Shown here: positions 1-64,000 of the stretch, piece by piece
Layout of the letters: each line of letters opens with the position of its first letter
Position numbering within the stretch: the stretch's first letter is position 1
IMG/VR virus record: IMGVR_UViG_3300028558_000016
Location: 124,001 to 188,000 of that record
Reading direction: 5' to 3' (one strand)
Length of the DNA: 64,000 nt
Translations under genes and position numbers: made by a program
The notes under the pieces: generated by a model
Told to the model about the DNA's origin: nothing
The model's database searches: none
Seen by the model: the letters and a program-made list of their open reading frames with translations, nothing else

Positions 1-38
1 TCACATGAATTAATTCACTTGGCCATAACTGTAAAATT

Positions 39-112
39 GGTGGCGTAGTTCAGCTGGTTAGAATGCCTGCCTGTCACGCAGGAGGTCACGGGTTCGAGTC
101 CCGTCGTCACCG
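39..112 (+). tRNA. tRNA-Asp(GTC)
   Basis: Cloverleaf: acceptor GGTGGCG/CGTCACC, anticodon arm CCTGC-CTGTCAC-GCAGG, T-loop TTCGAGT, G73. Confidence 0.97.
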
Positions 113-117
113 CAAAT

Positions 118-128
118 GTTCTTTGAAA
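118..128 (+). promoter_or_regulatory. boxA-like antitermination motif in tRNA array
   Basis: GTTCTTTGAAA in spacer between tRNA-Asp and tRNA-Glu; variant GTTCTTTTGATAT at 525-537. Confidence 0.5.
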
Positions 129-129
129 T

Positions 130-203
130 GGTCCTATGGTGGAATTGGTTAACACGTCAGTTTCTCAAACTGAAGATTACGGGTTCGATCCCCGTTGGGA
201 CTA
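130..203 (+). tRNA. tRNA-Glu(CTC)
   Basis: Acceptor GGTCCTA/TGGGACT, anticodon arm TCAGT-TTCTCAA-ACTGA, T-loop TTCGATC. Confidence 0.93.
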
Positions 204-206
204 CGA

Positions 207-304
207 ATGAATTAAGCCGATAGACTGGTTAATGGCGCGTCGACAACGTCCGTGATAAGGTTTCCATGATGAAACTCATGCTGATCACGTAGGCTAATTC
301 ACTT
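207..304 (+). ncRNA. Unassigned structured RNA in tRNA array
   Basis: Closing helix TGAATT-a-AGCC/GGCT-AATTCA; inner helices CGTGAT/ATCACG and GTTTC/GAAAC; 3' end resembles window positions 1-20. Confidence 0.45.
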
Positions 305-308
305 ATTT

Positions 309-385
309 GGGGCCTTAGCTCAGTTGGCCAGAGCACCTGCCTTGCACGCAGGGGGTCATCGGTTCGAATCCGATAGGCTCCACCA
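309..385 (+). tRNA. tRNA-Ala(TGC), CCA encoded
   Basis: GGGGCCT/AGGCTCC with G3:U70, anticodon arm CCTGC-CTTGCAC-GCAGG, ends ACCA. Confidence 0.98.
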
Positions 386-399
386 AATGATTAGTTGAA

Positions 400-677
400 G
401 TAGATGGAAAATCGTTCTGTTGGTAACCATTTTCCAAATTAATGTGATGATGTCTCAGACTTATATCACGAACCAACAAAGAGTGGTGAACTTAAAAATC
501 ACCGTGAGTAAAAAAGAAGATAACGTTCTTTTGATATTTAAAAACAAGAAGTCGATGATCTACCTTGAAAAAGGTGAATCAACGAAAGTTCCGATCCCAA
601 TGATCACAACGTGTTTTACGTTGAAGAAGTTTAGATTGAAATTATCGTTCGACTTAATGTGTGAAAAATAATTTCAC
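400..677 (+). ncRNA. Unassigned multi-hairpin spacer RNA
   Basis: Helices TGGAAAAT/ATTTTCCA (405-436), GGTGA/TCACC, long-range AAGTCGA(549-555)/TCGACTT(649-655) enclosing several hairpins, GTGAAA/TTTCAC abutting the next tRNA. Confidence 0.4.
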
Positions 678-751
678 GCTCCTGTAGTGGAACTGGTTAA
701 CACGTCCGCCTTTCACGCGGAAGATCGCGGGTTCGAACCCCGTCGGGAGTA
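678..751 (+). tRNA. tRNA-Glu(TTC)
   Basis: GCTCCTG/CGGGAGT, anticodon arm TCCGC-CTTTCAC-GCGGA, T-loop TTCGAAC. Confidence 0.95.
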
Positions 752-756
752 CAAAT

Positions 757-842
757 GTTGCCGTATGCAAATTGGTTTAAGCGAACAGACTTTCAATCTG
801 TGTTCCGTATGGAACGTGCGGGTTCGAACCCCGTCGGCAATA
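757..842 (+). tRNA. Atypical class II (long variable arm) tRNA with TTC (Glu) anticodon
   Basis: GTTGCCG/CGGCAAT, anticodon arm ACAGA-CTTTCAA-TCTGT, variable arm GTTCC-GTAT-GGAAC, T arm GCGGG-TTCGAAC-CCCGT, A73. Confidence 0.85.
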
Positions 843-928
843 CAAAAATAAAATAATAGGAGGACCCAGGCTGTGGACGCAACAAAAATGTAATTTCTCT
901 TTACGAACAGTTTTGCAAAGAGAACGGA

Positions 929-1720
929 GTGGAATTTGAAATAGTAAAATCCGTAATTCCACATGATGACACAACTCTTTTCTGCTGTTCAGGAATGCAA
1001 CAGTATAAAAGCAAGTTTAAAGATCAAAATTATAAATGCACGATTTCAAACATCCAACCGTGCATCAGATTAAATGATCTTGAAGAAATAGGAGACAGCA
1101 CTCATTTCCTATACTTCAACATGATGGGATTCTTTTCTTTCAGAGAATGGACTGTGAAAAGAACAATTGATTTTTGGATGTCGTTCATTAATAAGATTGG
1201 TCTTAAAGTGGATTATGTTACAATCCATCCAGACAAAAAAGAATGGAAAGACTTTTATATTGAATACAATGTTGAAGTAAAAGAAGATCTCGAATGCACT
1301 TGGACTGATGGAGACCTTGGAGGATACTGCACAGAATTTTATGTGAACGGTATTGAGATAGGAAACATAGTCAATTGCAATGGTGATTGCATAGATGTTG
1401 GATTTGGTTTAGAAAGACTTGACATGCTTGTCAACAATAAAACAAAAGATGAGATAAGCGTGTTGAAGGAAACCATTGAAAAGATAATTGAAAGCGGTTA
1501 TGTCCCTGGACCTAAACAGCAGGGATACATCTTGAGAAAGCTTTTGAGATTGTTATATGTGAAAGGTGGAAGTATCGATCATGAATTCTTTGTCAAGGAA
1601 AAAGAAAGACAGGAACGATTGGTAAGAAAATATTCTTTGCTAAAACAAAAGCACAAAGACAAAAGCAAAGAATGGTGGTATGGAACACATGGAATTGATT
1701 TGAATGAAATGGGGCCTTAG
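929..1720 (+). CDS. alaS: Miniature alanyl-tRNA synthetase (aminoacylation domain only; true start may be about 12 codons upstream)
   Basis: DDTTLFCCSGMQQYK, QPCIRLNDLEEIGD..H..YFNMMGFFSF, IEIGNIV, IDVGFGLERL, GYILRKLLR; no editing or C-Ala domain. Confidence 0.9.
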   Translation: MEFEIVKSVIPHDDTTLFCCSGMQQYKSKFKDQNYKCTISNIQPCIRLNDLEEIGDSTHFLYFNMMGFFSFREWTVKRTIDFWMSFINKIGLKVDYVTIHPDKKEWKDFYIEYNVEVKEDLECTWTDGDLGGYCTEFYVNGIEIGNIVNCNGDCIDVGFGLERLDMLVNNKTKDEISVLKETIEKIIESGYVPGPKQQGYILRKLLRLLYVKGGSIDHEFFVKEKERQERLVRKYSLLKQKHKDKSKEWWYGTHGIDLNEMGP

Positions 1721-1785
1721 CTCATTTGGCTTAGAGCGCTTGCCTGGCAGGCAAGAGGTGACGGGTTCGAAACCCGTAGGCTCCA
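1711..1785 (+). tRNA. tRNA-Ala(GGC), overlaps alaS stop codon
   Basis: GGGGCCT/AGGCTCC with G3:U70, anticodon arm CTTGC-CTGGCAG-GCAAG. Confidence 0.95.
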
Positions 1786-1855
1786 CTATCGGAAAGGATC
1801 ACAACATCCCGTACGAGAAAGAACGACACAACTGTTGTGAGTTGGAAAGTTCTTC

Positions 1856-1927
1856 GGGATCATAGTATAAGGGCAAGTACGCATCCCGCTCAGGGATGAA
1901 ATGCAGGTTCGAATCCTGTTGGTTCTA
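1856..1927 (+). tRNA. Atypical tRNA, CTC anticodon with G33 and G3:U70
   Basis: GGGATCA/TGGTTCT (3 G:U pairs), D arm GTAT..GTAC, CATCC-CGCTCAG-GGATG, T arm GCAGG-TTCGAAT-CCTGT. Confidence 0.75.
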
Positions 1928-1932
1928 CAATT

Positions 1933-2007
1933 GGGGAATTGATTTGAAATTGGCTATCATGTTAGACTTGCAATCTTTCGTTACGGGTTCGAGCCCCGTA
2001 TTCTCCA
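1933..2007 (+). tRNA. Degenerate tRNA-Ala(TGC)
   Basis: GGGGAAT/ATTCTCC with G3:U70, canonical T arm, loop CTTGCAA; weak D stem and only 3 bp anticodon stem. Confidence 0.7.
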
Positions 2008-2014
2008 CAATTAG

Positions 2015-2022
2015 TATATTTG
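2015..2022 (+). promoter_or_regulatory. Bacteroidota-type -7 promoter box (TAnnTTTG)
   Basis: TATATTTG in the context TTAGTATATTTGTA, shared with 39447 and 54559. Confidence 0.55.
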
Positions 2023-2072
2023 TATATGATTATCAAACTTAAATATTGTTTCGTGTATGTTGATTTTCGATC

Positions 2073-2306
2073 TTGTGGATCGAAATCAAATACATCAAAG
2101 TCGCAGAAAAGCAACTTAAGAAAGTCGATTTAAACAAAGTCGAAAAGCATCGCAAATTCCTCGAAGAAGGAGGAGAGATGATGCCGATCGATGTTGTTCA
2201 AATCAACGACACTGAGTATTGCATTTGTGGAAATGGAAGACATCGCTACTTCGGTTGTCTTGCAGCAGGCTTCACTATAATCGAAGCTAACGTATTAAAT
2301 GAATAA
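2073..2306 (+). CDS. Small ParB/sulfiredoxin-like domain protein
   Basis: MPIDVVQ...YCICGNGRHRYFG resembles the ParB-N PI.V....dG.HR motif. Confidence 0.65.
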   Translation: MWIEIKYIKVAEKQLKKVDLNKVEKHRKFLEEGGEMMPIDVVQINDTEYCICGNGRHRYFGCLAAGFTIIEANVLNE

Positions 2307-2307
2307 C

Positions 2308-2390
2308 GCACCCGTGGCCGAGCGGAACCGAAAGGTGAAAGGCACAGGTCTGCAAAACTTGCAACGCCAGTTCGAATCTGGCCGGGTGCT
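2308..2390 (+). tRNA. tRNA-Cys(GCA) with extra hairpin in D-loop
   Basis: GCACCCG/CGGGTGC, U73, CAGGT-CTGCAAA-ACTTG; D-loop contains ACC-GAAA-GGT. Confidence 0.9.
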
Positions 2391-2391
2391 C

Positions 2392-2568
2392 ATGGATAAC
2401 AACGAAAAAGAAGAAATACTTAATTCATATAAATGGATTAAAGTCAAGAAATTTGTCGATGATGAAACCAAAAGCTGGGAAGAAAGATTCAAAGCATTGG
2501 AAAAACATCACTTAGAAGAAACAAATTTTTTGATAAACAAAACAAGGGAAATAGTTAAACAACTGTAA
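2392..2568 (+). CDS. Hypothetical protein (58 aa, start revised to after tRNA-Cys)
   Basis: ATG at 2392; upstream part of tracked ORF is tRNA sequence. Confidence 0.6.
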   Translation: MDNNEKEEILNSYKWIKVKKFVDDETKSWEERFKALEKHHLEETNFLINKTREIVKQL

Positions 2569-2570
2569 AT

Positions 2571-3836
2571 ATGGAAACAACAGAACAAACAAAACTCTTA
2601 CCCTTCTATGGAGTCGTAAAAGAAAAGAGAGAATTCAAGTGGGGAGGATTTCTCTTGCTTGAAACATTTAATGGAATATATCAATGCGTTTTAAAAGGTA
2701 TTGATATGACCACGATCAAACATGAATCCTATGTTTTAATCGAAGGAGAATTGGTTGATGCTAAAATAAAGAAGGAGCTTGTCGTATCAGACAAGGAAAT
2801 CGTCGTTAAGAACATCAAAACTCTTTCTGAGCCATTTGAGCTTCCAACAATAAACATTTATGAGAAGACTGTGAACGCAGATCAAAATGTGATCTTTGAC
2901 AACAGACAATACGTTTTGAGAAACGAATCAAACAAGTGCATCTTTAAAATACAAGCTAAAATACAATCCTTGTTTAGAAGATTTCTTGAAGAGAAAGGAT
3001 TTATTTCAATATCAACTCCTAAGCTTGTGTCAAACGGTGCTGAAGGCGGAACTAACGTTTTCAAGCTTGACTATTTTGGTAAGGAAGCTTGTCTCGCTCA
3101 ATCACCACAATTCTATAAGCAGATGATGTGCGGAGTGTTTGGAAAAGTATTTGAGACTGCTCCTGTGTTTAGAGCTGAAAAGCATAACACATCAAGACAC
3201 TTGAATGAATATCTTTCCATGGACGTTGAGATGGTGATCAAAGAAAACATGTCAGAGATAATAGTTCTGCAAGCTGAAATGATGACATACATCTTAGGTG
3301 GACTATGCGGAGAATGCGGAGAAGAGCTTATTTATTTAGGAGTTAAAGAACTTCCATCTGAATCGATGGTGATGACAATAGAAGAAGCAAAGAGGATTCT
3401 TGGAAGTCCTATTAGCGACAGCCATTCGTATGACTTAACAGGACCAGAAGAAGTTGAGATCTCAAAGTATGCAAAAGAAAAATACAATGCTGATTTTGTT
3501 TTCCTAACTCATTATGGAACTACTATGAGACCTTTCTATACTAAAGAATCTAAGAACGGAATAACAACTGAAAGCTATGACGTTTTATATAAAGGAATAG
3601 AGATAACTTCAGGCGGTCAAAGAAAAGAAACATACGAAGAATATGTAAAAGCTCTTAGATCAAGAGGAATGAATCAGGAAATGTTTGAAAGTTATCTAAA
3701 CACGTTCAAGATAGGAATGCCATTGCACGGAGGATTTGCAATAGGGCTTGAGAGGTTAACAGCAAAGATCTGTAATCTTGAAAGCGTGAAGATGGCAACG
3801 TTATTTCCCAGGGACGTTGATAGATTAACCCCTTAA
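2571..3836 (+). CDS. aspS: Aspartyl-tRNA synthetase, archaeal/non-discriminating type
   Basis: OB-fold N-terminus, LAQSPQFYKQ, FRAEKHNTSRHLNEY, EITSGGQR, HGGFAIGLERL, LFPRD..RLTP; no GAD insertion. Confidence 0.92.
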   Translation: METTEQTKLLPFYGVVKEKREFKWGGFLLLETFNGIYQCVLKGIDMTTIKHESYVLIEGELVDAKIKKELVVSDKEIVVKNIKTLSEPFELPTINIYEKTVNADQNVIFDNRQYVLRNESNKCIFKIQAKIQSLFRRFLEEKGFISISTPKLVSNGAEGGTNVFKLDYFGKEACLAQSPQFYKQMMCGVFGKVFETAPVFRAEKHNTSRHLNEYLSMDVEMVIKENMSEIIVLQAEMMTYILGGLCGECGEELIYLGVKELPSESMVMTIEEAKRILGSPISDSHSYDLTGPEEVEISKYAKEKYNADFVFLTHYGTTMRPFYTKESKNGITTESYDVLYKGIEITSGGQRKETYEEYVKALRSRGMNQEMFESYLNTFKIGMPLHGGFAIGLERLTAKICNLESVKMATLFPRDVDRLTP

Positions 3837-3839
3837 TTG

Positions 3840-3868
3840 AAAGAGGACTTTAAAAAGTCCTCTTTTTT
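3840..3868 (+). terminator. Intrinsic terminator
   Basis: AAAGAGGACTT/AAGTCCTCTTT hairpin followed by T run. Confidence 0.85.
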
Positions 3869-3871
3869 ATT

Positions 3872-3879
3872 TATATTTG
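3872..3879 (+). promoter_or_regulatory. Bacteroidota-type -7 promoter box for smpB
   Basis: TATATTTG 7 nt before smpB ATG, just after a terminator. Confidence 0.6.
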
Positions 3880-3886
3880 CACTGTT

Positions 3887-4309
3887 ATGATAGAAAATAG
3901 AAAAGCTCGTCATGAGTATGAAATATTAGAAGAATTTAAAACTGGAATGGTTCTTGTTGGGTCTGAAGTTAAAAGCATCAGAGATGGAAAAGCAAGCATC
4001 GCAGAGTCCTATTGTTTATTGATTAACGGAGAAATGTTCATTCGCAACATGCACATTGATCCATACGAGAAAGCACAGACTCCACACGAAGTCAGAAGAG
4101 ATCGAAAGCTTCTATTAAAGAAACAAGAGCTTAAGAGAATTGGAAATAAAATGATCGATAAAGGTCTTGCCCTTGTGCCTTTGAGGATCTTTGAAGAAAA
4201 AGGAATATTCAAATTGCAAATAGCAATAGGCAAGGGCAAAAAACTCTATGACAAGAGACAATCCATCAAGGAGAGAGATGTCAGCAGAGACTTAGCAAGA
4301 AACACTTAA
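3887..4309 (+). CDS. smpB: SsrA-binding protein SmpB
   Basis: ENRKARHEYEI, GMVLVGSEVKSIR, RDRKLLLKK, GKGKKLYDKRQSIKERD. Confidence 0.97.
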   Translation: MIENRKARHEYEILEEFKTGMVLVGSEVKSIRDGKASIAESYCLLINGEMFIRNMHIDPYEKAQTPHEVRRDRKLLLKKQELKRIGNKMIDKGLALVPLRIFEEKGIFKLQIAIGKGKKLYDKRQSIKERDVSRDLARNT

Positions 4310-4320
4310 ACAAAAATAAA

Positions 4321-4767
4321 ATGAAAAAGTATCTGTTAATGTTCATTGCAGCTTCTATCTTAGTAAGCTGTGGACCGGTTAGGAAAAAACGAAAACACGC
4401 AGTAGTTCACGCATTCAAGGTATTGGGTGAAGTTGCAAGCGACTTAGATGATTCCTTCTTTTATATGATTACTGATGGAAATGGATGTTATACAGCAACA
4501 TCAAAAACTCCATTATCGAATTTCAGCGGCGTTAATTGGACAAGGTCCAGCACAATGCCTTCATTAAAAGAAGCGCAGGAATTAGAAAAGATGGAAATTC
4601 CAGAAGAAGAATTAGAAATTGAAGTTCAGGAAGACATGACAGCTGATCCTTCTGATTTTGAAAGTGCTGACGCCGATGGTAGTGATGGTGGTAGCGATGG
4701 AGGAGACGGTGGTGGAGATAGTGGTGGTGATGGTGGTGGAGGAGACGGTGGTGGCGGTGGAGATTAA
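4321..4767 (+). CDS. Putative lipoprotein with acidic and Gly/Asp low-complexity tail
   Basis: Lipobox-like LVSC after hydrophobic stretch; C-terminal (D/S)GG repeats. Confidence 0.65.
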   Translation: MKKYLLMFIAASILVSCGPVRKKRKHAVVHAFKVLGEVASDLDDSFFYMITDGNGCYTATSKTPLSNFSGVNWTRSSTMPSLKEAQELEKMEIPEEELEIEVQEDMTADPSDFESADADGSDGGSDGGDGGGDSGGDGGGGDGGGGGD

Positions 4768-5029
4768 AATAAATACAAAAGAAGATTTATTTGACGCCGT
4801 TCAAGGAGCAATTCTTGGTCGGCGTCAATATCGTTTGCGCAGTTCGGTTTCCGATATTCTTCTAAATGGCCTCGACGAAAACATAAGACTAACCAAATAT
4901 CTTCTCGATAATAGGAACATGCATCCAGATTCAAGACATGAAATGGAAAAGGTTCTTATCAAGCTCGAAAATATGAAAACCGGATTTATTGAATTGAAGA
5001 AATTACACGATGGTTTAAAATTACAATAA
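4757..5029 (+). CDS. Hypothetical protein (start revised to GTG 4757)
   Basis: Coding-like sequence from VEIKINTKEDL; upstream part is the alternate frame of the Gly repeat. Confidence 0.55.
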   Translation: MEIKINTKEDLFDAVQGAILGRRQYRLRSSVSDILLNGLDENIRLTKYLLDNRNMHPDSRHEMEKVLIKLENMKTGFIELKKLHDGLKLQ

Positions 5030-5692
5030 ATGATAATAAAGGCTTTGCCGAAGAGAGATTTCGATGCTCTCATGATTGAGAAAAACCTCAACGATTCAAA
5101 TATCGACGAAGAAAAAAACCTGTATCTTATTTCCATAAACTACTCAGACTTTCCAGATTGGATGCCGGAGGAAGCATATCCCCATTTCAAGGAAGACCAT
5201 TCTAATGTATTGAGATTATTTTATGATGACGTCTTGCAAGACACTCAAATAAAAATAGTAGCAACTGGAGAATACGCAACAGCAAAAGCTTTCACAAAGG
5301 AAGATTCCATTAAGGTCATAGAATTCTTGTCAAAGATAAGAATGAATGCCAATACTGAAATTTTAGTTCATTGTAAAGCTGGAAAATCAAGGAGTGTTGC
5401 AACAGCTCATTTCATTAGCGAATACTTTGGCATGAATACATCATTAATTTATACTGATGACGAGATGAAGCCAAACCTTACAGTGCTTAATCTGTTAAGG
5501 CAAGAAGCTCCAAAGAAATGTCCAAAGTGTAAATCGGATTTCAAATGCAGAGCAATTGAAAAAATATCAAATGCTGAAATCAAATGTTGGTGTCAGTCTA
5601 TAAAAATACCAGATGATACGTTAAAAGATTTGGCTGATGAATTCAATTATAAATGTTTATGCCCTTCGTGTTTGACAGAATACGAAACATGA
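5030..5692 (+). CDS. Protein tyrosine/dual-specificity phosphatase fused to Cys-rich CWC domain
   Basis: LVHCKAGKSRS (CX5R) plus C-terminal CPKC...C..CWC...CLCPSCL. Confidence 0.8.
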   Translation: MIIKALPKRDFDALMIEKNLNDSNIDEEKNLYLISINYSDFPDWMPEEAYPHFKEDHSNVLRLFYDDVLQDTQIKIVATGEYATAKAFTKEDSIKVIEFLSKIRMNANTEILVHCKAGKSRSVATAHFISEYFGMNTSLIYTDDEMKPNLTVLNLLRQEAPKKCPKCKSDFKCRAIEKISNAEIKCWCQSIKIPDDTLKDLADEFNYKCLCPSCLTEYET

Positions 5693-5736
5693 GAAACAAT
5701 TGCATCAGAACATGATATAGAAAAGAAAATCATATC

Positions 5737-6618
5737 ATGGGAGCATTAGATGCGATTAAGAGTCTGGACATCATACAAGTATCAGAAGTTGAGAATTTAC
5801 AACAGAATCATTATGTTCAGTATCTTGAATATGTTGATGTGGTCAAAGATGTAAAGTTAGGAAAACCTTCAACGCCAGGGCAATCGGTTTACGTTGATGA
5901 TTTACTTGATGATGGTTTTATTGATCCTGCTACCCATGAACAAATAAAATATGGAGAGCAAGGTCAAGTTGAAATACCAATGGTCTCATTGAGTCTTGTG
6001 TTGCAAAAAGTTATAGTGGATTTCAGTGATGAAAAAGTAGAGACAAATGCTGGTGAGGATCCTCAAACTGCTGTTATTGATTTCTTATTAAAAAAGGTGG
6101 TATTAAAAATAAAGGAATTAGCAGCCATAAATAAAGCTGAATTTGAAAAAGAATCTCCATCACTTGATTATAAGTTTAAAGAAGAAGAAAGCGGTGATCA
6201 TGAAAATGTTTTTGGAGGTTTATTTAGGAGAAAATTAATATCTAAAATAGTAAGAGCCGCAAGCGTAATTGCAGTTAGAACGAGAATAGGTCCTGGAACT
6301 TTTATCATCGCAAAAAGAGAATACATAGATGCAATTTCTAAATATTCTCCAACACGTTATCTTTATCCTTTGGAATTTCAAACAACAATTTCAAACATGA
6401 AGATGTTAGTTTGTGATGATCTTGGAGATGAAGTGCTTGTTGGAAGATTAGGAACATCAGAAGAAGCTGGGATAAAACTCATTTCTAATAATGAAGCACT
6501 TGAAAAGAACTTAATATTTAATGAAACTGATATTTCTGGAATTAGCATCAGATATGCACTGGACTCATACGGACCTAAATCTTACGTTAACTACATGTCT
6601 TTCAAGTTAGAAAAATAA
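5737..6618 (+). CDS. Divergent T4 gp23/gp24-like capsid-fold protein (partial)
   Basis: IAVRTRIGPGTFII, VLVGRLG...AGI, ISIRYAL resemble gp23 C-terminal motifs IArqTrRGkGNFII, vGYKG..dAGI, fktRYGi. Confidence 0.55.
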   Translation: MGALDAIKSLDIIQVSEVENLQQNHYVQYLEYVDVVKDVKLGKPSTPGQSVYVDDLLDDGFIDPATHEQIKYGEQGQVEIPMVSLSLVLQKVIVDFSDEKVETNAGEDPQTAVIDFLLKKVVLKIKELAAINKAEFEKESPSLDYKFKEEESGDHENVFGGLFRRKLISKIVRAASVIAVRTRIGPGTFIIAKREYIDAISKYSPTRYLYPLEFQTTISNMKMLVCDDLGDEVLVGRLGTSEEAGIKLISNNEALEKNLIFNETDISGISIRYALDSYGPKSYVNYMSFKLEK

Positions 6619-6676
6619 AAATAAATTTTTAATATATCAAAATAATTGCTAATTTGGCCTCAAACCCTAAAAGAAA

Positions 6677-7153
6677 ATGAAAACAATCTACACGCTATTA
6701 ATAATGACGATCGGGCTGAGCACGGCAGCCTATGGACAGAAAAAAGCCGGGACAGCAATTCCATCTATGGGATCAGCATATTTAAAAAAGGAAAAGGATC
6801 AAAAAAGTGCAAGCATAGTTGCGGAAGCATTTAAAAAGAAAACTCCAGGAACATATTATGGTTCAACAAAAACAGCTACAGTTATAACTGATGCTGGAAA
6901 AACTTACACCATCGCACATAACACCGACGAAGAAAAAATGCTTGAAGATGGACATGTAGCTTATACAAATAATAGCAAAGACACATTATTTATTTTAAAT
7001 AGTCACCTTGGAAAAATGATAAAAGAAGTTTGGGACATTGATACAAAATTTGCTGGAAAAAAACCGGTTATATGTATGGTTCCAAGCATCACTGCTGTCA
7101 TTACAGCACGTAAGTCAAAATCAATTACCGACAAAAAATTATTAAAGAATTAA
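6677..7153 (+). CDS. Hypothetical exported protein
   Basis: Signal peptide ending AYG-Q. Confidence 0.6.
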   Translation: MKTIYTLLIMTIGLSTAAYGQKKAGTAIPSMGSAYLKKEKDQKSASIVAEAFKKKTPGTYYGSTKTATVITDAGKTYTIAHNTDEEKMLEDGHVAYTNNSKDTLFILNSHLGKMIKEVWDIDTKFAGKKPVICMVPSITAVITARKSKSITDKKLLKN

Positions 7154-7767
7154 TTACAAATGATGGTTCCACGCTGCGACGAGTATCTACGTTGCAGAGG
7201 AAGTTCAGGACATCACTGCTTAAGATAGGAGAATAAAAGGAATGCGTGCAGCGAACTAAAAATTAGTAGGGGTCAAACCCTTCTTTACAATGGTAGAGAG
7301 TACAAATCTCGAGTAGGCAACCAAAGAGCAAATGTATTCGTACTATAGTGCCGGTTTTACGTTTAGATTGTATTAACGTTACCAGTTTTCACGGCACACA
7401 GATTCCATCGGCAGGTGGAAAATGTATCAAACTGATGAACTATGGACATGCGCGTAGAAGAGGATTGGCCTAACCATAAGAGAAAACTTTGGGACAGGAA
7501 TACAAATGCATGGCTCTAATATGGTCTCGGCCGGAATTGAGCAAAGAGGAAGATAGAACAACCTTTAACATGTGTTTGCTTGGCCATTATAATCCAGAAC
7601 AGTTGGCATACCAACTAATCAGCATTCTGAAATTCGCCTTGACTATCGAGGATGCAACACAAACAGTCTGAGTCGGTGAGCAGGGTTTTGAGGACGGGTT
7701 GTGGCATAGATAAATGTGGAACACGTGGAAACACGCACAGAATCCTGGCTATAGTCAAATGTAATTA
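7151..7767 (+). ncRNA. rnpB: RNase P RNA, type A-like, about 617 nt, expanded S-domain, no P18
   Basis: GAGGAAGTTCAGGA (7197-7210) pairs with ACAGAATCCTGGCTAT (7737-7752; P4); P1, P2 TTCCAC/GTGGAA, P3, P5 CATC/GATG(CAA), P6 CTGCT/AGCAG; TAGATAAATG at 7707. Confidence 0.88.
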
Positions 7768-7801
7768 TGGGCTCATCCTTCCAATAGGAGGACAGAGGTT
7801 G

Positions 7802-7834
7802 AAAAACGCCAGCTTGAAAAGGTTGGCGTTTTTT
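7802..7834 (+). terminator. Intrinsic terminator after rnpB
   Basis: AAAAACGCCAGCTT-GAAA-AGGTTGGCGTTTTT. Confidence 0.9.
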
Positions 7835-7850
7835 GGTTTAATACTTTCGC

Positions 7851-7858
7851 GATATATA
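7851..7858 (+). promoter_or_regulatory. Putative phage late promoter RATATATA (first of 11 copies)
   Basis: Same motif before starts at 13108, 21625, 23403, 31266, 32066, 36463, 40683, 43966, 50610, 55241. Confidence 0.6.
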
Positions 7859-7863
7859 AATCA

Positions 7864-10800
7864 ATGAAGCAGAATGTAGCATTTAATTCCTTGACGGACA
7901 TCACTTTAAAGGAAGCTCTCGCTGTTGCAGTAGAATCTTTTCCAACTGAAGATTTTTCAGGAATACACACCGCAATAGAGCTTGAGGATAAGATAAACAA
8001 GATGGATCAAACCTTGTACGTGGAAATAGACACGGACGGTCCTGTCATTGCAGCACTTCAAGCTGAAGCAGAATTAAAGGCTCAGGTTGATGCTGACGTT
8101 GATTCTTTGAATTGCGATATTCCACCTACCACAGACATAACTGCCGACGATATAGAAAACACAGACTTATGCGAGGAACCTGCTGAATTTCCAGATCCAA
8201 TAGTTGTTCCTGATTCTGAATTGACAGACCTTCTAAAAACTCTTGCAGAAGAACAAAGAAAGAAATTTGGTGTATTGGAAGATCCAAATTCTCCAGGACC
8301 AGATGAAACCAAAGATCTTTTAAGCTGTGTGTCAAGCATGACTGACATCACAAATGCTCTTGTTGTATTAAACAACAAAGAAAGAAACATCAATAACACG
8401 TTAATAAATCTTGAAGAGTTCCTGTATAACTACAGAATAATGGAAGCTTATTTCAAGAAGAGAGTGCAAACCGTCGATCAGCTTCTTGGTTTATTCGATC
8501 CTTTGATAACTCAAGAAAGAGATTACCAAGCGCAAATAGACATAGTGACTCCTCAGGAAGCACAAGCAAAAAAAGATTATGACGATGCTAAAGCAAGATT
8601 ACAATCTCAAACAGGAAGCGCCGGAGGAAGTTCATCATCTGGAACTACATCAGGAAGTTCAGGTGGAACTACATCCAACACAAACACCACAACAAGCAAC
8701 GCAACGTCAGAAACGACAACGTCTAATACAACAAATTCTACTTCATCAACATCGACGAGCAACACATCCACAGGTTCAACTCCTGTTGAAACTCAACAAC
8801 ATGTTGATCAATTAAAATCTGCGTTCGATACTTTACATGCACAGCTCGTAGATTTACAAAACAAATTACAAGCAGTCAAGGACGAAATATCCGCGGACGA
8901 AAATGCAATATCTCCTTTCTTAAAAGAAATAAATTTTGAGAAGACGCAAGCGTTCTTAGATAAGAATAATCAAGAGCAAGAGGAAGCAAGATTGCAATGG
9001 CTCCAAGAAAATCTTAGCAATTTATTCAATGGAGGTTCCACTGCATTTTCGAGAGTTGCAACATTTAGTTCAAGAACAACTCCTAAAGAAAATCCTGGAA
9101 GCAATGCTCCAAACCAATCATTCTTGCTTAACATACAATTTGAATTAAAGGATCCTGAAAACGTATTGGCAGGAAGACCAAAGACCTATGCTCAAACAAG
9201 CCAAAACACAACGATAGATCCATTTGATGGAAATACACCACACGGTATTTTGTATGACCAATTTTATAATATATGGGGAGACGTTGAATTATATTTCACG
9301 AGAGAAGAAAGAGGATTAACTGCCAACAGCAATCTTGCAGCTCCACAATTAAAGGGAACAGGTGCTGAAGCATTCAAATCAAACTTCATAGCTGACACCG
9401 GGAAGTTCAGAGACTTCTATGAAAACTTTGCAGCAAGACACAGAGACAAAACAACGCTTGTCAAAAACACAATAATTGAACCGGCCCTTTTAACTATAGT
9501 TTCCGACCTTGAAGAACTTGCAATAAAAGAAGTGCAATACTTATTTGCATTTGGTAAGGCATTTGAAAATCTTCCAGCTGAGTCGTCTAAATTGACTGAC
9601 ATAATAACTGCGATAAGAACATCATCGGAAATTTACATAGCAAGAATTCTTGAGCTTAGACAAGATTTAGGATTTGTTACTCAAGCCCATAAGGATGTTC
9701 TTGATGCAATAGAAAAGAAGAAGCAAGAATTTCTTCAAGTTCCTTGCGCAATGAATCTTCCTAATCCACCAGAAAAAGAACCAGCGACTCCTGGCGCTGA
9801 TCCTCTTGGTGCTGACACAATGCAAAACATTTATCCAGACGATCCTGATCCAACCAAGTTTTGCTATTGGGTGAAGTTTGCTGCATTTGCGACTGCAGTA
9901 AACATTCTGCCTCTTCCAGGAAATGGTGGCTTCAAATATTGGCCGATTGGATTACAGATTCCAAACCCATCAGGAATAACAAACATTCCTCTTCCTATAA
10001 TATGGATTCCAATTGCAGTGATAGTTCTCACTGCTGGAATCTTTGTCATTTTCATTGGACAATGTGGAATATGTCCTTCTCCTTTCGTGTTCTATGTTGG
10101 TCCCAACGGAGAAAAGAAATTCATCATCTCATTAAGACCAACCGATGATTTCGGTGCGAATGCAAGCGAAGCCATTATAAAAACTTTGGACAAAGGCGGA
10201 ATTGCAATCAAGACGACGATGAATGCAATGCTCAACAAGATAAACATTCCTGGATTTAAACCAATAGGAGATCCTGATGGAGCTTCAACAATTCTCGATG
10301 ACACGAAAGACAAGATAATAAAGAAAATAAATAAAATCGGACTTCCTGATGTAACTCCATTGACGAGCAAACTAACCACGCATTCTACCATCGCAGACAA
10401 GAGAGCTGCATTAAAAGAAGTGGTGAACAAACATCTTGACAAGTTATCTCTTCCAACAATTAAGATTCCAAAGAATGCAGCAAATGTTAATCCAAAACCT
10501 TTGCCAATGTTGGAAGTCGTAAATCAATTGGTTAAATTGTTTAAGATGGATCTTCCTCAAATAGCAATACCTGCTGCCGATAAAATAAATTTGAAGACTA
10601 AGTTAATATCAAAAGTCGGTGAGATAAAAATCTCTGACCTTCCTGAGATAAATGTTCCTCCTATAGATTTCAATACGGCAACGCCTGACGACCAAAACAA
10701 ATGGGCCAAGAAAATAAAGGACGCATTGAAGAAGGGAGTGTCAGTAGGACATTTAAAAATAACTCCGAAAGAACTTGGTTTAACTACTTCAGTTCTTGGA

Positions 10801-11670
10801 AGCGGAATCGTATTCATCAATCCTTACAAATGTAAACCAGGAGCGAAAGGTCTTGCAATTCCTCCATTGTCACCAGCAGCGATTGTTGGTCTTGGTGCAA
10901 TTAAAATTGCGGCAGATACAGTTGTGGATGGATTAACCATTTCTCAATTGAAGGTGTTATTGAAAAGCACTGGAGGCGCATTGACAACTGGATTACTAAC
11001 GAAAACATTAACTGGAACTTTGGCAGCATTGCCAGATGTTGAAATACCAAATCCATCTAAAGTGAGCATCAAGGACATGATGAAGGATTCTTCTTTGAAG
11101 ATCGTTAAGATGCAACTTCCTTCTTTGCCTGATCCGACAAAGCCACCTCAAATACAAATACCAATTCCAGGAGAAGCATTAAAAGGAATCGTAAAGACTG
11201 CTGTCATATCAACGATCGATGTATTTCCTTTGAATGACATCGATTTGTCAAAGATGAGTGGAATTGATGTTAAGCAATTGGTGATAACAATGATGGAAAC
11301 ATCGTTCAAGCCAGTTGAAGACTTCTTAAATCCTATTTTGAAAGTAATATCAGTTTATAAATCATCTAAAGATAAAACGTTTGCAGAACTTTTAGGATTA
11401 AAGAAAGTAAGCAAAGATGATAATCTTGTAACCACCGTAACGAAAGAAGCCATGGATGGGGCAATCATTGCTCTTAAAGCTTTGGCACTTGTACCTTATC
11501 CTGCAGTTGCCTTCTTGCCTGAACCATTTAAGAAGCTTCACCCTATACTATCCTCTGATGACTTGCCACCTTGGAAGAGGTTCACATTAGATAATTTCTT
11601 ATTCGTAACATTCTTAGACCAATTCTGCTCACAAGGCAAGAAGGGCGGAGGTTTCTTAGAGAACCCATAA
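7864..11670 (+). CDS. Large hypothetical (probable virion) protein with coiled coils, Ser/Thr linker, Pro-rich C-terminus
   Basis: 1268 aa ORF after RATATATA; S/T-rich tract about 8610-8790; hydrophobic Pro-rich segment. Confidence 0.6.
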   Translation: MKQNVAFNSLTDITLKEALAVAVESFPTEDFSGIHTAIELEDKINKMDQTLYVEIDTDGPVIAALQAEAELKAQVDADVDSLNCDIPPTTDITADDIENTDLCEEPAEFPDPIVVPDSELTDLLKTLAEEQRKKFGVLEDPNSPGPDETKDLLSCVSSMTDITNALVVLNNKERNINNTLINLEEFLYNYRIMEAYFKKRVQTVDQLLGLFDPLITQERDYQAQIDIVTPQEAQAKKDYDDAKARLQSQTGSAGGSSSSGTTSGSSGGTTSNTNTTTSNATSETTTSNTTNSTSSTSTSNTSTGSTPVETQQHVDQLKSAFDTLHAQLVDLQNKLQAVKDEISADENAISPFLKEINFEKTQAFLDKNNQEQEEARLQWLQENLSNLFNGGSTAFSRVATFSSRTTPKENPGSNAPNQSFLLNIQFELKDPENVLAGRPKTYAQTSQNTTIDPFDGNTPHGILYDQFYNIWGDVELYFTREERGLTANSNLAAPQLKGTGAEAFKSNFIADTGKFRDFYENFAARHRDKTTLVKNTIIEPALLTIVSDLEELAIKEVQYLFAFGKAFENLPAESSKLTDIITAIRTSSEIYIARILELRQDLGFVTQAHKDVLDAIEKKKQEFLQVPCAMNLPNPPEKEPATPGADPLGADTMQNIYPDDPDPTKFCYWVKFAAFATAVNILPLPGNGGFKYWPIGLQIPNPSGITNIPLPIIWIPIAVIVLTAGIFVIFIGQCGICPSPFVFYVGPNGEKKFIISLRPTDDFGANASEAIIKTLDKGGIAIKTTMNAMLNKINIPGFKPIGDPDGASTILDDTKDKIIKKINKIGLPDVTPLTSKLTTHSTIADKRAALKEVVNKHLDKLSLPTIKIPKNAANVNPKPLPMLEVVNQLVKLFKMDLPQIAIPAADKINLKTKLISKVGEIKISDLPEINVPPIDFNTATPDDQNKWAKKIKDALKKGVSVGHLKITPKELGLTTSVLGSGIVFINPYKCKPGAKGLAIPPLSPAAIVGLGAIKIAADTVVDGLTISQLKVLLKSTGGALTTGLLTKTLTGTLAALPDVEIPNPSKVSIKDMMKDSSLKIVKMQLPSLPDPTKPPQIQIPIPGEALKGIVKTAVISTIDVFPLNDIDLSKMSGIDVKQLVITMMETSFKPVEDFLNPILKVISVYKSSKDKTFAELLGLKKVSKDDNLVTTVTKEAMDGAIIALKALALVPYPAVAFLPEPFKKLHPILSSDDLPPWKRFTLDNFLFVTFLDQFCSQGKKGGGFLENP

Positions 11671-11724
11671 AATGTTTATATTTACTGATGAGAACCTTTA
11701 AGAAAGAATCTCGTAAAAGTAAAG

Positions 11725-13107
11725 ATGCAACAACTATTCGATATAACAGATTTAAACACGGGGCAGAAAGAAGCCTTCGAGCTATTCAAGGATTTTCTTT
11801 CAACCCGTGATGGGTCAATGTTCATATTGAGAGGATATGCTGGAACTGGTAAAACCTATCTCGTAAAGAGATTGATCAAATACATTCACACTAAATATCC
11901 AGGATTCAAAGTGGCTGTGACTGCTCCAACAAACAAGGCCGTTAAGGTTCTCGCTAAAACGAGCAGCATCAAAGATCTCCGTGTCACATATCAAACAGTT
12001 CACAAGCTGCTTGGATTAAAAGAAGAAATTCAGCTTGATGGAAAAATAAAATTCGTCAAGAATACTTTTGACACCAACGAGATAGAGAGATTTAAAATTC
12101 TCATCGTTGATGAAGTGTCAATGCTTGATGACGATCTTTTCACCGAGATACAAACATACAGCAAGAAGTTGAAAATAATATTCATGGGAGATCCAGCGCA
12201 AATTCCTCCTGTAAATAGACCTGACTGTATTCCTTTCAACGATGAGAAAAAAATATTCTTTGATTTCAAAGAGTTCACATTGAAAGAAATAATGAGACAA
12301 GGTCTCGACAATCCGATAATAGAATCTTCGTTCAGCATAAGAAACAATCTAACAAAGAGGTATCCAATTGATGACATTCAAACAAAGCTAAACAACGACA
12401 AAGGAGTTATAAGAATCGACGTCAACAACAAAGAAGAAAGAGAATCTGTTCCAAAACTGTTTGAGAAGTATTTCAAGTCAAAAGAGTTTTCTCTTGATCC
12501 TGACCATGCCAAAGTTATAGCATGGAGAAACGTCACCATAAACAAGACCAACAAAATAATAAGACAAATAATATACGGACCAAATCCTGGAAAGATAATG
12601 GTCGGCGAAAAGCTTGTGTGCAACAAGCCGATAATCGACGGTCCAAGCATAATCATATTTAACACCAATGACGAATTCTCTGTTGAGGAGTTTAACATTG
12701 CTTCTGACCTGTTCGAGTTTGGTAATGGAAAAACAAGATTAAACTATTACGATACTCAGGTTGTTGCAATGGATCTCGAGGGAAAGGAATTCAGGAGAAA
12801 CATTAAAATACTCCATGAGGAAAGTGCAAGAGATTTTGAGATAGTAGCTAACGGATTAAAAGAGAATGCCAAGCTATTGAAAGGAGCACATCGTTCATGG
12901 TTGAAGTATTATGAATTCCTAAGAGAGTTCGCAGACGTTGGCTATAATTATGCCATCACCGCTCATAAGGCTCAGGGTTCCACTTACAAGAACGTCTTCA
13001 TCATAGAGGATGACATTGACATGAATACCAATGTGTTTGAGAGAAACCGCATCAAATACACATCTTACAGCCGTCCAACGGACAAGCTTTTTATCCTCAA
13101 ACGATAA
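11725..13107 (+). CDS. dda: Dda-like SF1B DNA helicase
   Basis: GYAGTGKT, TAPTNKAV, IVDEVSM, MGDPAQIPPV, LKEIMRQ, YAITAHKAQGSTY. Confidence 0.88.
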   Translation: MQQLFDITDLNTGQKEAFELFKDFLSTRDGSMFILRGYAGTGKTYLVKRLIKYIHTKYPGFKVAVTAPTNKAVKVLAKTSSIKDLRVTYQTVHKLLGLKEEIQLDGKIKFVKNTFDTNEIERFKILIVDEVSMLDDDLFTEIQTYSKKLKIIFMGDPAQIPPVNRPDCIPFNDEKKIFFDFKEFTLKEIMRQGLDNPIIESSFSIRNNLTKRYPIDDIQTKLNNDKGVIRIDVNNKEERESVPKLFEKYFKSKEFSLDPDHAKVIAWRNVTINKTNKIIRQIIYGPNPGKIMVGEKLVCNKPIIDGPSIIIFNTNDEFSVEEFNIASDLFEFGNGKTRLNYYDTQVVAMDLEGKEFRRNIKILHEESARDFEIVANGLKENAKLLKGAHRSWLKYYEFLREFADVGYNYAITAHKAQGSTYKNVFIIEDDIDMNTNVFERNRIKYTSYSRPTDKLFILKR

Positions 13108-13136
13108 GATATATAGACTAAAATAACTTTAGTCAA

Positions 13137-13544
13137 ATGAGCAAGATCAAATTATACGAAGAATACTTCAACGAGAGCATCACAAAGTTTGATGATTTTG
13201 GAAAAGATAAAGACCCAAAAGAAGGTCACGAAGCTGAATTAGGCGTCGACAACGATAAGGATGAACTCGAGCCTGAAGAAGATGATGACGATGAGAATCA
13301 CCTTGAAGAAGGTGCTGATCCATTAGTCGTTACATCTAAGGACACGATGAGAATTCAAGACATTCAAAGAAAATCAAACGGCAACATGGACAAAGCTAAG
13401 AAATTAGCTCAGACTATGTGCAAGCTTATCACCGATAAGTGGAAAGCAATAAGAAGAGCAAGAGCAGCTGAAAGAGAAAATGAACATGATCTTGCAGACA
13501 TCTTCTTTAACAGAGCAAAAGAACTTGGAGCATTTAGCAGCTAA
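13137..13544 (+). CDS. Leader-tagged (CTS-like) hypothetical protein
   Basis: Begins MSKIKLYEEYFNES; acidic linker then helical domain. Confidence 0.7.
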   Translation: MSKIKLYEEYFNESITKFDDFGKDKDPKEGHEAELGVDNDKDELEPEEDDDDENHLEEGADPLVVTSKDTMRIQDIQRKSNGNMDKAKKLAQTMCKLITDKWKAIRRARAAERENEHDLADIFFNRAKELGAFSS

Positions 13545-13858
13545 TGGAACACCTAAACGAATTTTCAGAATTCAATGAAGAAAAGGATACCAGGTATAAA
13601 GATCAATATGGTTATCTTGAATTCAACAAGGAAGGAAATCTAAGAGGTTTTGCTTCCGGATTTAAACTTCCAGCTTTCAAGAAATTCATAAAAGAATTTT
13701 CAGAAGCTAATTTGACAACAGGGTCAATAATCATTCCTTTTCAAGGAGGATATTTACCTACTAATCTTCCGAGCAAATACATAGAATCATATTATTGGAA
13801 GATGTCAAAAGAAAATGATATTAAAGACATAATGGCTTTATTGCCATTCAAATTTTAA
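13544..13858 (+). CDS. Leader-tagged hypothetical protein
   Basis: Begins MEHLNEFSEFNEE; TAATG coupling. Confidence 0.6.
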   Translation: MEHLNEFSEFNEEKDTRYKDQYGYLEFNKEGNLRGFASGFKLPAFKKFIKEFSEANLTTGSIIIPFQGGYLPTNLPSKYIESYYWKMSKENDIKDIMALLPFKF

Positions 13859-14640
13859 TGAAAAGAATCCTATCGTTTAATAATTTTCTCCTTGAAAGCG
13901 AGAAAGCAGTTGAACCTTCTTCGGAAGGTTCTTCTCCTATTGTGATAGTTGCTCCACATGCTGTGGAAGCTGATGACAAGAACACAAAAGAGATTGCAGA
14001 GGAATTGGCAAAGAACCTAAATGCTTTTCTTCTTATAAACGATAACTTCCATAAGCCAACAGACCAGAAGGACGATTCAACTGAGGACTTTAACCATTTA
14101 CCACCATCCAAAGATGGAAAATATGCATGGGACAAGCGTGTTCCTGAGATGAAAGCATTTTACGATAAGCTTGAGTCATTGGCAAAGAAAGCTTCCTCAT
14201 TAAGCAAGGATAACAACAAGAGATGTCTCGTTCTTTTCATACATGGATTGAGCCATGATAAATATGATATTGACCTTGGGGCTGGAGCAAAGTCAGCTCC
14301 TAACATGGTTATCAATGCAGAACAACACGTTAAAGCTAAAGACAATTCAGGTTCAATCACAGCACCAATAAAGTTTGTAGAGAATTTCAAAGAGATCTTA
14401 AAGAAAGAAGGTTTGAAGGTAGGAACTGGAGATGTATTCTCTGCTTGGGATGAACAGAACGGAACACAGTATTTAAGAAACATAGGAATGGATTGCTATT
14501 CAATCCAGATTGAGATCAACACTAACCTTCGAGATGATCCAAAGAAAACGGCCGAGTTGTTAAGCTCAGCCGTTAAACAGTTAAAAGATTTTTCTGAATC
14601 TATTTTTTATCTTCCGCAGGAAATTACTGCTCAGTCATAA
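13858..14640 (+). CDS. Leader-tagged Zn-carboxypeptidase-fold hydrolase (poly-gamma-glutamate hydrolase / N-formylglutamate amidohydrolase-like)
   Basis: Leader MKRILSFNNFLLES; IVAPHA, LFIHG, DIDLG, SIQIEI motifs. Confidence 0.6.
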   Translation: MKRILSFNNFLLESEKAVEPSSEGSSPIVIVAPHAVEADDKNTKEIAEELAKNLNAFLLINDNFHKPTDQKDDSTEDFNHLPPSKDGKYAWDKRVPEMKAFYDKLESLAKKASSLSKDNNKRCLVLFIHGLSHDKYDIDLGAGAKSAPNMVINAEQHVKAKDNSGSITAPIKFVENFKEILKKEGLKVGTGDVFSAWDEQNGTQYLRNIGMDCYSIQIEINTNLRDDPKKTAELLSSAVKQLKDFSESIFYLPQEITAQS

Positions 14641-14980
14641 AGATCATGTGCATGTTGTCGCTTCCGTCAACAAATAATTCATGACAAATGATGTTTTCAA
14701 ATTTAGATGCAGCTTTTTCTGATTTAAGTTCAAGAACATTAGAACCTTCAGAAAGATTTCCAATTTGTTTTAATTTAAAGTCAATAGTTTTCTTGTTGCT
14801 TCTTTCAGCATAGCCAAGACTAACAATCACTTCCTTTTTCGATTCGAGATATTCAATCCCAATACTTTTAGGATCAACTTTTGGTTGAGCTGCAAATTTC
14901 TTCAGCTCTTTAGTTAAGCTTTTTGAAAGCTTTCCTTCTTCAAGTGTTCCTTGAAAGATTTTAAATTTACTGTGAGACAT
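14624..14980 (-). CDS. Hypothetical protein
   Basis: 118 aa ORF with upstream TATATTTA box at 15008-15015 (minus). Confidence 0.65.
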   Translation of the reverse strand: MSHSKFKIFQGTLEEGKLSKSLTKELKKFAAQPKVDPKSIGIEYLESKKEVIVSLGYAERSNKKTIDFKLKQIGNLSEGSNVLELKSEKAASKFENIICHELFVDGSDNMHMIFMTEQ

Positions 14981-15043
14981 GTTTTATATGGTTTTATAGA
15001 TTTAACGTAAATATACAAATTACTATTGATACTAAAAAATTTA

Positions 15044-15283
15044 TTATTTTAGTATACGAGTAACGACCTTTTTGGTAAATTTTATTCTGAATCTCACAAT
15101 TACGAAATATTTAAAATAAATAACCCATCTTACGGATTCTGGTGAAATTTCGTAATTACTCCACACGTGCCATTCTCCTTTTGAATGGCACATTTCATTA
15201 ACGAAAATGGTTTTACATTTTCCATTATATCCGGTTGGATTAGAACAACAATTGTAACGACATTTATTTCTTTTCACAATCAA
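15044..15283 (-). CDS. Hypothetical protein
   Basis: 79 aa ORF overlapping upstream stop by 4 nt. Confidence 0.45.
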   Translation of the reverse strand: MIVKRNKCRYNCCSNPTGYNGKCKTIFVNEMCHSKGEWHVWSNYEISPESVRWVIYFKYFVIVRFRIKFTKKVVTRILK

Positions 15284-15993
15284 TATTCTATTATGAATCC
15301 ATTATTAATCAACTGCTTTATTTTCTTGTCTTCCTCATCTCTTCCAAAATCACACACAGCAGCATTTATGAATGTTGTACTGCAGTTGTTTATCTTCAAT
15401 ATTCCAGAGTTAGGACAATTCTTTTCTGGATGTATGTGACCAAACACGTGATACTTAGGTTGAATTACTTTAACTCTCTCAAGCAATTCCTTGCAACCAC
15501 ATTGGAAATAAGAATTACCATCGGCACCAGACCTTGAATCATATTGAGTCAGATCCAAAATTCCTTTAGGCGGACCGTGAGTAACTAATATGTCTGTGTC
15601 TGTTGGAATATCCATCCAATAAGACTTGATCATATTTCTCGGAACGTTGTATGCCCAATCAGTTCCAAATTTAGGAGTGTATGGACTTCCAAATATTTTT
15701 ATTCCTTCGATCTCAATGGACTCATGTTCAAGATAAATTATTCCTTCTGGTATGTCTCCTCTTGTAACCAATCCATGTTCAATGGATGTGTCATGATTTC
15801 CAGCAATAAATATCTTGTACTTGTAATGAAGAGATTTAAACCAATCGAGAAAGTCTCTCATCTCATTGTTATTCATCTCATGGCTCTTCTGTATTGTCGC
15901 ATCACCAGCGAAAATAACCATGTCAACACCTTCTAATGGGATGTCAAGAAACCCATGCTTGTTGTGGGTGTCGCTTATAAACCAAATTCTCAT
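15280..15993 (-). CDS. Calcineurin-like metallophosphoesterase
   Basis: ISDTH, FAGD, IAGNHD, LVTHGPP, HVFGHIH. Confidence 0.92.
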   Translation of the reverse strand: MRIWFISDTHNKHGFLDIPLEGVDMVIFAGDATIQKSHEMNNNEMRDFLDWFKSLHYKYKIFIAGNHDTSIEHGLVTRGDIPEGIIYLEHESIEIEGIKIFGSPYTPKFGTDWAYNVPRNMIKSYWMDIPTDTDILVTHGPPKGILDLTQYDSRSGADGNSYFQCGCKELLERVKVIQPKYHVFGHIHPEKNCPNSGILKINNCSTTFINAAVCDFGRDEEDKKIKQLINNGFIIEY

Positions 15994-15994
15994 C

Positions 15995-16300
15995 TTAATT
16001 CTTAAATATTTTTTCCATGAATGGCATTTCTTGGATCATCTTCTTTTTGTCATCCTCATCCGGACTCTCATCATAATCTCCATTCACAACTCCTTTGCGA
16101 ACGTCTTCTAATTCAGGGAATGCCGAAAGGTCATTTACCAAATCGATCTTTGGACAAATACAATCCTCATATTTGTCCTCGTCAAATTTAAAATCGTGGT
16201 AGCCATTACCCTTAGCTCTTTCTATGATCTTGTCATATTTTCCTTCGGTGTTTCTCTCTGTGAGTTCTTGCACCAATTCTACGTTAGTTGTTTTTCCCAT
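15995..16300 (-). CDS. Hypothetical protein
   Basis: 101 aa ORF in packed operon. Confidence 0.65.
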   Translation of the reverse strand: MGKTTNVELVQELTERNTEGKYDKIIERAKGNGYHDFKFDEDKYEDCICPKIDLVNDLSAFPELEDVRKGVVNGDYDESPDEDDKKKMIQEMPFMEKIFKN

Positions 16301-16610
16301 CTTCTTTGGTTTCTGGTTTGTTAATACTTTTTGCAGGTGGTCTTACTATCAATGTTTGTCCATTCCAATCCCATGACTTCAATAGTGCAAGATCCATGTT
16401 ATCCTTATATTCAACGCATAAGGCAACATCTTGTCCTTTTGGAGTTGATGCTGTGTTGCATACAAATTCGATGGATTTAATGACATGAGTAAATCCTTCA
16501 AACGGAAAATTATCTCCGTTGTTCAATGTGCCTTCTTCAATATCGCCAACAATGACGAATAATTTTCTTGAAGCTAAAGCAAATGTGTCATATACTTTAA
16601 ATGAGCTCAT
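16284..16610 (-). CDS. Stand-alone EF-Tu domain II-like beta-barrel protein
   Basis: FKVYDTFALASR..VIVGDIEEGTLNNGD...IKSIE...KGQDVALCV resembles EF-Tu/SelB domain II. Confidence 0.5.
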   Translation of the reverse strand: MSSFKVYDTFALASRKLFVIVGDIEEGTLNNGDNFPFEGFTHVIKSIEFVCNTASTPKGQDVALCVEYKDNMDLALLKSWDWNGQTLIVRPPAKSINKPETKEDGKNN

Positions 16611-16611
16611 T

Positions 16612-17115
16612 TTATTTTATTTTTACATAATTATAAATTGTGAAATCGTAATTATGTTTTTCGTCTTTTGGAAAGAATTGAGATCTCATTTCCTTCCAAA
16701 TTGATTCATCTATTGAAGGAAATACTGTATCTCCTTCAAACTCCTTGTGAACTTTTGTTATCCACATCTCATCTGCAATATCGATGGTTTGTTTATAAAT
16801 CTCTCCGCCGCCGATGATGAAGCATTCGGTCTCATTCATCAACTTGGCTTCTGTAATCGCAGCCTCAATTGAGTGGACTATTATAGTTCCATCCTGATGA
16901 TATTCCTTGTTGTTTGTTACGATGATGTTGACTCTTCCAGGAAGAGGACGATACTTCTCAGGAATTGATTCGTAATTCTTTCTTCCTGTGATGACGCAAT
17001 GATCAAGAGTTTTCTCCTTGAAGAACTTCATGTCGGCCGGAAGCCTCCACAAAAGTTGATTGTCCTTTCCAATCACGTCATTCTCTGACACTGCTGCAAT
17101 TATAATTATTTTCAT
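16612..17115 (-). CDS. folA: Dihydrofolate reductase
   Basis: IAAVSENDVIGKDNQLLWRLPADMKFFK, ITGRKNYESIP, RPLPGRVN, IIGGGEIY, GDTVFP; start set at the ATGA overlap. Confidence 0.95.
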   Translation of the reverse strand: MKIIIIAAVSENDVIGKDNQLLWRLPADMKFFKEKTLDHCVITGRKNYESIPEKYRPLPGRVNIIVTNNKEYHQDGTIIVHSIEAAITEAKLMNETECFIIGGGEIYKQTIDIADEMWITKVHKEFEGDTVFPSIDESIWKEMRSQFFPKDEKHNYDFTIYNYVKIK

Positions 17116-17399
17116 AAGTTTGGATTTATCCATTGATCAATTTTTAATTTTGCCTCATCGTAATTTCTCTCGCCTATGAAGTAGAAATCTTTAAACTTTC
17201 CATTATACGTTATTACTCCGTCGATTGTTCCGTCTGAATCTCTATAAATGACGCTGAGTTCCTTCATGTTTGGTTCTTTCTTCTCAATATACTCGAGCAC
17301 ATTCTCGATGTCATTGGTGACAGACATGCCTCCACGATTTTCGTCTTCTATGAATAGAATTTTTCCATCTATCTTATATGTAAAACTGCTTCCTCTCAT
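17112..17399 (-). CDS. Hypothetical phage protein
   Basis: 95 aa, GGMSVTNDIENV...IYRDSDG. Confidence 0.7.
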   Translation of the reverse strand: MRGSSFTYKIDGKILFIEDENRGGMSVTNDIENVLEYIEKKEPNMKELSVIYRDSDGTIDGVITYNGKFKDFYFIGERNYDEAKLKIDQWINPNL

Positions 17400-17590
17400 A
17401 ACTTAAGTAATGGTGACAATAAAATAAACACTATCATTGCTAAGAAGAAATACATGAGCACAACCAATAACAAAGTTTGGAGTGGACCTGCATCAAAAGT
17501 TATTTTATTCCAAAAATTAGTCTTAGATATGCGAACAGACAGAAATGCTGGAATAATAAGAGACAAGAAATATGTTATAATAAGAATCAT
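17396..17590 (-). CDS. Small membrane protein
   Basis: Two hydrophobic helices; ATGA overlaps. Confidence 0.6.
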   Translation of the reverse strand: MILIITYFLSLIIPAFLSVRISKTNFWNKITFDAGPLQTLLLVVLMYFFLAMIVFILLSPLLKL

Positions 17591-17985
17591 TTTAAAACAT
17601 CTCCTCTATGAAACATTAACCATTTCTCTCTATTAATCTTGTTTATCGTCTGTCTTCCATCTGGACCTTTTATTATTATCATGTAAGGACCAGGGCCTTT
17701 ATAGGATAATTCTTCTGGATTGAATTCCATTATCTGTCCAGGCGGAAGATTCATCTCTCTTGCTGAATACCAGCCTTTTCCTTCTGGAGCTCTTCTTGCG
17801 ACAACCCTCATTGAGTCTATTATTTTCTTTCTTTGTGAATGCATCGCAAGTGTAAACTTCTTTAGACTGTCTTTCAATTCTTTATTAAAGACATCGTGAA
17901 TGTTTCCAAGAACCTTGTCCTTTGAATGATCGTGTCCGCATGAGACCATCAAAGATATTGCAATCAATAAAACTATTTTCTTCAT
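17587..17985 (-). CDS. Putative lipoprotein
   Basis: MKKIVLLIAISLMVSC lipobox. Confidence 0.65.
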   Translation of the reverse strand: MKKIVLLIAISLMVSCGHDHSKDKVLGNIHDVFNKELKDSLKKFTLAMHSQRKKIIDSMRVVARRAPEGKGWYSAREMNLPPGQIMEFNPEELSYKGPGPYMIIIKGPDGRQTINKINREKWLMFHRGDVLK

Positions 17986-18353
17986 GATTTCTTTTCTTTG
18001 TCCTTTAAATAAAATGAATAAATTTCTTCCACTGTATATTGGTATGTGTGTGTTCTTACATCAAGACCTTGTCCAGGAGCTTGTGGATAATGATAAACCA
18101 AAGGTCGACCAATAGTGTTATCTTCTTTATAATGTTTGAGAGGCTTAACAAAAGTTTTCCAAGTGACGAACGTAGCGAACTCAGTTGCATTTTTCTTCTT
18201 TTCTTCTGCTTCCTCTTTTTCACGTTCACCTGCCACGTTTCCTAACGCTATAGAAAATAAGAACCAAAGTCCAAACCAGGCATTGTCGAAATAAAGTCCA
18301 AGCGTTGCTGAGATAACAACACCCGCTATTGATAGTATTAATAATTTGTTCAT
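17982..18353 (-). CDS. Membrane protein
   Basis: Two N-terminal TM segments. Confidence 0.6.
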   Translation of the reverse strand: MNKLLILSIAGVVISATLGLYFDNAWFGLWFLFSIALGNVAGEREKEEAEEKKKNATEFATFVTWKTFVKPLKHYKEDNTIGRPLVYHYPQAPGQGLDVRTHTYQYTVEEIYSFYLKDKEKKS

Positions 18354-18355
18354 AG

Positions 18356-18637
18356 TTATTGTATTGGATTTACTTCGTATAATTCGTGGCTAATATCATC
18401 GGAATCATCACCCTCATAAGCTGCGAATACAATTCTATCTACGAATTTTTTCTCGCCAGCTTCATCAAGAGGTGGATATTTATTTTTCTTCAAATATTTT
18501 TTATGGCCTTCCAAGGAATCCATTATAAATTTAACCTGTGCTTCCTTCTCATCATTGGCTATCACCAGTGATGAATAATACACATTGCAGTCCTCTCTGG
18601 AACCTCTGTCTGGCGTGAATACTAAAAAATATCTCAT
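18356..18637 (-). CDS. Hypothetical protein
   Basis: First gene of minus block; start uncertain. Confidence 0.55.
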   Translation of the reverse strand: MRYFLVFTPDRGSREDCNVYYSSLVIANDEKEAQVKFIMDSLEGHKKYLKKNKYPPLDEAGEKKFVDRIVFAAYEGDDSDDISHELYEVNPIQ

Positions 18638-18812
18638 AAATTTCCAAATTATTTCCAAAAACTTTCCAATTTCATGGAACAATTGCGTTTCCGTTACGTA
18701 TAACAGGAAGTATCAGAATCGAATTGTTCAGACGTAAATATAAGCAAATTTTCTGAATAGATAATTCCGATCATGTCCTAAAACGTTTAATAACCAGTTA
18801 AAAATAAACAAG

Positions 18813-19937
18813 ATGGCTCGCTTAACAGAAAACACAAGCATTAAGAAAAGAACACAATCGCCTTTAGATAAAGTATTCTGCGACGAACCCTACGCGCAGG
18901 AGTTGTACGAGAAGTACTGCGATTATTTTGAAGGGAAAAAGGTCACATCAAAAGACATGGAGACCGGCGAGATGTGCAAAGCACAAGTAATCTCGATCAA
19001 CGGCAACAAGATCCTTGTTCAAGCCGACAACACGCAAGCAATTTATCTCGATCTTCTAAAGGAAAACAAGTTCCTCGAAAAACAAGGAATAACTGAAAAC
19101 CTTAGAACAGGAATGTTCGTTGACGTTCTCGTCGACGGTTCAGACAAAGGAATGTACACCGGCTCAATGGAGAAGGCATTCAAATCAAAGATCAAGAAGG
19201 AATTAATGGTGGCCTTGAAAAACAAGGACTCAGCATACAAGGTGACTGTCAAGAGCATCAACGAAGGAGGATTCATAGTTGACCTCGGCGGACTCGATTG
19301 CTTCATGCCAGGTTCTTTGGCTGCAGCAAACAAGATCACAAACTTCGAATCAATGCTTGGAAAAGAAATCTACGTAATGGTAGAAAACTTCCTCGAAGCA
19401 TCTGACATGTTTGTGGTATCAAACAAGAAATACATCCAATCGATACTTCCATCAAAAGTAAAAGAACTCGATTTCGGAAATACATACTCAGGAACTGTAA
19501 CAGGCGTAATGGCCTACGGAGCATTCATCGAATGGGACGACATCTTCACTGGACTACTTCACGAAAGCGAAGGAGACAACATCAAGAATCTTAAAGCCGG
19601 AGACGAAATCCAATTCTGGGTTAAAGAGGTAAGAGAAGGTGGAAAAGATATAAGAATAATTCTAACCCAAAAAGGTCCTTCAGCAGAACACAAGCTGTAC
19701 CAAGAATTCAAGGACAAGTACGAAGGAGAAATATTCGCAAATGCAAGAGTAAAAGACATAAAACCTTTCGGAGTCTTCATCGAAATGAAGGACGGAATAG
19801 TCGGAATGCTTTCGCCAAGAGAATTCAAAAAGCTTGGTAAGTTCAAAGAGGAAGACATGGTTGACGTTCACGTTAAACAGGTAGATGTTGGAACTAAAAG
19901 AGTTCACCTTAAAGCATTAACAGACGATGAATCCTAA
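18813..19937 (+). CDS. Ribosomal protein S1-like multi-S1-domain RNA-binding protein
   Basis: About 4 S1 repeats: NEGGFIVDLGGLDCFMPGS, VTGVMAYGAFIE..GLLHESE, VKDIKPFGVFIE..GMLSPRE. Confidence 0.88.
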   Translation: MARLTENTSIKKRTQSPLDKVFCDEPYAQELYEKYCDYFEGKKVTSKDMETGEMCKAQVISINGNKILVQADNTQAIYLDLLKENKFLEKQGITENLRTGMFVDVLVDGSDKGMYTGSMEKAFKSKIKKELMVALKNKDSAYKVTVKSINEGGFIVDLGGLDCFMPGSLAAANKITNFESMLGKEIYVMVENFLEASDMFVVSNKKYIQSILPSKVKELDFGNTYSGTVTGVMAYGAFIEWDDIFTGLLHESEGDNIKNLKAGDEIQFWVKEVREGGKDIRIILTQKGPSAEHKLYQEFKDKYEGEIFANARVKDIKPFGVFIEMKDGIVGMLSPREFKKLGKFKEEDMVDVHVKQVDVGTKRVHLKALTDDES

Positions 19938-20355
19938 AGAAATCTTCGAAAAGAATAAACAGCTGTCCACAATGGACCCTGTTTTCGATCACGTGTTTGA
20001 AGTCGTTTTTCCGATCAGTTTAAGATCGGAAAACGACTATCTCTCGCTGATGTTAAAAAGCGTGGACCTCGCCACTCTAACATTCAATCTGCTTGTTGAT
20101 GAGAATAAAAGAATTATTCCATTAAATGAAATCATCGCTCTCACAAAGACCAAAGACGAAGACCTCAGAGTAGTTCTTTGCAGACAGGACGGCGAGACGA
20201 TTCTTTCTACAATCTATCACAAATGTAAATTTTCAATAAACATAGACTATCTGTTTATTCTAAACAGCGAATCAACTGGAACAAAGGAAATTCTTGTCTA
20301 TTTTGAATATGCAAGCAAAAGCGTTTACGACGAAAACAATAATAAAATATCATAA
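19927..20355 (+). CDS. Possible tail-tube-fold protein
   Basis: PVFDHVFEVVFP, LTFNL, VVLCRQDGETI..TIYHKC, ILVYFEY pattern reminiscent of gp19-like tubes. Confidence 0.35.
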   Translation: MNPKEIFEKNKQLSTMDPVFDHVFEVVFPISLRSENDYLSLMLKSVDLATLTFNLLVDENKRIIPLNEIIALTKTKDEDLRVVLCRQDGETILSTIYHKCKFSINIDYLFILNSESTGTKEILVYFEYASKSVYDENNNKIS

Positions 20356-21015
20356 ATGAATACATCATACGGAAGCATTTGGAACGGCTTCACATCAAAC
20401 AGAACCAAAGAGATTATAAGAGACAACGAGGAAAAAACTTTCATAGGAAAACCTCACATCATCTTGAATCTGATTGACCCAGCCGTCACAGATTTTATAA
20501 ATCCAAACGAATTGTTCAAGACTTTATCTGACAACGAGTTTGCTGATTTTGCTCCAGAAGTAAATCTAATGTTGGCAGATCCTTCTTACCAATTTGCAAT
20601 AATAGAAATGGTTGCTGATGGAATAGACAGCTTTTGGAAATACAAAAAACTTGGTGGGACCTGGATTGAAACAAAGGCTGAAGCATTGAAAAACCTTGAT
20701 GGTCACATCGAGGAAGCATTGTCGAGACTTCAAATAGAAGTTGCAGTCTATTACAACATCGAAGCATTCGGCTCATTCATAAGAACAAGCCCACAGACGA
20801 TTGGAAAGATCACAGGAGAACAAATCAAGACCTGCACGGAATACAGAAATCTTTTGGAATCTTCAAGACCTTATGTAACTAAAAGAATCGAAGATGACTT
20901 AAGACCTCTCATTGACAGCGATGAAGCCAAAATCGAAAACGACATCTACATGTTGAACATCCTGTTGAAGAAATATCCGAACTACAAAGAATTATTAGAC
21001 TCAATTAAACAATAA
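20356..21015 (+). CDS. Hypothetical protein
   Basis: 219 aa ORF, abuts neighbours. Confidence 0.7.
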   Translation: MNTSYGSIWNGFTSNRTKEIIRDNEEKTFIGKPHIILNLIDPAVTDFINPNELFKTLSDNEFADFAPEVNLMLADPSYQFAIIEMVADGIDSFWKYKKLGGTWIETKAEALKNLDGHIEEALSRLQIEVAVYYNIEAFGSFIRTSPQTIGKITGEQIKTCTEYRNLLESSRPYVTKRIEDDLRPLIDSDEAKIENDIYMLNILLKKYPNYKELLDSIKQ

Positions 21016-21392
21016 TGATTGGCGTAACTTCCGAGTCAAAAACATTTCTTGGAATACCTTTGAAAAGAGGGATAACAAGAGAAGTGTTGCTGATCGGAAA
21101 ATACGCATTCAAATTTCCTTCGTTCAGATCATGGTGGCTCTTCCTTGAAGGATTACAGTGCAACATGAACGAGCTTCAAAGACAAAGATGCAGCGAACAC
21201 TTCTGTCCAATCCTGTTTAAACTTCCTGGAGGATTCTTGATAGTCATGCCACGTGCAACTGAGACATCATTGACCGATGATGAATATGAAGAATTCAGAA
21301 AGATTAATGAGCTCCACTGCTACGTGGAAAGAAAGGATTGCAGCTTTGGAATACTAAAAGGAAAATTAACCGCAGTCGATTACGGATCATGA
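21015..21392 (+). CDS. Small kinase-like phage protein
   Basis: GITREV..YAFKFP, LIVMPRA, SFG...AVDYG resemble a reduced kinase fold. Confidence 0.4.
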   Translation: MIGVTSESKTFLGIPLKRGITREVLLIGKYAFKFPSFRSWWLFLEGLQCNMNELQRQRCSEHFCPILFKLPGGFLIVMPRATETSLTDDEYEEFRKINELHCYVERKDCSFGILKGKLTAVDYGS

Positions 21393-21604
21393 TTCAGATT
21401 GGAGACGTCATAATACATCCCAGAGGACACAAAGCAACCATACAATCGTATGATGGATATGAATTGATATTAATCTGGTATGATCCATTATGGGGATTCA
21501 AAAGAGAAACAATACTAAATCCTGACAAATTCATTAAGGAATTTATTAGAAACAAAAGAAAAGACTTGGTCATAGCCATAATAAAAGAGGGGAATGTTTA
21601 TTAA
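21389..21604 (+). CDS. Hypothetical protein (start revised)
   Basis: ATGA overlap, MIQIGDVII. Confidence 0.55.
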   Translation: MIQIGDVIIHPRGHKATIQSYDGYELILIWYDPLWGFKRETILNPDKFIKEFIRNKRKDLVIAIIKEGNVY

Positions 21605-21617
21605 ACATTCCCTTTTT
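21590..21617 (+). terminator. Intrinsic terminator
   Basis: GGGAATGTTTA/TAAACATTCCC hairpin plus T run. Confidence 0.75.
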
Positions 21618-21637
21618 AATTTCAAATATATACGATA

Positions 21638-23062
21638 ATGAACATTCAAGACGAAAAAATATTAGCCGGAGTCGTTCTCGGCTTTGAGTGGGAATTTTAT
21701 TCCAACAAGACCAGACATGAGATTGCTAAGGAAGTAGGATCAATCGTGAAGAAAAAGATCAAGGTCGGCGACATGTATCACTCAGAGACCGAAATTGGTG
21801 ACAACGTTTGGAAGATCGAACCAGATTTCTCAGGTGGAATAAGAATGGTTGAGCTCATCACTGAGCCGATGCCATACCACGAAGCGATTGCAACACTGTT
21901 CAAGGTTTTAACCTGGATGAGAGAGAACGCATGGACAGACGAGAAGTGCGCTTTGCACGCCAACATATCATTTGACAAGTTCAAGCTCACAGACATGAAG
22001 GACAGAATTGAAGCCATCAACAGATTGAAATTCGTTCTTGGATTCGACGAGGATTTCGTTTACGAAAGATTCCCTAAGAGAAAGACTTCCATCTACGCGA
22101 GAAGCATCAACAGCATATTTCCTATTAACAAATTCGTATATGCAGACAACGTCGACACCATACACAAAGAAAATTACGAGCTTCCTTCTGAAAAGTATTT
22201 CGGAATTAACTTCTCGAAACTTGACAAGGAATACCTCGAGATAAGATACATGGGTGGAAGAGGCTATGAGAAGAAAGGTCACGCAGTTAAAGAGATAGTC
22301 GATTACGTTGCACTGTTCACATACAACACCCTTCAAAACAATTACACATACACGGCAGTTGAGGTTTCCAAATTAAAGAATGCAATGAAGGACTACCAAA
22401 AAGTGGTTCAATCTTTTTCTGACATCGACGCATTCTTCTTGAACTATCCAAACATAAGACTCTTCGTGGATCTAAAAGGAGAACGTGAAGTTCTTAAAAC
22501 CTTCTGGACCAAATTAAGAGACCAATTATTCGATTTAATAGTTCGATGCGGAATGAGAAGAGGAATGATCAACTATGACGCTGATGTCGCAAGATACCAG
22601 GTAAAGGATGCCATTCTTCAAAAGGCTTTCCCCATCAGAGGAATGGAAATATTCGATTGCAAGATACATTCAGGAAACATCCTGGAATGCGATCTGTATC
22701 GTTGTGAGATAACTAACGCTCATATTTTAGATTCAAATCTCTATTCAGGAAACAACGTCAAGAAGAGCAAGATCATCAACACGCCATTCCACTCATACAA
22801 CGAATGCAGCGACACTTACATAGACAACAAGAAGCACATCATCAACGGAAAGGTTGAGAGAGGCATCATTCGTTCAGGTGACATCGGTCCAACTGCAAAA
22901 ATCTCAAAAGAGACGGAAGTCATTCAGGCAATCCTGGATGGAAAAGATCACAAGGACACTCCAGGAAAACAAGGTGGTCCATCAAGACAAGGTGGAAAAG
23001 ATAAGGACATGCCAAGAACAAATCCAGGTTTCAAATTCAAGATGCCTCAAAATGAAAAATAG
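21638..23062 (+). CDS. Putative amidoligase (COOH-NH2 ligase type 2) with C-terminal beta-repeat extension
   Basis: GFEWEF, WKIEPDFS, ELITEPM, CALHANIS, KYFGINF, LEIRYMGG. Confidence 0.75.
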   Translation: MNIQDEKILAGVVLGFEWEFYSNKTRHEIAKEVGSIVKKKIKVGDMYHSETEIGDNVWKIEPDFSGGIRMVELITEPMPYHEAIATLFKVLTWMRENAWTDEKCALHANISFDKFKLTDMKDRIEAINRLKFVLGFDEDFVYERFPKRKTSIYARSINSIFPINKFVYADNVDTIHKENYELPSEKYFGINFSKLDKEYLEIRYMGGRGYEKKGHAVKEIVDYVALFTYNTLQNNYTYTAVEVSKLKNAMKDYQKVVQSFSDIDAFFLNYPNIRLFVDLKGEREVLKTFWTKLRDQLFDLIVRCGMRRGMINYDADVARYQVKDAILQKAFPIRGMEIFDCKIHSGNILECDLYRCEITNAHILDSNLYSGNNVKKSKIINTPFHSYNECSDTYIDNKKHIINGKVERGIIRSGDIGPTAKISKETEVIQAILDGKDHKDTPGKQGGPSRQGGKDKDMPRTNPGFKFKMPQNEK

Positions 23063-23411
23063 AATATTCAGATATGAGAACTTTCTAAACGAGGATGAGC
23101 ATCCATCGGTGGATGTTGCTGGAATTGGAAAGGTGAGATTATACTCTGAGATGAACGACTATCACTCTGGGCAATCCTACATGGTCACATACGCATTAGG
23201 ACCAAACGATGATGAGCTTGGACATTGCGACTGGAGCGAGTACAACAAGGAGATAAGCATTGAGATGATGGAAGTTAAGGAGCAATACAGAAGAAAAGGA
23301 ATAGCAAGTCTTTTGATGAACACCATAAAAGAGACCAATCCTGGTCAGAAAATTAATTATGGATATTCAACAGAGGATGGAACAAAATGGCTCCAGAAAT
23401 ACAATATATAG
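23052..23411 (+). CDS. Leader-tagged GNAT acetyltransferase
   Basis: Leader MKNRIFRYENFLNED; motif A EVKEQYRRKGIASLLM; STEDG. Confidence 0.75.
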   Translation: MKNRIFRYENFLNEDEHPSVDVAGIGKVRLYSEMNDYHSGQSYMVTYALGPNDDELGHCDWSEYNKEISIEMMEVKEQYRRKGIASLLMNTIKETNPGQKINYGYSTEDGTKWLQKYNI

Positions 23412-23414
23412 ACC

Positions 23415-23756
23415 ATGAAGCATATTAAATTATTTGAAAATTTTTTAAACGAGGATGAAGACGACTTAACAGGATTAAAAGCTCCTGGAATAAAAGGTCT
23501 TTATTTTAGTCATGGTTCAGATTACGGAGATCATTACGTCGTTGTCACATATAAAAAGCCTTTCTTTGGAAAGGCATTGTTGACTAACGGCGACCATAAA
23601 TTTACGTTCGTTCAAACAGCTAAAAGACCAAGACGCGGAAATTGGTTCGATGAGAACAAAAAAGAAGTAACTGACGAAACTCTTCTTGATGCATTAACGT
23701 ACTTCATCAATGCGCAAGGAGATAAAGAAATAGCATCACTAACATCAGGATCATGA
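23415..23756 (+). CDS. Leader-tagged hypothetical protein
   Basis: MKHIKLFENFLNED. Confidence 0.8.
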   Translation: MKHIKLFENFLNEDEDDLTGLKAPGIKGLYFSHGSDYGDHYVVVTYKKPFFGKALLTNGDHKFTFVQTAKRPRRGNWFDENKKEVTDETLLDALTYFINAQGDKEIASLTSGS

Positions 23757-24103
23757 AGCATATTAAATTATTTGAAAATTTTCTTAACGAGAAGGAATAC
23801 ACCGCTGGTGACAATAAAGAATATGCCAAGTATTTGATGGATGCTTTCAAAGATGACGATTCCAATGATACAAACAATGCGCATTTCAAGGAAGTAAAAC
23901 GATATTACGAAACAGGACATTATGGTTCAGAGTCTTCCAATAAAGGAAAAGACATGAGACCTAAAGAAGTTCAAATAGCTGGAGATAAATTTTGGCTAAC
24001 GGAAAAATACAAGGATCTCAAAAGAACGATGTCCTTATATGGAGCACGTGAAATAGACCTTTTGAGTTACGAAGAATATTTTAAAGAACACCGCTTATCA
24101 TAA
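23753..24103 (+). CDS. Leader-tagged hypothetical protein
   Basis: MKHIKLFENFLNEK; first 30 nt identical to 23415 gene. Confidence 0.8.
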   Translation: MKHIKLFENFLNEKEYTAGDNKEYAKYLMDAFKDDDSNDTNNAHFKEVKRYYETGHYGSESSNKGKDMRPKEVQIAGDKFWLTEKYKDLKRTMSLYGAREIDLLSYEEYFKEHRLS

Positions 24104-24119
24104 AACAAAGTTTGATACA

Positions 24120-24851
24120 ATGACAGAGAAAGCAATGATACAAGAAATTCAGAACGAGATACAATTATCTTGTGCTTTACCTTATGCCTTACCAGAGGCT
24201 GAAGTGAAGAGGATCATTAACAGAGCAAAGGAATGGTTTTGGGTAAACTACCAATGGGCAGTTGAAGAAAAGCTCATGGCAATTCCAAAAGAAGTATTTG
24301 AGCACGAGAGCTTTAGAAACACAAGATTGATTCAGCTTCCAGATTGCATCGTCTCTGTTTACGAATTTAAAGAAGTAACCGGAATAGGTTTGATAGGAAC
24401 TCCAGACAGAGACTTCTCAGATTCCAAATTATTAGGAGCTGAAATATTTTTATCTCCTTTCCAAGGAGACAACCTCGTTTACAGAACAGCAATGTACTCT
24501 TATTTCGATTTGGCCAAAGCTTACTTGCTTGAGACCATCGCATACAAATACAATAGAAACACAAAGAGAATGTCTGTGCTTGGAAGAAATCCATTCAGAG
24601 ATACTTTCATAAGAGTTGCAACAAAGATTCCAGATGAGACTTTATATGATGACGAAATCTTCGTGAGATATTGTTTGGCTCAGGCTAAGATTAATCTTGG
24701 TAGAATCTTACAGTTATTTAATTACAATTTGCCTGGAGGAATTCAAGTGAACTTTGATACAACAAAACAAGATGGTCTTTCAGAAATGGAAGCAATCAAG
24801 GCACAGATCGATGGTGAAAACACCGCAGACTGGTTTATCCAATGGAACTAA
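24120..24851 (+). CDS. Neck / head-tail adaptor protein (T4 gp13-like)
   Basis: YCLAQAKINLGRIL....NLPGGIQVNFD....G..EMEAIK resembles the gp13 C-terminal motif. Confidence 0.75.
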   Translation: MTEKAMIQEIQNEIQLSCALPYALPEAEVKRIINRAKEWFWVNYQWAVEEKLMAIPKEVFEHESFRNTRLIQLPDCIVSVYEFKEVTGIGLIGTPDRDFSDSKLLGAEIFLSPFQGDNLVYRTAMYSYFDLAKAYLLETIAYKYNRNTKRMSVLGRNPFRDTFIRVATKIPDETLYDDEIFVRYCLAQAKINLGRILQLFNYNLPGGIQVNFDTTKQDGLSEMEAIKAQIDGENTADWFIQWN

Positions 24852-24858
24852 TAATAAT

Positions 24859-25320
24859 ATGAAAAGACTAAAAACATACGCTGAACTCAACGAGAAGTTC
24901 AAATTCTCTGGAACATGCGATGGACCATTATGCGCCATCATTCCTTCTCTTGAAAAGATCGGAGACCTTGTGGATCACCAAGACACTCCTCAAGACCTCT
25001 TAAAAATGCAGGCTGAGACTAACAAGATCTTGGCAATGATCAACGCTGAAATAAAGGCAACAATCAACACACATTCTGAAGATGGTATTGATTGGGAAAA
25101 AGCTCCTTTGGCTCCTGTATTCATTTTGAATCTTGCTAAGAAATATCCTCAGCACGAACAAGCATACCACGATCTTTGGTACAAGGCTGTAAAAAGAATG
25201 GAAGAAAAGTTTTCTTACGGTGGAGCAATAGCCATCTTCAAAACATATTGCAAGAGAGAAGAACACAAATTGATGTTGGAAGAACACGATTATGGTCAGG
25301 ACGATACTATTATTGATTAA
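24859..25320 (+). CDS. Leader-tagged hypothetical protein (start revised)
   Basis: MKRLKTYAELNEK. Confidence 0.7.
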   Translation: MKRLKTYAELNEKFKFSGTCDGPLCAIIPSLEKIGDLVDHQDTPQDLLKMQAETNKILAMINAEIKATINTHSEDGIDWEKAPLAPVFILNLAKKYPQHEQAYHDLWYKAVKRMEEKFSYGGAIAIFKTYCKREEHKLMLEEHDYGQDDTIID

Positions 25321-25639
25321 CATTCTGTTTGGAGCTGCGATTTTTTCTCAGACTCCACAACAGAAGCAGATAAATGCACAGCAGTTTTATGCGGCAGCAG
25401 GAATTTCTATAATATCGTCAGAGTTATCGTTTCAATTGAACGACAGGATGGGATTGAGCTGTGCAATTGGAATTGGATCTGGACTTGCATACACTGGACT
25501 CAGAAGATTAGCAGACAAGAAATACGATTGCATCACCTCAGGTTGGGGTAACATATTAGGGACTGTTGGAATTGCATGTTACATGGATTTCAGAAAAAGG
25601 AAAAGAAAAGAAATAAAAGACGCATACAAAAAATCATGA
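25292..25639 (+). CDS. Membrane/exported protein
   Basis: Signal peptide plus hydrophobic Gly-rich segments. Confidence 0.55.
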   Translation: MVRTILLLINILFGAAIFSQTPQQKQINAQQFYAAAGISIISSELSFQLNDRMGLSCAIGIGSGLAYTGLRRLADKKYDCITSGWGNILGTVGIACYMDFRKRKRKEIKDAYKKS

Positions 25640-25938
25640 AGCACATTAAGCAGTTAAACCTAAATGAGGCACACGTCGAAAGGATAAAGATGCCAATGGG
25701 CCTTTCTCATAAAGGAGATGCAATATTAGGAACAGATAAGTTCTGGATGGTATATGTTTTTCAATCTCCAGACGGAAAAAGAAGATTCAAGAGCATCAGC
25801 AACGAGGCACAGACGATGCAAAACCTTGTCAACTTGATAAGAGGCGGAACAGAAGCAAATGAAATAGCAGGAATTTTTAAGGACCAGAAAGATGCTCAGG
25901 ATCTTTTTAATGAGCTTAAATATGAACCAGAAAGATAA
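25636..25938 (+). CDS. Leader-tagged hypothetical protein (start revised)
   Basis: MKHIKQLNLNEA; ATGA overlap. Confidence 0.7.
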   Translation: MKHIKQLNLNEAHVERIKMPMGLSHKGDAILGTDKFWMVYVFQSPDGKRRFKSISNEAQTMQNLVNLIRGGTEANEIAGIFKDQKDAQDLFNELKYEPER

Positions 25939-26630
25939 TGAGACTAAAATTATTTGAAGAATTCGACGAAGACTATTTCAAAAAGACATTGGAATACTTA
26001 TTCCTCGATAAAAAATATAAGGCCAAGAGAACCGGTGAAACGGTCTTAAGCATGGGATCAACTAAGTCTTTTCCAAAAGAAGCCGTTGGCAAAACGTTCT
26101 TTGTAGAGAATGGAATTGGTTACGAATTTGAGGTAAAAGTTCTCGACGCTGAGGGCAATGCGAAGTATAGAATGATATATCCGTTTCGCGAACCTCCTTT
26201 GAAAGAATCAGTTGAATACACAAAAGAGAATCCGGTAAACGTGAATTACCCAAGAGTAATTCCTCGTGACCTATTCAATGAGGCAAAGCTTTTAAAATGC
26301 ATTGGAAAAGTAGTTCTTTATATACATGACAACGACATTCCCGAAGGTTTTGGAATGTCCTTGGATGCAAGCGGAAAAAGAAGTATAGAATCACGCGACC
26401 ATGGATTCAGCAGCAAGCCGTTCAAGATCGGACTGATGAATGATGGAAGTTTGACCATCACAAATTTAGAAATATTCATAAATGGTGTTTCTTGTGTTTT
26501 TAAGACAACATATAACAGCAAGTCTAACTGGCCCTTGTTTTTGGAATATGAATTAACCGATTACCCAGTGTTCACAGAAGAAGGAAAGTTCGATGAAGAG
26601 TTTATAGAAATAGCAAAAACGATAAAATGA
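25938..26630 (+). CDS. Leader-tagged two-domain hypothetical protein
   Basis: MRLKLFEEFDED; internal PLKES. Confidence 0.75.
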   Translation: MRLKLFEEFDEDYFKKTLEYLFLDKKYKAKRTGETVLSMGSTKSFPKEAVGKTFFVENGIGYEFEVKVLDAEGNAKYRMIYPFREPPLKESVEYTKENPVNVNYPRVIPRDLFNEAKLLKCIGKVVLYIHDNDIPEGFGMSLDASGKRSIESRDHGFSSKPFKIGLMNDGSLTITNLEIFINGVSCVFKTTYNSKSNWPLFLEYELTDYPVFTEEGKFDEEFIEIAKTIK

Positions 26631-26896
26631 ACCACATAAAACTATTTGAGGAATTCACTCTAAATGAGGTGAAGCTTAAGAAGCCAAAAGAAGCTTGGTT
26701 CAAAGAAACCAGCGATTATTGGAAGACCGTGAAGGATGCAAAGGTGATTGTCACTGACGAATATTTTTCAAACGGAGAAGGCCATTACAAGGGATATTGG
26801 AAGGACGATCCAACAAAAAAGTTTGACCTTCCAGATGTATTCTTCATGGATGCAGAACTTCAAGCATGGTTAGATAAAAATTCAAAAAAGAAATAA
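26627..26896 (+). CDS. Leader-tagged hypothetical protein
   Basis: MNHIKLFEEFTLNEV. Confidence 0.78.
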   Translation: MNHIKLFEEFTLNEVKLKKPKEAWFKETSDYWKTVKDAKVIVTDEYFSNGEGHYKGYWKDDPTKKFDLPDVFFMDAELQAWLDKNSKKK

Positions 26897-26897
26897 C

Positions 26898-27173
26898 ATG
26901 GACCACATTATCAAAAATTTCTTCGATTTCCTAAACGAAGCAGAACACAAAGCTCCGTTGGATTATACGACAATGAAGATCGGAGACACTCTCGTCAATC
27001 CAGATGGAACACCTTGGACAGAACAAGATAAATCAAAGATAGTCGTTCTCAACAAGGGAATAGCCTTAATTGAAGAAAATTTCGTTGACATAATAATTAA
27101 GACCGTTCTTGGTAAAGAAGAAAGATTCACAATCTCAAAAACGAACTTAAAAGAAATAGCAAAGAATCTGTAA
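26898..27173 (+). CDS. Leader-tagged hypothetical protein
   Basis: MDHIIKNFFDFLNEA. Confidence 0.75.
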   Translation: MDHIIKNFFDFLNEAEHKAPLDYTTMKIGDTLVNPDGTPWTEQDKSKIVVLNKGIALIEENFVDIIIKTVLGKEERFTISKTNLKEIAKNL

Positions 27174-28064
27174 ATGAAATTTGTAAAATTGTTTGAAAAT
27201 TTTCTTAATGAAGCTGAGATGTCATTTGATGATCTTCATTCCAAATTTAAAAATGCTGGAATGGAAGTAACAAAACCAATAGGCTCTCCAGAAAGAGGAA
27301 GCGGCAGAATGTTTGTTGCAATGCCTCCTGTTAATGGCATGCAATATGTTGCTGACGTTTATGACTTCAACAACGTAAAACAATTTATAGACAAATACAA
27401 AAGAATACAAAGGCACAATGACATAATAGAAAAAGTCTATAAATTCATTGAGTCTAAATACGGAAAAGAAATATGGATCATGTCAGGCGGTGGAGCTCAG
27501 CTCCAAGCATTTTATGGAAACAAGGACGGTTATTTAGCAACCCTTTATCTTGACATGGAGGATCCAAAGGATAACGACGACTTATTAGCAGCAGGAAGAG
27601 GAGATGGAAGTACATTCACTTTAACAGTTAACGGAAGCAAGAACGATAAAAATTTCAAAGATTGCCACATACCAAACGTTGAGGTTTTATATTCAAGAGA
27701 TTTATATGGTAGAAGCGACGATGACATGGAAGGATTAGAGGAATATTATGATGCTGACAACGTATTGAAATTGTTAAAGAAGAAATATCCTAAAGCAAAA
27801 TTCAAAAAACGAAAATATTACGATAAAGCCGAATGTGTGTTTCTATCGGAAGAACACGACGGAGGTTTGTTAAATTCATGGAACAGAGATTCTAATAGCT
27901 ATAATGATGGATTAGAAATAGAATTTGCTAAATTTTTAAAAGAACATGGATTAAAATGGTATTGGCATTCAGAAGAAGGACGAACTCATTGGGATGGAAT
28001 AGAGATAATTCCTACAGATTATAAAGGATACACAGAATATTATAAAAATAAATCCAAGGCATAA
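27174..28064 (+). CDS. Leader-tagged hypothetical protein
   Basis: MKFVKLFENFLNEA. Confidence 0.8.
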   Translation: MKFVKLFENFLNEAEMSFDDLHSKFKNAGMEVTKPIGSPERGSGRMFVAMPPVNGMQYVADVYDFNNVKQFIDKYKRIQRHNDIIEKVYKFIESKYGKEIWIMSGGGAQLQAFYGNKDGYLATLYLDMEDPKDNDDLLAAGRGDGSTFTLTVNGSKNDKNFKDCHIPNVEVLYSRDLYGRSDDDMEGLEEYYDADNVLKLLKKKYPKAKFKKRKYYDKAECVFLSEEHDGGLLNSWNRDSNSYNDGLEIEFAKFLKEHGLKWYWHSEEGRTHWDGIEIIPTDYKGYTEYYKNKSKA

Positions 28065-28321
28065 TGAAACACGTAAAATTATTTGAAGAATTCGATAACG
28101 AGGAACTGCTCGTTAAAGATCTCGAGAACCTTGGATGGGAATTAGCAAGCTTAGCTCCTAACACTGATCCACGTTTCACTAAGGGCGAACTCCAATTGGT
28201 GACCAATGAGCCTGACATGAAATATGAGGTTCAGGACATCAAAGGAAAACACACCGACAAGGACGTTGATGCTGAAACGAAATCAGTCCTACACAAACAT
28301 AAATTAGAGAGATTCAAATAA
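28064..28321 (+). CDS. Leader-tagged hypothetical protein
   Basis: MKHVKLFEEFDNEE. Confidence 0.78.
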   Translation: MKHVKLFEEFDNEELLVKDLENLGWELASLAPNTDPRFTKGELQLVTNEPDMKYEVQDIKGKHTDKDVDAETKSVLHKHKLERFK

Positions 28322-28584
28322 TGAAACACTTAAAGATTTTTGAAAACTTTAATGGACCTGTTTACAGCGGCGGAAACGTAACTAAGATGCCAGTGATCGG
28401 AACCATAACAACTCTTCCTATGGAGTTCGGAGATTTTAAAATAGCTGCTGGCACGGAAGAAGTAGTTGAGATCATAGATGCTCCTAACGGGAAAAAATGT
28501 TATGTATGCAACAGATGGAACAAGCCAGGAATTCCTCAGTTAGTTCACGAGGACATGGTAGAAAAATATGAGCCAAAGAAATGA
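28321..28584 (+). CDS. Leader-tagged hypothetical protein
   Basis: MKHLKIFENFN. Confidence 0.78.
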   Translation: MKHLKIFENFNGPVYSGGNVTKMPVIGTITTLPMEFGDFKIAAGTEEVVEIIDAPNGKKCYVCNRWNKPGIPQLVHEDMVEKYEPKK

Positions 28585-28946
28585 GAATAAAATTATTTGA
28601 GCAGTTTATAAATGAGGGAAGCCAAATAGAAAAGGTCCAGGATCTTTTTGAAACTGATTTCTTAGAACAGCAATTCGTAAAAGATTCGTTTGGAGAAAAC
28701 CCAGACTACGATATTGATAACGACACTACTCCATCTCCGGAAGGAGGGCTTGATAAAATAGTTTGGATTGAAATAAAAAATCCAACAGATGAAGCGAAGC
28801 AAGCCATCGATAAAGATTACAAAACTTTCGCAAAGCCGTTTGAAGAATGGGCAGCCAAACATGATTTATACAATCCGGAAATTACTACGTCTGACGACGA
28901 AGATACAGCTTCCAGCATGAGTTTCAAAATAACAATATTGAAATGA
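28581..28946 (+). CDS. Leader-tagged hypothetical protein
   Basis: MRIKLFEQFINEG. Confidence 0.78.
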   Translation: MRIKLFEQFINEGSQIEKVQDLFETDFLEQQFVKDSFGENPDYDIDNDTTPSPEGGLDKIVWIEIKNPTDEAKQAIDKDYKTFAKPFEEWAAKHDLYNPEITTSDDEDTASSMSFKITILK

Positions 28947-29305
28947 AACTAAAACTATTTGAGCAGTTCGTAAATGAGGAAAACGTGGATTTCTTTGACA
29001 TAGATCCTAAAAATCCTCCATCAACTGATGACAGCGTGAACTATGTTGCAAAACATGCAATAGGAGAACTCGTCAACTTCACGTTCAATGGCGTTAAGAT
29101 TCCTGCAATTGTCAGAGTGATCTACCACACAAACGGAAAGGTGAGATATGCAATAAGATTGATAGGAACTGACGAGAATGGAAAAGAATATTACAGCACT
29201 ATACACAACGTTGACTCCATATTCGTTGAGGACAACCTCGACCAAGACGGAAAGAGAACGATATATGACGCAGACTCGGTTGAAGATTTTGACAACTATT
29301 CATAA
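28943..29305 (+). CDS. Leader-tagged hypothetical protein (SH3-like barrel possible)
   Basis: MKLKLFEQFVNEE; HAIGELVNF.. Confidence 0.78.
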   Translation: MKLKLFEQFVNEENVDFFDIDPKNPPSTDDSVNYVAKHAIGELVNFTFNGVKIPAIVRVIYHTNGKVRYAIRLIGTDENGKEYYSTIHNVDSIFVEDNLDQDGKRTIYDADSVEDFDNYS

Positions 29306-29790
29306 TGAAACACATTAGTTTATTTGAAGCATACAAGCACGAAGAGATATTCCCATCCGAAATATTTGGAAAGGATACCGGCATGGATTGGATCTATAAG
29401 AATTGGAAGCTTCCATGCAGTCCAGAAGAAGCTGCAAATAAAGTAGACAAGTGGTCTGACGATCTTGATGTAAAATCGAAAGCAGAAAAAGCTGGAGGAG
29501 AATTGATAAAGTTCTTTCAGAAATTGGTGCACGATAATCCAGATTTGAAGGATCTTGGAGAACCCAAATCATGGTTGAACATAATTGATTTCTGTTATGG
29601 AGCAATAAGTAAGTTCAATGTTGATGACATTAAGTTCTATGCAAACCTTGATTGGAACGACAAGTTAAAATACAACATGAGCAACAGAGCATTGCAGGAC
29701 AAGATCGAATCAAAAACTAAAAGCTCCATAGGATGGGTGATGAGCCCAACTACTATCGAGAGAGTCAAAAAAGAACTAAAAATGAAATAA
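29305..29790 (+). CDS. Leader-tagged hypothetical protein
   Basis: MKHISLFEAYKHEE. Confidence 0.75.
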   Translation: MKHISLFEAYKHEEIFPSEIFGKDTGMDWIYKNWKLPCSPEEAANKVDKWSDDLDVKSKAEKAGGELIKFFQKLVHDNPDLKDLGEPKSWLNIIDFCYGAISKFNVDDIKFYANLDWNDKLKYNMSNRALQDKIESKTKSSIGWVMSPTTIERVKKELKMK

Positions 29791-30557
29791 TGAAATACAT
29801 AAAGCTATTCGAAAACTGGATGAACGAAGCGTTTTACCTTGAAGGTTTCAAACAAAACATGAAATCTAAAGTAGAAGGAAACATCGACCAATACATAGAC
29901 TTTGATGAGCCGGCAAACCTTTATTATGTGAAGATTCCGTATGATAAAATAAAGGGAGATGCTGCTGAAGTCATTTCGCCTTATGTTGACGGAAAATATC
30001 CTAAGTGTAAATCAGCAAGACTCGATGCAGACAAGCAAGAAGTTTCTATGGTTTTCACAAACGAGTCAAAGAATAACGATGACATTAAAGTTAATGATGT
30101 GGTTCGTTTAAAAACTGATCAATCTTACGAAGGTAAAAAAGGAGTTGTTGAATCGATTGATGGTGATACTGCAATGGTAAATTGGGGTGACCGTCTTGGA
30201 GATTGGGAGTCTAAAAACAAAAAAGTCACACCTCATAAATTAAATACTTTGATCAGCAATGGTCAACGTGTAACTGAAGCAGAAGAAAAGATCGACCTCA
30301 AAGCAAAGTTCCCAGAATTAGTCGCTGCTTTAGAAAAAGCAAAGGTTCCATGCAAGGTTAAATTATTGGATGCTCCTCACAGCGAGATTGTTGTGGAATG
30401 TGGCTGGGATTATCCAGACAGCATATTCGACAAAGTCGACAAGGCAGCAAATTCTGTAGGATTAAATACAAGCAATAACGTTAATGTGTGCGCTGATCAA
30501 TCCGGCGGAACTGTTGTAGATTCTAAAAGAATAGCAGGCGGACCAAAAAGATATTAA
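29790..30557 (+). CDS. Leader-tagged three-domain protein including a KOW/SH3-like domain (start revised)
   Basis: MKYIKLFENWMNEA; internal FTNES and RVTEA; IKVNDVVRL....EGKKGVVESIDGDTAMVNW. Confidence 0.75.
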   Translation: MKYIKLFENWMNEAFYLEGFKQNMKSKVEGNIDQYIDFDEPANLYYVKIPYDKIKGDAAEVISPYVDGKYPKCKSARLDADKQEVSMVFTNESKNNDDIKVNDVVRLKTDQSYEGKKGVVESIDGDTAMVNWGDRLGDWESKNKKVTPHKLNTLISNGQRVTEAEEKIDLKAKFPELVAALEKAKVPCKVKLLDAPHSEIVVECGWDYPDSIFDKVDKAANSVGLNTSNNVNVCADQSGGTVVDSKRIAGGPKRY

Positions 30558-30559
30558 AC

Positions 30560-31267
30560 ATGAAATCTCTCCAACAATTCTGGTTTGCTTCTGCACCCAT
30601 TGATTTGGAACATAAGCAATACGTCTTAATGGATTTTCTACAAAGCGTGAAGGATGACTTCACGCTTGACGTTTTGTATCCTTGGCTCTCTGAGGTCCAG
30701 AAACAATACGCAGACCTCACAAAGTTCAAGTTTGAAAGAGATGAGATGCTTGAAAGATTCAAGAAGATAAAGAGGATAAACCTCGAAAAGATGAAGCTGG
30801 AATACGAATACGACACATCTTGGATAACAAAAGATTTTGAGGAAGTTCACAACATCATAGAATTCTCAATACCTCATCTGGAAACCTGGATGAAGAAAGG
30901 ACAACATTTCTACGATAATATTTCCAACCAGATGAAGTGGGAGACAATAGGATTGATACCAGAATATAAAGACGAGGGTTATTTCATTCTGCACATCGAT
31001 TCAAGAGACATATTCATCTACAGGTTTAAAATAGAGAACATCATTCTTGAGTCAGATAACTACTTTGGAATAACAACAGAACTCATAGATTTTTTCAATT
31101 CAAGGTTTAAAACCTATGAGGACCTTAAACGAGATTTGATAAAAAAGCATAAGGATCTTCCAGTTCCATACACCGTTTCCGTTCAGACTAAGTTCTATCC
31201 TATGAAGGAAACACTCATGCCGATAGTGAAGAGAAACGGCCTGGTATGGGTCAAAAACGGATACTAA
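30560..31267 (+). CDS. Hypothetical protein resembling a Bacteroidota conserved family
   Basis: PIDLEHKQYVLMDFLQ, IGLIPEYKDEGY, PMKETLMPIVKR. Confidence 0.65.
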   Translation: MKSLQQFWFASAPIDLEHKQYVLMDFLQSVKDDFTLDVLYPWLSEVQKQYADLTKFKFERDEMLERFKKIKRINLEKMKLEYEYDTSWITKDFEEVHNIIEFSIPHLETWMKKGQHFYDNISNQMKWETIGLIPEYKDEGYFILHIDSRDIFIYRFKIENIILESDNYFGITTELIDFFNSRFKTYEDLKRDLIKKHKDLPVPYTVSVQTKFYPMKETLMPIVKRNGLVWVKNGY

Positions 31268-31293
31268 TATATACAAAAAGAACTGATCAATCC

Positions 31294-31713
31294 ATGAAGA
31301 AAATCTTAGCATTTTTAATAGCATTCCTGTTGTCTTTTGCGACAATTTCAGAAGCACAGACTCAAACTTATTACAAGAAGTTTCAAACCGATACTTACAT
31401 TCCTTGGAAAATAACCAACGAGGGTTGTTACGGTTGCGCCTCTTTTTATTGGCTGGTGAACAGGACTTTTCTTCCATCAAACAACACATACAAGTTCGAG
31501 ATATGGTTCTACAGCAACAGCTACTATCCTAACGGAGCTTGGGCTTCCACCTATGTTCAAGGATTATACTTCAACGTCGACGGATACAATCTTTATGCTG
31601 AACCATCGTGGGTTTTATTTAAAGACAAATACACATCGAGTCTTTCCACATTCTTCACACCAAACCCAACGCCCGTCGTCAAGATGACTTGGGCATCAAT
31701 GAAAGTTTACTAA
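31294..31713 (+). CDS. Exported protein (start revised)
   Basis: MKKILAFLIAFLLSFATISEA-Q signal peptide; RATATATA upstream. Confidence 0.7.
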   Translation: MKKILAFLIAFLLSFATISEAQTQTYYKKFQTDTYIPWKITNEGCYGCASFYWLVNRTFLPSNNTYKFEIWFYSNSYYPNGAWASTYVQGLYFNVDGYNLYAEPSWVLFKDKYTSSLSTFFTPNPTPVVKMTWASMKVY

Positions 31714-31714
31714 T

Positions 31715-32065
31715 ATGAACATAGATTTTTCAAAACTTAAATTCCAGACAAACTGGGCCAGCGCAACAACGATTGTCACTCTATTGATTGGAGTCATAAC
31801 ATTGTACATGACAAACAGCGGATTGAAGAACCAAATAGATGGTCTTCAAAAGAGCAATGATGCTTTAACCAAATCGGTTGGAACTCTTGGCGAATCTGTT
31901 TCAGCATTGAAAGGTTCACAGGAAGTTACATCGAAAGCCATAGAGATATTCATGCAGAATCCTCCAGGAGAACTGAAGTACAGGATAGAGAGAATGGAAC
32001 AAAGGTTTGGCATGTCAGCCGCTGACACAACTTCCAAACCTTTCAACAATAACCATCCACATTAA
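31715..32065 (+). CDS. Single-TM coiled-coil protein (spanin/holin-like topology)
   Basis: N-terminal TM followed by heptad repeats. Confidence 0.5.
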   Translation: MNIDFSKLKFQTNWASATTIVTLLIGVITLYMTNSGLKNQIDGLQKSNDALTKSVGTLGESVSALKGSQEVTSKAIEIFMQNPPGELKYRIERMEQRFGMSAADTTSKPFNNNHPH

Positions 32066-32093
32066 AATATATACAGAAACCAACAAATATACC

Positions 32094-32480
32094 ATGGACA
32101 AAAGAGACATTGAGAAGTTAAGATTGAAGACGCAGATGAACGAGACATTACACCTCGTTGAGACATCTCCATACCAATCAATAAGACAGAATGCTGAATT
32201 GAAGCTCAAGTTTCTTCAGGAACAATACAAGGGAGCTTTTGGAGAATATTCAAAGGAACACGAGATTGCAGAAAAGGGAATGTATGAAGGAAAACCTTTT
32301 TGGGAAGTAACCGAAGCAAGAAGAAAAGACGGTGAGGTCTTCAGAACCGGAGATAAGTACATGGATGGAAATAATAAAACTTTTACCATCAAGATCATGA
32401 CCATCTCTCCTAATGGGAAGTTGATGGCAACAGCTGAAGAAGGCGGACAAATAGATCTTGGCAACGTAAAGAAAGCATAA
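32094..32480 (+). CDS. Hypothetical protein (start revised)
   Basis: ATG 20 nt after RATATATA; contains QMNE and VTEA possible cleavage sites. Confidence 0.65.
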   Translation: MDKRDIEKLRLKTQMNETLHLVETSPYQSIRQNAELKLKFLQEQYKGAFGEYSKEHEIAEKGMYEGKPFWEVTEARRKDGEVFRTGDKYMDGNNKTFTIKIMTISPNGKLMATAEEGGQIDLGNVKKA

Positions 32481-32481
32481 C

Positions 32482-32667
32482 ATGAAAAACCTAAAACTTT
32501 TTGAAGCATTCTTTGAAGAACTTTCTGAAAAGAAGGAACAACTCAGATCCAAGAAAGGAAAGTGGGAGATCATTGGACCTGAAGAGAAAGTTCCTGACGG
32601 TTGGAGAGTTATGAACGTCACAGGACTTCCTGATGGATATAAAGCAATTTGTAAAACAACTGACTAA
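32482..32667 (+). CDS. Leader-tagged small protein
   Basis: MKNLKLFEAFFEELSE. Confidence 0.75.
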   Translation: MKNLKLFEAFFEELSEKKEQLRSKKGKWEIIGPEEKVPDGWRVMNVTGLPDGYKAICKTTD

Positions 32668-33059
32668 TGAAATACGTAAAATTATTTGAAGAATTCACAG
32701 ACGATGGTCAGGACCCACACGGTCATAATTCCAATCAGGAAGCTTCAAAGGCATACATATATTACATCAACAATGATGACGAAAAACATTTCGACGCTGA
32801 CATTAGAGACCCTGATGGCAAGATTATTTTTGAATTGACTGCTTCAGACCTTTCAAACGATGGACACATGAAAGGAAAGGATGACGTTCAAGGATTAAGA
32901 GAATTGCTTTTAAGCAAGAACAAGATTAAACAGGGAGACACGATAGTTCCAGCCAATTCAACTGCAAAAGTTGTAGGAGGACAGAACATGGATTTCGTTC
33001 CTGAGTTAAACACGAACCTGAACCAGACTTTGATAAACCAAAAATCAGAACCGGAATAA
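32667..33059 (+). CDS. Leader-tagged hypothetical protein
   Basis: MKYVKLFEEF. Confidence 0.78.
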   Translation: MKYVKLFEEFTDDGQDPHGHNSNQEASKAYIYYINNDDEKHFDADIRDPDGKIIFELTASDLSNDGHMKGKDDVQGLRELLLSKNKIKQGDTIVPANSTAKVVGGQNMDFVPELNTNLNQTLINQKSEPE

Positions 33060-33316
33060 TGAGAATAAAAGATTTTAAAAACTTCGGCCTTACAGAAAAG
33101 GAAGAAGACTTCGTGAACGGAACAAATACAGAAGAGTTCAACATTCTCGTTTCTAAATTAGTCGATCATGAATTGGAAGAATTTGAAGAGGAAGACGCAG
33201 AAGAAAAGGGAATCACAAAGGATGATTGCCAGAAGATTAAAGACTATCTCGTTCAAAACAAATTATATGTCGCTCCTGAAAAAGAGGAAGGCGAAGAAAA
33301 AACAGACGGTGAATAA
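33059..33316 (+). CDS. Leader-tagged acidic protein
   Basis: MRIKDFKNFGLTEK. Confidence 0.7.
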   Translation: MRIKDFKNFGLTEKEEDFVNGTNTEEFNILVSKLVDHELEEFEEEDAEEKGITKDDCQKIKDYLVQNKLYVAPEKEEGEEKTDGE

Positions 33317-33376
33317 TGAACTTGTTGCAGAAGCTAAGATGGGGACTCCTCATAACACAATTAATGGAAATAAGAA

Positions 33377-33955
33377 ATGAAATACGTAAAACTGTTTGAG
33401 GGATTCCTCAATGAAGGTAAATCCAAATTACTTGGAAAAGATCTGCCTACTCCTTTTTCATCTGAGGTGACGATGACCCAGGCAAACATTGATTGCGTAA
33501 TTTCTTTTCTTGAACAAAAAGGAATAGAAGCAACAGACGAAAATATAGCGCTTCTCGTTGCTAATATAATGCCGACTCATAAAGACTCAGTTGCTTTTGA
33601 CAACGGTAAAGGATTTGATATTGATGACAGCGACTTTGACAGTTGGGAAGACGTCAGGTCTAATTTTCCAGGATATGAAGATGTAGATGAATCTTTAAAC
33701 GAAGCAGACAGAAGCATCAAGGACATTGCAGCTGACGTTAAGGCAGATTGGAAGAACGTTTCACCTTATGCCAAACCTTATCTCGATGCGATGTTTGATT
33801 TGAACACCATTGATGACAAGTACATCGAGGACTCTGCTTCAAGCGTTCTATCTTATTTTCTTGCAAACGCAGCAACCTGGAAGGGTGAGAAAGCAAAAGC
33901 GATCAAGAAGGAATTGAACGATATGTTGAAAGTATATTACAAGAAGAACAAATGA
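33377..33955 (+). CDS. Leader-tagged two-domain protein
   Basis: MKYVKLFEGFLNEG; internal SLNEA before a domain DW..V..YAKPYLDAM...YFLANA.TW.G resembling small stand-alone phage proteins. Confidence 0.78.
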   Translation: MKYVKLFEGFLNEGKSKLLGKDLPTPFSSEVTMTQANIDCVISFLEQKGIEATDENIALLVANIMPTHKDSVAFDNGKGFDIDDSDFDSWEDVRSNFPGYEDVDESLNEADRSIKDIAADVKADWKNVSPYAKPYLDAMFDLNTIDDKYIEDSASSVLSYFLANAATWKGEKAKAIKKELNDMLKVYYKKNK

Positions 33956-34170
33956 AGAACATAAAATTTTTCGAGAACTATCAAGAGAATGAGCTTCCAA
34001 AGAACAAGGCGATGGATGAAATCAAGGAAGCATTCCTTAGATTTATTTTAAACGGCGCAAAGATAAAATTGGAAGATGTTCAAGAGGTTCACGCATTCAA
34101 CAAGTACACAGAGATCAAGACCAAGTTTCAGACTTACAGGATCGACTACGACATAAAGATTATAGGATAA
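33952..34170 (+). CDS. Leader-tagged small protein
   Basis: MKNIKFFENYQENE. Confidence 0.72.
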   Translation: MKNIKFFENYQENELPKNKAMDEIKEAFLRFILNGAKIKLEDVQEVHAFNKYTEIKTKFQTYRIDYDIKIIG

Positions 34171-34484
34171 TGAAACACGTAAAACTATACGAGAACTTCC
34201 TTAACGAAAAAGAATTAAATCTAACCAAAGGAAAAAAATTCAAGGTTCTTAAGGACACTGAATTAACCTGGTTTGAAAACACCGGTGGATCTTCGTTTTC
34301 TCCAAAAAGCGTTGAAGTGAAAACAGGAGAAACGTTGACATATCTTGGAAATGGATTCGGCGCATTTGCTGGATCTGACGACGTGGCAGTTCCTCAATTC
34401 CAAAAAGAATCTGGAGAAAAAGGTGAACTAAAAGATACAGGAACTTGGGGACAACTTCCAACCGGAGTTCTAAAAAATATTTAA
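34170..34484 (+). CDS. Leader-tagged hypothetical protein
   Basis: MKHVKLYENFLNEK. Confidence 0.8.
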   Translation: MKHVKLYENFLNEKELNLTKGKKFKVLKDTELTWFENTGGSSFSPKSVEVKTGETLTYLGNGFGAFAGSDDVAVPQFQKESGEKGELKDTGTWGQLPTGVLKNI

Positions 34485-34485
34485 G

Positions 34486-34848
34486 ATGGCAAGAGAAATC
34501 TATATGAGGGATCCGACCGATCCGTATTTTAAGTCCGACATCATGGAAATTAATGATGAGGTTGAAATGCTCATCACTCAGATCAAGATGATTTTGTTCA
34601 CAAGACCTGGAGAAGTATTAGGAGCTCCTGATTTCGGAGTTGCATTGGAAGACCAACTGTTCACGTTCAACATAAACGAATATGCTTTGAAGTCGATGTT
34701 GTTTGACCAGGTGATAAAGTTTGTTCCTTTGTCAGAGAAGTATCACGTCAAGTTTGACATCAACTTCTCAAAGGGAACCGTTAGGGATATTTGTCTTATA
34801 GACGTTGTTATAAACGGAAATCCGTTGTTTGGAATATTAGTTAAATAA
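34486..34848 (+). CDS. Baseplate wedge / sheath initiator, GPW-gp25 family
   Basis: QIKMILFTRPGEVLGAPDFGVALEDQLF. Confidence 0.85.
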   Translation: MAREIYMRDPTDPYFKSDIMEINDEVEMLITQIKMILFTRPGEVLGAPDFGVALEDQLFTFNINEYALKSMLFDQVIKFVPLSEKYHVKFDINFSKGTVRDICLIDVVINGNPLFGILVK

Positions 34849-34850
34849 TT

Positions 34851-35075
34851 ATGAAAAACCTAAAACATTTTGACGAGCTAAACGAAGGGCATTCAAGAAT
34901 GATTCTTCCTGACCTTGCTAACTTATCAAACAACTCTCAATTGACTAATGAATTGGCAAACATCCTTGCTGAAAAGTTGGATGAAGCTGAATTCAGAAAA
35001 TTACAGGATTGGTTGAGACTCGCAAAGTCTCAAATGAATACTAAGATACAACAAGCCTCAAGAAAATTCCACTAA
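34851..35075 (+). CDS. Leader-tagged small protein
   Basis: MKNLKHFDELNEG. Confidence 0.72.
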   Translation: MKNLKHFDELNEGHSRMILPDLANLSNNSQLTNELANILAEKLDEAEFRKLQDWLRLAKSQMNTKIQQASRKFH

Positions 35076-35076
35076 T

Positions 35077-35535
35077 ATGAAACACATCCAACCATTAAAC
35101 GAAGCTCTGCAACAAAGAGCATTGGAATTAATCCTAAGAGGGTTGAAGCAAACAGGCGACAACAAGGAAGCTTATTTTTATATAGAGGAAGATCTTTATG
35201 GAAATGAAGCCGATGAGGTTGCTGCTTTTCTTGGATGGCTCGAAGAAACAGGAAAACACATAGGAAGCGGAAATGCTAAATCAACATACGACGAATTCAA
35301 AAAGACCATCAAGCCTGCTGACTTTAAAAAGCACAGCGTGATGAACATGAAAACCAAGCACGAAGAGAAAAGAAACGAGAGAATGATCGCTGATCAGCAA
35401 TTAAAGAAGGGCGACAAGGTTTACATACAAAAAGAAGTCACATCGACGTTTTATACAACACACGAAATCATCAGCACTGATCCTAAGAACAATACAATAA
35501 CCATAAAATTGTCTGATCCATTTAAAACAACATAA
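35077..35535 (+). CDS. Leader-tagged hypothetical protein
   Basis: MKHIQPLNEA; C-terminal LKKGDKVYI barrel. Confidence 0.7.
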   Translation: MKHIQPLNEALQQRALELILRGLKQTGDNKEAYFYIEEDLYGNEADEVAAFLGWLEETGKHIGSGNAKSTYDEFKKTIKPADFKKHSVMNMKTKHEEKRNERMIADQQLKKGDKVYIQKEVTSTFYTTHEIISTDPKNNTITIKLSDPFKTT

Positions 35536-35543
35536 TTTAAAAC

Positions 35544-36125
35544 ATGGCCACAAAGATAAAAAGAAAAATTCTCAATTTTGGGGATTTTAAAAAAGGAAAG
35601 AACATCCTTCAGACCGCTGAAAAGCAGCATCCTATTAAAGATGAATCTGTAAAAGAGTCTGTGAACGAAACAGAAAAAGTTTCTAACGAAAAAGAGGCTG
35701 AAGACTGGTTTTTAAAGAACCATGAAGGAAGCGTGACTTGCGTTAAGGACGGAAAAGAACAAACTGTCGGAAGTTATCCTGAAGCAGTTGAATTCTTCAA
35801 GAGCGATGCAGTCGAAGAAGCTAAGAAAGAAAAAGCTCCAAAGGAAGCTTCCATATTCAAGAGAAACATTCTCGATTTCAAGAAATTCAAGGATGGCAAA
35901 GACTCTGTTCAAAAGGAAAAGGTTAAGCCCATAAAAGAAAATCAAACTATCGTTGATGGCAAGGAAAGAGTGTTTGACGAATTCAAAGACAAGAAAGAAT
36001 TCACAACACAGGAATTGTGTGCTGCATTGAAGAAGGAATATCCTGACTCATTAGCTGGCGACATCAGTGACATGGCAGATACTTTGTCAAGAGCTTTGGA
36101 AAATTACAAAAACCCAGGTGAGTAA
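35544..36125 (+). CDS. Charged protein with duplicated leader-like motif (possible prohead core component)
   Basis: KRKILNFGDFKKGK and KRNILDFKKFKDGK; VKES, VNET, VEEA, IKEN sites. Confidence 0.6.
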   Translation: MATKIKRKILNFGDFKKGKNILQTAEKQHPIKDESVKESVNETEKVSNEKEAEDWFLKNHEGSVTCVKDGKEQTVGSYPEAVEFFKSDAVEEAKKEKAPKEASIFKRNILDFKKFKDGKDSVQKEKVKPIKENQTIVDGKERVFDEFKDKKEFTTQELCAALKKEYPDSLAGDISDMADTLSRALENYKNPGE

Positions 36126-36403
36126 TGAAACATATTAAATTATTCGAAGAAATGAACGAATCAGATGCGCCAAGCGACGAATTGGTCAAGGGCAACGTAT
36201 ACAAGATATACGACAGGAAGCAAAACGGCAAGCTCATTTACAGGGCTGCAAGGTTTGATGGTCCAGATGCTCAAGGAAACAAGTTCTGTTTGGTCAACTT
36301 TCCAAAGGAAAAATTTGAATGGTTCAAGAAGGACGGCATGGACTCGTTGTATCTGGTCAAGATAGATTGGAAACCCGAGTCGGAATACAAGAAAAAGAAA
36401 TAA
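36125..36403 (+). CDS. Leader-tagged hypothetical protein
   Basis: MKHIKLFEEMNES. Confidence 0.8.
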   Translation: MKHIKLFEEMNESDAPSDELVKGNVYKIYDRKQNGKLIYRAARFDGPDAQGNKFCLVNFPKEKFEWFKKDGMDSLYLVKIDWKPESEYKKKK

Positions 36404-36427
36404 AGTTAACAATTACATAATAATCTG

Positions 36428-36454
36428 AAGCCCGTTTATACGAACGGGCTTTTT
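36428..36454 (+). terminator. Intrinsic terminator
   Basis: AAGCCCGTT/AACGGGCTT plus T run. Confidence 0.85.
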
Positions 36455-36492
36455 CTTTTACGAATATATAAGTAAATAGAAGTCTTTAAATA

Positions 36493-38253
36493 ATGGCAAC
36501 CACCTCAACAAATAGCACACCGTCACTCGTCATGTTCCAGAAGAGCAGACTTGCGATAGAGCTTCTCATAAAGGATACGATCGAATATACGGTAACGACT
36601 TTCAAGCAAGGAAGAACAAACTTCACCGTGGCTTCTGCCTATGGTCAGATCATATTCGTTACGCAAAACATCGCACAGCTCATACTATATTACATCGAAG
36701 ATTCCATCACGGAATTAAACATAAGAACTGCGACAAGGTCAAACTCAGTTTATGGAATTGCTACTCTTGCAGGGCACAATCCAACAAGAGCTGTTGGTGC
36801 AACCGGCGAGATAAGTCTTCTTGCAAAGAATCCAGGAACTACAGACATCCCAAGCGGAATAGTCGTAATTCCTAACTTCACAAAGATCAAGTGTAAGAAC
36901 AACGGATTGGATTACATCATAGATCTTCCAACTGACGACATAAGAGTTTCTGCAAACGGAAACAATAACGGAATATCGATGGGAATAATTCAAGGAACCA
37001 TTGAGACCCAGACGTTCACAGGAACTGGAGAGCCTCTTCAATCCGTAAGTGCAAGCATTCAACAGACCGCATTGGTAGATAACTTCTTCGTAAACGTTTA
37101 TGTGAACGGAGAGAAGTGGAAGAAGTATGATTCGATTTATGACATTCCAAGAAATGGAAAAGGTTACATAATCAAAAATGGCATCACAAGCGGAATAGAC
37201 GTTTTCTTTGGTAACACAAACTTTGGATTACAACCAGTATTAGGTGCAGAAATAAACGTTGAGTATCTTGTTACATCAGGTCAAACTGGAAACATAACTC
37301 TCACCGATACTGAGGAAGCTCTTTACGAATGGACCGACACAGGCTTCACGATATTCGGAGATGACGTTGACTTGAACGAAACTTTCTTGATCAAGAACGT
37401 TAACGCACCAGATTTTGGAACAAATCCAGAACCTCTCGCATTGACGAGACTCGTTGCTCCTAAAGTTTCGAGAAGCTTGGTTCTTGCAAATCCAGACAAC
37501 TACATAATTTTCTTTGAGAAGTTTAATTTATTTTCCATCATAGACGCGTTCTCAACTCCAGGAGACAACAACATAGATGACGACAACGTGATCTACGTAT
37601 TTTTAATTCCAGATGTTAGAAAGAGAATGAAGAGCAACGAGAATTATTTCACCATCGAAGAAAGCAGATTTGTTTTAAGCACTAACCAAAAGAATAAAGT
37701 TCTTGATTACATCGAGAGAAGCGGTTCAAAGATCGTTACGACTATCGTGACTTTGATAGATCCTGTTTTCAGCAGATACGTGATTAACATTGCGTTGATC
37801 ATCTTTCAAGGACACTCAGAAGAGAGCATCAGACAGGCAGTGTTGCAAAGGCTTTCCGATTACTTCATTCAGATAAGAAGAAGAGACAGAATACCAAGAT
37901 CGGATTTAATTTCAATAATAGAAGGAATTGATGGAATTGACACAGTCAACATCAGCATAGTTTCAGAAAGAGATGAGCTTGATTTCATAAAATGGAGCGA
38001 GCTTACCGATGCACAAAAGCTTACGATACCTCAACCGACTCCAACAGCGTTGGACGAGTTTGGAGACATCATAATCAAGCAGAGGGATCTTCCAATAATC
38101 AAAGGTGGTTGGGACGATAGAAGAGGAATCACTTATGAGACTGGAATAAACGAGGATAAACCTTCTGCAGTTAATATAATAATAAAAGACGTTGTTCCAA
38201 AGACTTACAACACGGATTTTAATGCCAACACAAAATCAGATCTTAGGGGATAA
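36493..38253 (+). CDS. Baseplate wedge protein (T4 gp6 / baseplate J-like)
   Basis: ELNIRTATRSNSVYGIATLAGHNPTRA, VYVNGEKW, VFFGNTNFG..P..GAEINVEYL.TSG..GN. Confidence 0.8.
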   Translation: MATTSTNSTPSLVMFQKSRLAIELLIKDTIEYTVTTFKQGRTNFTVASAYGQIIFVTQNIAQLILYYIEDSITELNIRTATRSNSVYGIATLAGHNPTRAVGATGEISLLAKNPGTTDIPSGIVVIPNFTKIKCKNNGLDYIIDLPTDDIRVSANGNNNGISMGIIQGTIETQTFTGTGEPLQSVSASIQQTALVDNFFVNVYVNGEKWKKYDSIYDIPRNGKGYIIKNGITSGIDVFFGNTNFGLQPVLGAEINVEYLVTSGQTGNITLTDTEEALYEWTDTGFTIFGDDVDLNETFLIKNVNAPDFGTNPEPLALTRLVAPKVSRSLVLANPDNYIIFFEKFNLFSIIDAFSTPGDNNIDDDNVIYVFLIPDVRKRMKSNENYFTIEESRFVLSTNQKNKVLDYIERSGSKIVTTIVTLIDPVFSRYVINIALIIFQGHSEESIRQAVLQRLSDYFIQIRRRDRIPRSDLISIIEGIDGIDTVNISIVSERDELDFIKWSELTDAQKLTIPQPTPTALDEFGDIIIKQRDLPIIKGGWDDRRGITYETGINEDKPSAVNIIIKDVVPKTYNTDFNANTKSDLRG

Positions 38254-39125
38254 TGAAATTAGAATGCGTAATAATTTGCATCAATTACAGTGACTTCTTG
38301 AGCCACACATTACCATCCAACAAATCTCTTTGCGACAGGATTGTCGTAGTGACCGACGCAAAGGACACAAAAACAAAAACAGTCTGCGAGTTTTGGAACG
38401 TGCAATGCGTTCAAACGGATGACGTGTATCAGAACGGCTCGAAGATTCCCAACAAGGGAATTGCAATAAATAAAGGACTTGAAGTATTGTCTAAAAGCGA
38501 TTGGGTCCTTCACATGGACGCAGACGTTTTTCTTCTTCCTCTCACTCGACAAATTCTTGAGAGAATGACTTTAGAAAAAGACAGCTTGTATGGAACCGAC
38601 AGGATGATGTGCGAGTCCTATGAGGATTGGCATTACTTCCTTCACCCAACAACAGAGGCAAAATCTTTGCATGAGGGTTGGATATACCTTCACATGGACA
38701 GATTTAAAATAGGAACAAGACTCGTGCAATACCACGAGGGAGGATATTGGCCTATTGGATATTTTCAATTGTGGAATCCAAAAGGAAGCGGAGTGTTCGA
38801 TTATCCAGTTGAAGGAGTTGGATTCGACAGAACAGACGTCGTTCATCTGAAGAGATGGGAATCAAGCAAAAGAAGATTCATTCCTGATTTCGTTGTTGTT
38901 CACCTATCAAACGAATCACACGGACAAGGACAGAATTGGCATGGAAGAAAAACGAGAATGTTTGAGCCAGAGTTTCAAACAAACCTGGTGAAGGGAATAA
39001 AAAACTTCTTTGGAAAAATCAAAGAGAAGATAAAGAAATTCATCAAGAAGAAAGAAACAAAGATAGAACATAAGCCGAAGAAGGAAGTAAAAAAAGAAGA
39101 GCCACCAAAAGGATATGCCACTTAA
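38253..39125 (+). CDS. GT-A fold glycosyltransferase (family 2-like)
   Basis: VIICINYSDFL, IVVVTD, NKGIAINKGL, WVLHMDADV, GYFQL. Confidence 0.8.
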   Translation: MKLECVIICINYSDFLSHTLPSNKSLCDRIVVVTDAKDTKTKTVCEFWNVQCVQTDDVYQNGSKIPNKGIAINKGLEVLSKSDWVLHMDADVFLLPLTRQILERMTLEKDSLYGTDRMMCESYEDWHYFLHPTTEAKSLHEGWIYLHMDRFKIGTRLVQYHEGGYWPIGYFQLWNPKGSGVFDYPVEGVGFDRTDVVHLKRWESSKRRFIPDFVVVHLSNESHGQGQNWHGRKTRMFEPEFQTNLVKGIKNFFGKIKEKIKKFIKKKETKIEHKPKKEVKKEEPPKGYAT

Positions 39126-39360
39126 AAAATCATTATACGAGGTCACAGAACATTCACGTGACAACATACTCAACAAGGGATTCGATTATAAAGGAAAGAT
39201 ATTCGAGAAGACCATGTCGACTTTTCTATTTAAGGAAGAAAGAAGAGCAAACATCCTCGGATTTCTCGAAGACGTTTATTATGAATTGATCCAAAGAGTC
39301 AAGACCATAAAGACGTTTTACGATTACGCCAAGAAGAAAAATTATCGTGACTTCAACTAA
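39115..39360 (+). CDS. Small hypothetical protein (possibly baseplate-associated)
   Basis: 81 aa ORF between wedge genes. Confidence 0.55.
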   Translation: MPLKKSLYEVTEHSRDNILNKGFDYKGKIFEKTMSTFLFKEERRANILGFLEDVYYELIQRVKTIKTFYDYAKKKNYRDFN

Positions 39361-39446
39361 TGGTCCTGATCAAATGGGGATATTGTGACGTCAATCCTAT
39401 AGTTCAAGCGCTTGAACATTTTTATAAATTAAGAAAACGAAATTAG

Positions 39447-39454
39447 TATATTTG
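39447..39454 (+). promoter_or_regulatory. Bacteroidota-type -7 promoter box
   Basis: TATATTTG 4 nt before ATG 39459. Confidence 0.55.
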
Positions 39455-39458
39455 TAGT

Positions 39459-39983
39459 ATGAAACACATCAAACTATTTGAAGAACAAACAACCCACAGC
39501 AAGATTCTTTTCTTACATGGTCTTGATTCAAGACCTTATGAGGACAGACTTGCAATATTAAAGGAAACAGGCGCAGAAGTATTTGCTCCACACATCAACT
39601 ACAGGCAAGAAGACGAAACTTCAATTGCAGAAGACATCATCGAAAAAGAAGGAATAACTCATCTAATAGGACACTCATTGGGTGGAATACTTTCTTTCTA
39701 CCTTTCAAACAAACACAAGCTTCCTGCATTGATGTTCAACCCTGCATTTGGATCCATCAACAGAAAATATTTTGAGGAGATAAGAGAGCTTCAACAATAT
39801 CCTCCATTTGAAGAACAATACGCTGTCGTAGGTTTAAAGGACACAGTCATTCCTCCGGATGTTCAATTGGCAGGATTAAAACACGCACACGTGTTTGAAG
39901 AACCAGAAATGCCTCACACTATAGAACCAAAGCTATTTAAGAAGTACGTTGAATTATTTTCGGAAAAAACCAACATCAAGTGA
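39459..39983 (+). CDS. Leader-tagged alpha/beta hydrolase (YqiA/YcfP-like esterase)
   Basis: MKHIKLFEEQ; LFLHGLDS, IGHSLGG, LMFNPA, G.KDTVI, MPH. Confidence 0.85.
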   Translation: MKHIKLFEEQTTHSKILFLHGLDSRPYEDRLAILKETGAEVFAPHINYRQEDETSIAEDIIEKEGITHLIGHSLGGILSFYLSNKHKLPALMFNPAFGSINRKYFEEIRELQQYPPFEEQYAVVGLKDTVIPPDVQLAGLKHAHVFEEPEMPHTIEPKLFKKYVELFSEKTNIK

Positions 39984-40681
39984 AACACATAAAAGATTAT
40001 AACAAATTATTCGAGAACGAAAAGCCAATCATATCTTACGATTTTGACGGGTGTCTTCACGTTTCTGTTGTTGGACACGATCCAATTAACTTCACAGATC
40101 CTGAATCATGGGTTCCATTTACAGAGATGCACGAACAAATGAGAGAGGATGCAAAGACTCACACCATCGTCATTTGCACGGCAAGACCTCCTGAAACCGA
40201 AGTTTACGTTCAAGAATTTCTTGACATGTACAAGCTTCCGGTTGAAAAGATTTACGCAACAAACAATTTTCCAAAGACTCCTCTTCTCGTTGAGATTGGA
40301 GCCATAAAACATTACGACGACAACACTGGGCTCATTGAACCTTTACATAAAGCAGGAATAGAATTCGTTCTCGTCAACCCGTTCAACAGAACTCAACAGG
40401 TAATGGAAGGTGAAATACCTTTAAAAAATTACTTGATAACATTCATAAACGATAAGTTTTACATATCAGACAACACCATCAAAGCGTTCTTAGACAGGCT
40501 GGTTAAGCTTGACCCACACATGACGCATGACCCAAGAAGCGATGGAAAAGGAAAAAATTCAAGAGGAATAGTGATTAGAAGCGCAGCATTGAGTCAGCCT
40601 GACATCAAGGATTTATTTCCAGAATTCACCAAGAAGTATGATTGGTTGAAGATGGAGGTCGTAGCCACCAAATATATGTAG
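39980..40681 (+). CDS. Leader-tagged HAD-family phosphatase
   Basis: GTG start MKHIKDYNKLFENE; ISYDFDGCL, ICTAR, HYDDN. Confidence 0.8.
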   Translation: MKHIKDYNKLFENEKPIISYDFDGCLHVSVVGHDPINFTDPESWVPFTEMHEQMREDAKTHTIVICTARPPETEVYVQEFLDMYKLPVEKIYATNNFPKTPLLVEIGAIKHYDDNTGLIEPLHKAGIEFVLVNPFNRTQQVMEGEIPLKNYLITFINDKFYISDNTIKAFLDRLVKLDPHMTHDPRSDGKGKNSRGIVIRSAALSQPDIKDLFPEFTKKYDWLKMEVVATKYM

Positions 40682-40695
40682 GAATATATACTTAA

Positions 40696-43600
40696 ATGGC
40701 AGCTATAAGATACTTTGAGAACTTGCGTTTTTTCGACAAGCACGGAAATCCTTGCAACTTTACATACGATCCAGACAAGGACCTTTGGACAGGCCAATTG
40801 TTTTTCCCGAGAGTCTCAACAGAACTCTACGAGAACCAACACATATTCATAGTTGAGAACGTAATCGTTGGCTCTGGCACAGATGTCACATTCCCGGTTC
40901 TTGCAAACCAATCATCTCCAACGGCTGAAGATTGGAAAACAAGATGGGAAACCGACGATTCAATAGATCAGATATTCACATACGTCATAGTCAATGACGA
41001 TCAAGGAAATCCATTCATACAAGATTTCGAAGAAATTCTTTATGCCAACACTGCTGTGCCATACACCACAGCAAGCCCTGCAATGACAAAGGTCATTGCA
41101 TCTGCGAACTCAACACCTTTGAAGATAAACATCGCGTTAACGTCAAGCGATGAAGACATATATGAGAGAACTTTAATCATAGAAGATCTTTCCTTTGCAA
41201 CTCCAAGAGTTGTTGCCAAGATAGATTTTTATGGAGAGACTGTTGCTGAAGATGAGAGATTCAGATTGGTACTTGAAAACTTCGGAAGAACTTTCAACCA
41301 CCAAGACGAATTGATGTTGTCCAACTCAGACATCAAGGAACCTCTTCCAAACTGGATAAACACAAACAACAAGAGAAAAGAATTATTACTAACTGGAGAA
41401 CAGATCTATCCTTACGTTGGAGCTTACAAGGGATTGATCAACGTTATTAAATTCTTCGGTTACCAAGATTTAAGAATAAAGGAATACTGGTTGAACATCG
41501 ATCAGCACAGCGAGAATTACCAAAAGATATTACAATACCAATTGACTGGATTGTTCACGGACGAATTTGATCCGTTGATAAGAAATCCATTGATCGGAAG
41601 CACAGTGTACAAGAAGACTTCGATGTTCGGATTGTTCTATGACATCACAGTTGCCACAGGCGACGTCGATGAATTTGGAATACCTACAACAAGAAACGAA
41701 TTCATGTTCACGAACGAGGAAGTTCTCGTTAAATTATTTGCGTTAAAAGCAAAGCTGACACAGGAATTTCTTCCTTTGAATGCTAAGATAGTTGACATCG
41801 TTGGAGAAGGAATTTATTTTGAAAGATTTGGACAAAGATCTTGGACAGATCCAATCCACAACTTCTCAGCAAACCTTGCCGACAGAATAGACATAACGAG
41901 AAACGTTCAGCTTGGTTACATAAGGGATCTAAGGAAGTTTCACATCAAGAAGTTTCCTCAAGGAATGGACCTTCCGTTCTTCAGGTTCACCAACACGGTA
42001 AACCCATATACCACAGGACAGGTTTATCCACCAAGTTCAATACAGAGTTTCATCGACTCCATCAATACATTTTATGATGAGTTAAAAACATTTCCTTTCC
42101 CATACCATGGAGAGAAGGATAACTTTAAAGGTGACGAACCTGGAATAGTTGCAGGATGCCCTGTGATATTCCAAGCTCACGTGTTTGCATTCACCTGGGA
42201 TGACATGGACATGTCGTGGGACACTCTATCGTTCAACAACACACAATCTCCACAACCCAACTTCACGTTGTACACCTGGGACACTATCGACTTCAGCAAC
42301 TTCTACGAGGTTGAATGGACCATCGAGAAACCGGCTGATACTACTCTTGGATATTCGTTTAAGTTCAGAGGAAAGATTGCAGATTATTACAGGCTTCCAC
42401 ATTTTCTTCCTTACTCAGGAAAATACAAAGTCACTTTAGTATTATATGACTTGTTCAACCAATTCTCTATTCAGATAAAAGAGGATTTCATCGAAGTTCT
42501 CGATAGACAACTTGAGCTTGCAGCATTCTGCAGATTCAGAAATTTTGATGATTATTCTTGGGATGGAACAGGAGACACATGGGACGATCTTGGTGGTGCA
42601 TCATGGCATTTTCCTATAGAAGGAATAAGCACAAACGAGTCTCCAATACATGAGAAGCTTTTGACTTGGGCAAGATACAAGAATCAAGAAGACATGCAAG
42701 TGTTCAACGATGAATTTGAGATCTACCAAGACCTCATTGCATCAACTGAACCTAAAGCAAAAAACATAGGAACAAGAAACATAGGAGCTTGGGCAAACAT
42801 GGATCTTCCATGGGATGAATTATATCACTCAACGTGGGACATGTATGATTATCATGGAGAATTTCTCGGTGGTTTCAGAATATTCGATCCAGGATATGGA
42901 GATCAAATACAAATAGACGATTTCGATCCGTTCACATTTGTAGAGCCTTCGCCATTTGTTCCATTAACATTACAATTGGCAGCAGATCAATTGAACTCAT
43001 CAACTAATCCTGGAATAACTCACTTCACTTACGTTGTGAGATTCCAAAATCCTTTGTTGGTTGATTTTTACGTTCCTGTGAGTGATACAGAAAACGTTGC
43101 CATAACGGAAACTTTCGTTGTCACTGGAAATCTTGTGATTGACGGAACGTTCAATAACGCAGGAACTTTATATGTTGGAGGAAACATCGTCATCCAAGGA
43201 ACCGGTTCATTCAACAACACAGGATCTTACATAAACTCATTGCCTCCAAACAATCAATTCATCCATGCGTGCGCTAAGTTCCCTGGACCAGATGGTTGGA
43301 GATTCATAAATTATTTTGATACTAATTCACCAGCAATAACTGGTGACAGATACAGCTTTAGAAAACCAACGTGGCTTGAGACTATATTAGTTGATGACCT
43401 TGCTGACGCGATAGATGATTCACAAACTCCACCAGTCACAGTGGACAGAGACTTAATGTTCTTAGACGTTCCAATAACTGATTTGATATTGGAAGACACA
43501 AGTCCAAACACTACTCCAAGGCCTGACACATTGGCTTATTGGGAATTACATGGATACAAGAAGACGGAAGCTCCTACGTTTGATTTCCCTTACGGGCAAC

Positions 43601-43962
43601 GCAGAGGACATCTTCCATCTTGGTGGGGTTCTGGTGCATTCACCAACAACGATTTAAGAGTATTCCAAAGACACTTTGAAGTGCCATTGGGTGTTCCTGT
43701 ATTTTTAATACACAACATGAGCGAGATTCCAGGAAAGATGGATACACGTTGGGTGGTGACAAACGAATTGACTGGAGCAAAAGTGATCGAGACCAAGGAC
43801 AAACCTTTCTTGATAATCAACTTCTTAGAAGAGAGCTTATACACCGTTGAGTGTTGGGTTAACGATTCTAATGGAAATCCAAGCTACAAGAAGATAACAA
43901 GCTTTGTTAGGGCTGCAAGCAGAAAGACCATTGGAAAACCTGTGAACGTTGTCCTGGCTTAA
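40696..43962 (+). CDS. Large baseplate wedge-like structural protein with PKD-like domain
   Basis: YVGAYKGLINVIKFFGY, LPLNAKIVDIVGEG, GKYKVTLVLYD; repeated TWD motifs; located in baseplate module. Confidence 0.65.
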   Translation: MAAIRYFENLRFFDKHGNPCNFTYDPDKDLWTGQLFFPRVSTELYENQHIFIVENVIVGSGTDVTFPVLANQSSPTAEDWKTRWETDDSIDQIFTYVIVNDDQGNPFIQDFEEILYANTAVPYTTASPAMTKVIASANSTPLKINIALTSSDEDIYERTLIIEDLSFATPRVVAKIDFYGETVAEDERFRLVLENFGRTFNHQDELMLSNSDIKEPLPNWINTNNKRKELLLTGEQIYPYVGAYKGLINVIKFFGYQDLRIKEYWLNIDQHSENYQKILQYQLTGLFTDEFDPLIRNPLIGSTVYKKTSMFGLFYDITVATGDVDEFGIPTTRNEFMFTNEEVLVKLFALKAKLTQEFLPLNAKIVDIVGEGIYFERFGQRSWTDPIHNFSANLADRIDITRNVQLGYIRDLRKFHIKKFPQGMDLPFFRFTNTVNPYTTGQVYPPSSIQSFIDSINTFYDELKTFPFPYHGEKDNFKGDEPGIVAGCPVIFQAHVFAFTWDDMDMSWDTLSFNNTQSPQPNFTLYTWDTIDFSNFYEVEWTIEKPADTTLGYSFKFRGKIADYYRLPHFLPYSGKYKVTLVLYDLFNQFSIQIKEDFIEVLDRQLELAAFCRFRNFDDYSWDGTGDTWDDLGGASWHFPIEGISTNESPIHEKLLTWARYKNQEDMQVFNDEFEIYQDLIASTEPKAKNIGTRNIGAWANMDLPWDELYHSTWDMYDYHGEFLGGFRIFDPGYGDQIQIDDFDPFTFVEPSPFVPLTLQLAADQLNSSTNPGITHFTYVVRFQNPLLVDFYVPVSDTENVAITETFVVTGNLVIDGTFNNAGTLYVGGNIVIQGTGSFNNTGSYINSLPPNNQFIHACAKFPGPDGWRFINYFDTNSPAITGDRYSFRKPTWLETILVDDLADAIDDSQTPPVTVDRDLMFLDVPITDLILEDTSPNTTPRPDTLAYWELHGYKKTEAPTFDFPYGQRRGHLPSWWGSGAFTNNDLRVFQRHFEVPLGVPVFLIHNMSEIPGKMDTRWVVTNELTGAKVIETKDKPFLIINFLEESLYTVECWVNDSNGNPSYKKITSFVRAASRKTIGKPVNVVLA

Positions 43963-43977
43963 TTTGATATATAAATT

Positions 43978-44259
43978 ATGAGACACATAAAGCTTTTTGA
44001 AGCATATAATGCTGACAAGGTCCAAAGCGAATACGATGACATCATGGACGGTGCCGGTTGGGCAACTGATGGATACATCGATAATTTTTCCCCATTAAAC
44101 AAAGAAGAAAAGTATCAGCTTATGCTTAAGTTAGCAAAGAGTGGAAAACTTTTTGACGAAGATATTATTGGAGACGATGATAGTGGCGAAATGCCGAAGA
44201 AGGGTAAGATGTCTGTCAAAGACGTTGAAGAGAATTGGTCGTACTCCAAGAAAAAATAA
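43978..44259 (+). CDS. Leader-tagged hypothetical protein
   Basis: MRHIKLFEAYN; RATATATA 4 nt upstream. Confidence 0.78.
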   Translation: MRHIKLFEAYNADKVQSEYDDIMDGAGWATDGYIDNFSPLNKEEKYQLMLKLAKSGKLFDEDIIGDDDSGEMPKKGKMSVKDVEENWSYSKKK

Positions 44260-44265
44260 TATAGC

Positions 44266-45036
44266 ATGGCAAACAAAAGAAAAGGTAAGAAGTTTTCCAA
44301 AGAGGAAGAGGAAGAAATTCTGAACACCATGGAAGATAGAAACGCATCTAAGAATCCACTTAGTGCTAAGATAGATTTAAAGTGCAAAACAAACAATCAG
44401 AAGAAATTCATTAATCTCATAGCTGAGAAGGAGATAGTAATAGGTGCCGGTTTCGCTGGTACTGGAAAGACTTTTCTCTCCTGTGCAAAAGCGCTTCTTC
44501 TTTTGAAAGCAGATTCAAGATACAGAAAGATAATGCTCGTTAAATCCGTAACAGGATTAAAAGGAGAAGACATAGGTTTCCTTAAAGGCGAATTATCTGA
44601 CAAGATGGCACCTTACATGGAATCATTTAAGGACAACTTCAAAAAGATAATTGGAAAACCTGCCACTGACATGTTAGAAAACATGGGAATGATAGAGATT
44701 CAGCCTCTCTCATTTGTAAGAGGAAGAACCATCGACAACACAATCATGATCATTGACGAGGCTCAGAACATAAGCTTCGACAACATGAAAACGATCCTAA
44801 CGAGAATAGGTGAGAACAGCAAGATCATCGTCATAGGTGATACTAAGCAGATCGATTTAAAGAACAAGAGAGAATCTTCTTTAATGCAGTTGATGGAAAA
44901 ATTCAGCAAGAACGATTTGTTTGGAGTCATGCAATTTGAGAAGAGCGATCAGGTGAGAAATCCTATCATCAACATCATAGAAGAAATATTTGATGAATTA
45001 GAAACTGAAAACAAAGAGAATAAAAAAACCCGCTAA
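44266..45036 (+). CDS. phoH: PhoH family ATPase
   Basis: GFAGTGKT, IGFLKGELSDKMAPY, FVRGRTI, IIDEAQN, LTRIGENSK, GDTKQID. Confidence 0.95.
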   Translation: MANKRKGKKFSKEEEEEILNTMEDRNASKNPLSAKIDLKCKTNNQKKFINLIAEKEIVIGAGFAGTGKTFLSCAKALLLLKADSRYRKIMLVKSVTGLKGEDIGFLKGELSDKMAPYMESFKDNFKKIIGKPATDMLENMGMIEIQPLSFVRGRTIDNTIMIIDEAQNISFDNMKTILTRIGENSKIIVIGDTKQIDLKNKRESSLMQLMEKFSKNDLFGVMQFEKSDQVRNPIINIIEEIFDELETENKENKKTR

Positions 45037-45050
45037 ATTGCGGGTTTTTT
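45022..45050. terminator. Bidirectional terminator at convergent gene junction
   Basis: AAAAAAACCCGC-TAAATT-GCGGGTTTTTT spanning both stop codons. Confidence 0.85.
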
Positions 45051-45593
45051 CTTTTTGTTTATTTTCTTATCTAAAGCTTTTTTAGCTTCTTCCACCGTTG
45101 GCGGTTTGAAATTTTGTGTTATTTCTTTTTCTATTTCTGCAAGTGTTGTTCGTATCAAGTAATGAATTGGAACCTCTCTGAAGTCTGTTCTCTTTTCATC
45201 TTTAGCAAATTCTGTTCCGGCATTCAAATCAACTACTTCTATCAATGCTCTTAGATCATTATAATCTGCCATTGGGTAATAAGCAACCTTACATGCAACG
45301 ATTGAACCATCTCTGCTTGCCATTGAATAAACATCTCCTATTTGATGGGTCAACCAAAATTCAGTGTACTGGTACCTTGTGAATTTAATTTTTCCATCAA
45401 AGCTTTCTTTGTGTTTTGTAAAACAATGCTTGATGGTCTTAAATTTCTTCTTTGTTTTGTTTTCTGGATTCAAACACAGAAAACAGACAAAATCAATACA
45501 TGCCATTCTGACATTTCCTGTTTTAGTTTTCCCAATCACCTTCTCAAGAAGATCGAAGAACAATGCTAAGAGGTTTTTATTTTTCACGTTCAT
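45033..45593 (-). CDS. Hypothetical protein (start revised)
   Basis: MNVKNKN..., avoids long overlap with upstream ORF. Confidence 0.55.
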   Translation of the reverse strand: MNVKNKNLLALFFDLLEKVIGKTKTGNVRMACIDFVCFLCLNPENKTKKKFKTIKHCFTKHKESFDGKIKFTRYQYTEFWLTHQIGDVYSMASRDGSIVACKVAYYPMADYNDLRALIEVVDLNAGTEFAKDEKRTDFREVPIHYLIRTTLAEIEKEITQNFKPPTVEEAKKALDKKINKKKKPAI

Positions 45594-45879
45594 TAAGTTT
45601 ATTACGAATTTCACCAACAGAAGTTTGCATGAAATCACTTTTCCATTGTCCTTGCCATTGAACCATAACCTCTGTATCATCTGGTATATCTTTGTGCACA
45701 GTTATAAAATCTGTTGCTTTATTTACAATCACTACCTTGACATAATTGACCTTATTGAGGCTTCTTCCTGTCACAAATACAAGAAATGGGTGTTGTGTTA
45801 ATTTTAGGTCAAGTATTCCGCTTTCCCAAAAATCAGGAGTTGTTTCTCTTCCTTCTGTTATTACTGCTATTTTTTTCAT
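45577..45879 (-). CDS. Hypothetical protein
   Basis: 100 aa; VQWQGQWKSDF. Confidence 0.65.
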   Translation of the reverse strand: MKKIAVITEGRETTPDFWESGILDLKLTQHPFLVFVTGRSLNKVNYVKVVIVNKATDFITVHKDIPDDTEVMVQWQGQWKSDFMQTSVGEIRNKLNEREK

Positions 45880-46281
45880 TTATTTACTGTTTGTTGAATA
45901 TAACCAAGCTTCAAATAATTTTACAGCTTGGGCATCTCTATACAATTCAAATTCAAGAAATTTTCTTTTCGTATCAAATTTCTTGTTGTACAATCTTCCT
46001 ATTTTTTCCATTTGGTTCTCGCTCCAGGCAGGAATGATCGTAACGCTTTCATCTTCTTCGATTTTCTTTTGTTCTACATAGTGGTGAATCTTATTAAAAA
46101 ATTTTTCATTCAAGTGATACACTTCTTGATATGAATTTCCATCATCACCTTTAACGTCGAAGATGAACACAAATCTCTCATCGAGATAATCGCGTATCTC
46201 ATCTGAGAGCTTCCAATCCTTCTTGTCTCTGGCTTCTCTTCTTATGTCGATCAAATGATCAATGTACAAATAATCTAACAT
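45880..46281 (-). CDS. Stand-alone CysRS C-terminal (anticodon-binding)-like domain protein (start revised)
   Basis: IDHLIDIRREARDKKDWKLSDEIRDYL....IFD..G. Confidence 0.7.
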   Translation of the reverse strand: MLDYLYIDHLIDIRREARDKKDWKLSDEIRDYLDERFVFIFDVKGDDGNSYQEVYHLNEKFFNKIHHYVEQKKIEEDESVTIIPAWSENQMEKIGRLYNKKFDTKRKFLEFELYRDAQAVKLFEAWLYSTNSK

Positions 46282-46282
46282 A

Positions 46283-46780
46283 CTACTTTTTATAAATGAA
46301 ATATTTTTTCCTGATGTCATCTCTGAAATCAGAGAAATTTCCGTTTCCATTGTATGCAGCATTCCAAATGCTCTCAATGAGTTCGCTGTCCTTGTCTTTG
46401 TAATCCTTGTATTGCGTCTTAAGCTGTTCAAGAGTAAAAGTTCCGCATGAATGATCGGCCTTCAAATAATATTTTCCGATTTGTTCAGATTTTTCTGTGC
46501 ATTTATCTTTCCAGATCTGGAATTCATCTTCCTCGGATAACGGCGTGTTCCAAATTCTAACCACCATGAAGATTAATCCAGCAATCAATGCCGAAATCAT
46601 TCCCCATTTATTACCAACAATCACTGAGCTCCATAGAAGAGCTGTGATCATTTGTACAGGAACTATACTTGAGAATTTGCTAAGTACTTTTACGATGTAT
46701 GCTTCATACATTACTGTCACGAGATTGAAGCTCATGAATAAAGAAGCAAAAATGGTTATGAATAATAAGAAATTGTACAT
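46283..46780 (-). CDS. Membrane protein
   Basis: Three N-terminal TM segments. Confidence 0.65.
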   Translation of the reverse strand: MYNFLLFITIFASLFMSFNLVTVMYEAYIVKVLSKFSSIVPVQMITALLWSSVIVGNKWGMISALIAGLIFMVVRIWNTPLSEEDEFQIWKDKCTEKSEQIGKYYLKADHSCGTFTLEQLKTQYKDYKDKDSELIESIWNAAYNGNGNFSDFRDDIRKKYFIYKK

Positions 46781-46813
46781 GGGTTTTGTTTTTTTAGTTT
46801 TTTTAGTTTATAA

Positions 46814-47248
46814 TTAAATTATGTTTTCGTGAATAGCAGTTATTTTAAATTTGAAATTTTCATTTTCGGCATCGAACTTAAAACCTCCATCTGTGAAATA
46901 TGGAAAATCATCTTCTGCTTTTTTCATTAGTTTTAATTCATACGTCTTTTCGATGTGCTTTATTAATTTATCGCGATCGTAAGAATTATAAGTCACCAGT
47001 ACTTGGCTGTCATCATGCTTGAAAATTTTGATGATGTTTGCCACTAACATTTGTTTTGGAAATACTTTGACTTGTTTATTTACTTGCATCAGATGATCCA
47101 ATTTTGTGACAACAGGATCATTTCCATAAACCAAACCGATTGCGTAGGATCCTGAAGCATAAGCCAAATCCAGATGTTGGTAATCTGTTGGTTTTGTTGT
47201 TAATTCTCCATTTTCTGGATTAAATAATAATATATTTTTCTTCATCAT
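46814..47248 (-). CDS. Hypothetical protein
   Basis: 144 aa ORF. Confidence 0.6.
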   Translation of the reverse strand: MMKKNILLFNPENGELTTKPTDYQHLDLAYASGSYAIGLVYGNDPVVTKLDHLMQVNKQVKVFPKQMLVANIIKIFKHDDSQVLVTYNSYDRDKLIKHIEKTYELKLMKKAEDDFPYFTDGGFKFDAENENFKFKITAIHENII

Positions 47249-47254
47249 GTTATT

Positions 47255-47479
47255 TTATTTTACTGTTACATATTTGGATAGCCTTATTGCTTTGCTTACT
47301 TCCGGCCTATATCCAATTGGAAGTTTTGCATTTTGTAGTATTTCTTTTATTCCTAATCTCTGTATGTCTTCACTGTGTTTAATAGAAAATACTATTATCG
47401 CGGTGACCTTCTCCTTCTTTGGAGCTTTGCTGTAGGTGTCAGCGAGCAACTTTCCTATTTGATCAATTGATTTTTTCAT
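47255..47479 (-). CDS. Small HTH-like protein (start revised)
   Basis: YSKAPKKEKVTAIIVFSIKH...Y.PEVSKAIRLSKYV. Confidence 0.55.
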   Translation of the reverse strand: MKKSIDQIGKLLADTYSKAPKKEKVTAIIVFSIKHSEDIQRLGIKEILQNAKLPIGYRPEVSKAIRLSKYVTVK

Positions 47480-47564
47480 ATCGCATGCTCTATTATTAGA
47501 GACATTATACAAACTCCAACAAGAAGTCCTAAGTAAAATGCTGCAAAAAGATTTTTATTTTCCA

Positions 47565-49469
47565 TTATTGATTTATTAAACGTGAGTTATAAATTTTTCC
47601 ATTCTTATTAATGCTGATTAAATACATTCCAGGTTTGTCCAAATTGATTGCCACTTTACTATCAACAGTTAAGTGTAAAGTATTTTGGCCAAGAGAGTTT
47701 ATAACATCAATAGTTGCATTTCCCGCATCAACGGTGAACTGACCATTTGATGGATTAGGATAGATTGATATTCCAACAGGAACAGTGTAAGAAGTTATCC
47801 CAGTGGCAACTCCTGTTGTGATGGTGAAGCTCTGAGTTGTTGTACAACCTTTGCTGTCTGTGATCAAACATGTATAAGTTCCACCAGTTAATCCAGAAGC
47901 AGTTTGTGATGAACCACCAGATGGTGACCATGAATAAGTATAGCCAGGAGTTCCGCCTGAAGGAATTACATTAGCAATTCCATCATTTGAGCTTGGTGAT
48001 GTTTCATTTGTTTGCGAATTAGTTGCAGACAAAATAATTGGTTGAGTGATATTAAAGTTCTTGGTGATCGAACAATTGTTTGCATCTTTAATTACACAAG
48101 AATAAGCACCTTGCGAAAATCCAGAAGCAGTTGAAGATGTTCCACCAGTTGGAGACCATGAATAAGTGTAACCAGGAGTTCCACCTGATGCAACAACTGT
48201 TGCTGAAGCATTACTTCCACCATTGCAAGATACATTAGTCTGAAATTGATTTGCCGTAACAGCACTTGGTTGAGTCACTATAACAGTCATTGTTTTAGTC
48301 ATGGTTGAAGCATCAATAACTTTCACAGTGTAAGTTCCTGCAATCAATCCACTAACAGAAGCAGTTGTGTAACTTCCAGGAGACCACGAATAAGTGAAAC
48401 CAGGAAGACCACCTGTTGGTGTGCATGTTGCTGAACCATTATTTCCACCATTACAAGAAACACTTGATGATGTCATGTTCAATACCAATGTTGGATTTGC
48501 GTTATATTTAGCTATGTTGTTAAATGGAGTGGTGAAATTTCCGCCTGCATATAATTCACCATTGTAAACCGCCAAGCAAGCAATCGTTGAACCAATTGCC
48601 GATGGGATGTTAGACATTGAAACACCATTCCAAATTTTTATTCCTGGTGCAGCTGAATTTGCAGTATAAAGATTCCCACTGTAAACTTCCATTGGACCTT
48701 GAGTTCCAGCTTGACCACCAGTAGAAGCAAATGTTGTTCCATTATATTTAATAAATCCAGCAGAAACTACACCGTTGAATCCAACCATTCCGTTTCCGAA
48801 ATAAATATTTCCAGAATAAGTTTTTGCACCTTGAACAGATACAGCAGTATAAGTCGTTGGAACTGGACTCAAAGAGGTAGTAAATGTTTCAATAAATCCA
48901 GGCCATGTTCCAGTGATGTATAATTTATTATTATAAACTTCCAAATCCTGTATTTCATAACTATTAAGATTTGGACCAATTTGTGTAGGAGCATAATTAT
49001 TTGATGGATCACATTGTATGAGATAATGAATACCCGAAGAATATCCTCCAAAATAAATATAATCATTCATGCCATTTAATACACACGGAGGATAATTACA
49101 AACTGTTCTAAAACCATATCCTGGAGAAATTCCTCCAATTCCAGTTCCCATTCCTGAAACAGTATACCAATTAGAACCATTGTATACATATATGCTGTCT
49201 GAACCTACCACAACATCACTTCCATGAACTGTAATACATAGACCTGCAAAAGTTCCAGGATAGCCTGGGATTACTGTCCACGCAGTTCCATTCCAATATG
49301 CAACTTTTCCAGTGAAGGCGCCTGTTGCATAAAGACGATTGGTCAATGTGTCATTGTATAAACCATTGACATTTCCATTTAAGCCTGCTCCAACGTTGGA
49401 CCAAACTTGTGCTGTCGAATTCATTATTGACATAAGACAGATTGCGATTATTGCTATTTGTTTTTTCAT
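47565..49469 (-). CDS. SprB-repeat protein with T9SS type A C-terminal sorting domain
   Basis: Signal peptide, propeller-like N-domain, three (T/S)nVSCNGG..ATV..SGGTPGYTYSWSP repeats, ISIYPNPSNGQFTV...NSLGQ...PGMYLI...RLINQ. Confidence 0.9.
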   Translation of the reverse strand: MKKQIAIIAICLMSIMNSTAQVWSNVGAGLNGNVNGLYNDTLTNRLYATGAFTGKVAYWNGTAWTVIPGYPGTFAGLCITVHGSDVVVGSDSIYVYNGSNWYTVSGMGTGIGGISPGYGFRTVCNYPPCVLNGMNDYIYFGGYSSGIHYLIQCDPSNNYAPTQIGPNLNSYEIQDLEVYNNKLYITGTWPGFIETFTTSLSPVPTTYTAVSVQGAKTYSGNIYFGNGMVGFNGVVSAGFIKYNGTTFASTGGQAGTQGPMEVYSGNLYTANSAAPGIKIWNGVSMSNIPSAIGSTIACLAVYNGELYAGGNFTTPFNNIAKYNANPTLVLNMTSSSVSCNGGNNGSATCTPTGGLPGFTYSWSPGSYTTASVSGLIAGTYTVKVIDASTMTKTMTVIVTQPSAVTANQFQTNVSCNGGSNASATVVASGGTPGYTYSWSPTGGTSSTASGFSQGAYSCVIKDANNCSITKNFNITQPIILSATNSQTNETSPSSNDGIANVIPSGGTPGYTYSWSPSGGSSQTASGLTGGTYTCLITDSKGCTTTQSFTITTGVATGITSYTVPVGISIYPNPSNGQFTVDAGNATIDVINSLGQNTLHLTVDSKVAINLDKPGMYLISINKNGKIYNSRLINQ

Positions 49470-49478
49470 GTTTTATTT

Positions 49479-49670
49479 TTATTTTATTTTATCAAACGGC
49501 GAGAACGAAGTGCCGTCACCTTCTTTTTTAGGTTCTTCTTTTTTCTCAACAGGTTTTGTTTTCACTGTGTCAAGATGTGAGAATGGAGAATTAACTATTG
49601 GTTTATCGTCGCCACAACTTAAGAGTGTAACTCCAACTGACAATATTAAAAGATTTTTGATTGTTTTCAT
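49479..49670 (-). CDS. Small lipoprotein (start revised)
   Basis: MKTIKNLLILSVGVTLLSC. Confidence 0.6.
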   Translation of the reverse strand: MKTIKNLLILSVGVTLLSCGDDKPIVNSPFSHLDTVKTKPVEKKEEPKKEGDGTSFSPFDKIK

Positions 49671-49671
49671 A

Positions 49672-50145
49672 TTACTTTTTGTTATAAGTTGAAGAACCAC
49701 AGTATTCGCACATGTTACCGTGCCATTTATTACCACCACAACTATTGCAATTGCCAGTATGTGAATATACTAAATTTTTATGACTATTTCTTACTCCGAA
49801 ATCGTGCACTACGTAATCATTTTCATCTTCAAATTTAATGAAAAGGCCAAGGAATTTTTTTGGAAAGGATTTCATTAATTTTCCAATGGTTGACAGATTA
49901 GCAAGGATGAACAATAATAAAAGTACTAATGGAAATACAAGCAACATTGTCTCGGTAGAAGAAAAAATGTCAAGCAAATTAAAGTGACTTGGAATTAGTT
50001 TATCTTCAACGTTTGATGTTGCAACGTTTACTAAAACTGCATCGCCGTCTTTCATGACGGCGGAAGCAGTGTATTCTTTTGTGCTGACTATTGATTGGCC
50101 AAACATGTTGGCCGTGATCAAAAATAAAACCGCAAACTTTTTCAT
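49672..50145 (-). CDS. Membrane protein with C-terminal zinc ribbon
   Basis: Signal peptide, TM, CNSCG......CEYCG. Confidence 0.65.
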   Translation of the reverse strand: MKKFAVLFLITANMFGQSIVSTKEYTASAVMKDGDAVLVNVATSNVEDKLIPSHFNLLDIFSSTETMLLVFPLVLLLLFILANLSTIGKLMKSFPKKFLGLFIKFEDENDYVVHDFGVRNSHKNLVYSHTGNCNSCGGNKWHGNMCEYCGSSTYNKK

Positions 50146-50456
50146 TAGTTATAAATAAATTTACGGTTCATTGAAGCTGCCATATCAACAAGCATGGAAG
50201 TTTCTCCGATGGTGTTCACGAATTTTCCATGAAGCCTGCGATCCTTTTTCATGAGTTTTTCCATTTCATCCATTTGTTTGGTGTTCTCGAAAAATTCCGC
50301 CTGTTCGCGTAACTCATGATGTTTTTTTCTGATGCTGATTTGATTCTCAACATTTTTTACTAAAGACTTCATCACGTCTTCTTTTTTTACTGGTTTTACA
50401 TTCGACAGCATTTCTAACAATGCAATTATCGGATGATTTTGATTTTGTTTTCTCAT
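50145..50456 (-). CDS. Hypothetical protein
   Basis: First gene of minus block; TATATTTA box at 50480-50487. Confidence 0.6.
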   Translation of the reverse strand: MRKQNQNHPIIALLEMLSNVKPVKKEDVMKSLVKNVENQISIRKKHHELREQAEFFENTKQMDEMEKLMKKDRRLHGKFVNTIGETSMLVDMAASMNRKFIYN

Positions 50457-50639
50457 GGTTGGTTGTTTTAATTTATATGTAAATATACTAACTTTTTTCC
50501 ATATATAAAAATGATTCTTATAACTTATTGATAATCAAGCAGTTACGTTTTCCATTATACCTCGATTTCCTAATGGATTTAAGGCTTCAATCATCATTAA
50601 ATTTTGGCGAATATATACATAAACTAAAACTAATCATAC

Positions 50640-51359
50640 ATGGCTATAGTCATCACAGAGATTCTTGGCACTGACCCGTTTAGCGGTTCGAGAATCGTAA
50701 TAAACGCAAACTTCCAATCATTAAAAACTGAAGTGGAAGCGCTGGAATCTAATCTCGGGATTAGCGTTGCATCAGGAAATATTGACATTTCTGCAGCGAT
50801 AGGTGGACAAATAAAAGCAAAAGTTGGAGCATTCAATAACATCCAACTTCCAGTAGCAGGAATTCCAAACATCACGCTTACCGGATCGACCGGAGCAATA
50901 GTTGGAAAAACGTTAACTCTTGCCACATCGGCAGTAATTCCAACGCTAACAGCAGACAATTTTACAGCCACCGCACTCGGACAAAGCATCTTCAATGGTG
51001 AAGCAACTTTCAACGCGTTAGTAAAGGTTACAGACGGTCTTGCTTACAACAAAGTAAACGTTGGAACAGTGAGCACTCACACGGTAATAAATTCAGACAG
51101 AGTGATTCTTTTCACATTGAACGTTTTATCACCAGGTGCTCTCGTCATAACTCCAGATGCTCAGTTGGTTGATGGTCACGTGGTAACCCTCGTTGACACA
51201 AGCAACGTGGCAACAACACTTGATACAACATTCATCATGGGAACTTGGGGTTCCATTACATTCGCTGCTGATGGTTACAAATCATGCATCACTTTAATGT
51301 GGAGCGTTGTAGATAACAAATGGATTATCATTGGTTCTTCAAATATGACAATTCTATAA
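50640..51359 (+). CDS. Virion structural protein (fibre/baseplate-associated)
   Basis: ITEILGTDPFSGSRIVINANF N-terminus; beta-rich; RATATATA upstream. Confidence 0.6.
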   Translation: MAIVITEILGTDPFSGSRIVINANFQSLKTEVEALESNLGISVASGNIDISAAIGGQIKAKVGAFNNIQLPVAGIPNITLTGSTGAIVGKTLTLATSAVIPTLTADNFTATALGQSIFNGEATFNALVKVTDGLAYNKVNVGTVSTHTVINSDRVILFTLNVLSPGALVITPDAQLVDGHVVTLVDTSNVATTLDTTFIMGTWGSITFAADGYKSCITLMWSVVDNKWIIIGSSNMTIL

Positions 51360-51724
51360 TGAAGCACATTAAGACGTATAACGAAGCTATCAACGAAGGA
51401 TGGTTGACTGATTGGCTCTTTAAAAGAACTTATAAGGTCAATTATACAACTGAACTTGTTGACAAGAAAACCAATGAACCGGTTTCTTATAAATCTTACT
51501 TGACTGTGAAGGCCAAGAACGAAGATGAAGCTCTCGAGAAATTTTATACCAAATGGGACGAGGCAATAAAAGGCTTTGACGTTGAACCTAAAGTCATAGT
51601 TGGAAATATAGTTAAAACAGACAAGGCAGATAAAATCAATATAGATCTTCCAAGATCCATACAGAAGATAAGCAAGGAAAAAGAAGTTAAAAAAGAAGTC
51701 AAAGACGACGAAAAGAAGAAATGA
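51359..51724 (+). CDS. Leader-tagged hypothetical protein (start revised)
   Basis: MKHIKTYNEAINEG; TAATG coupling. Confidence 0.75.
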   Translation: MKHIKTYNEAINEGWLTDWLFKRTYKVNYTTELVDKKTNEPVSYKSYLTVKAKNEDEALEKFYTKWDEAIKGFDVEPKVIVGNIVKTDKADKINIDLPRSIQKISKEKEVKKEVKDDEKKK

Positions 51725-52053
51725 AACACTTAAAGAGTTTTGAAAATCTTAATGAGAATGTCTTGCAAAACAAGCTGATTCCCATTTTTCCAGAAAATCC
51801 AACTTGGAAGTTAAGCGACTCGTGGGAAGGAAATGACGGAGACATTAATTTTTCTTTTACCAATGGACCTTTTGAAGTAACAGCAGAATTCTGGGATCCA
51901 ACAAGTACATACACCGTAGGTTTCAGAGAAACAGGAGACAAGTATTTAGTGCCTGAAGGAAAAAGGTATCAATCAGGAAATTTAAAAGATCTCGCAGAAG
52001 TTAAAAAAGAAATGTCCAAGATGATGGACTTCTTAGAAGAATACTCTAAATAA
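51721..52053 (+). CDS. Leader-tagged hypothetical protein
   Basis: MKHLKSFENLNEN. Confidence 0.78.
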   Translation: MKHLKSFENLNENVLQNKLIPIFPENPTWKLSDSWEGNDGDINFSFTNGPFEVTAEFWDPTSTYTVGFRETGDKYLVPEGKRYQSGNLKDLAEVKKEMSKMMDFLEEYSK

Positions 52054-52062
52054 TAATTACAC

Positions 52063-54147
52063 ATGGCAGTTGCTCCTTTCATAAAACCGTTACAAGTACA
52101 AGGAGGAACGTTTTATACGTTCTCATCTTCATCTGAAGATCTTGGCTTGACATTTAATAATTCATCTACCAAATTTAGATTTTCTAAATATGTGTTGTTG
52201 AATATTCCTAACATCGCAACACCTGCATTTCAGGATAACAAAATTCAATTCGATACCATTGATGGAGCAATGATCGAAGGTCTTGACCCAGATCAAAACA
52301 TTAACCTTGCTCAATCGTTTCAGAACTATACATTAAACCTTGAGGCATTATTGATCTCTCAAACAAGCTATGATAGAAACCTAAAGCAAAACGTTGCTGA
52401 AAGAGTTTTCTGGAAATGGTTGAAGGAACTTGGTGCAATACATTGGAAGAAAGCAAACTCTCTTCAAACAACAACAAACGTTATAACAGACCCAAGGTTT
52501 CTTGAATTAGATGAAACATTAACAGGTCCATCAAGATATTACAGAGTTGCTCAATACATTGGAGACATAGACATCGTCAACTCGGTACAGAACAATACAA
52601 ACGCATATTCTGAGGTTTATATTCACGTTCCAACTTCAGATGGAAATACTCCGCTCATTCTATTTAAAACTGTTGAAGACGTCAACTATGATGCTTCAAT
52701 GATAATTCAGAACAGACCGGTCGATCCACTTGACACAGAATTTCTTACTGGAAGACATTATTTTGACGTTCACCCAGCAGGGTTAAACATCAACGCATTT
52801 TACGATCAAGACACGATTGGACAACCTATAAGCTTGTTCTTTAATACTGGAACCAACTTATATGACATCCCAGAACATTGGTATGATCCATTGGTTGGAC
52901 CAAACGCATATTTCACAGATTCAATATTCACCGATGTAACAATAGACAAGATCCAAAAAACTTTTGGATTGAGCACAATATTTTATCAAAGGTCAAGACT
53001 TGACGGAGTTCAAGTAGATTTTGAAGCAACGAATTATAAACCAATTGTTGACAATCCGACATTGACAACCATCCAGCAATACAATGCTACGGTGGATGCT
53101 CAACCGTTTGAGTTCAACGCAGTTCTTGTTTATTACGATGTATATGATGCAAATAATCCTGATGATGTTGCAACAAACCTTTATGGAGTTTTATTCCTTG
53201 AGGATGTTGAGCAACAATCTACGGAGTATGGAATTCCAAGATTCAAGAAGTTTAAACCGAATGTTGTCACTAAATTAAATGGTAACTCATACGGATTTAA
53301 GATCAATTTAAAATTTGATACGTCTGTTGAGAATGCTGGAATTGTTGAGAAGGCTATAAATGACTTTAGTTCATTCTCTCTTGAAATGTTCGTTGATGCA
53401 ATGAACGTTCTTCAGCAATCATCTGCCGTATTGAACGAACAATCAACTGAGATAATTGATTTGAAGAATCAAATGTTGCAGCTTGAGGATTTGATCATCA
53501 ATACTTCCAACATCAATGAAATAAATTTAAGGCTTGATAACCTTGAAGAGGACTTTGCTGCCAACCAAGCATTGTTCAATAATACAAACGATATAATGGC
53601 CTTGATCGAGAAGAATGCTGATTCCATTAATCAGGTTCTTGCCGGACAAACAAGCATAGAAGTTTCTTACAACTTGAACGCCATCAAAGGTGGTTCAGGA
53701 ATATTTGTCGACAGAAGCGTTCCAAACAACGTTACTCTAAACAACACTGTTCAAGGATTTACGATAACTCAAAATGTTCCATACTTTGCAGATCTTTCTG
53801 CTGGTGGAACCATAACACTTCAAAAGTATAACAATTACTTCAGACACTCTGTTGGAGGAGCTGTTCTTAATGCAGCAACTGACATTTATGTAAAAGTAGA
53901 TGACAGCCAAGTTAAATGGCAGAGAGGACAAACCCTAAGACTTGTATTCGATGATATTCTTGACATGCAAACATTCAGCTTGATAATTCAAACTGATGCA
54001 ACGAATTCATTTGGAAATGGAACTTATGGTGTATTTGTGGGTGCAGTCTCCAGCACAGAGTTTACTCCGGCCGGAGACCGTCCAATTTTTGACATCACCT
54101 GTGTTGACGACATCAACATGGTGTTCATAATAGATCAAATAAGATAA
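52063..54147 (+). CDS. Virion structural protein with coiled coil
   Basis: 694 aa, GGTFYTFSS, FEFNAVLVYYD, NLYGVLFL; late module context. Confidence 0.65.
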   Translation: MAVAPFIKPLQVQGGTFYTFSSSSEDLGLTFNNSSTKFRFSKYVLLNIPNIATPAFQDNKIQFDTIDGAMIEGLDPDQNINLAQSFQNYTLNLEALLISQTSYDRNLKQNVAERVFWKWLKELGAIHWKKANSLQTTTNVITDPRFLELDETLTGPSRYYRVAQYIGDIDIVNSVQNNTNAYSEVYIHVPTSDGNTPLILFKTVEDVNYDASMIIQNRPVDPLDTEFLTGRHYFDVHPAGLNINAFYDQDTIGQPISLFFNTGTNLYDIPEHWYDPLVGPNAYFTDSIFTDVTIDKIQKTFGLSTIFYQRSRLDGVQVDFEATNYKPIVDNPTLTTIQQYNATVDAQPFEFNAVLVYYDVYDANNPDDVATNLYGVLFLEDVEQQSTEYGIPRFKKFKPNVVTKLNGNSYGFKINLKFDTSVENAGIVEKAINDFSSFSLEMFVDAMNVLQQSSAVLNEQSTEIIDLKNQMLQLEDLIINTSNINEINLRLDNLEEDFAANQALFNNTNDIMALIEKNADSINQVLAGQTSIEVSYNLNAIKGGSGIFVDRSVPNNVTLNNTVQGFTITQNVPYFADLSAGGTITLQKYNNYFRHSVGGAVLNAATDIYVKVDDSQVKWQRGQTLRLVFDDILDMQTFSLIIQTDATNSFGNGTYGVFVGAVSSTEFTPAGDRPIFDITCVDDINMVFIIDQIR

Positions 54148-54150
54148 TAA

Positions 54151-54534
54151 TTAAGCGGTAGCAGTTCTTTGCCAAGAAGAAACTATTGGACCTTTATTTG
54201 AATAATAAATGGTCGCAATTCCGTTTGCTCTTGGAACTTTCTGCACAATCACAATCAGCTCTTCTTCGGCTGATTTTTTTGTTTTGACTGGTGCAGTTTC
54301 CTTAGGTTGTTTTGCGATTGCTGGAATTTGTTTGACATCTTTTTTCTTGTCAAATCCAACTATTGAAATTTTCTGGTTCCACATGTCAGTTATGGTAAGT
54401 TTTTCTTCTTTACCTTTTGCATTAATACAAACTGCTGTGCAGCTTCTTCCAGTTCTGATAAGCTGTTTAATTTTTAGAGTCTCCTTGCCTCTGGCAAGTT
54501 CCTGGTTCTCTTGTAACTGTCTTGATATAATCAT
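54151..54534 (-). CDS. Hypothetical basic protein
   Basis: 127 aa; TATATTTG box at 54559-54566 (minus). Confidence 0.6.
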   Translation of the reverse strand: MIISRQLQENQELARGKETLKIKQLIRTGRSCTAVCINAKGKEEKLTITDMWNQKISIVGFDKKKDVKQIPAIAKQPKETAPVKTKKSAEEELIVIVQKVPRANGIATIYYSNKGPIVSSWQRTATA

Positions 54535-54570
54535 GGTTGGTTATTAAATAATTTAGTACAAATATACTAA

Positions 54571-55184
54571 TTATTTTAATAACTTGGTAATGAACTTATA
54601 AGAATCCATCAATTTGCTTAGGTCCTTAAAGTCAGGTGTAGCAGTATTCGTGAAATAGAAAGCATAGACTAACTTATTGGTTTTCAAGTCGTAGACGAAC
54701 TTATAACATTTGGATGGAACATATACATTTTTGATCTTTTTTCCATCAAATTCGTTGTAACAAATGACAATTAAAGAGTCTGTTTTTGACAGATTTCTTA
54801 TGACCGTTTCAAAGTGTTTCCAAGGACCCCTGTTCAATTCTGGTGTCTGTGGAGCGCAGTTATAATATCTGAAAGTGAGTTCTTCCAACACACAATCATT
54901 TGCAAAATCTTCTGCGTTTGCCATGTGACCCTTGTCGTAACCAGAAGCTCTATAATCGCTGTCGTATGCTGTCTTCAATCCTTTGATGTCGCATTTAAAA
55001 TCCATCTTTTGTCTGGAACATTCTCCACCTCCGTGATATAAAATATACTTCACTGCTACTGGAACTTCATAGGTCTTTGAGTAATAGCTTTATTTGTTAT
55101 CAAGGTGTCATACCTTAATGTGTCTTGGCCACGTAGAAGGAAAGAGGCCATAAAAATGAGGATGGATGTTAATAATGTTTTCAT
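54571..55184 (-). pseudogene. Secreted DNA/RNA non-specific endonuclease (NucA/EndoG family), frameshifted near 55090
   Basis: GYDKGHMANAEDF, NCAPQTPELNRGPW..FE; signal peptide MKTLLTSILIF.. from ATG 55184 is in another frame and stops after NKAITQRPMKFQ. Confidence 0.75.
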
Positions 55185-55274
55185 GCTTTATATACCAAAA
55201 TTTATTCATTTCTATTGAAACGAAGCCATTCTGGAGAGCAGATATATACTAAAACCAAAAAGGATAACTAAAAG

Positions 55275-58200
55275 ATGTCAACAACACACAATTCAATTTC
55301 TTCATTGCTTGAGCAATTCTTAAGACTACAGAAGAATTCTTTGGAAATTATATCGAAACTCTCTGAGGTTGCAACCTCAAGTGCCGACACAGTTCAGTTC
55401 AACATAACGCAAGATGATGGAACAGTAACACCAATGCAGATTCCTTCGTTCGGTTTCATGAACAACAAAATCGACAGAGTAGATAACAACGTCCAAAATC
55501 TTGCTGGGCTCGGAGATGCGAGCACTATCATAAAGCTTCCTGATGGAACAACCAAGAAAATATTCGAGGCCTCTATAATAAGAGATCCTGATCCGATTCC
55601 AAGCTTACAGGTTCCGCAAGAATTCAAGATCAAGAACAATTGGTTCTTTGAAAGCTTCCTTAACCCGTTGCTTTATGTTTCTTTTGATGTTACTGGAAAA
55701 GTTCCAGACAGCATGAGAAAAGCAGTGGTGAAGAGATTCATCACAAACACAGACACTCAAGAAAAGAAGGATTATTTTGACGGAACGTTCAAGGGAAAAA
55801 ATGACATCGATTACCTTGACTTCCTAAATAAGACTGCTGACAACGGAATAGCATTATTCATAGACGAAGAAATCGTTGACCTTCCTGTTTCTGTAATGAG
55901 ATACAGAGGAACGTTCGACGTTTTAAAAGTTGTTGACGAACAAGTGAACATCACTTCAAATAACACAACTGTCACAGTTAAGAAGAGAAAATACAAGCTT
56001 AACAAAATAACTTACACAGATATTCTTTCTGGAACTGTTGATTCTAAAACAGTTCAATTGAATGACAAGTTGATCACTCAAGATGGAACTTCATACGTTG
56101 TGGATTCTCTTGATGCAGCAGAGAACACTGTTGTGTTAAGAAGAATTTCTGGAAGCCAACCAATTGGTATTGGTGTTGACGTGCTTACAATTTTTTCTCC
56201 TCCATACGCAACTAAAGAAATCCAAGTCAACATTGGGTTTGACGAGAGACAAGTAATATTCTTGAAGCCTATCGATAACAACTTCGATATTGCTGCAAGC
56301 CAATATTCTCCAGGAATTGGATTCTACTCTAACGAGATCAGCATCACTCTTCCAACTGGATCGCAAACATTAAATGATTTTTACAAATCGCAAGTAACTG
56401 ACTTCGGTCAGATATTCATAAACGCTGCGAAGGAAAAACACGTTCCAGCAGTTCATGGTGAAACTCCAGATGCACCAAACCTCGATCCAAACAACTTCAA
56501 GGTCGTTCAGATCAACGCGCACAAGAAGGATACTAAAGAGGTCGATGACATCAAAACTAAATTGTCTTCAAAGGTTTCTCTTGAAAATGAGATCAACCAG
56601 CTTGAAGAAGCAATCACAAGCAAGAAGAATGATTTGAATAACAATTCAAATATTTCTGATGCACAGAAGAAGAAATTAAAATCGGATCTTGACGACCTTT
56701 CAAAACAAAAGTTGAGTAAGACGAATTTATATTCATCTACAGTAAAACAGATAGCGACAAAGACACAGGAAAATCCAAGCATACTTGAACCTGCATTATA
56801 CAGAGTAAGAGGTTTCTGGGCAATTCCTTCTCCGAAGGCAAGCGACAAAACGCAAGACCAAGAAGTAATTCAATTCAGAGTTTCTTATAGAAAAATAAGA
56901 AAAGACGGTAATGCTCCTGGAACTGAACAGATGGAATTTACTGACATCGACGGTTCAAAGAAAAGAGGATACTTCTCTAACTGGGTTGAGAGAAAAAGCG
57001 ATATAAGAAAAAGAATATTTAACACCACGACTGGTTTTTATGAATGGGTGATTGAAGACGTTTCCGACGCCGACACAACAAACATAAACCAATTGGATGT
57101 TGACATCTCAAAGAACGAGCAAGTTCAAATAAGAGTTAAGTCCATAAGCGAGGCAGGTTACCCGTTGAATCCGCAGGAATCTGATTGGAGCAACGTCATC
57201 ACGATTGATTTTCCAAACGATCTTCAATTGACAGATGAATCAGCTGCAATACTTAATGATGCTGCAAAAGAAGATTCAAGAGTTAGATTCCAAGAGGAAT
57301 TAAATTCAAGAGGACTCGATCTTCACTTGTTGAATTCATTCACAAGCGGAGACAAATATTTCGCCCACACAGGCGATGACATAGCATCAGGATTTTTTGA
57401 TTCTGCTGGAAAAATTGTAACACTGTTTGAAAAGCTTACTGATTTACAAAATCAGTTGCAGTCTCTTCAAGCGATCGTTACTCAGGCAAAAGGAACTCTT
57501 GCGATATTCCTTCTCGACGAATCTGGAAACGTGACGAAGATCACTCAGAACTCAACGACGAAAATATTTGCAGGATTCTACAAAGACCTGATCGCATCTG
57601 GAACTGGAACTTCGATAACATACAACCACGGACAGATCATTACGAAGTCTTACATATTGAGAATAGAAAACTCTGCAGCAACAACATTGGAGCTTGCGAG
57701 TTTAATTCCTGGAGGATTGGCAGAGTCAATGCCATTATCAAATCCAGCAGGACCTACTTACACTGTGTCGTTGGATTATGATAAGAACAGAAGATATGAC
57801 GTTGTTCCAATGTCTCTTTCTGGAGTTGCACAAGTCAGCTCAGGAAGCGTGAAGCAAGTTGCTCCGTTCCAATCACAACAGGTTAAAGCTCTTTGGTTAT
57901 ACTCGAGAGAGAAATCAGTTGGATTAGATGAGGATTTATATTTGAATGATGCACCATTTTACGCGCAAGCAATAACGCCTGCGACCATACTTGGTGTTCC
58001 GATAAATCCAACTCCTGGATACATTTATCAAGGAACTACAATTTTCGGAAATTTATATCCTTTGGATGGACATCATCTTGTTCCGTTTGATCCAGGATTC
58101 GTTGGAACTTTCAACGTGGATCCAAACGTTTGGAATGGTGCAGTCATTACAGGAGTTGCTCAAGGAGCTGGAAGACTTTCTGAATTCTGTATTCACAAGA

Positions 58201-58856
58201 GCCATCCAGATTTAGTTGCATTCGGTCCAACTTGGAGCACGACAGAATATCTTACTCCAAACCTTGTACTTGATGGTAGCGGTGGATATTTCATGCAGTA
58301 TCCTAAATTCATGCATGCGCTTTACTTCAGCGAAGATACAACAAGCATCTTTGGCAAGAAGCAATTGCAAACTGCAGTTCCTTTGACAGTGAGCACGACA
58401 TTGAACACTGGTTTGGCAACTGCTCCTGATGACAGAATTTATCCTGCAAAATTAGGATTCTACAAGAACGATGAGTTCCTTGTAGGAAAATATACTTGCG
58501 GAGCTTATTTATACACTGCACCTATTGATTACACAGACATTGCAGTCGATGGATCAACAGATTTGGCTAAGAGACTTCTTGAATTTGGAGAAGCAAAAGG
58601 TATAAACATTCCAATGATATTCCAATTCAGATGTTCTGATAAATTGCAATACGTTGGAGGATTCAGACAAGCTGGAAACATTACAAATATTTCTTATACA
58701 AAGAAAATGGGAATAGATGTTCAAGTAAGAAACGAATCGTTGTTCTCTTTTGACATTGAAGTTTCTTGCAAATATCAACAAGATTCATTAGTGACTCCAG
58801 TATACGTTCCAAACGTTGCGCTTGACAGATTAACTAACATAAGAAATCAGCAATAA
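55275..58856 (+). CDS. Large virion structural protein with coiled coils and Fn3-like region
   Basis: 1193 aa; NWFFESFLNP, YRVRGFWAIP, IRVKSISEAGYP..P.ESDWS; RATATATA upstream. Confidence 0.65.
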   Translation: MSTTHNSISSLLEQFLRLQKNSLEIISKLSEVATSSADTVQFNITQDDGTVTPMQIPSFGFMNNKIDRVDNNVQNLAGLGDASTIIKLPDGTTKKIFEASIIRDPDPIPSLQVPQEFKIKNNWFFESFLNPLLYVSFDVTGKVPDSMRKAVVKRFITNTDTQEKKDYFDGTFKGKNDIDYLDFLNKTADNGIALFIDEEIVDLPVSVMRYRGTFDVLKVVDEQVNITSNNTTVTVKKRKYKLNKITYTDILSGTVDSKTVQLNDKLITQDGTSYVVDSLDAAENTVVLRRISGSQPIGIGVDVLTIFSPPYATKEIQVNIGFDERQVIFLKPIDNNFDIAASQYSPGIGFYSNEISITLPTGSQTLNDFYKSQVTDFGQIFINAAKEKHVPAVHGETPDAPNLDPNNFKVVQINAHKKDTKEVDDIKTKLSSKVSLENEINQLEEAITSKKNDLNNNSNISDAQKKKLKSDLDDLSKQKLSKTNLYSSTVKQIATKTQENPSILEPALYRVRGFWAIPSPKASDKTQDQEVIQFRVSYRKIRKDGNAPGTEQMEFTDIDGSKKRGYFSNWVERKSDIRKRIFNTTTGFYEWVIEDVSDADTTNINQLDVDISKNEQVQIRVKSISEAGYPLNPQESDWSNVITIDFPNDLQLTDESAAILNDAAKEDSRVRFQEELNSRGLDLHLLNSFTSGDKYFAHTGDDIASGFFDSAGKIVTLFEKLTDLQNQLQSLQAIVTQAKGTLAIFLLDESGNVTKITQNSTTKIFAGFYKDLIASGTGTSITYNHGQIITKSYILRIENSAATTLELASLIPGGLAESMPLSNPAGPTYTVSLDYDKNRRYDVVPMSLSGVAQVSSGSVKQVAPFQSQQVKALWLYSREKSVGLDEDLYLNDAPFYAQAITPATILGVPINPTPGYIYQGTTIFGNLYPLDGHHLVPFDPGFVGTFNVDPNVWNGAVITGVAQGAGRLSEFCIHKSHPDLVAFGPTWSTTEYLTPNLVLDGSGGYFMQYPKFMHALYFSEDTTSIFGKKQLQTAVPLTVSTTLNTGLATAPDDRIYPAKLGFYKNDEFLVGKYTCGAYLYTAPIDYTDIAVDGSTDLAKRLLEFGEAKGINIPMIFQFRCSDKLQYVGGFRQAGNITNISYTKKMGIDVQVRNESLFSFDIEVSCKYQQDSLVTPVYVPNVALDRLTNIRNQQ

Positions 58857-58873
58857 GCTGAAATAACATAAGG

Positions 58874-61800
58874 ATGAACTTAAACGATAAAACATCGTCA
58901 TTCGGACTCGTAAGAACGAATCCAAAAATTTCTGGAAACGTCAAGATAACTGTCGACTCAGAAGGTTTGATTTGGTTAAACACCATTGATGCAACCAAAG
59001 AATTGAGCGCGTCAGAATTCAAGAAATTCCGAATAGGAACTACATCTTCTTCTTATGAAGCAGATCTCAAGAAATTTATTGGGAAGCTTCCACCTGCGAT
59101 AGTTTTTGCTGCAAAGGAAAACAAGCCTGATCCAAAGAACACGTCAACGTCGTTCCAGGATCAGTATGATTTCTTCTACAACATGGGAGCTCAAAATCTC
59201 ATAAGCAAATTCTACGATGAGGATTATTCTTATTTTGCGCCGTTGTGGTTGAGGGATGACCTCCCTGAATACTTCGTCATCATGAGAGTAGATGAGCCAC
59301 TTGATTTTCCTTACAATGAAAATGTTCCATCTGGAGAACTTGTGATAGGAAAAAAGTACATCCTTAAAGGAGATGCTGGATTCACAATTAAATACGGATT
59401 GAACACGTTTATAGCAAACGGACAAACGTTCGTTCCGGATGTTTTAAAAGGAACAACATACACCATCACAGCAGGAACAGGTAAGGTAATTGATCTCGAT
59501 GAGAACAAGGACCTTCCAATTAATACGGTGGATCAATTTAAGAACATAGTAAAAAGATCTCACATCATAAAGACTTTCGATCTTGGAGAAAATACCAACA
59601 TCGGTAAGTACATAAGAAATATTGTTAACGGAAAATTATTCCCAACATCACCGATCACTGTTAGATTCGATCAAGGATTAATGACTACTTGGAATGGAGT
59701 TTCTTATGTTGATGGAATCATAACAACCAAAGGAGAACTCCTTGATGATTTCTGGGCAAAGGGACAAACACAAATCGATTTTGAAGAATATGTAACAAAG
59801 GGCTTCGAGAGACACGGAGTCATTTGTCCATATCTATTAAATCTCGAATTCTTATTCGACGACAACGACACTCCGATTTATTCTATTCCAAGATATTTTG
59901 GATTCTATGTTAGCAAGATAGAGCTTGCACAAATGCAACTTGATGGTCAAACATTATACGACAAGAGAAATATTTCTGGAAACACACCGGCTCCAAAAAG
60001 AGCTAACCGTGGATTCAGACAACAGTCTGACGTGTTCTTCCAAAACAACGACAATGGAGTGAGATTGTATTATGAAAATCCAACTCAGGCTGATCCATCA
60101 ATTCCGTTGTTCATACCGAACTCGGATACGTTCATCAACAATTTTGAATCAAGATTCTATTGGATACAAGATAGAAATGGAAATTTCTATTCATTAGACG
60201 AAACAGGAAACACAATATACAACACAGATCCAAACATAAAGGATCTCGTCATAAGAAACAAGTCTGTCGACCTTGGATTATTCGGTGGTCCTGGAGCTGT
60301 GAAGCTTCAAGACAAGGGAAGCTTATTAGCAGACAAGGGAAGATCATACATGGTCATCAGAATAAATTCACAATTGTTTCCCAACGACACGATTAAATTA
60401 TTTTGGAATCTCGGAAATTTAGTAGACTCTCCAGACATAAATGGAAAATATCATGTACTGACCGCGAACGATTTGTCAAAGAGACCGTTCACAGTGCCAG
60501 CAAACGGAACTGTTCTAACAATTGTTGGAATGGATCTTACTGGGCAATACGCAGCAGGCGAGACGATACAAATAAATTACGGAGTAGGAAAATCCGTAGA
60601 AAGAGTTTTAGCAGCAAATCCTGTTTTTGCTTTTGGTAATACTACATTGACCATAAACAATCCTATTGATTTGACCACAACAAGTGGAACAACTCCAATA
60701 GTTCCAGGATGGGGTCCAAAAAGCGCATTGATCTCAGACGACAACGATACAATATATTATCATCCATACGGAACTTTCAACGAGGTTGCTCAATCGATAG
60801 CAAACGCATTCAATTTAATTGAAGACAAAACATTTGATGCAGTTGCGATTGACGATCAGGTTGTCATCAGAATGAGACAAGGAGAAAGCATTTCAAATGG
60901 TTTCTTTTTAATGGCTCAATTGACATTGACGAATGAAATGTTCTTTCAGAATGTTCAATACACTCCAAACACAAAATTCTTCTTTGAAGGAGGTACTGAC
61001 ACAAACCACATAAGATTAAAATTCCCATTCCCTGCAACAGACATATTGAAGGATGGCGAGGTGTTCTTGAAAACAAAAAGAGGTTTATCCAAAATAGCAT
61101 TTGTTGGAAGATACGTTGACGAAGCAGTCAACGCAGTCGGAAGCAGCGAAGTTGGAGATCTTGTTGGCTTCAAAGAATTTGGTGCTTGTTACATCGAGGA
61201 CAATCTCGATGAACCAGTCGTAACAACCATTGGAGAATTCATATCCTACAGCCTGTTTAACATACCTGTTGGATTATTTTCTTTATTCAACATAAAAGAA
61301 ATTGATGGAGATTTCTTCAGTTCTACTTATGCAAGAAGTCCTATAACTGAAGTTCACAGATATTTCGATATTTTAGCAGACACTCAAAGAGTTCTTGTGC
61401 CTGGAAGAAAATATCTTCTTAAATCAGAAAATCCTACTGACACAATAAGTTATCTTGGAAACACGATAACAGCTACTCCTAACGGAACTGTGTTCACAGC
61501 AGGAATTACATTTGGAGAATTAAGTGGAACTGGCGATGGAGTAAATACAAACTTCCAATTTAATATTTTATATCCTGCTGCAGAAGCAGGTTCAGTAGTT
61601 ATATTTGCAGGTTTAGAAACTTTCACAGATAATGGAAATGGATTCTTAACAAGCAACTTGACAGGAACTGGAACAATTGATTATGAAACAGGCGCTGTGA
61701 ACATCACGTTCTTTTCTCCTGTTCCTAACTTCACTCCTATATTCAGCGTGTACAACAGTCTTGCCGGTTTCACGGTTACTTCTGGAAACCCAATAGTTGT

Positions 61801-64000
61801 TGCACAGATATTCCATGCAGCACACGTGCTGCCAACACCATTCATCGTAACGTTGGATCCTACTCACACTTATGTTGTGTATGGGGACTCAACTGAATCT
61901 GTGTTTGATTCAACTCTTGCACAAATATTTGCTTCATTCTCTGGAAGTTTTGCATTAACAGCTGGTTCAACTTGGTATATGCCTGGAACTGGAAATCCAT
62001 TGGTCATTGACATAAACAAATTCATATTGGATGAAGACCTAAAAGCATTTTCAGGATTCTGGACGTTCAAGGATCTGGTTGACGTAAACGACAACACAGA
62101 CACAACAACAATAGAATTCACCAATAGAGAGAAATTTATTCACCATAACATTAATCTCGAATATGATTATTTAAAAGAGAATTTCTCGAAAGAGGAAGCC
62201 GTCAAATCGAGAATATTCCCAAGCATTTCAAAATGGGTTTATCAAGGTGGAGATGACATAAGAGACAATCCATATAGGTTGAACACACATCCTGTATTTG
62301 GAGCAATGAATTTTTCTCCAAGTTCAGTTATAAGAACTCAGGACCCGCAAGGTTTCTCACATGAGTGGCCGTATCTTGAACAACCGCCTCAACAATATCC
62401 AAGCGGATTATTGAAGGACAACTATTATTTCTTCTATGACAAGATTGATCTTGCACAGATCAAGGATGCAAATCCTTTGAACCCTGATTACTTCACAGAG
62501 TATTTCACTTTCCAACCAGCAGTCGACACTCCTGATCAAGAAAGATATGATATATTCAAATTCAATGGAGAAACTGGATTGTGTGAAACTTTCTTCAGAG
62601 GAGTTAAGATAAGAATCAAGGAAGTAATCAAAGACACAAAGATTACTCAAATACAAGGAATCAAACCTCCGTTCAAAGACAGATCAACGAGATTTGAAGG
62701 ATACAAGTTTTCTGTATTGTTAAGACCAATCAAACAGGATCCTAATTCCATTCAAGCACCTGTAACTTTTAATTTGATCGAAAACAAAACTCATCAAACT
62801 TTATTGTTTGTGATCGACCTCGTCATTGAAGATTACAGAACTTTGACTTTATTAAATCCAGATGATTTAGGAGATTACGGATCACCAGTAATAAACTACC
62901 CAGACCGTCTTGAGTCTCACATCGATTATCTTCTTCTTTATTCTATGAAGTCGAAGAAGAGCGAAAAATTATCTGACGACTCAGCATCCATATTCATACG
63001 TGGTTTGGATGGACATGATTTCGGAGACATCAAATTGTCAATGGGAATTAATGCTTCATCACCGAGTGGATTGATTGGTGGTTTCACTGTTATAAATGTG
63101 TTCGATAATCCTGACTATGATTGGGATTTAAGAGATGAATTCAAAAATTTCAATAAGGAAAATATTCTTACTGGAGAATTCATATTTGGTAACACTAAGT
63201 TCCCATATCCGTTACAGGTAAATCAAACCCAAATATTCTTTGGATTAACTGGAAACTTAGGTTATCCGCAAGATCCGCTAACTGCATATCCAAATTTCGA
63301 AGCTCCTATTGCAAACAACATATTCATTCCATACGGATCCGATTTTGACTGGGAATCTTTCCCTTGGACACAGGTTCACGGAGGAAAGCTTTATCTTGAG
63401 CCAATAATGCAGAGACTTGCGTTTGGAAGAATTGCAGAGAAAATAAATCTCTACAGTCCGTTCATTAAGTACAACACATATTTCTGGGACGAAGCTTCTG
63501 CCACAACAAAAGTAAGTCCTAACGAATTTTACATTGAGATAATTGATCCAAGCAAGATAACAAAAACAGAAGCAGTTCTTCCTCAAATAGACGAAGACAA
63601 GCCAGAAGAATTCAAGAACGAATCGACAATCGGTGTTGACTTTGTAAAAGTTGCATACTTTGCAGAAATTTACAGACACTCAGGTCCGTACGAACCTAAG
63701 TTCAGAAACGTTTTATTCTTCAAGGATCAGAAGACCGATATTATCGTTGATGCCAACATTAAATTGGAATTCAAACAAGCAACATTCAATCCGGCTGTTG
63801 ATGGATTTGGATTCATAAACAATCTCGGTTATTTAAAAGTTGCTGACCATGACGTTCTTACTCTTGCAAACAATCCTAAATACGATCCAAGGTATCCGTT
63901 ATTAAACGAGACTCCTATCGATAAGAGAGATTTCTTTACGTTCCAATCAAGTTGGGATCCAGGATTCTGGAGAACATACACGACGAAGAAAGATTTCTTC
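58874..64000 (+). CDS. Giant structural protein, at least 1709 aa, truncated by window end (absent from ORF track)
   Basis: ATG 58874 MNLNDKTSSFGLVRTNPKISGNVKITVDS; same frame spot-checked as coding at 59162, 61502, 62162, 63902; no stop-terminated plus ORF reported in this frame. Confidence 0.85.
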   Translation, partial: MNLNDKTSSFGLVRTNPKISGNVKITVDSEGLIWLNTIDATKELSASEFKKFRIGTTSSSYEADLKKFIGKLPPAIVFAAKENKPDPKNTSTSFQDQYDFFYNMGAQNLISKFYDEDYSYFAPLWLRDDLPEYFVIMRVDEPLDFPYNENVPSGELVIGKKYILKGDAGFTIKYGLNTFIANGQTFVPDVLKGTTYTITAGTGKVIDLDENKDLPINTVDQFKNIVKRSHIIKTFDLGENTNIGKYIRNIVNGKLFPTSPITVRFDQGLMTTWNGVSYVDGIITTKGELLDDFWAKGQTQIDFEEYVTKGFERHGVICPYLLNLEFLFDDNDTPIYSIPRYFGFYVSKIELAQMQLDGQTLYDKRNISGNTPAPKRANRGFRQQSDVFFQNNDNGVRLYYENPTQADPSIPLFIPNSDTFINNFESRFYWIQDRNGNFYSLDETGNTIYNTDPNIKDLVIRNKSVDLGLFGGPGAVKLQDKGSLLADKGRSYMVIRINSQLFPNDTIKLFWNLGNLVDSPDINGKYHVLTANDLSKRPFTVPANGTVLTIVGMDLTGQYAAGETIQINYGVGKSVERVLAANPVFAFGNTTLTINNPIDLTTTSGTTPIVPGWGPKSALISDDNDTIYYHPYGTFNEVAQSIANAFNLIEDKTFDAVAIDDQVVIRMRQGESISNGFFLMAQLTLTNEMFFQNVQYTPNTKFFFEGGTDTNHIRLKFPFPATDILKDGEVFLKTKRGLSKIAFVGRYVDEAVNAVGSSEVGDLVGFKEFGACYIEDNLDEPVVTTIGEFISYSLFNIPVGLFSLFNIKEIDGDFFSSTYARSPITEVHRYFDILADTQRVLVPGRKYLLKSENPTDTISYLGNTITATPNGTVFTAGITFGELSGTGDGVNTNFQFNILYPAAEAGSVVIFAGLETFTDNGNGFLTSNLTGTGTIDYETGAVNITFFSPVPNFTPIFSVYNSLAGFTVTSGNPIVVAQIFHAAHVLPTPFIVTLDPTHTYVVYGDSTESVFDSTLAQIFASFSGSFALTAGSTWYMPGTGNPLVIDINKFILDEDLKAFSGFWTFKDLVDVNDNTDTTTIEFTNREKFIHHNINLEYDYLKENFSKEEAVKSRIFPSISKWVYQGGDDIRDNPYRLNTHPVFGAMNFSPSSVIRTQDPQGFSHEWPYLEQPPQQYPSGLLKDNYYFFYDKIDLAQIKDANPLNPDYFTEYFTFQPAVDTPDQERYDIFKFNGETGLCETFFRGVKIRIKEVIKDTKITQIQGIKPPFKDRSTRFEGYKFSVLLRPIKQDPNSIQAPVTFNLIENKTHQTLLFVIDLVIEDYRTLTLLNPDDLGDYGSPVINYPDRLESHIDYLLLYSMKSKKSEKLSDDSASIFIRGLDGHDFGDIKLSMGINASSPSGLIGGFTVINVFDNPDYDWDLRDEFKNFNKENILTGEFIFGNTKFPYPLQVNQTQIFFGLTGNLGYPQDPLTAYPNFEAPIANNIFIPYGSDFDWESFPWTQVHGGKLYLEPIMQRLAFGRIAEKINLYSPFIKYNTYFWDEASATTKVSPNEFYIEIIDPSKITKTEAVLPQIDEDKPEEFKNESTIGVDFVKVAYFAEIYRHSGPYEPKFRNVLFFKDQKTDIIVDANIKLEFKQATFNPAVDGFGFINNLGYLKVADHDVLTLANNPKYDPRYPLLNETPIDKRDFFTFQSSWDPGFWRTYTTKKDFF

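Follow-up and report, generated by a model that had tools for sequence, protein, structure and literature searches.

Here, we analysed a 64,000-nucleotide stretch (hereafter the window), which represents bases 124001-188000 of the 482,156-bp IMG/VR virus record IMGVR_UViG_3300028558_000016 obtained from a rhizosphere metagenome. The genome has a G+C content of 36.8% and carries 55 tRNA genes, including three with a CUA anticodon, as well as SmpB and a tmRNA (genome positions 223297-223699, 101 bits), while no homolog of RnpA (PF00825) was found. A tRNA array is located at window positions 39-2384. About 5 kb downstream of it, a 710-nt non-coding gap separates a 158-aa ORF ending at 7153 from a 1268-aa ORF starting at 7864. 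Within this gap, positions 7151-7767 (+) hold an RNA gene related to that of RNase P, the ribozyme which trims tRNA precursors. A preliminary description of this region, made from the sequence alone, had reported a phage-encoded RNase P RNA with an intact catalytic domain, no P18 and an enlarged specificity domain (S-domain) of about 410 nt. We found that the observation itself holds, since every element named there is present at its given position. The interpretation is only partly supported: the assignment as a phage-encoded RNase P RNA is supported, whereas an enlarged specificity domain is not supported as stated.

The 5' part of the catalytic domain (7155-7223, +) comprises the P1 5' strand (7155-7164), the P2 5' strand GGTTCCA (7165-7171), the P3 hairpin (7174-7180/7191-7197), J3/4 together with the P4 5' strand GAGGAAGTTCAGGAC (7197-7211), the P5 5' strand CATC (7211-7214) and the P6 5' strand CTGCT (7216-7220). 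P1 can be extended to 7151-7164/7754-7767. The 3' part (7648-7767, +) contains the P5 3' strand GATG (7651-7654), P15-P17 (7658-7704) with L17 AGCAG (7679-7683) as P6 3' strand and the L15 motif GGT (7697-7699, within CGGGTTG 7695-7701), J18/2 CATAGATAAATG (7705-7716, including TAGATAAATG at 7707-7716), the P2 3' strand TGGAAC (7717-7722), a P19-like hairpin CGTG-GAAA-CACG (7724-7735), ACAGAA followed by the P4 3' strand TCCTGGC (7737-7749) and the P1 3' strand (7754-7763). In P4, GTTCAGGA (7203-7210) faces TCCTGGC (7743-7749), such that the conserved J3/4-P4 5' strand (CR-I) pairs with ACAGAATCCTGGC at 7737-7749 (CR-V) in the expected pseudoknot. Between both parts lies a P7-like helix formed by GATAG (7224-7228) and CTATC (7643-7647), with a conserved GAG (7229-7231), a stub-hairpin stem GAAT (7231-7234)/ATTC (7632-7635) and the joiner GCCTTGA (7636-7642). 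The 5' and 3' sides of this stub span 7224-7235 and 7632-7647, respectively, and its pairing was checked in a constrained fold. Nested in the tip of the stub hairpin is an additional RNA of about 390 nt (7236-7631, +), which we refer to as X. The pair GGAATGC (7239-7245)/GCATTCT (7622-7628), previously noted as enclosing about 375 nt, encloses 376 nt. Downstream of the gene, positions 7801-7840 (+) form an intrinsic-terminator-like 15-bp hairpin (z = -4.1) followed by a T run. A pattern scan for terminators did not call it, but an equivalent hairpin with T run follows the RNA in the relatives L177, L178, L183, L184 and L186 introduced below.

A search of the window and the genome with Rfam at gathering thresholds yielded no RNase P hit. 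With permissive settings, the bacterial type-A model RF00010 aligned from model position 1 to 367 over 7155-7767, which is nearly the span proposed before. This alignment recovers P1, P2, P3, J3/4-P4, P5, P15-P17, J18/2, a P19-type insertion and the P4 3' strand, but assigns no residues to P18, for which the model has 24 nt, and skips 154 S-domain positions against 432 nt of sequence. Hence, the score is only 11.5 bits (E 0.23-0.39; gathering score 100 bits), and on Rfam alone the assignment would not be significant. A blastn search of the locus against 50,697 GenBank phages gave no match, and a search of IMG/VR seeded with the protein of the downstream gene gave nothing.

We thus turned to relatives of the RNA. 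A 15-mer P4 pattern alone proved too unspecific (118 loci, of which only 12 were real), but scanning IMG/VR and JGI metagenomes with the core motifs of the window gave 38 distinct RNAs with both P4 strands in order, located in tRNA/tmRNA arrays of phage contigs of 36-501 kb. A few are ordinary type-A RNAs exceeding the Rfam threshold (loci L134 with 185 bits and L047 with 112 bits). Most are much shorter, with only 46-60 nt between the P5 strands, a stretch holding the P6 5' strand and a P7-like helix (typically GGUGG/CCACC) that contains GAG, a small hairpin and GUUNNNA. These 'mini' forms match RNase P models significantly but below gathering (E 2e-9 to 7.5e-13), and neither for them nor for the window was a match to the archaeal type-T model RF02357 reported, the best clan members being RF00010 and RF00373. 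The window shows the same stub layout as 33 mini forms, while its S-part of 441 nt is the largest by far. A profile of these 33 mini RNAs, built without the window, hit 7153-~7237 (E 3e-9) and 7630-7767 (E 2e-24), broken at profile position 91/92 in the stub-hairpin loop, and nothing else in the 482-kb genome. However, since this set was fished with motifs of the window and is biased towards its P4 and J18/2 sequences, part of that score is there by construction.

To obtain relatives independently of the RNA motifs, we used the 1268-aa downstream protein, which has 18 homologs with 43-89% identity, and inspected their contigs. In most of them, the RNA lies upstream of the homologous gene. The arrangement of the window, with X nested in the stub hairpin, is found in L176 (89% protein identity to the window; the contig starts inside the P4 5' strand), L177 (74%) and L178/L179 (64%), whereas L183 (49%), L184 (48%) and L185 (44%) possess a mini RNase P RNA only and lack X. 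In L180 (62%), an RNase P 5' half, X and the P7 3' strand are present without a 3' half, followed by a second, complete mini RNase P RNA with its own P1 and a covarying P4. In L181 (65%), X stands alone, closed by an extended stem of its own, and a complete mini RNase P RNA follows 40 nt later. L182 (56%) harbours a truncated RNase P copy beside a homing-endonuclease-type gene, and L186 (50%) a complete mini RNase P RNA plus a 3' fragment of a second one, with homing-endonuclease-type genes nearby. The locus is therefore recombinationally active. Rfam scores remain poor throughout this clade, with only L180b, a copy from the L180 locus, reaching E 0.0065.

Covariation across relatives, which had been proposed beforehand as a test, indicates that the catalytic domain is under selection for structure. 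Across the protein-anchored relatives, P4 occurs in five fully complementary Watson-Crick versions (CAGGA/UCCUG, CGCGA/UCGCG, CAGAA/UUCUG, CCAAG/CUUGG and CGCGU/ACGCG) and P6 switches between ACUGCU/AGCAG, AAACC/GGUUU and UUGCU/AGCAA. P1 is entirely different but complementary in L177 and L178, P2 differs but stays complementary in L184, and the P19 stem covaries while keeping a GNRA loop in L177, L178 and L183. A variant from a watershed metagenome (X6), about 87% identical to the window, has exactly four changes in the 5' core, which form two compensatory double changes in P3 (C7177-G7194 to A-T and C7180-G7191 to T-A). We therefore consider the RNase P assignment as well supported, although the RNA departs from RF00010 in two respects: it lacks the specificity domain P7-P14 with CR-II/CR-III, and its score is below gathering. 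The L15 GGU and the J18/2 motif AGAUNAAUG are present as judged from sequence alone.

X turned out to be an autonomous structured RNA. Its closing helix GAATGC (7240-7245)/GCATTC (7622-7627) is followed by the helix GTGCA (7246-7250)/TGCGC (7449-7453), arm A (7265-7284), arm B (7290-7346, with 7298-7304/7333-7339 and 7308-7310/7326-7328), arm C (7348-7353/7392-7397, enclosing the invariant block 7363-7381), arm D (7403-7420), an invariant junction (7429-7460), the helix GGATT (7462-7466)/AATCC (7591-7595), the long-range helix P-f GGCC (7467-7470)/GGCC (7582-7585), an invariant hairpin (7470-7498), a helix 7503-7512/7569-7578, arm G (7601-7616) and an invariant 3' junction (7615-7629). An alignment of six copies contains 126 invariant positions, grouped in blocks (7240-7252, 7363-7381, 7429-7460, 7470-7498 and 7615-7629) and separated by arms varying in sequence and length. 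Compensatory changes were found in 3 of 5 pairs of arm A, 3 of 6 pairs of the outer stem of arm C, 6 of 12 pairs of arm B (none broken) and 3 of 4 pairs of P-f, and the X6 variant adds further ones. Folding each arm separately recovered the same arms with different sequences in every copy, and the layout of X also draws on a constrained fold. With only six copies (plus two partial variants) from one phage clade and MAFFT-based alignments, these covariation statistics are modest. RNAalifold applied to the full MAFFT alignment missed the covarying variable arms and proposed a CAGUU/AACUG helix, which would be a pseudoknot with the well-supported stem of arm C, and the folding energy of the insert alone is only mildly unusual (z = -2.07) and thus not decisive by itself. 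Compared to L177, X is 77% identical, the core 81-84% and the adjacent coding DNA 67%, so that X is as conserved as the core and more conserved than the neighbouring gene. X is thus a folded RNA under purifying selection, which keeps its invariant blocks whether or not it is covalently inside a working ribozyme.

A profile of the six copies found X once in the genome and in no other fetched locus, including mini forms with other expansions and the genuine S-domains of L047, L111 and L134. Searched alone (7229-7643), it matched no Rfam family at E up to 10, neither RNase P, group I or group II introns nor large RNAs such as GOLLD and ROOL. Three X-specific patterns found nothing in IMG/VR, and one of them found nothing in 185,579 prokaryotic genomes. 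X is not the tmRNA, as the real one lies elsewhere in the genome and neither ARAGORN nor Rfam calls one in X. It is not coding either, since it contains only 41- and 60-aa ORFs with non-ATG starts and the copies differ by 1-nt indels.

Taken together, the comparisons demonstrate the anatomy of the locus: positions 7151-7767 are the only RNase P RNA gene of this phage, it encodes a reduced bacterial-type RNA with a complete catalytic domain (P1-P6, P15-P17 with the L15 GGU, J18/2 and a P19 hairpin) but without P18 and S-domain, and nested in the remaining P7 stub is a separately evolving RNA which in relatives also exists outside an intact RNase P RNA. The absence of RnpA from the genome and the hairpin plus T run behind the gene are likewise observed. 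Everything concerning its operation is inferred from sequence; RNA sequencing runs contained only about 4% of the sampled words of the stretch. In this view, the gene is transcribed as a single RNA of about 610 nt ending at the putative terminator, and the catalytic domain folds around the P4 pseudoknot and, together with host RnpA, removes 5' leaders from the 55 phage tRNAs and the tmRNA precursor, while X folds independently and projects from P7 where the S-domain once sat. The role of X is the weak step. We suggest, with a probability of about 0.5, that X is an accessory module of this minimal ribozyme, which for example captures substrates or docks another RNA or protein and would not need covalent linkage, because it is conserved both nested and detached. 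This suggestion rests on the findings that all six copies are in or next to an RNase P RNA gene on the same strand and that in four of them the stub stem runs straight into the closing helix of X.

But, could X be an independent non-coding RNA with a function unrelated to RNase P, riding in a permissive hairpin or next to the gene for co-expression and stability and possibly released by processing? This remains possible and is nearly as likely as our favoured reading. X keeps its invariant blocks when detached (L181) or when its host RNase P half is truncated (L180), other mini forms carry unrelated expansions of 35-200 nt at the same hairpin tip, and most have no X, which is hence not needed for the ribozyme in general. 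Adjacency to RNase P in a single phage clade may also reflect common descent and not function. On the other hand, every known copy is in or beside an RNase P RNA gene, the pattern searches found none elsewhere in IMG/VR or in the 185,579 genomes, and the X-bearing gene is the only RNase P RNA in the genome, so X has not compromised it. Of the three alternatives offered in the preliminary description for the extra nucleotides, namely altered substrate recognition, replacement of protein contacts or an embedded second RNA, the evidence favours the last.

Other readings appear much less likely. A true, homologous but greatly enlarged S-domain (P7-P14) would sit exactly between the P7 strands, as X does, and some family members (L047, L111 and L134) keep real S-domains, while L175 may keep remnants. 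However, the covariance model skips the whole region, X alone matches no RNase P model at E up to 10, its profile does not hit the real S-domains, the nearest relatives without X have only a stub (L183, L184) and X occurs outside any RNase P RNA in L181, such that this reading is largely excluded. A selfish, intron-like element is also unlikely. It would fit to the interruption of a functional RNA gene, the patchy presence among relatives and the homing-endonuclease-type genes (NUMOD3, DUF7487/TnsA-like) and truncated RNase P copies populating the locus in relatives. Yet, besides the missing group I or group II match at E up to 10 and the lack of an encoded protein, the ends of X pair with each other, unlike those of group I or group II introns, the base before the conserved 5' boundary is A or G and not U, predicted 'ligated exons' give hairpins with 1-2-nt loops in L177, and the L181 copy has no host gene to be spliced from. 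We consider it similarly improbable that the locus is a decaying or non-catalytic relic or a decoy for host RnpA. The low Rfam score, the lack of S-domain and P18 and the truncated copies in relatives (L180a, L182, L186) could point in this direction, but compensatory evolution in P1, P3, P4, P6 and P19, the intact universally conserved nucleotides of J3/4, J18/2 and P4, and the status as only copy in a genome with 55 tRNA genes argue against it.

The core is homologous to bacterial type-A RNase P RNA (RF00010; M1 RNA of E. coli), with which it shares the catalytic-domain architecture and conserved nucleotides, including P1-P5, the P4 and P6 pseudoknots, P15-P17 with the L15 GGU that binds the tRNA 3' CCA, J18/2 and an optional P19, and it probably uses a bacterial RnpA. 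It differs in lacking P18 and P8-P14, in carrying a non-homologous RNA in the remaining hairpin and in being encoded by a phage. The reduction parallels the type-T RNase P RNA of Pyrobaculum and other Thermoproteaceae, which keeps the catalytic domain and has lost almost all of the S-domain; its proteins are described in PMC13462272. Type T, however, is archaeal, works with archaeal proteins and has archaeal-type core features, whereas the phage forms have bacterial-type L15 and J18/2, and no nested extra RNA is known in type T. Engineered bimolecular ribozymes with S-domain and C-domain as separate molecules (PMC9740620 and earlier work) reportedly show that the C-domain can work with a recognition domain supplied in trans, an arrangement suggested by L181. 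Those systems are artificial and use the native S-domain, while X is natural and no S-domain homolog, and its co-operation with the ribozyme is hypothetical. Like GOLLD and ROOL, large ornate RNAs of phages and prophages near tRNA genes (10.1101/2024.12.08.627333), X is a large (hundreds of nt), intricately folded, phage-borne RNA of unknown function associated with tRNA gene clusters, but it is smaller, known from one phage clade only and physically tied to an RNase P RNA gene. Full-text searches in a library that is incomplete found no description of phage-encoded RNase P RNA, of S-domain-less bacterial-type forms in phages or of an X-like RNA, hence the novelty is probable but not certain. 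A more far-reaching, and in our view rather unlikely, possibility not excluded by the data is that X belongs to a new class of large structured RNAs serving as a non-homologous, detachable replacement for the lost specificity domain. This would be a natural ribozyme whose recognition module can be supplied either in cis (window, L176-L178) or in trans (L181), perhaps tuned to the unusual tRNAs of the phage.

RNase P RNA is one of the few universal ribozymes and its two-domain design, catalytic plus specificity, is textbook knowledge. Our results point towards a widespread and apparently undescribed family, in which a broad set of phages appears to carry their own S-domain-less RNase P RNAs inside tRNA arrays. 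If confirmed, this extends the list of translation-related functions that large phages bring along and gives natural minimal ribozymes to study. The nested 390-nt RNA adds a new conserved structured RNA of unknown function, and the locus offers a natural experiment in RNA modularity, as the same module occurs inside a ribozyme, inside a broken ribozyme and beside one.

We found a widespread family of 'mini' RNase P RNAs that lack an S-domain (about 220-260 nt) in phage and metagenome contigs, in which they are nearly always located inside tRNA/tmRNA arrays (loci L015, L019, L032, L043, L071, L075, L112 and L119-L175, e.g. L173:5707-5741 and L125:2904-3101). Rfam detects these RNAs only below the gathering threshold, often through the archaeal model, and our literature search yielded no published description of them.

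The tRNA complement of the phage itself is also unusual. A tRNA-Glu(UUC) of 87 nt with a 5-bp long variable arm is encoded at window 757-843, and genome-wide, Asn, Lys, Met, Gln, His and Trp tRNAs of 84-92 nt were found. Normally short-armed tRNA species appear here in long-arm versions beside ordinary copies, and these are the odd tRNAs to which the preliminary description referred. Outside the window, three tRNA genes with the anticodon CUA (amber suppressors) are present at genome 358020-358092 (-), 368276-368349 (+) and 374278-374351 (+), although the ORFs in the window read normally under table 11. This observation may indicate stop-codon reassignment during part of the infection. The phage additionally encodes SmpB (window 3890-4306; 177 bits) and a full tmRNA about 95 kb away (genome 223297-223699; 101 bits), the latter of which was not called by ARAGORN.

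Among the genes surrounding the RNase P RNA, the upstream ORF (window 5030-5692) combines a weak dual-specificity-phosphatase match with a Cys-rich CWC domain, whereas the conserved downstream protein of 1268 aa (window 7864-11670) has no Pfam match and contains low-complexity Ser/Thr runs. A conserved AATATATAA-type motif, which resembles a T4-late-type promoter, is located immediately upstream of the start codon of the 1268-aa gene (window 7850-7863) in all relatives (L177:3985-4000, L178:3985-4000, L183:2985-3000, L184:2985-3000 and L186:2985-3000). Between the end of P1 and the terminator hairpin lies an additional stable hairpin (window 7769-7800). A near-consensus sigma-70-type promoter match (TTAACA-17-TATAAT, 11 of 12) was found inside the nested RNA X on the + strand (window 7565-7593), however, in A+T-rich DNA this is probably a chance occurrence.

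In relatives, the RNase P locus is a recombination hot spot, in which truncated 5' or 3' halves of RNase P RNA, two paralogous mini lineages, and genes for NUMOD3 or DUF7487/TnsA-like endonucleases placed right at the break points were observed (L180:2495-3190, L182:540-1314, L186:1099-1273 and 2769-2921, L181:2197-2940). The ribozyme has a second variable site, as the P3 hairpin of the RNase P RNA is expanded by about 45 nt relative to the window in the relatives L178 and L179 (L178:3334-3400). A soil-metagenome relative (run X7) replaces 64 nt of X (window 7475-7538) with 70 unrelated nucleotides, while the flanks remain about 97% identical. Different peripheral arms are also present in the relative L176 (89% protein identity), so X evolves by swapping arms.

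What the first reader, a model, noticed from the sequence alone, without database searches (positions are those of the whole stretch)
13137..52053. About 33 unrelated ORFs share a capsid-targeting-like N-terminal leader (MKHIKLFENFLNE): a large tag-plus-cargo packaging system
Seen: ORFs at 13137, 13544, 13858, 23052, 23415, 23753, 24859, 25636, 25938, 26627, 26898, 27174, 28064, 28321, 28581, 28943, 29305, 29790, 32482, 32667, 33059, 33377, 33952, 34170, 34851, 35077, 35544 (variant), 36125, 39459, 39980, 43978, 51359 and 51721 start with M-(K/R)-x-(I/L/V)-K-x-(F/Y)-x-x-F, often followed by (L/I/M)-N-E. The domains after the leader are unrelated. All are on the plus strand, most are interleaved with neck/baseplate genes, and none are in the minus-strand accessory blocks. 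Known: T4 internal proteins IPII/IPIII start MKTYQEFIAE, which directs packaging into the prohead and is removed by gp21 protease after L/I-x-E. KLFENFLNE aligns position by position with KTYQEFIAE. T4 has three IPs, and IPI* inhibits the GmrSD nuclease. Inference: this phage packages dozens of diverse proteins through one portable tag and injects them as an early arsenal (anti-defence or host takeover), about ten-fold more than T4.
Basis: partly seen in the sequence, partly recalled or inferred. Interest (0 to 1): 0.92.

Follow-up and report, generated by a model that had tools for sequence, protein, structure and literature searches.

The report
Shared capsid-targeting-like leader on 32 genes
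In this piece of a 482-kb uncultured phage genome, 32 otherwise unrelated genes begin with the same 13-residue peptide, which closely resembles the tag phage T4 uses to load proteins into its head, so this phage probably packages dozens of different proteins into its capsid.

Summary
32 of the 33 listed ORFs start with M-K-H-I-K-L-F-E-x-F-(L/I/V)-N-E; the exception is 35544. All are on the plus strand. The parts after the leader show no detectable similarity to each other.

The conservation is in the peptide: codons vary synonymously and the upstream DNA differs.

The window comes from IMG/VR contig 3300028558_000016 (482 kb), a relative of the Lak/Mahaphage group, with a likely Bacteroidota host.

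The same leader heads well over 150 ORFs in other viral contigs but is almost absent from 596 Gb of cellular genomes.

Evidence linking it to T4's capsid targeting sequence (CTS):
- A blind tblastn against 50,697 phage genomes hit only the N-termini of internal head proteins of T4-like phage S16 (MKTYEEFINE).
- The window-trained model ranks all three T4 internal proteins in the top 1% of T4 ORF starts.
- Relatives encode a T4 gp21-type (S77) prohead protease.
- Relatives carry leader genes inside the head module.
- A late-promoter-like ATATATA motif heads both leader operons and structural genes.

Packaging, cleavage and injection remain inferred. The source genome's own protease could not be retrieved. 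I rate this a new, greatly expanded variant of a known mechanism.

The parts
13137..13544 (+). leader ORF, 135 aa, MSKIKLYEEYFNES; first gene of an operon behind an ATATATA motif
   Evidence: 23.1 bits
13544..13858 (+). leader ORF, 104 aa, MEHLNEFSEFNEEK; weak variant
   Evidence: 17.7 bits
13858..14640 (+). leader ORF, 260 aa, MKRILSFNNFLLES; cargo has a weak, sub-threshold poly-gamma-glutamate-hydrolase-like hit
23052..23411 (+). leader ORF, 119 aa, MKNRIFRYENFLNE; cargo is a GNAT acetyltransferase
   Evidence: Acetyltransf_1, 23.4 bits, cutoff 20.7
23415..23756 (+). leader ORF, 113 aa, MKHIKLFENFLNE; ATATATA 4 nt upstream
   Evidence: (31.7 bits)
23753..24103 (+). leader ORF, 116 aa, MKHIKLFENFLNE; weak DUF6037 hit
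24120..24851 (+). context: homologue of the gene annotated 'neck protein' in PTm1; no leader
   Evidence: 36% identity to LR756500.1, 25% to PTm1 ORF-002
24859..25320 (+). leader ORF, 153 aa, MKRLKTYAELNE
25636..25938 (+). leader ORF, 100 aa, MKHIKQLNLNE
25938..26630 (+). leader ORF, 230 aa, MRLKLFEEFDED; no N-E site
26627..26896 (+). leader ORF, 89 aa, MNHIKLFEEFTLNE
26898..27173 (+). leader ORF, 91 aa, MDHIIKNFFDFLNE
27174..28064 (+). leader ORF, 296 aa, MKFVKLFENFLNE; cargo domain (phrog_15575) occurs without a leader in Mimasvirus phages GAP32 and XbC2
28064..28321 (+). leader ORF, 85 aa, MKHVKLFEEFDNE
28321..28584 (+). leader ORF, 87 aa, MKHLKIFENFNGP; no N-E site
28581..28946 (+). leader ORF, 121 aa, MRIKLFEQFINE; very acidic cargo (net charge -15)
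28943..29305 (+). leader ORF, 120 aa, MKLKLFEQFVNE
29305..29790 (+). leader ORF, 161 aa, MKHISLFEAYKHEE
29790..30557 (+). leader ORF, 255 aa, MKYIKLFENWMNE
32482..32667 (+). leader ORF, 61 aa, MKNLKLFEAFFEE
32667..33059 (+). leader ORF, 130 aa, MKYVKLFEEFTDD; orthologue in L002
33059..33316 (+). leader ORF, 85 aa, MRIKDFKNFGLTE; weak leader, net charge -16; equals the C-terminal part of a 236-aa leader protein in L002
33377..33955 (+). leader ORF, 192 aa, MKYVKLFEGFLNE; its C-terminal domain (phrog_13953) sits directly behind a leader in L002
33952..34170 (+). leader ORF, 72 aa, MKNIKFFENYQENE
34170..34484 (+). leader ORF, 104 aa, MKHVKLYENFLNE
34486..34848 (+). context: weakly gp25-like baseplate wedge gene; no leader
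34851..35075 (+). leader ORF, 74 aa, MKNLKHFDELNE
35077..35535 (+). leader ORF, 152 aa, MKHIQPLNEAL; truncated leader
   Evidence: 18.8 bits
35544..36125 (+).
   Evidence: does not reach 8 bits
36125..36403 (+). leader ORF, 92 aa, MKHIKLFEEMNE
36493..38253 (+). context: baseplate wedge (gp6/Baseplate_J-like) gene behind an ATATATA motif
39459..39983 (+). leader ORF, 174 aa, MKHIKLFEEQTTHS; cargo is a UPF0227 alpha/beta hydrolase whose Pfam domain starts at residue 15
39980..40681 (+). leader ORF with GTG start, 233 aa, (M)KHIKDYNKLFENE; cargo is a HAD/PNK-phosphatase-like domain
43978..44259 (+). leader ORF, 93 aa, MRHIKLFEAYNAD; ATATATA 4 nt upstream; followed by PhoH
51359..51724 (+). leader ORF, 121 aa, MKHIKTYNEAINE
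51721..52053 (+). leader ORF, 110 aa, MKHLKSFENLNE
13109..13115 (+). ATATATA promoter-like motif heading the first leader operon. The same motif occurs at 7852, 21626, 23404, 32067, 36464, 40684, 43967, 50611 and 55242, each 4-26 nt before a + strand start
   Evidence: P about 1e-14 for 10 of 12 so placed

Best explanation
The 13-residue leader is a prohead-core (capsid) targeting propeptide of the T4 CTS type, extended by three residues at its N-terminus.

Proposed mechanism:
1. The leader genes are transcribed late, together with the structural genes.
2. The short amphipathic N-terminal peptide, with its two aromatic residues three positions apart, docks each tagged protein onto the assembling scaffold core inside the prohead.
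3. The gp21-type (Peptidase_S77) prohead protease then cuts after the Glu of [L/I/V]-N-E. This frees the mature protein inside the capsid, from where it can leave with the DNA at infection.
4. Members that lack the N-E site would be targeted but not processed at that position.

Because the tag is short and self-contained, it is recombined onto many different domain cassettes. This gives a large, fast-turning repertoire: 32 genes and 4,328 codons in this window.

Shown: the shared peptide-level tag, its modularity, its phage specificity, its resemblance to genuine CTSs, the protease and head-module association in relatives, and the shared promoter-like motif.

Inferred: docking, cleavage, encapsidation, injection and what the cargo does.
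For: 1. Tag on unrelated cargo.

2. Selection acts on the peptide. Synonymous codons vary, and substitutions are conservative (I/V/L, F/Y).

3. The four positions that matter in T4 are the best conserved here, as [FY]-x-x-[FYW]-[LIV]-x-E. In T4 these are CTS residues 4 and 7 for targeting and 8 and 10 for processing (PMC9026906). The pattern is complete in about 22-24 of the 32 leaders.

4. A blind tblastn of a 21-aa leader against 50,697 phage genomes returned only the N-termini of genes annotated internal virion or Ip4 protein in phage S16 and eight related records (E about 3). S16 gp71 and gp70.1 read MKTYEDFINEA and MKTYEEFINES.

5. The window-trained HMM ranks T4 ipIII, ipI and ipII 8th, 10th and 14th of 1,580 T4 ORF starts (P about 6e-7). 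It also ranks the three CTS-like ORFs first of 45 starts in the S16 region.

6. The clade encodes Peptidase_S77. In LR756500.1 and in leader-bearing IMG/VR loci the order is portal, S77 protease, MCP.

7. In those loci a leader ORF lies between the portal and protease genes, the position of T4 gp67/gp68. In about 30 of 80 MCP loci the gene right after the MCP is a conserved family with the leader MKRVKSYNEFITES. AlphaFold predicts it as all long helices with a low-confidence N-terminus.

8. The tag is an add-on:
- The Pfam UPF0227 domain starts at residue 15.
- The cargo domain of 27174 exists without a tag in GAP32 and XbC2.
- Domains are shuffled behind a constant leader between the window and its 76% relative L002.

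9. ATATATA precedes the sheath, tube, portal, protease and MCP genes in LR756500.1. In the window it heads both the leader operons and the baseplate and large structural genes.

10. The leader cluster between the neck and baseplate genes is syntenic in LR756500.1. That genome has its own variant (MKYIKEYEEFLNE, about 38 genes in 462 kb) and no shared cargo.
Against: - There are no proteomic or experimental data. No cultured phage with this leader was found, and the regions of PTm1 and MaF61 I examined lack it.
- The source genome's own protease, scaffold and MCP were not retrieved.
- The tblastn hits to S16 are individually non-significant (E about 3).
- T4 internal proteins score only 5.6-6.2 bits with the window model.
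- Most cargo here is acidic or neutral. From my own recollection, T4's IPs are basic.
- About 8-10 leaders lack the N-E site.
- The leader region also shows an A-rich codon bias, which is compatible with a translation-initiation effect.
- Sharing one docking site among 32 or more cargo species (about 38 tagged genes in the complete relative) implies low copy numbers per capsid. The capsid's capacity is unknown.
Confidence: 0.7

Rival explanations
1. The shared N-terminal helix is a docking peptide for some destination other than the capsid interior. Candidates are the tail or baseplate lumen, a phage chaperone or assembly factor, or a host hub protein. The tag-plus-cargo logic would hold but the address would differ.
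For: The largest cluster lies between the neck and baseplate genes in both huge phages. The docking partner is not identified. Many leaders lack a clear cleavage site.
Against: The closest known sequences are capsid targeting sequences. In relatives, leader genes lie between the portal and protease genes and directly after the MCP gene. The C-terminal [LIV]-x-E of the leader fits the gp21-type cleavage rule described in PMC9026906.
Confidence: 0.12
2. The leader is a translation-initiation or early-elongation enhancer. It would be an A/T-rich 5' coding ramp and a favourable nascent peptide for mRNAs without a Shine-Dalgarno sequence in a Bacteroidota host, and it would have no targeting role.
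For: No Shine-Dalgarno-like sequence is visible upstream. The leader is 72% A+T against 62% in the gene bodies, with AAA, CTA and TTA codons favoured. The phage encodes translation-related genes: tRNAs, aminoacyl-tRNA synthetases, SmpB and an S1-domain protein.
Against: - Conservation extends over 13 residues at the amino-acid level, with free synonymous variation for F, E, N, I and Y.
- The highly expressed structural genes on the same strand (baseplate, the 1193-aa protein and others) lack it.
- It is absent from cellular Bacteroidota genes.
- It matches T4-type CTSs from a Shine-Dalgarno-using host.
Confidence: 0.07
3. The leader is an N-terminal degron or regulatory tag that lets a protease or adaptor remove or control a whole class of phage proteins at a set time.
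For: It is strictly N-terminal, short, amphipathic and shared by unrelated proteins.
Against: There is no similarity-based support. Its association with head modules and a late-promoter-like motif fits assembly better than turnover. A conserved scaffold-like head-module protein carries it.
Confidence: 0.05
4. The conserved 5' end is mainly a recombination handle or a relic of serial duplication. It would let gene cassettes be swapped, and the peptide itself would have no function.
For: Domains are shuffled behind a constant leader between close relatives, and cargo turns over quickly.
Against: Nucleotide identity among the leaders is low because synonymous sites vary, which makes them poor substrates for homologous recombination. 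The amino-acid pattern is kept across distant contigs. This idea is compatible with a targeting function and does not replace it.
Confidence: 0.04

Closest known systems
Capsid targeting sequence (CTS) of the T4 and Tevenvirinae internal proteins (IPI, IPII, IPIII, Alt; S16 Ip4-type proteins)
   Same: - It is a short propeptide starting at Met1, shared by otherwise unrelated proteins.
- The pattern is aromatic-x-x-aromatic-aliphatic-x-Glu. S16 MKTYEEFINE and the consensus here, MKHIKLFE[EQN]F[ILV]NE, share the E-x-F-[IL]-N-E core.
- The clade encodes a gp21-type S77 protease.
- Cargo is diverse and poorly conserved between relatives (PMC3012670, PMC9026906).
   Different: - It is three residues longer at the N-terminus.
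- There are 32 tagged genes in 64 kb, and about 38 in a complete 462-kb relative, against three IPs in T4, plus Alt, which also carries a cleaved N-terminal propeptide.
- Cargo is mostly acidic or neutral and includes enzymes (GNAT, hydrolase, phosphatase).
- The lineage is distant (Mahaphage-related, likely Bacteroidota host).
- The tag is also on a conserved scaffold-like head-module protein.
- Cleavage and packaging are untested.
Head ejection and inner-body proteins of phiKZ-like giant phages (phiKZ, 201phi2-1, SPN3US)
   Same: These are very large phages with dozens of internal head proteins, processed by a diverged gp21 homologue that cuts after Glu (PMC5694885, PMC9026906).
   Different: Their propeptides are mostly over 100 residues and are not one short shared tag. 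Their cleavage motif is described as having very few determinants besides Glu. No leader of the present type is reported there.
Phage P1 Dar antirestriction proteins, which are loaded into the capsid
   Same: Defence-countering proteins are incorporated into heads during morphogenesis and delivered with the DNA (PMC9024508 and PMC12810830 as listed; the details are from my own knowledge).
   Different: There are few proteins, loading is ordered and hierarchical, and there is no common short N-terminal tag of this sequence.
Encapsulin cargo-loading peptides (established knowledge; not tested here)
   Same: A short portable peptide directs unrelated cargo enzymes into an HK97-fold shell.
   Different: The peptide is C-terminal and not cleaved, the shell is a cellular nanocompartment, and the sequences are unrelated.

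Membership tests
T4-type CTS / internal-protein packaging system | Short (10-19 aa) N-terminal propeptide starting at Met1, shared by otherwise unrelated proteins | tested here: met
   32 ORFs share a 13-aa leader. Cargo shows no pairwise similarity.
T4-type CTS / internal-protein packaging system | Targeting residues (CTS positions 4 and 7, aromatic) and processing residues (position 8 aliphatic, position 10 Glu) | tested here: met
   [FY]-x-x-[FYW]-[LIVM]-x-E is complete in about 22-24 of 32 leaders. The rest keep the aromatic pair but lack the Glu site. The rule is taken from PMC9026906.
T4-type CTS / internal-protein packaging system | Detectable sequence similarity to experimentally defined or annotated CTSs | tested here: met
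   The only tblastn hits in 50,697 phage genomes are the N-termini of S16-group internal virion proteins (E about 3). The window HMM puts the three T4 IPs in the top 14 of 1,580 starts (P about 6e-7). This is similarity of a very short motif. Common descent cannot be told apart from convergence.
T4-type CTS / internal-protein packaging system | A gp21-type prohead protease (Peptidase_S77) in the same genome | tested here: inconclusive
   It is present in the leader-bearing relatives LR756500.1, L085, L110, L123, L129 and L156. It is not in the 64-kb window. The rest of the 482-kb source contig could not be fetched.
T4-type CTS / internal-protein packaging system | Expression together with the head genes (late) | tested here: inconclusive
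   The shared ATATATA motif sits upstream of the leader operons and of structural genes, and upstream of the MCP, portal and protease genes in LR756500.1. There are no transcript data.
T4-type CTS / internal-protein packaging system | Proteolytic removal of the leader after the Glu during head maturation | not testable with these tools
   This needs N-terminal sequencing or mass spectrometry of virion proteins.
T4-type CTS / internal-protein packaging system | Mature proteins present inside virions and ejected into the host | not testable with these tools
   No cultured member and no proteome were found.
T4 IPI/IPII/IPIII protein families (homology of the cargo) | Mature domains homologous to T4 internal proteins | tested here: not met
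   No Pfam or PHROG family of internal head proteins matched any of the 33 proteins. Cargo hits are GNAT, UPF0227, HAD-like and unknown PHROGs.
Sec or lipoprotein signal peptides | Hydrophobic h-region of 7-15 residues, with a lipobox for lipoproteins | tested here: not met
   By direct reading, the leader is charged and amphipathic (K, H, K, E, N, E). Genuine signal or lipobox N-termini occur on other genes of the window, for example 17587-17985 (-) MKKIVLLIAISLMVSCG. No signal-peptide predictor was available.

The most novel reading that the evidence does not exclude
A whole clade of large and huge uncultured phages (Mahaphage-related, mostly Bacteroidota hosts) uses an extended T4-like capsid-targeting tag to load tens of different proteins per genome into the capsid and deliver them with the DNA. 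Much of the 'dark' small-gene content of these genomes would then be a rapidly shuffled, virion-delivered effector repertoire. The 13-residue leader would be a sequence marker that lists those effectors directly from metagenomes.
Probability: 0.5. Interest if true: 0.85.

Novelty: new variant of a known kind. Interest (0 to 1): 0.78.

Why it matters
Huge phages carry hundreds of small genes of unknown function, and nobody knows what most of them are for. If this leader is a capsid-targeting tag, it assigns a cellular address (packaged in the head, available at the first moment of infection) to more than half of the plus-strand genes in this region. It does the same for several percent of the genes of a complete 462-kb relative.

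It would extend a mechanism known from T4 and its close relatives to a distant, uncultured, globally distributed clade, at about ten times the scale. It would also show that the cargo set turns over by domain shuffling behind a constant tag, as expected for arms-race genes.

In practice, the leader gives a simple search key for candidate virion-delivered proteins (anti-defence, host takeover, host-modifying enzymes) in metagenomes. It is also a candidate portable packaging tag for phages of Bacteroidota.

Tried and rejected
- Megablast of 23000-36500 against GenBank phages found no match.
- Full-text searches for the leader strings (MKHIKLFE, KLFEQF, KLFEEF, KLFENF, KLFEDF) found no paper. Only the T4 CTS string was found, in a T4 vaccine-platform paper. 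No paper combined 'capsid targeting' with the megaphage, Lak or Mahaphage terms, and the huge-phage papers listed do not use the term.
- I guessed that MaF61 ORF139, next to the scaffold gene, might be the prohead protease. It has no PDB or phage hit and was dropped.
- I tried to fetch the source contig's head module with an MCP alignment and with the LR756500.1 protease.
- tblastn of the conserved after-MCP leader protein against GenBank phages found no match.
- hhalign of that family against T4 gp22 and against the clade's MCPs found no similarity. Calling it 'scaffold-like' therefore rests only on composition, position and the all-helical prediction.
- Foldseek of that model against BFVD gave only generic long-helix matches, none with E<=0.001.
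- Single-sequence AlphaFold of the 39459 hydrolase had mean pLDDT 51.7, too low to use. It says nothing reliable about the leader's conformation.
- Within- versus between-genome leader identity gave only a modest lineage signal (LR756500.1 0.52 within, 0.35-0.46 between). The way the loci were found also biases this comparison, so I do not claim co-evolution with a receptor.
- The conserved LINEAE at the N-terminus of the clade's MCPs looked like a cleavage site. It aligns with the uncleaved N-terminal region of T4 gp23, so I do not use it as evidence.

Full report
**Observation**

I built a profile from the leaders and scanned all 2,532 ATG/GTG/TTG starts with at least 25 codons, on both strands. 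It recovers 32 ORFs at 14 bits or more. No further ORF appears, and no minus-strand start reaches 10 bits.

In the span 13137-52053 the leader is on 32 of about 57 plus-strand genes and on none of 18 minus-strand genes. The tagged proteins total 4,328 residues and range from 61 to 296 aa. With the first 15 residues removed, no two of them are similar by blastp or phmmer at E<0.01.

**Peptide or nucleotide signal**

The 30 bases upstream of the start codons are not conserved and show no Shine-Dalgarno sequence.

Inside the leader the amino acids are kept while the codons vary: AAA/AAG, CAT/CAC, TTT/TTC, GAA/GAG, AAT/AAC, and five Leu codons. Synonymous usage for F, E, N, I and Y does not differ from the rest of the same genes (p>0.3). 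K, H and L lean towards A-rich codons, and the leader is 72% A+T against 62%.

So the conservation is at the protein level. An ordinary A/T-rich bias at the 5' end of the coding sequence lies on top of it.

**Where the window comes from**

The window is identical to part of IMG/VR contig IMGVR_UViG_3300028558_000016 (482,156 bp).

Its large proteins are most similar to these phages:
- the uncultured 462-kb phage LR756500.1
- the 540-735 kb Lak and other huge phages
- Tenacibaculum phages PTm1 and pT24
- Chryseobacterium MA9V
- Flavobacterium MaF61
- Sphingomonas PAU

Al-Shayeb et al. place Lak and the largest genomes in the Mahaphage clade, with predicted Bacteroidetes hosts (PMC7162821).

Three things fit a Bacteroidota host:
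- a SprB-repeat protein with a type IX secretion sorting domain (47565-49469, minus strand)
- lipoprotein-type N-termini
- the absence of Shine-Dalgarno sequences

The window also carries seven tRNA genes, an AlaRS fragment, a class II aminoacyl-tRNA synthetase, SmpB, an S1-domain protein, a Dda-like helicase, PhoH and DHFR.

Its structural genes are:
- a homologue of the gene annotated 'neck protein' in PTm1 (24120-24851)
- a weakly gp25-like gene (34486-34848)
- a gp6/Baseplate_J-like wedge gene (36493-38253)
- large proteins that are syntenic with LR756500.1

**How widespread the leader is**

Nearly all are at the starts of ORFs of 50-540 aa. The positions the pattern left free are strongly biased towards the same consensus: H or Y at 3, I/V/L at 11, N at 12 in 61 of 157, and E at 13 in 98 of 157. 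One stretch (L045) is from the source contig outside the window and holds two more leader genes.

The same pattern in 596 Gb of bacterial and archaeal genomes gave mostly short random-frame ORFs without those features. About a dozen look genuine, and the ones whose source I read are on contigs binned into Bacteroidota metagenome-assembled genomes. The leader is therefore a phage feature, not a host one.

The complete LR756500.1 genome, read in ten pieces, has about 38 ORFs with its own version, MKYIKEYEEF[IL]NE. They lie in clusters along the genome. One cluster sits between the neck and gp25-like genes, exactly where the window's largest cluster lies, yet none of the cargo is shared.

**Link to the T4 capsid targeting sequence**

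T4 internal proteins carry 10-19-residue N-terminal propeptides that target them to the scaffolding core and are removed by gp21. In the 10-residue CTS of IPIII, residues 4 and 7 matter for targeting and residues 8 and 10 for processing. Asp at position 10 blocks processing but not targeting (PMC9026906). The mature internal proteins are diverse and only the CTS is conserved (PMC3012670).

Aligned to this, the window's K-L-F-E-N-F-L-N-E puts F on Tyr4, F on Phe7, L on Ile8 and E on Glu10. These are the best conserved leader positions. The full pattern [FY]-x-x-[FYW]-[LIVM]-x-E is present in about 22-24 of the 32 leaders.

Two blind tests support the link:
- A tblastn of a 21-residue leader taken from an unrelated IMG/VR contig, run against 50,697 GenBank phage genomes, returned only nine records. 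All are the N-terminus of genes that several of the records annotate as internal virion or Ip4 protein, in Salmonella phage S16 and its relatives. S16 gp71 and gp70.1 read MKTYEDFINEA and MKTYEEFINES, sharing E-x-F-I-N-E with the leader. The E-value (about 3) is not significant on its own. The identity of the hits is what counts.
- The profile trained only on the window ranks T4 ipIII, ipI and ipII 8th, 10th and 14th among 1,580 T4 ORF starts (hypergeometric P about 6e-7). It ranks the three CTS-like ORFs first among 45 starts in the S16 region.

**Head-assembly context in relatives**

LR756500.1 and several leader-bearing IMG/VR loci have a T4-like head module in this order: portal, a 630-675-aa protein whose N-terminal part is a Peptidase_S77 (gp21-type) prohead protease, and a gp23-like major capsid protein.

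In L110, L123, L129 and L156 a leader ORF of 114-215 aa lies between the portal and protease genes. T4 has its prohead core genes 67 and 68 in that position.

In 80 loci fetched through the capsid protein there are 67 leader hits, 65 of them on the capsid gene's strand; the other two are alternative starts of one ORF. In about 30 loci the gene right after the capsid gene belongs to one conserved family starting MKRVKSYNEFITES or MKKIKLLEQFLEE. That family is rich in Ala, Lys and Glu. AlphaFold predicts it as a chain of 20-38-residue helices with a low-confidence N-terminal 27 residues (mean pLDDT 73). This looks like a scaffolding or core protein, but no homology to T4 gp22 could be shown.

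The source genome's own head module could not be retrieved. The presence of the protease in this particular phage is therefore inferred from its relatives.

**Modularity**

The leader is an addition to complete domains:
- In the alpha/beta hydrolase at 39459, the Pfam UPF0227 model starts at residue 15.
- The HAD-type phosphatase at 39980 has the leader ahead of its first strand and DxD motif.
- The domain in 27174 occurs in Mimasvirus phages GAP32 and XbC2 without any such N-terminus, among methyltransferase genes.

I compared the window with contig L002, whose baseplate protein is 76% identical. Only five of its 14 leader proteins have a counterpart here, and two of those are rearranged. The C-terminal 83 residues of 33377 are the entire cargo of a 93-aa L002 protein, directly behind its own leader. 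The protein at 33059 corresponds to the C-terminal part of a 236-aa L002 leader protein.

Recognisable cargo is limited to a GNAT acetyltransferase (23052), the hydrolase, the phosphatase and two PHROGs of unknown function. Many cargo proteins are acidic, with net charge down to -16.

**Expression**

ATATATA occurs 12 times in the window, always on the plus strand. Ten of these lie 4-26 nt before a plus-strand start codon (P about 1e-14 under random placement).

It heads the leader operons at 13137, 23415 and 43978. It also heads the baseplate wedge gene and the large structural genes at 7864, 40696, 50640 and 55275. In LR756500.1 the same motif precedes the sheath, tube, portal, protease and capsid genes. 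A weakly gp55-like gene sits in the same module in relatives.

I read this as a late-type promoter shared by leader genes and virion genes. That is an inference from sequence only.

**Conclusion**

The best explanation (confidence about 0.7) is that the leader is a prohead-core targeting propeptide of the T4 CTS type. It is three residues longer and is cleaved after [L/I/V]-N-E by the clade's S77 protease. The 32 tagged genes would then encode proteins loaded into the capsid.

Whether they are injected effectors, internal structural proteins, or both is open.

Rivals are not excluded, but each fits less of the evidence:
- another docking destination
- a translation-enhancing N-terminus
- a degron
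- a recombination handle

Compared with what is known, this is the T4 mechanism in a distant uncultured clade, with an extended tag and roughly ten times more tagged genes. I found no description of it in the searchable literature.

Noticed in passing
window 39-1928, 929-1720, 2571-3836, 3887-4309: Translation module: seven tRNA genes (Asp, four Glu, two Ala), an AlaRS-like fragment, a class II (D/K/N) aminoacyl-tRNA synthetase and SmpB. One tRNA-Glu (757-843) is 87 nt long.
   Followed up: partly
window 7852, 13109, 21626, 23404, 32067, 36464, 40684, 43967, 50611, 55242: ATATATA lies 4-5 or 20-26 nt upstream of plus-strand start codons. The same motif precedes the sheath, tube, portal, protease and MCP genes in LR756500.1. 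It is probably the late promoter core of this clade.
   Followed up: partly
window 45033-50456 and 14624-18682, minus strand: The minus-strand blocks carry host-like genes: a 634-aa SprB-repeat protein with a type IX secretion C-terminal sorting domain, several lipoprotein or signal-peptide proteins, DHFR and a metallophosphoesterase. None has the leader.
   Followed up: partly
window 18813-19937: A 374-aa protein with three S1 RNA-binding domains, in a phage whose genes lack Shine-Dalgarno sequences.
   Followed up: no
window 58874-64000: A giant ORF (at least 1,709 aa) starts at 58874 and runs off the end of the window, so the ORF listing does not show it.
   Followed up: no
window 5737-6618: A 293-aa protein has a weak, sub-threshold match to the T4 Gp23 major capsid family (E 0.007).
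   Followed up: no
T4 NC_000866, gene 61.1 (start 19130, minus strand): The 54-aa hypothetical protein gp61.1 starts MKTFKEFIKE, a CTS-like N-terminus. It ranks third of 1,580 T4 ORF starts with the window-trained model, above the known internal proteins.
   Followed up: no
L285:20007, L110:4214 (-), L156:3382 (-), L085:9778: The major capsid proteins of this clade start M-x-(x)-L-I-N-E-[AS]-E, which resembles the end of the leader. It aligns with the N-terminal region of T4 gp23, which lies upstream of the annotated gp21 cleavage region, so its meaning is unclear.
   Followed up: partly
L060 (IMGVR_UViG_3300020048_000015, 182,728 bp): Five paralogous genes on both strands share the leader plus the next 12 residues (MKYLKLFENFNQSEIDEICRKYNI). 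This is a true paralogue family, unlike the unrelated cargo in the window.
   Followed up: no
L285:18061-19959, L110:4310-6328 (-): In this clade the S77 prohead protease domain is the N-terminal third of a 630-675-aa protein, possibly a protease-scaffold fusion.
   Followed up: no
L282:278 (Salmonella phage S16): A third ORF in the S16 region, overlapping the annotated gp74.3/74.2, starts MKTYQEFINES. It may be an unannotated CTS-bearing protein.
   Followed up: no

What the first reader, a model, noticed from the sequence alone, without database searches (positions are those of the whole stretch)
25938..40681. Tagged proteins look like protease-processed polyproteins
Seen: several tagged ORFs carry a second hydrophobic-x-E-(A/S/G) site at an apparent domain boundary. 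Examples are PLKE/S (25938), FTNE/S and RVTE/A (29790), SLNE/A (33377) and QVME/G (39980); HLEE/G also occurs in 13137, outside this span. In 33377 the part after SLNE/A resembles a small domain that I recognise as a stand-alone phage protein. Inference: one tag carries 2-3 cargo domains that the prohead protease then separates.
Basis: inference. Interest (0 to 1): 0.6.

Follow-up and report, generated by a model that had tools for sequence, protein, structure and literature searches.

The report
Modular capsid cargo with protease-site junctions
In a 482-kb phage, several proteins that carry a T4-like capsid-targeting leader are chains of 2-3 independent modules, and the joints carry the Leu/Ile-x-Glu signal expected for the phage's head protease, so one leader probably delivers several cargo pieces, though no cleavage has been shown.

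Summary
All six sites are present. All lie at module boundaries that I set independently, by homology or AlphaFold models; the boundary in 39980 is the least well established.

Comparative evidence supports the idea more than the counts do.
- The C-terminal modules of 33377, 25938, 29790 and 13137 each occur in relatives directly behind the leader.
- In 33377, 25938 and 13137 our internal site aligns with the relative's leader junction. An example is relative FLNE|ADRSIKDIAA against our SLNE|ADRSIKDIAA.
- The RVTE|A site of 29790 sits at a fixed offset that is kept in at least 13 of 28 multi-module homologues.

The genome encodes a T4-type S77 prohead protease fused to 13 repeats, each holding YLAE|N. 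Next to it is a gp23-type capsid protein whose N-terminus holds MINE|, IIE| and SLNE|.

[LIM]-x-E is specifically depleted in the 68 tagged proteins: observed/expected (O/E) 0.73 against 1.13 in untagged ones. This suggests that tagged proteins meet that protease.

Cleavage at the joints, and what happens to the fragments, remain inferred. Three sites have a non-canonical residue at P3 (Val twice, Thr once). Verdict: partly supported, and a new variant of the T4 CTS/internal-protein system.

The parts
25938..26630 (+). Tagged ORF of 230 aa. Leader MRLKLFEEFDE, then an orphan N-module (residues about 12-82), a linker (83-90), and a C-module (about 91-230).
   Evidence: Sequence. The C-module is a stand-alone family. 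AlphaFold: residues 83-90 below pLDDT 50, residues 95-230 high.
26199..26210 (+). Junction L88-K89-E90|S91 (PLKE|S) in 25938.
   Evidence: It aligns with the leader end KLFE| of relative P0126, which reads MKHVKKFKLFE|YAEENPVNMNY, against our PLKE|SVEYTKENPVNVNY. It lies in the low-confidence linker.
29790..30557 (+). Tagged ORF of 255 aa. Leader (1-13), module 1 (14-92), module 2 (93-163, weak KOW-like hit), module 3 (about 165-255).
   Evidence: P0261 is leader plus module 1 only. P0245 is leader plus modules 1 and 3. P0254 is leader plus modules 2 and 3. P0251 is leader plus module 3.
30057..30068 (+). Junction T90-N91-E92|S93 (FTNE|S) in 29790. P3 is Thr, which is non-canonical.
   Evidence: It lies at the end of the last strand of module 1 (E84-90), where mean pLDDT drops from 94 to 55. 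P0261 ends ...IVFTND. The P0254 leader junction reads FINE|SYKNND.
30270..30281 (+). Junction V161-T162-E163|A164 (RVTE|A) in 29790.
   Evidence: It follows a stretch (147-162) with pLDDT below 50, ahead of helix 170-183. The same offset holds LSE, ISE, LNE, VNE, INE, VSE or MTE in at least 13 of 28 multi-module homologues.
33377..33955 (+). Tagged ORF of 192 aa. Leader (1-13), an orphan N-module with an acidic tail (14-109), and a C-module (110-192).
33695..33706 (+). Junction L107-N108-E109|A110 (SLNE|A) in 33377. It is the only internal [LIM]xE in this protein.
   Evidence: Relatives P0006 and P0005 carry the leader directly on the domain. P0006 reads MKHVKLFEGFLNE|ADRSIKDIAA, against our SLNE|ADRSIKDIAA. 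The probable capsid-protein maturation site, HSLNE43|S, has the same four residues.
39980..40681 (+). Tagged ORF of 233 aa with a GTG start. Leader VKHIKDYNKLFENE, a HAD-phosphatase-like part (about 15-140, with the DFDG motif), and an orphan C-module (144-233).
   Evidence: No relatives beyond one contig.
40400..40411 (+). Junction V141-M142-E143|G144 (QVME|G) in 39980.
   Evidence: The 65%-identical relative in L007 has TMSE|A at the matching place, then 10 extra residues ending in PVNE|D before the shared LKNYLITF.
13137..13544 (+). Leader (1-13), an acidic low-complexity spacer (14-58), and a basic helical C-module (59-135).
13302..13313 (+). Junction L56-E57-E58|G59 (HLEE|G) in 13137. It is the only internal [LIM]xE in this protein.
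   Evidence: Relatives carry a variant leader, MNNIPSFDDFVLE|GLVLE|A, directly on the homologous domain.
23415..44259 (+). Array of about 25 ORFs that begin with the leader MKHIKLFE.F(L)NE, interleaved with baseplate genes. Starts: 23415, 23753, 25636 (the leader Met inside the ORF called at 25576), 25938, 26627, 26898, 27174, 28064, 28321, 28581, 28943, 29305, 29790, 32482, 32667, 33059, 33377, 34170, 35077, 36125, 39459, 39980, 43978.
   Evidence: Leader codons vary synonymously and the upstream DNA is not conserved. Baseplate J-like protein at 36493.

Best explanation
The window lies in a 482-kb T4-related jumbo phage. About 68 of its proteins begin with a shared 13-residue leader, MKHIKLFE.FLNE. 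I read this leader as a counterpart of the T4 capsid-targeting sequence MKTYQEFIAE. On this reading, it takes a protein into the prohead core and is then cut off after Glu by the gp21-type (S77) prohead protease.

Some tagged genes have grown by fusing or inserting further autonomous modules at the leader-cargo joint. Each joint kept the last three residues of a leader junction, or an equivalent, in the form (L/I/V)-x-E followed by a small residue.

Tagged proteins are otherwise purged of L/I/M-x-E. A site of this kind left in an exposed linker is therefore likely to be cut inside the prohead. One leader would then bring in two or three modules that end up as separate polypeptides.

Shown here:
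- the modular build of the proteins;
- the module boundaries;
- the homology of most joints to leader junctions, and a conserved junction offset for another;
- the protease and capsid genes;
- the depletion of L/I/M-x-E.

Inferred:
- that the leader targets proteins to the capsid;
- that the internal sites are cleaved, most likely SLNE|A in 33377, PLKE|S in 25938 and HLEE|G in 13137;
- that the released pieces stay in the head as cargo.
For: Protease and its likely substrates:
- An S77 prohead protease is encoded. It is fused to 13 tandem units of 14 aa, each with Y-L-A-E|N.
- A gp23-type capsid gene lies next to it. Its N-terminus reads MKMINE|Q...PIIE|S...HSLNE43|S.
- T4 precedents: CTS MKTYQEFIAE; Alt is cut at ITE-6 and LTE-619.

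Leader:
- It is conserved as a peptide, with free synonymous variation.

Junction homology:
- 33377.
- 25938.
- 29790.
- 13137.
- 39980.

Boundaries:
- Confirmed by AlphaFold models.

Depletion of the protease-type site:
- [LIM]xE has O/E 0.73 (95% CI 0.60-0.85) in tagged proteins, against 1.13 in small untagged ones. No shuffle out of 300 and no random set out of 5000 reached a value as low.
- Controls are not depleted: LIM-x-D 1.24, LIM-x-Q 1.25, LIM-E 0.94, LIM-xx-E 0.99, E-x-LIM 1.03.
- The same trend holds inside three domain families that have both tagged and untagged members.

Leader copies inside other ORFs:
- Near-complete copies with no start codon occur at window positions 141435 and 352001.
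Against: - There is no proteomic or biochemical evidence for this phage or any relative.
- Three of the six sites have Val or Thr at P3, whereas the inferred protease sites all have Leu or Ile.
- Apart from h-x-E, the internal sites do not resemble the leader. They rank between 638 and 32,940 of 134,263 positions in a leader PSSM scan.
- T4 internal proteins are reported to be cut only once.
- Sixty-eight capsid-targeted proteins would be without precedent.
- Part of the junction conservation may be shared descent within one clade that carries the GTLK pre-sequence.
Confidence: 0.5

Rival explanations
1. Fusion relics that are not processed. The multi-module proteins arose when neighbouring tagged genes fused. 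The internal h-x-E is only what remains of the downstream leader, or is the native end of a module. Only the N-terminal leader is removed, and the protein stays in one piece, as T4 internal proteins do.
For: - The internal leader copy in the protein at window position 141435 matches that protein's own N-terminal leader at 20 of 21 nucleotides, so it looks like a recent event.
- FTNE is the natural C-terminus of module 1 (P0261 ends ...VFTND).
- T4 internal proteins are cut once.
- The motif is not enriched.
Against: - Only the h-x-E part of the former leader is kept while the rest decays, and it is kept at a fixed offset in front of different upstream modules.
- Tagged proteins are purged of [LIM]xE. 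An exposed linker copy should therefore either be cut or have been removed by selection.
- In 33377 and 13137 the junction is the only internal [LIM]xE in the protein.
Confidence: 0.25
2. Long propeptides rather than polyproteins. The internal sites are cut, but the N-terminal module together with the leader is a long propeptide. It would serve for targeting, as a chaperone, or to neutralise charge, and would be degraded and expelled. Only the C-terminal module would be cargo, as in phiKZ and SPN3US.
For: [quoted passage not shown]
- The N-terminal part of 13137 is an acidic spacer ahead of a basic domain.
- The N-modules of 33377 and 25938 have no relatives (only the C-terminal part of 25938 found homologues).
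- Close relatives lack these N-modules.
Against: - Module 1 of 29790 exists alone behind a leader (P0261) and in other proteins.
- The N-terminal part of 39980 looks like a HAD-type enzyme.
- Folded N-modules contain few further [LIM]xE sites that would break them into small pieces.
Confidence: 0.15
3. The leader has nothing to do with the capsid or the protease. It could be a signal for some other location or for translation. The internal sites would then be chance matches to a loose motif in Glu-rich linkers.
For: - About one motif match per 220 residues is expected by chance.
- Linkers are rich in E, S, G and A.
- No publication mentions this leader.
Against: - The depletion is specific to [LIM]xE in its exact spacing and residue, and is confined to tagged proteins.
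- The last seven leader residues, FENFLNE, resemble YQEFIAE of the T4 CTS.
- The scaffold repeats and the capsid-protein N-terminus carry the same L/I-x-E.
- The junctions align with leader ends in relatives.
Confidence: 0.1

Closest known systems
[quoted passage not shown]
   Same: A short conserved N-terminal leader sits on otherwise unrelated small proteins. The leader ends aromatic-(I/L)-x-E. The genome encodes an S77 protease and a gp23-type capsid protein. The cargo set differs between close relatives.
   Different: There are about 68 tagged genes, against a handful in T4. The leader is 13 residues, MKHIKLFE.FLNE. Several cargo proteins have more than one module, with extra L/I/V-x-E joints, whereas T4 internal proteins are reported to be cut once. 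The protease is fused to a repeat scaffold.
T4 Alt, processed at both ends (ITE-6 and LTE-619)
   Same: A capsid-packaged protein is cut by the same protease type at more than one h-x-E site, which releases a sizeable second piece.
   Different: Alt loses a C-terminal peptide of 63 residues with no known independent role. Here the pieces are autonomous domains that occur as separate genes in relatives.
Head and ejection proteins of phiKZ, 201phi2-1 and SPN3US, processed by S80 proteases
   Same: Jumbo phages with many internal head proteins, cleavage after Glu in a three-residue motif, and several cuts per substrate.
   Different: Their protease family is S80 and the motif is A/S/G-x-E, not L/I-x-E. 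Their N-terminal regions are treated as propeptides that leave the head. They have no shared short leader across dozens of genes.
Viral polyproteins, and the herpesvirus and phage protease-scaffold fusions
   Same: One translation product carries protease sites between its units. The protease gene here is itself fused to a scaffold-like repeat region that is punctuated by sites.
   Different: Polyproteins of RNA viruses encode essential replication or structural proteins. Here the units are small accessory cargo modules that are shuffled between relatives.

Membership tests
T4-type CTS cargo processed by a gp21-family (S77) prohead protease | The genome encodes an S77 prohead protease. | tested here: met
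   PF03420 match of 30.8 bits (cut-off 27) at G000:69867-70217(-). The ORF has 681 aa, with the protease domain at its N-terminus.
T4-type CTS cargo processed by a gp21-family (S77) prohead protease | A gp23-type major capsid protein with an N-terminal region that carries protease sites. | tested here: met
   PF07068, E = 6.5e-44. MINE6, IIE18 and SLNE43 all lie ahead of the point where the family match starts, about residue 76.
T4-type CTS cargo processed by a gp21-family (S77) prohead protease | A short N-terminal leader shared by otherwise unrelated proteins and conserved at the peptide level. | tested here: met
   About 68 ORFs. Leader codons vary synonymously and the upstream DNA is not conserved.
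T4-type CTS cargo processed by a gp21-family (S77) prohead protease | The leader ends in (L/I)-x-E. | tested here: met
   31 canonical 13-residue leaders end in E, mostly as FLNE. Nearly all also contain K-L-F-E at residues 5-8. Some leaders lack the second site, for example 39459.
T4-type CTS cargo processed by a gp21-family (S77) prohead protease | The proteins are packaged in the head and the leader is removed there. | not testable with these tools
   The only indirect support is the specific depletion of [LIM]xE in tagged proteins.
Protease-processed polyprotein | Two or more autonomous domains in one ORF. | tested here: met
   Homologues that carry single modules and AlphaFold models. For 39980 the support is only one weak family match and an indel. 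The N-terminal part of 13137 is a spacer, not a domain.
Protease-processed polyprotein | A recognition site of the cognate protease at every junction. | tested here: inconclusive
   L at P3 in 33377, 25938 and 13137. V or T at P3 in 29790 (two sites) and in 39980. The inferred substrate sites all have L or I. V-x-E is only weakly depleted, at O/E 0.84.
Protease-processed polyprotein | The junctions are cleaved and the products persist. | not testable with these tools
   This needs virion proteomics or an in vitro cleavage assay.
Long propeptides of the phiKZ/SPN3US type (S80 protease) | An S80 protease with an A/S/G-x-E motif. | tested here: not met
   The protease matches S77. The inferred motif is L/I-x-E.

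The most novel reading that the evidence does not exclude
A dsDNA phage runs a combinatorial cargo-cassette system. Dozens of small effector modules are shuffled behind one capsid-targeting leader. Prohead-protease sites act as punctuation between them. A single leader therefore co-packages several unrelated modules in fixed ratio and frees them as separate proteins for injection. The whole cargo set has been purged of stray protease sites. This would be a polyprotein strategy inside a phage head, spread across a clade of uncultured jumbo phages with variant leaders.
Probability: 0.35. Interest if true: 0.75.

Novelty: new variant of a known kind. Interest (0 to 1): 0.6.

Why it matters
If the joints are cut, this phage clade has turned the T4 capsid-targeting system into a modular delivery platform. 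The leader would mark about 10% of its genes as injected cargo, which makes them likely early-acting host-takeover or anti-defence factors. The junction sites would mark the limits of each functional unit, which helps annotation in a genome made mostly of orphan genes.

The depletion of L/I/M-x-E offers a sequence-only way to tell which proteins of an uncultured phage meet the head protease. It also hints at what that protease recognises.

The leader and the sites could also be useful for engineering protein packaging, as was done with the T4 CTS.

Tried and rejected
Searches that found nothing useful:
- Megablast of the span against GenBank phages: no match.
- Relatives of the N-module of 33377: none by word search.
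- 29790 in viral contigs and by tblastn against phages: none. The exhaustive representative search was needed.
- 39980: no hit by tblastn against phages. One relative contig in the viral and metagenome scans. No usable hit in the ESM Atlas or by PDB sequence search. Whether its two parts occur independently could not be tested.
- Foldseek of the 29790 model against the PDB: no match at E ≤ 0.001, so the module functions stay unknown.
- No paper mentions the leader sequence.

Analyses with negative results:
Those joints keep only h-x-E. The scan did find two much better internal leader copies elsewhere.
- In-genome paralogues of the sub-domains: none beyond leader matches.

Reading rejected:
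- That the leader is a DNA-level repeat or regulatory element. The codons vary synonymously and the upstream DNA is not conserved.

Technical note:
- My strict leader regex found few leaders in the clade that is about 46% identical. One search showed this was a false negative, because that clade uses a variant leader, MNNIPSFDDFVLE.

Not run: sequencing-read tools and complex prediction, because neither bears on proteolysis.


Full report
**Setting.** The window is bases 124001-188000 of a 482,156-bp IMG/VR virus record. It has no near relative among GenBank phages. The genome encodes a T4-type prohead protease (Pfam Peptidase_S77, above the curated cut-off). Next to it lies a gp23-type major capsid protein (PF07068, E = 6.5e-44). 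Within the window, the tagged genes are interleaved with baseplate genes, including a Baseplate_J-like protein at 36493. Other genes in the window include a PIF1/Dda-like helicase, an S1-domain protein, an amidoligase, a GT2 glycosyltransferase and PhoH.

**The tag.** About 68 ORFs genome-wide begin with MKHIKLFE.F(L)NE or a close variant. About 25 of them lie in the window.
- The codons vary freely at synonymous positions. For example, Leu6 uses TTA 14 times, CTA 14, CTT 7, TTG 4 and CTG once.
- The upstream DNA is not conserved. Selection therefore acts on the peptide.
- The last seven residues, FENFLNE, resemble YQEFIAE of the T4 capsid-targeting sequence MKTYQEFIAE. That sequence is removed by gp21 after Glu.
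- No paper in the library contains the leader.

**The observation.** All six sites are present, once each:

| ORF | Site |
|---|---|
| 25938 | PLKE90\|S |
| 29790 | FTNE92\|S |
| 29790 | RVTE163\|A |
| 33377 | SLNE109\|A |
| 39980 | QVME143\|G |
| 13137 | HLEE58\|G |

As a count, the motif is no more frequent than chance. [LIVMF]xE[ASG] occurs 38 times in the tagged proteins beyond residue 16, against 32.4±5.2 in composition-preserving shuffles. That is 0.46 per 100 aa, against 0.38 in untagged proteins. About one hit per 220 residues is expected anyway. The same five proteins also carry hits inside folded domains: LFNE115|A (invariant across its family), DIPE136|G and GVVE121|S.

**Are the sites at module boundaries?** Yes, by evidence that does not depend on the motif.

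- **33377.**
  - Residues 111-185 match the C-terminal half of phrog_13953.
  - Residues 110-192 hit 79 phage records and 260 proteins, most of them stand-alone and 75-85 aa long.
  - The syntenic gene in close relative L002 (neighbouring genes 82-96% identical) has 96 aa: the leader directly followed by this domain. L003 is the same.
  - The junctions can be superimposed. P0006 reads MKHVKLFEGFLNE|ADRSIKDIAA, and ours reads ...DESLNE|ADRSIKDIAA.
  - The 93-residue N-module has no detectable relatives.

- **25938.**
  - Residues about 91-230 belong to a family of 558 proteins that normally start MN.NY.RVIPRDLFNEAK.
  - Annotated stand-alone genes occur in Rhizobium and Erythrobacter phages, starting at our residues 88-90.
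  - Tagged relatives carry the leader directly. P0126 reads MKHVKKFKLFE|YAEENPVNMNY, and ours reads PLKE|SVEYTKENPVNVNY. P0127, P0132 and P0125 are similar.
  - In the AlphaFold model, residues 83-90 have pLDDT below 50, between the last strand of the N-module and a confident C-domain.

- **29790.**
  - An exhaustive HMMER search gave partial-length matches that define three modules.
  - Module 1 (residues 1-92) occurs alone behind a leader. P0261 has 91 aa and ends ...IVFTND.
  - Module 3 (about 165-255) occurs as dozens of proteins of 80-90 aa.
  - P0245 (76% identical) is leader plus modules 1 and 3, with no module 2. P0254 is leader plus modules 2 and 3. P0251 is leader plus module 3.
  - In the AlphaFold model, modules 1 and 3 have pLDDT above 90. 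Both sites lie where confidence drops.

- **39980.**
  - Residues 10-140 match a HAD-type polynucleotide kinase/phosphatase family, and a DFDG motif follows the leader.
  - The only relative (65% identical) has TMSE|A at the matching place, then 10 extra residues ending in PVNE|D before the shared C-module.
  - I could not test whether the two parts occur independently.

- **13137.**
  - The site ends an acidic, low-complexity stretch.
  - Relatives in the clade that is about 46% identical carry a variant leader, MNNIPSFDDFVLE|GLVLE|A, directly on the homologous domain.

**Junction conservation.** For module 3, I projected the start of the domain onto every homologue with an N-terminal extension of 35 residues or more.
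- An h-x-E lies at a fixed offset, about 10 residues ahead of the first helix, in at least 13 of 28 homologues. The triplets are LNE, VNE, INE, VSE, MTE, LSE and ISE.
- This holds whatever lies upstream: the leader itself, or unrelated modules. P0249 keeps a longer relic, SFDEFLNE|A.
- Untagged stand-alone members simply start with Met at the helix.
- Part of this pattern is shared ancestry in a sub-clade with a GTLK pre-sequence. The upstream partners differ, however, so the joint has survived repeated shuffling.

**What the protease probably recognises.** Two sets of likely substrates are available.
- The protease ORF (681 aa) continues into 13 tandem units of 14 residues. Each unit holds Y-(L/I)-(A/S)-E followed by N, K or T, with sites every 14 residues from 303 to 471. 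This looks like a scaffold built to be cut into 14-residue pieces, much as T4 gp22 is cut into short fragments.
- The capsid protein begins MKMINE|Q...PIIE|S...HSLNE43|SSS, ahead of the point where the gp23 family match starts.

Taken together with the leader (FLNE| and KLFE|), these point to (L/I)-x-E, as in T4, where the known sites are IAE, ITE and LTE. SLNE|A of 33377 has the same four residues as the probable capsid maturation site.

**A new piece of evidence: tagged proteins avoid the site.**
- Beyond residue 14, [LIM]-x-E occurs 88 times in the 68 tagged proteins, against 120.5±9.6 expected. That is O/E 0.73, bootstrap 95% CI 0.60-0.85.
- No shuffle out of 300 was as low. No random set of 68 small untagged proteins, out of 5000, was as low.
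- Untagged proteins show O/E 1.15 overall, and 1.13 for those of 250 aa or fewer.
- The effect is specific to this spacing and this residue. The controls are LIM-x-D 1.24, LIM-x-Q 1.25, LIM-E 0.94, LIM-xx-E 0.99 and E-x-LIM 1.03.
- It holds both inside the window (0.71) and outside it (0.74).
- Within three domain families that have both tagged and untagged members, tagged members carry fewer [LIM]xE inside the shared domain: 0.2 against 0.78; 0.69 against 1.26 (p = 0.016); 0.58 against 0.93 (p = 0.08).
- At the first helix of the 33377-C family, 53 of 116 untagged members have [LIM]xE. None of the 5 tagged members does; they have Asp or Val there.

This is what one expects if tagged proteins are exposed to an L/I-x-E protease. 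It also raises the weight of the few sites that remain. In 33377 and 13137 the junction is the only internal [LIM]xE. In 25938 it is one of two.

A PSSM of the leader, scanned across all internal positions, did not flag the six sites; they keep only h-x-E. It did find near-complete internal leader copies that have no start codon.
- In the tagged protein at window position 141435, residues 106-118 read VKFEKQFEGFLSE|A. This copy matches the protein's own N-terminal leader at 20 of 21 nucleotides.
- In the ORF at window position 352001, residues 57-69 read EKHIKPFENFLNE|K.

These show that tagged units do fuse in frame.

**Interpretation.** The modular build, the boundaries, the junction homology, the protease and the site depletion are all shown. 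Three things are inferred: that the leader targets proteins to the capsid, that the joints are cut, and that the pieces remain as cargo.
- I rate cleavage as likely at SLNE|A, PLKE|S and HLEE|G, which have Leu at P3.
- I rate it as uncertain at RVTE|A and QVME|G. These have Val at P3, although relatives have Leu, Ile or Met there.
- I rate it as doubtful at FTNE|S. It has Thr at P3, and it is the native C-terminus of module 1.
- The word "polyprotein" fits 29790 best, because every module is seen behind a leader elsewhere. It may also fit 39980, where an enzyme is joined to a second domain.
- In 13137 the N-terminal part is an acidic spacer, which is closer to a propeptide.
- For 33377 and 25938, the orphan N-modules could be either cargo or long propeptides of the SPN3US kind.

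**Comparison and novelty.** The system works like the T4 CTS/internal-protein system, and it meets every sequence-level criterion of that system that I could test. It differs in scale (about 68 genes), in having multi-module cargo with retained joints, and in having a protease fused to a repeat scaffold. Cutting a head protein at several sites is already known, from T4 Alt, gp22 and the gp23 propeptide, and from phiKZ and SPN3US. What appears to be undescribed is autonomous cargo domains strung behind one leader. I class the finding as a new variant of a known kind.

Noticed in passing
outside the window: G000:C1:68283-70328 (-), window position about -55717 to -53672; locus L001: The S77 prohead protease is fused to 13 tandem units of 14 aa (consensus about SEYLAENVDKSISY). 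Each unit holds Y-L-A-E|N. It looks like a scaffold with built-in cut sites every 14 residues.
   Followed up: partly
outside the window: G000:C1:66728-68251 (-); locus L045: The gp23-type major capsid protein has three (L/I)-x-E sites in its first 43 residues (MINE6, IIE18, SLNE43) and only three more in the remaining 464.
   Followed up: partly
genome-wide, 68 tagged ORFs (27 of them in the window): [LIM]-x-E is specifically depleted in tagged proteins (O/E 0.73, against 1.13 in untagged), while LIM-x-D and LIM-x-Q are raised. F-x-E is enriched in tagged proteins (O/E 1.51, 53 against 35), which I cannot explain.
   Followed up: yes
outside the window: G000:C1:265435-266001 (+) and 476001-476417 (+): Two ORFs hold a near-complete copy of the leader in frame with no start codon: VKFEKQFEGFLSE|A at residue 106, and EKHIKPFENFLNE|K at residue 57. 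These are clear in-frame fusions of tagged units. The second ORF has no leader at its own N-terminus.
   Followed up: partly
outside the window: G000:C1:220549-220971 (+): A tagged protein of 140 aa ends in a leader-like sequence, LKKIKDFEDFINGEETK, just before its stop codon. This may be the remnant of a downstream gene's leader.
   Followed up: no
loci L049-L057 (about 1440-2200 in most), relatives with a baseplate protein about 46% identical: A larger clade of uncultured phages uses a variant leader, M(N/K)N(I/L)P(S/T)(F/Y)(D/E)DF(V/I)LE|(G/S)L(V/I)LE|A, with two tandem h-L-E sites. The leader system is therefore wider than the MKHIKLFE form. My first regex missed it.
   Followed up: partly
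locus L048, open frame of 542 aa around 1501-1743: A long open frame repeats a leader-like segment (MNEKFIQNSDPIEDLRIG, then HEKFTEDSDPIYDLGIG). It also contains ESLNE|G and DFLNE|N between segments. This may be a larger polyprotein-like arrangement with a different leader type.
   Followed up: no
window 39459-39983 (+): This tagged alpha/beta-hydrolase (UPF0227/esterase-like, E = 7e-8) has a leader, MKHIKLFEEQTTH, that lacks the second LNE site and runs straight into the first strand. If this leader is cut, the cut must follow KLFE.
   Followed up: no
window 25576-25938 (+): The first ATG gives a basic extension of 20 residues ahead of a variant leader, MKHIKQLNLNE. The true start is probably the internal Met at about 25636.
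   Followed up: no
window 29790-29828 and the AlphaFold model of 29790: In the model, the leader is the start of one long helix (residues 2-25) that continues into module 1. Its pLDDT is only 56-71, so whether the LNE|A bond is exposed is unclear.
   Followed up: no
window 11725-13107, 18813-19937, 21638-23062, 38253-39125, 44266-45036: Non-tagged neighbours include a PIF1/Dda-like helicase, a multi-S1-domain protein, an amidoligase-like protein, a GT2 glycosyltransferase and PhoH.
   Followed up: partly
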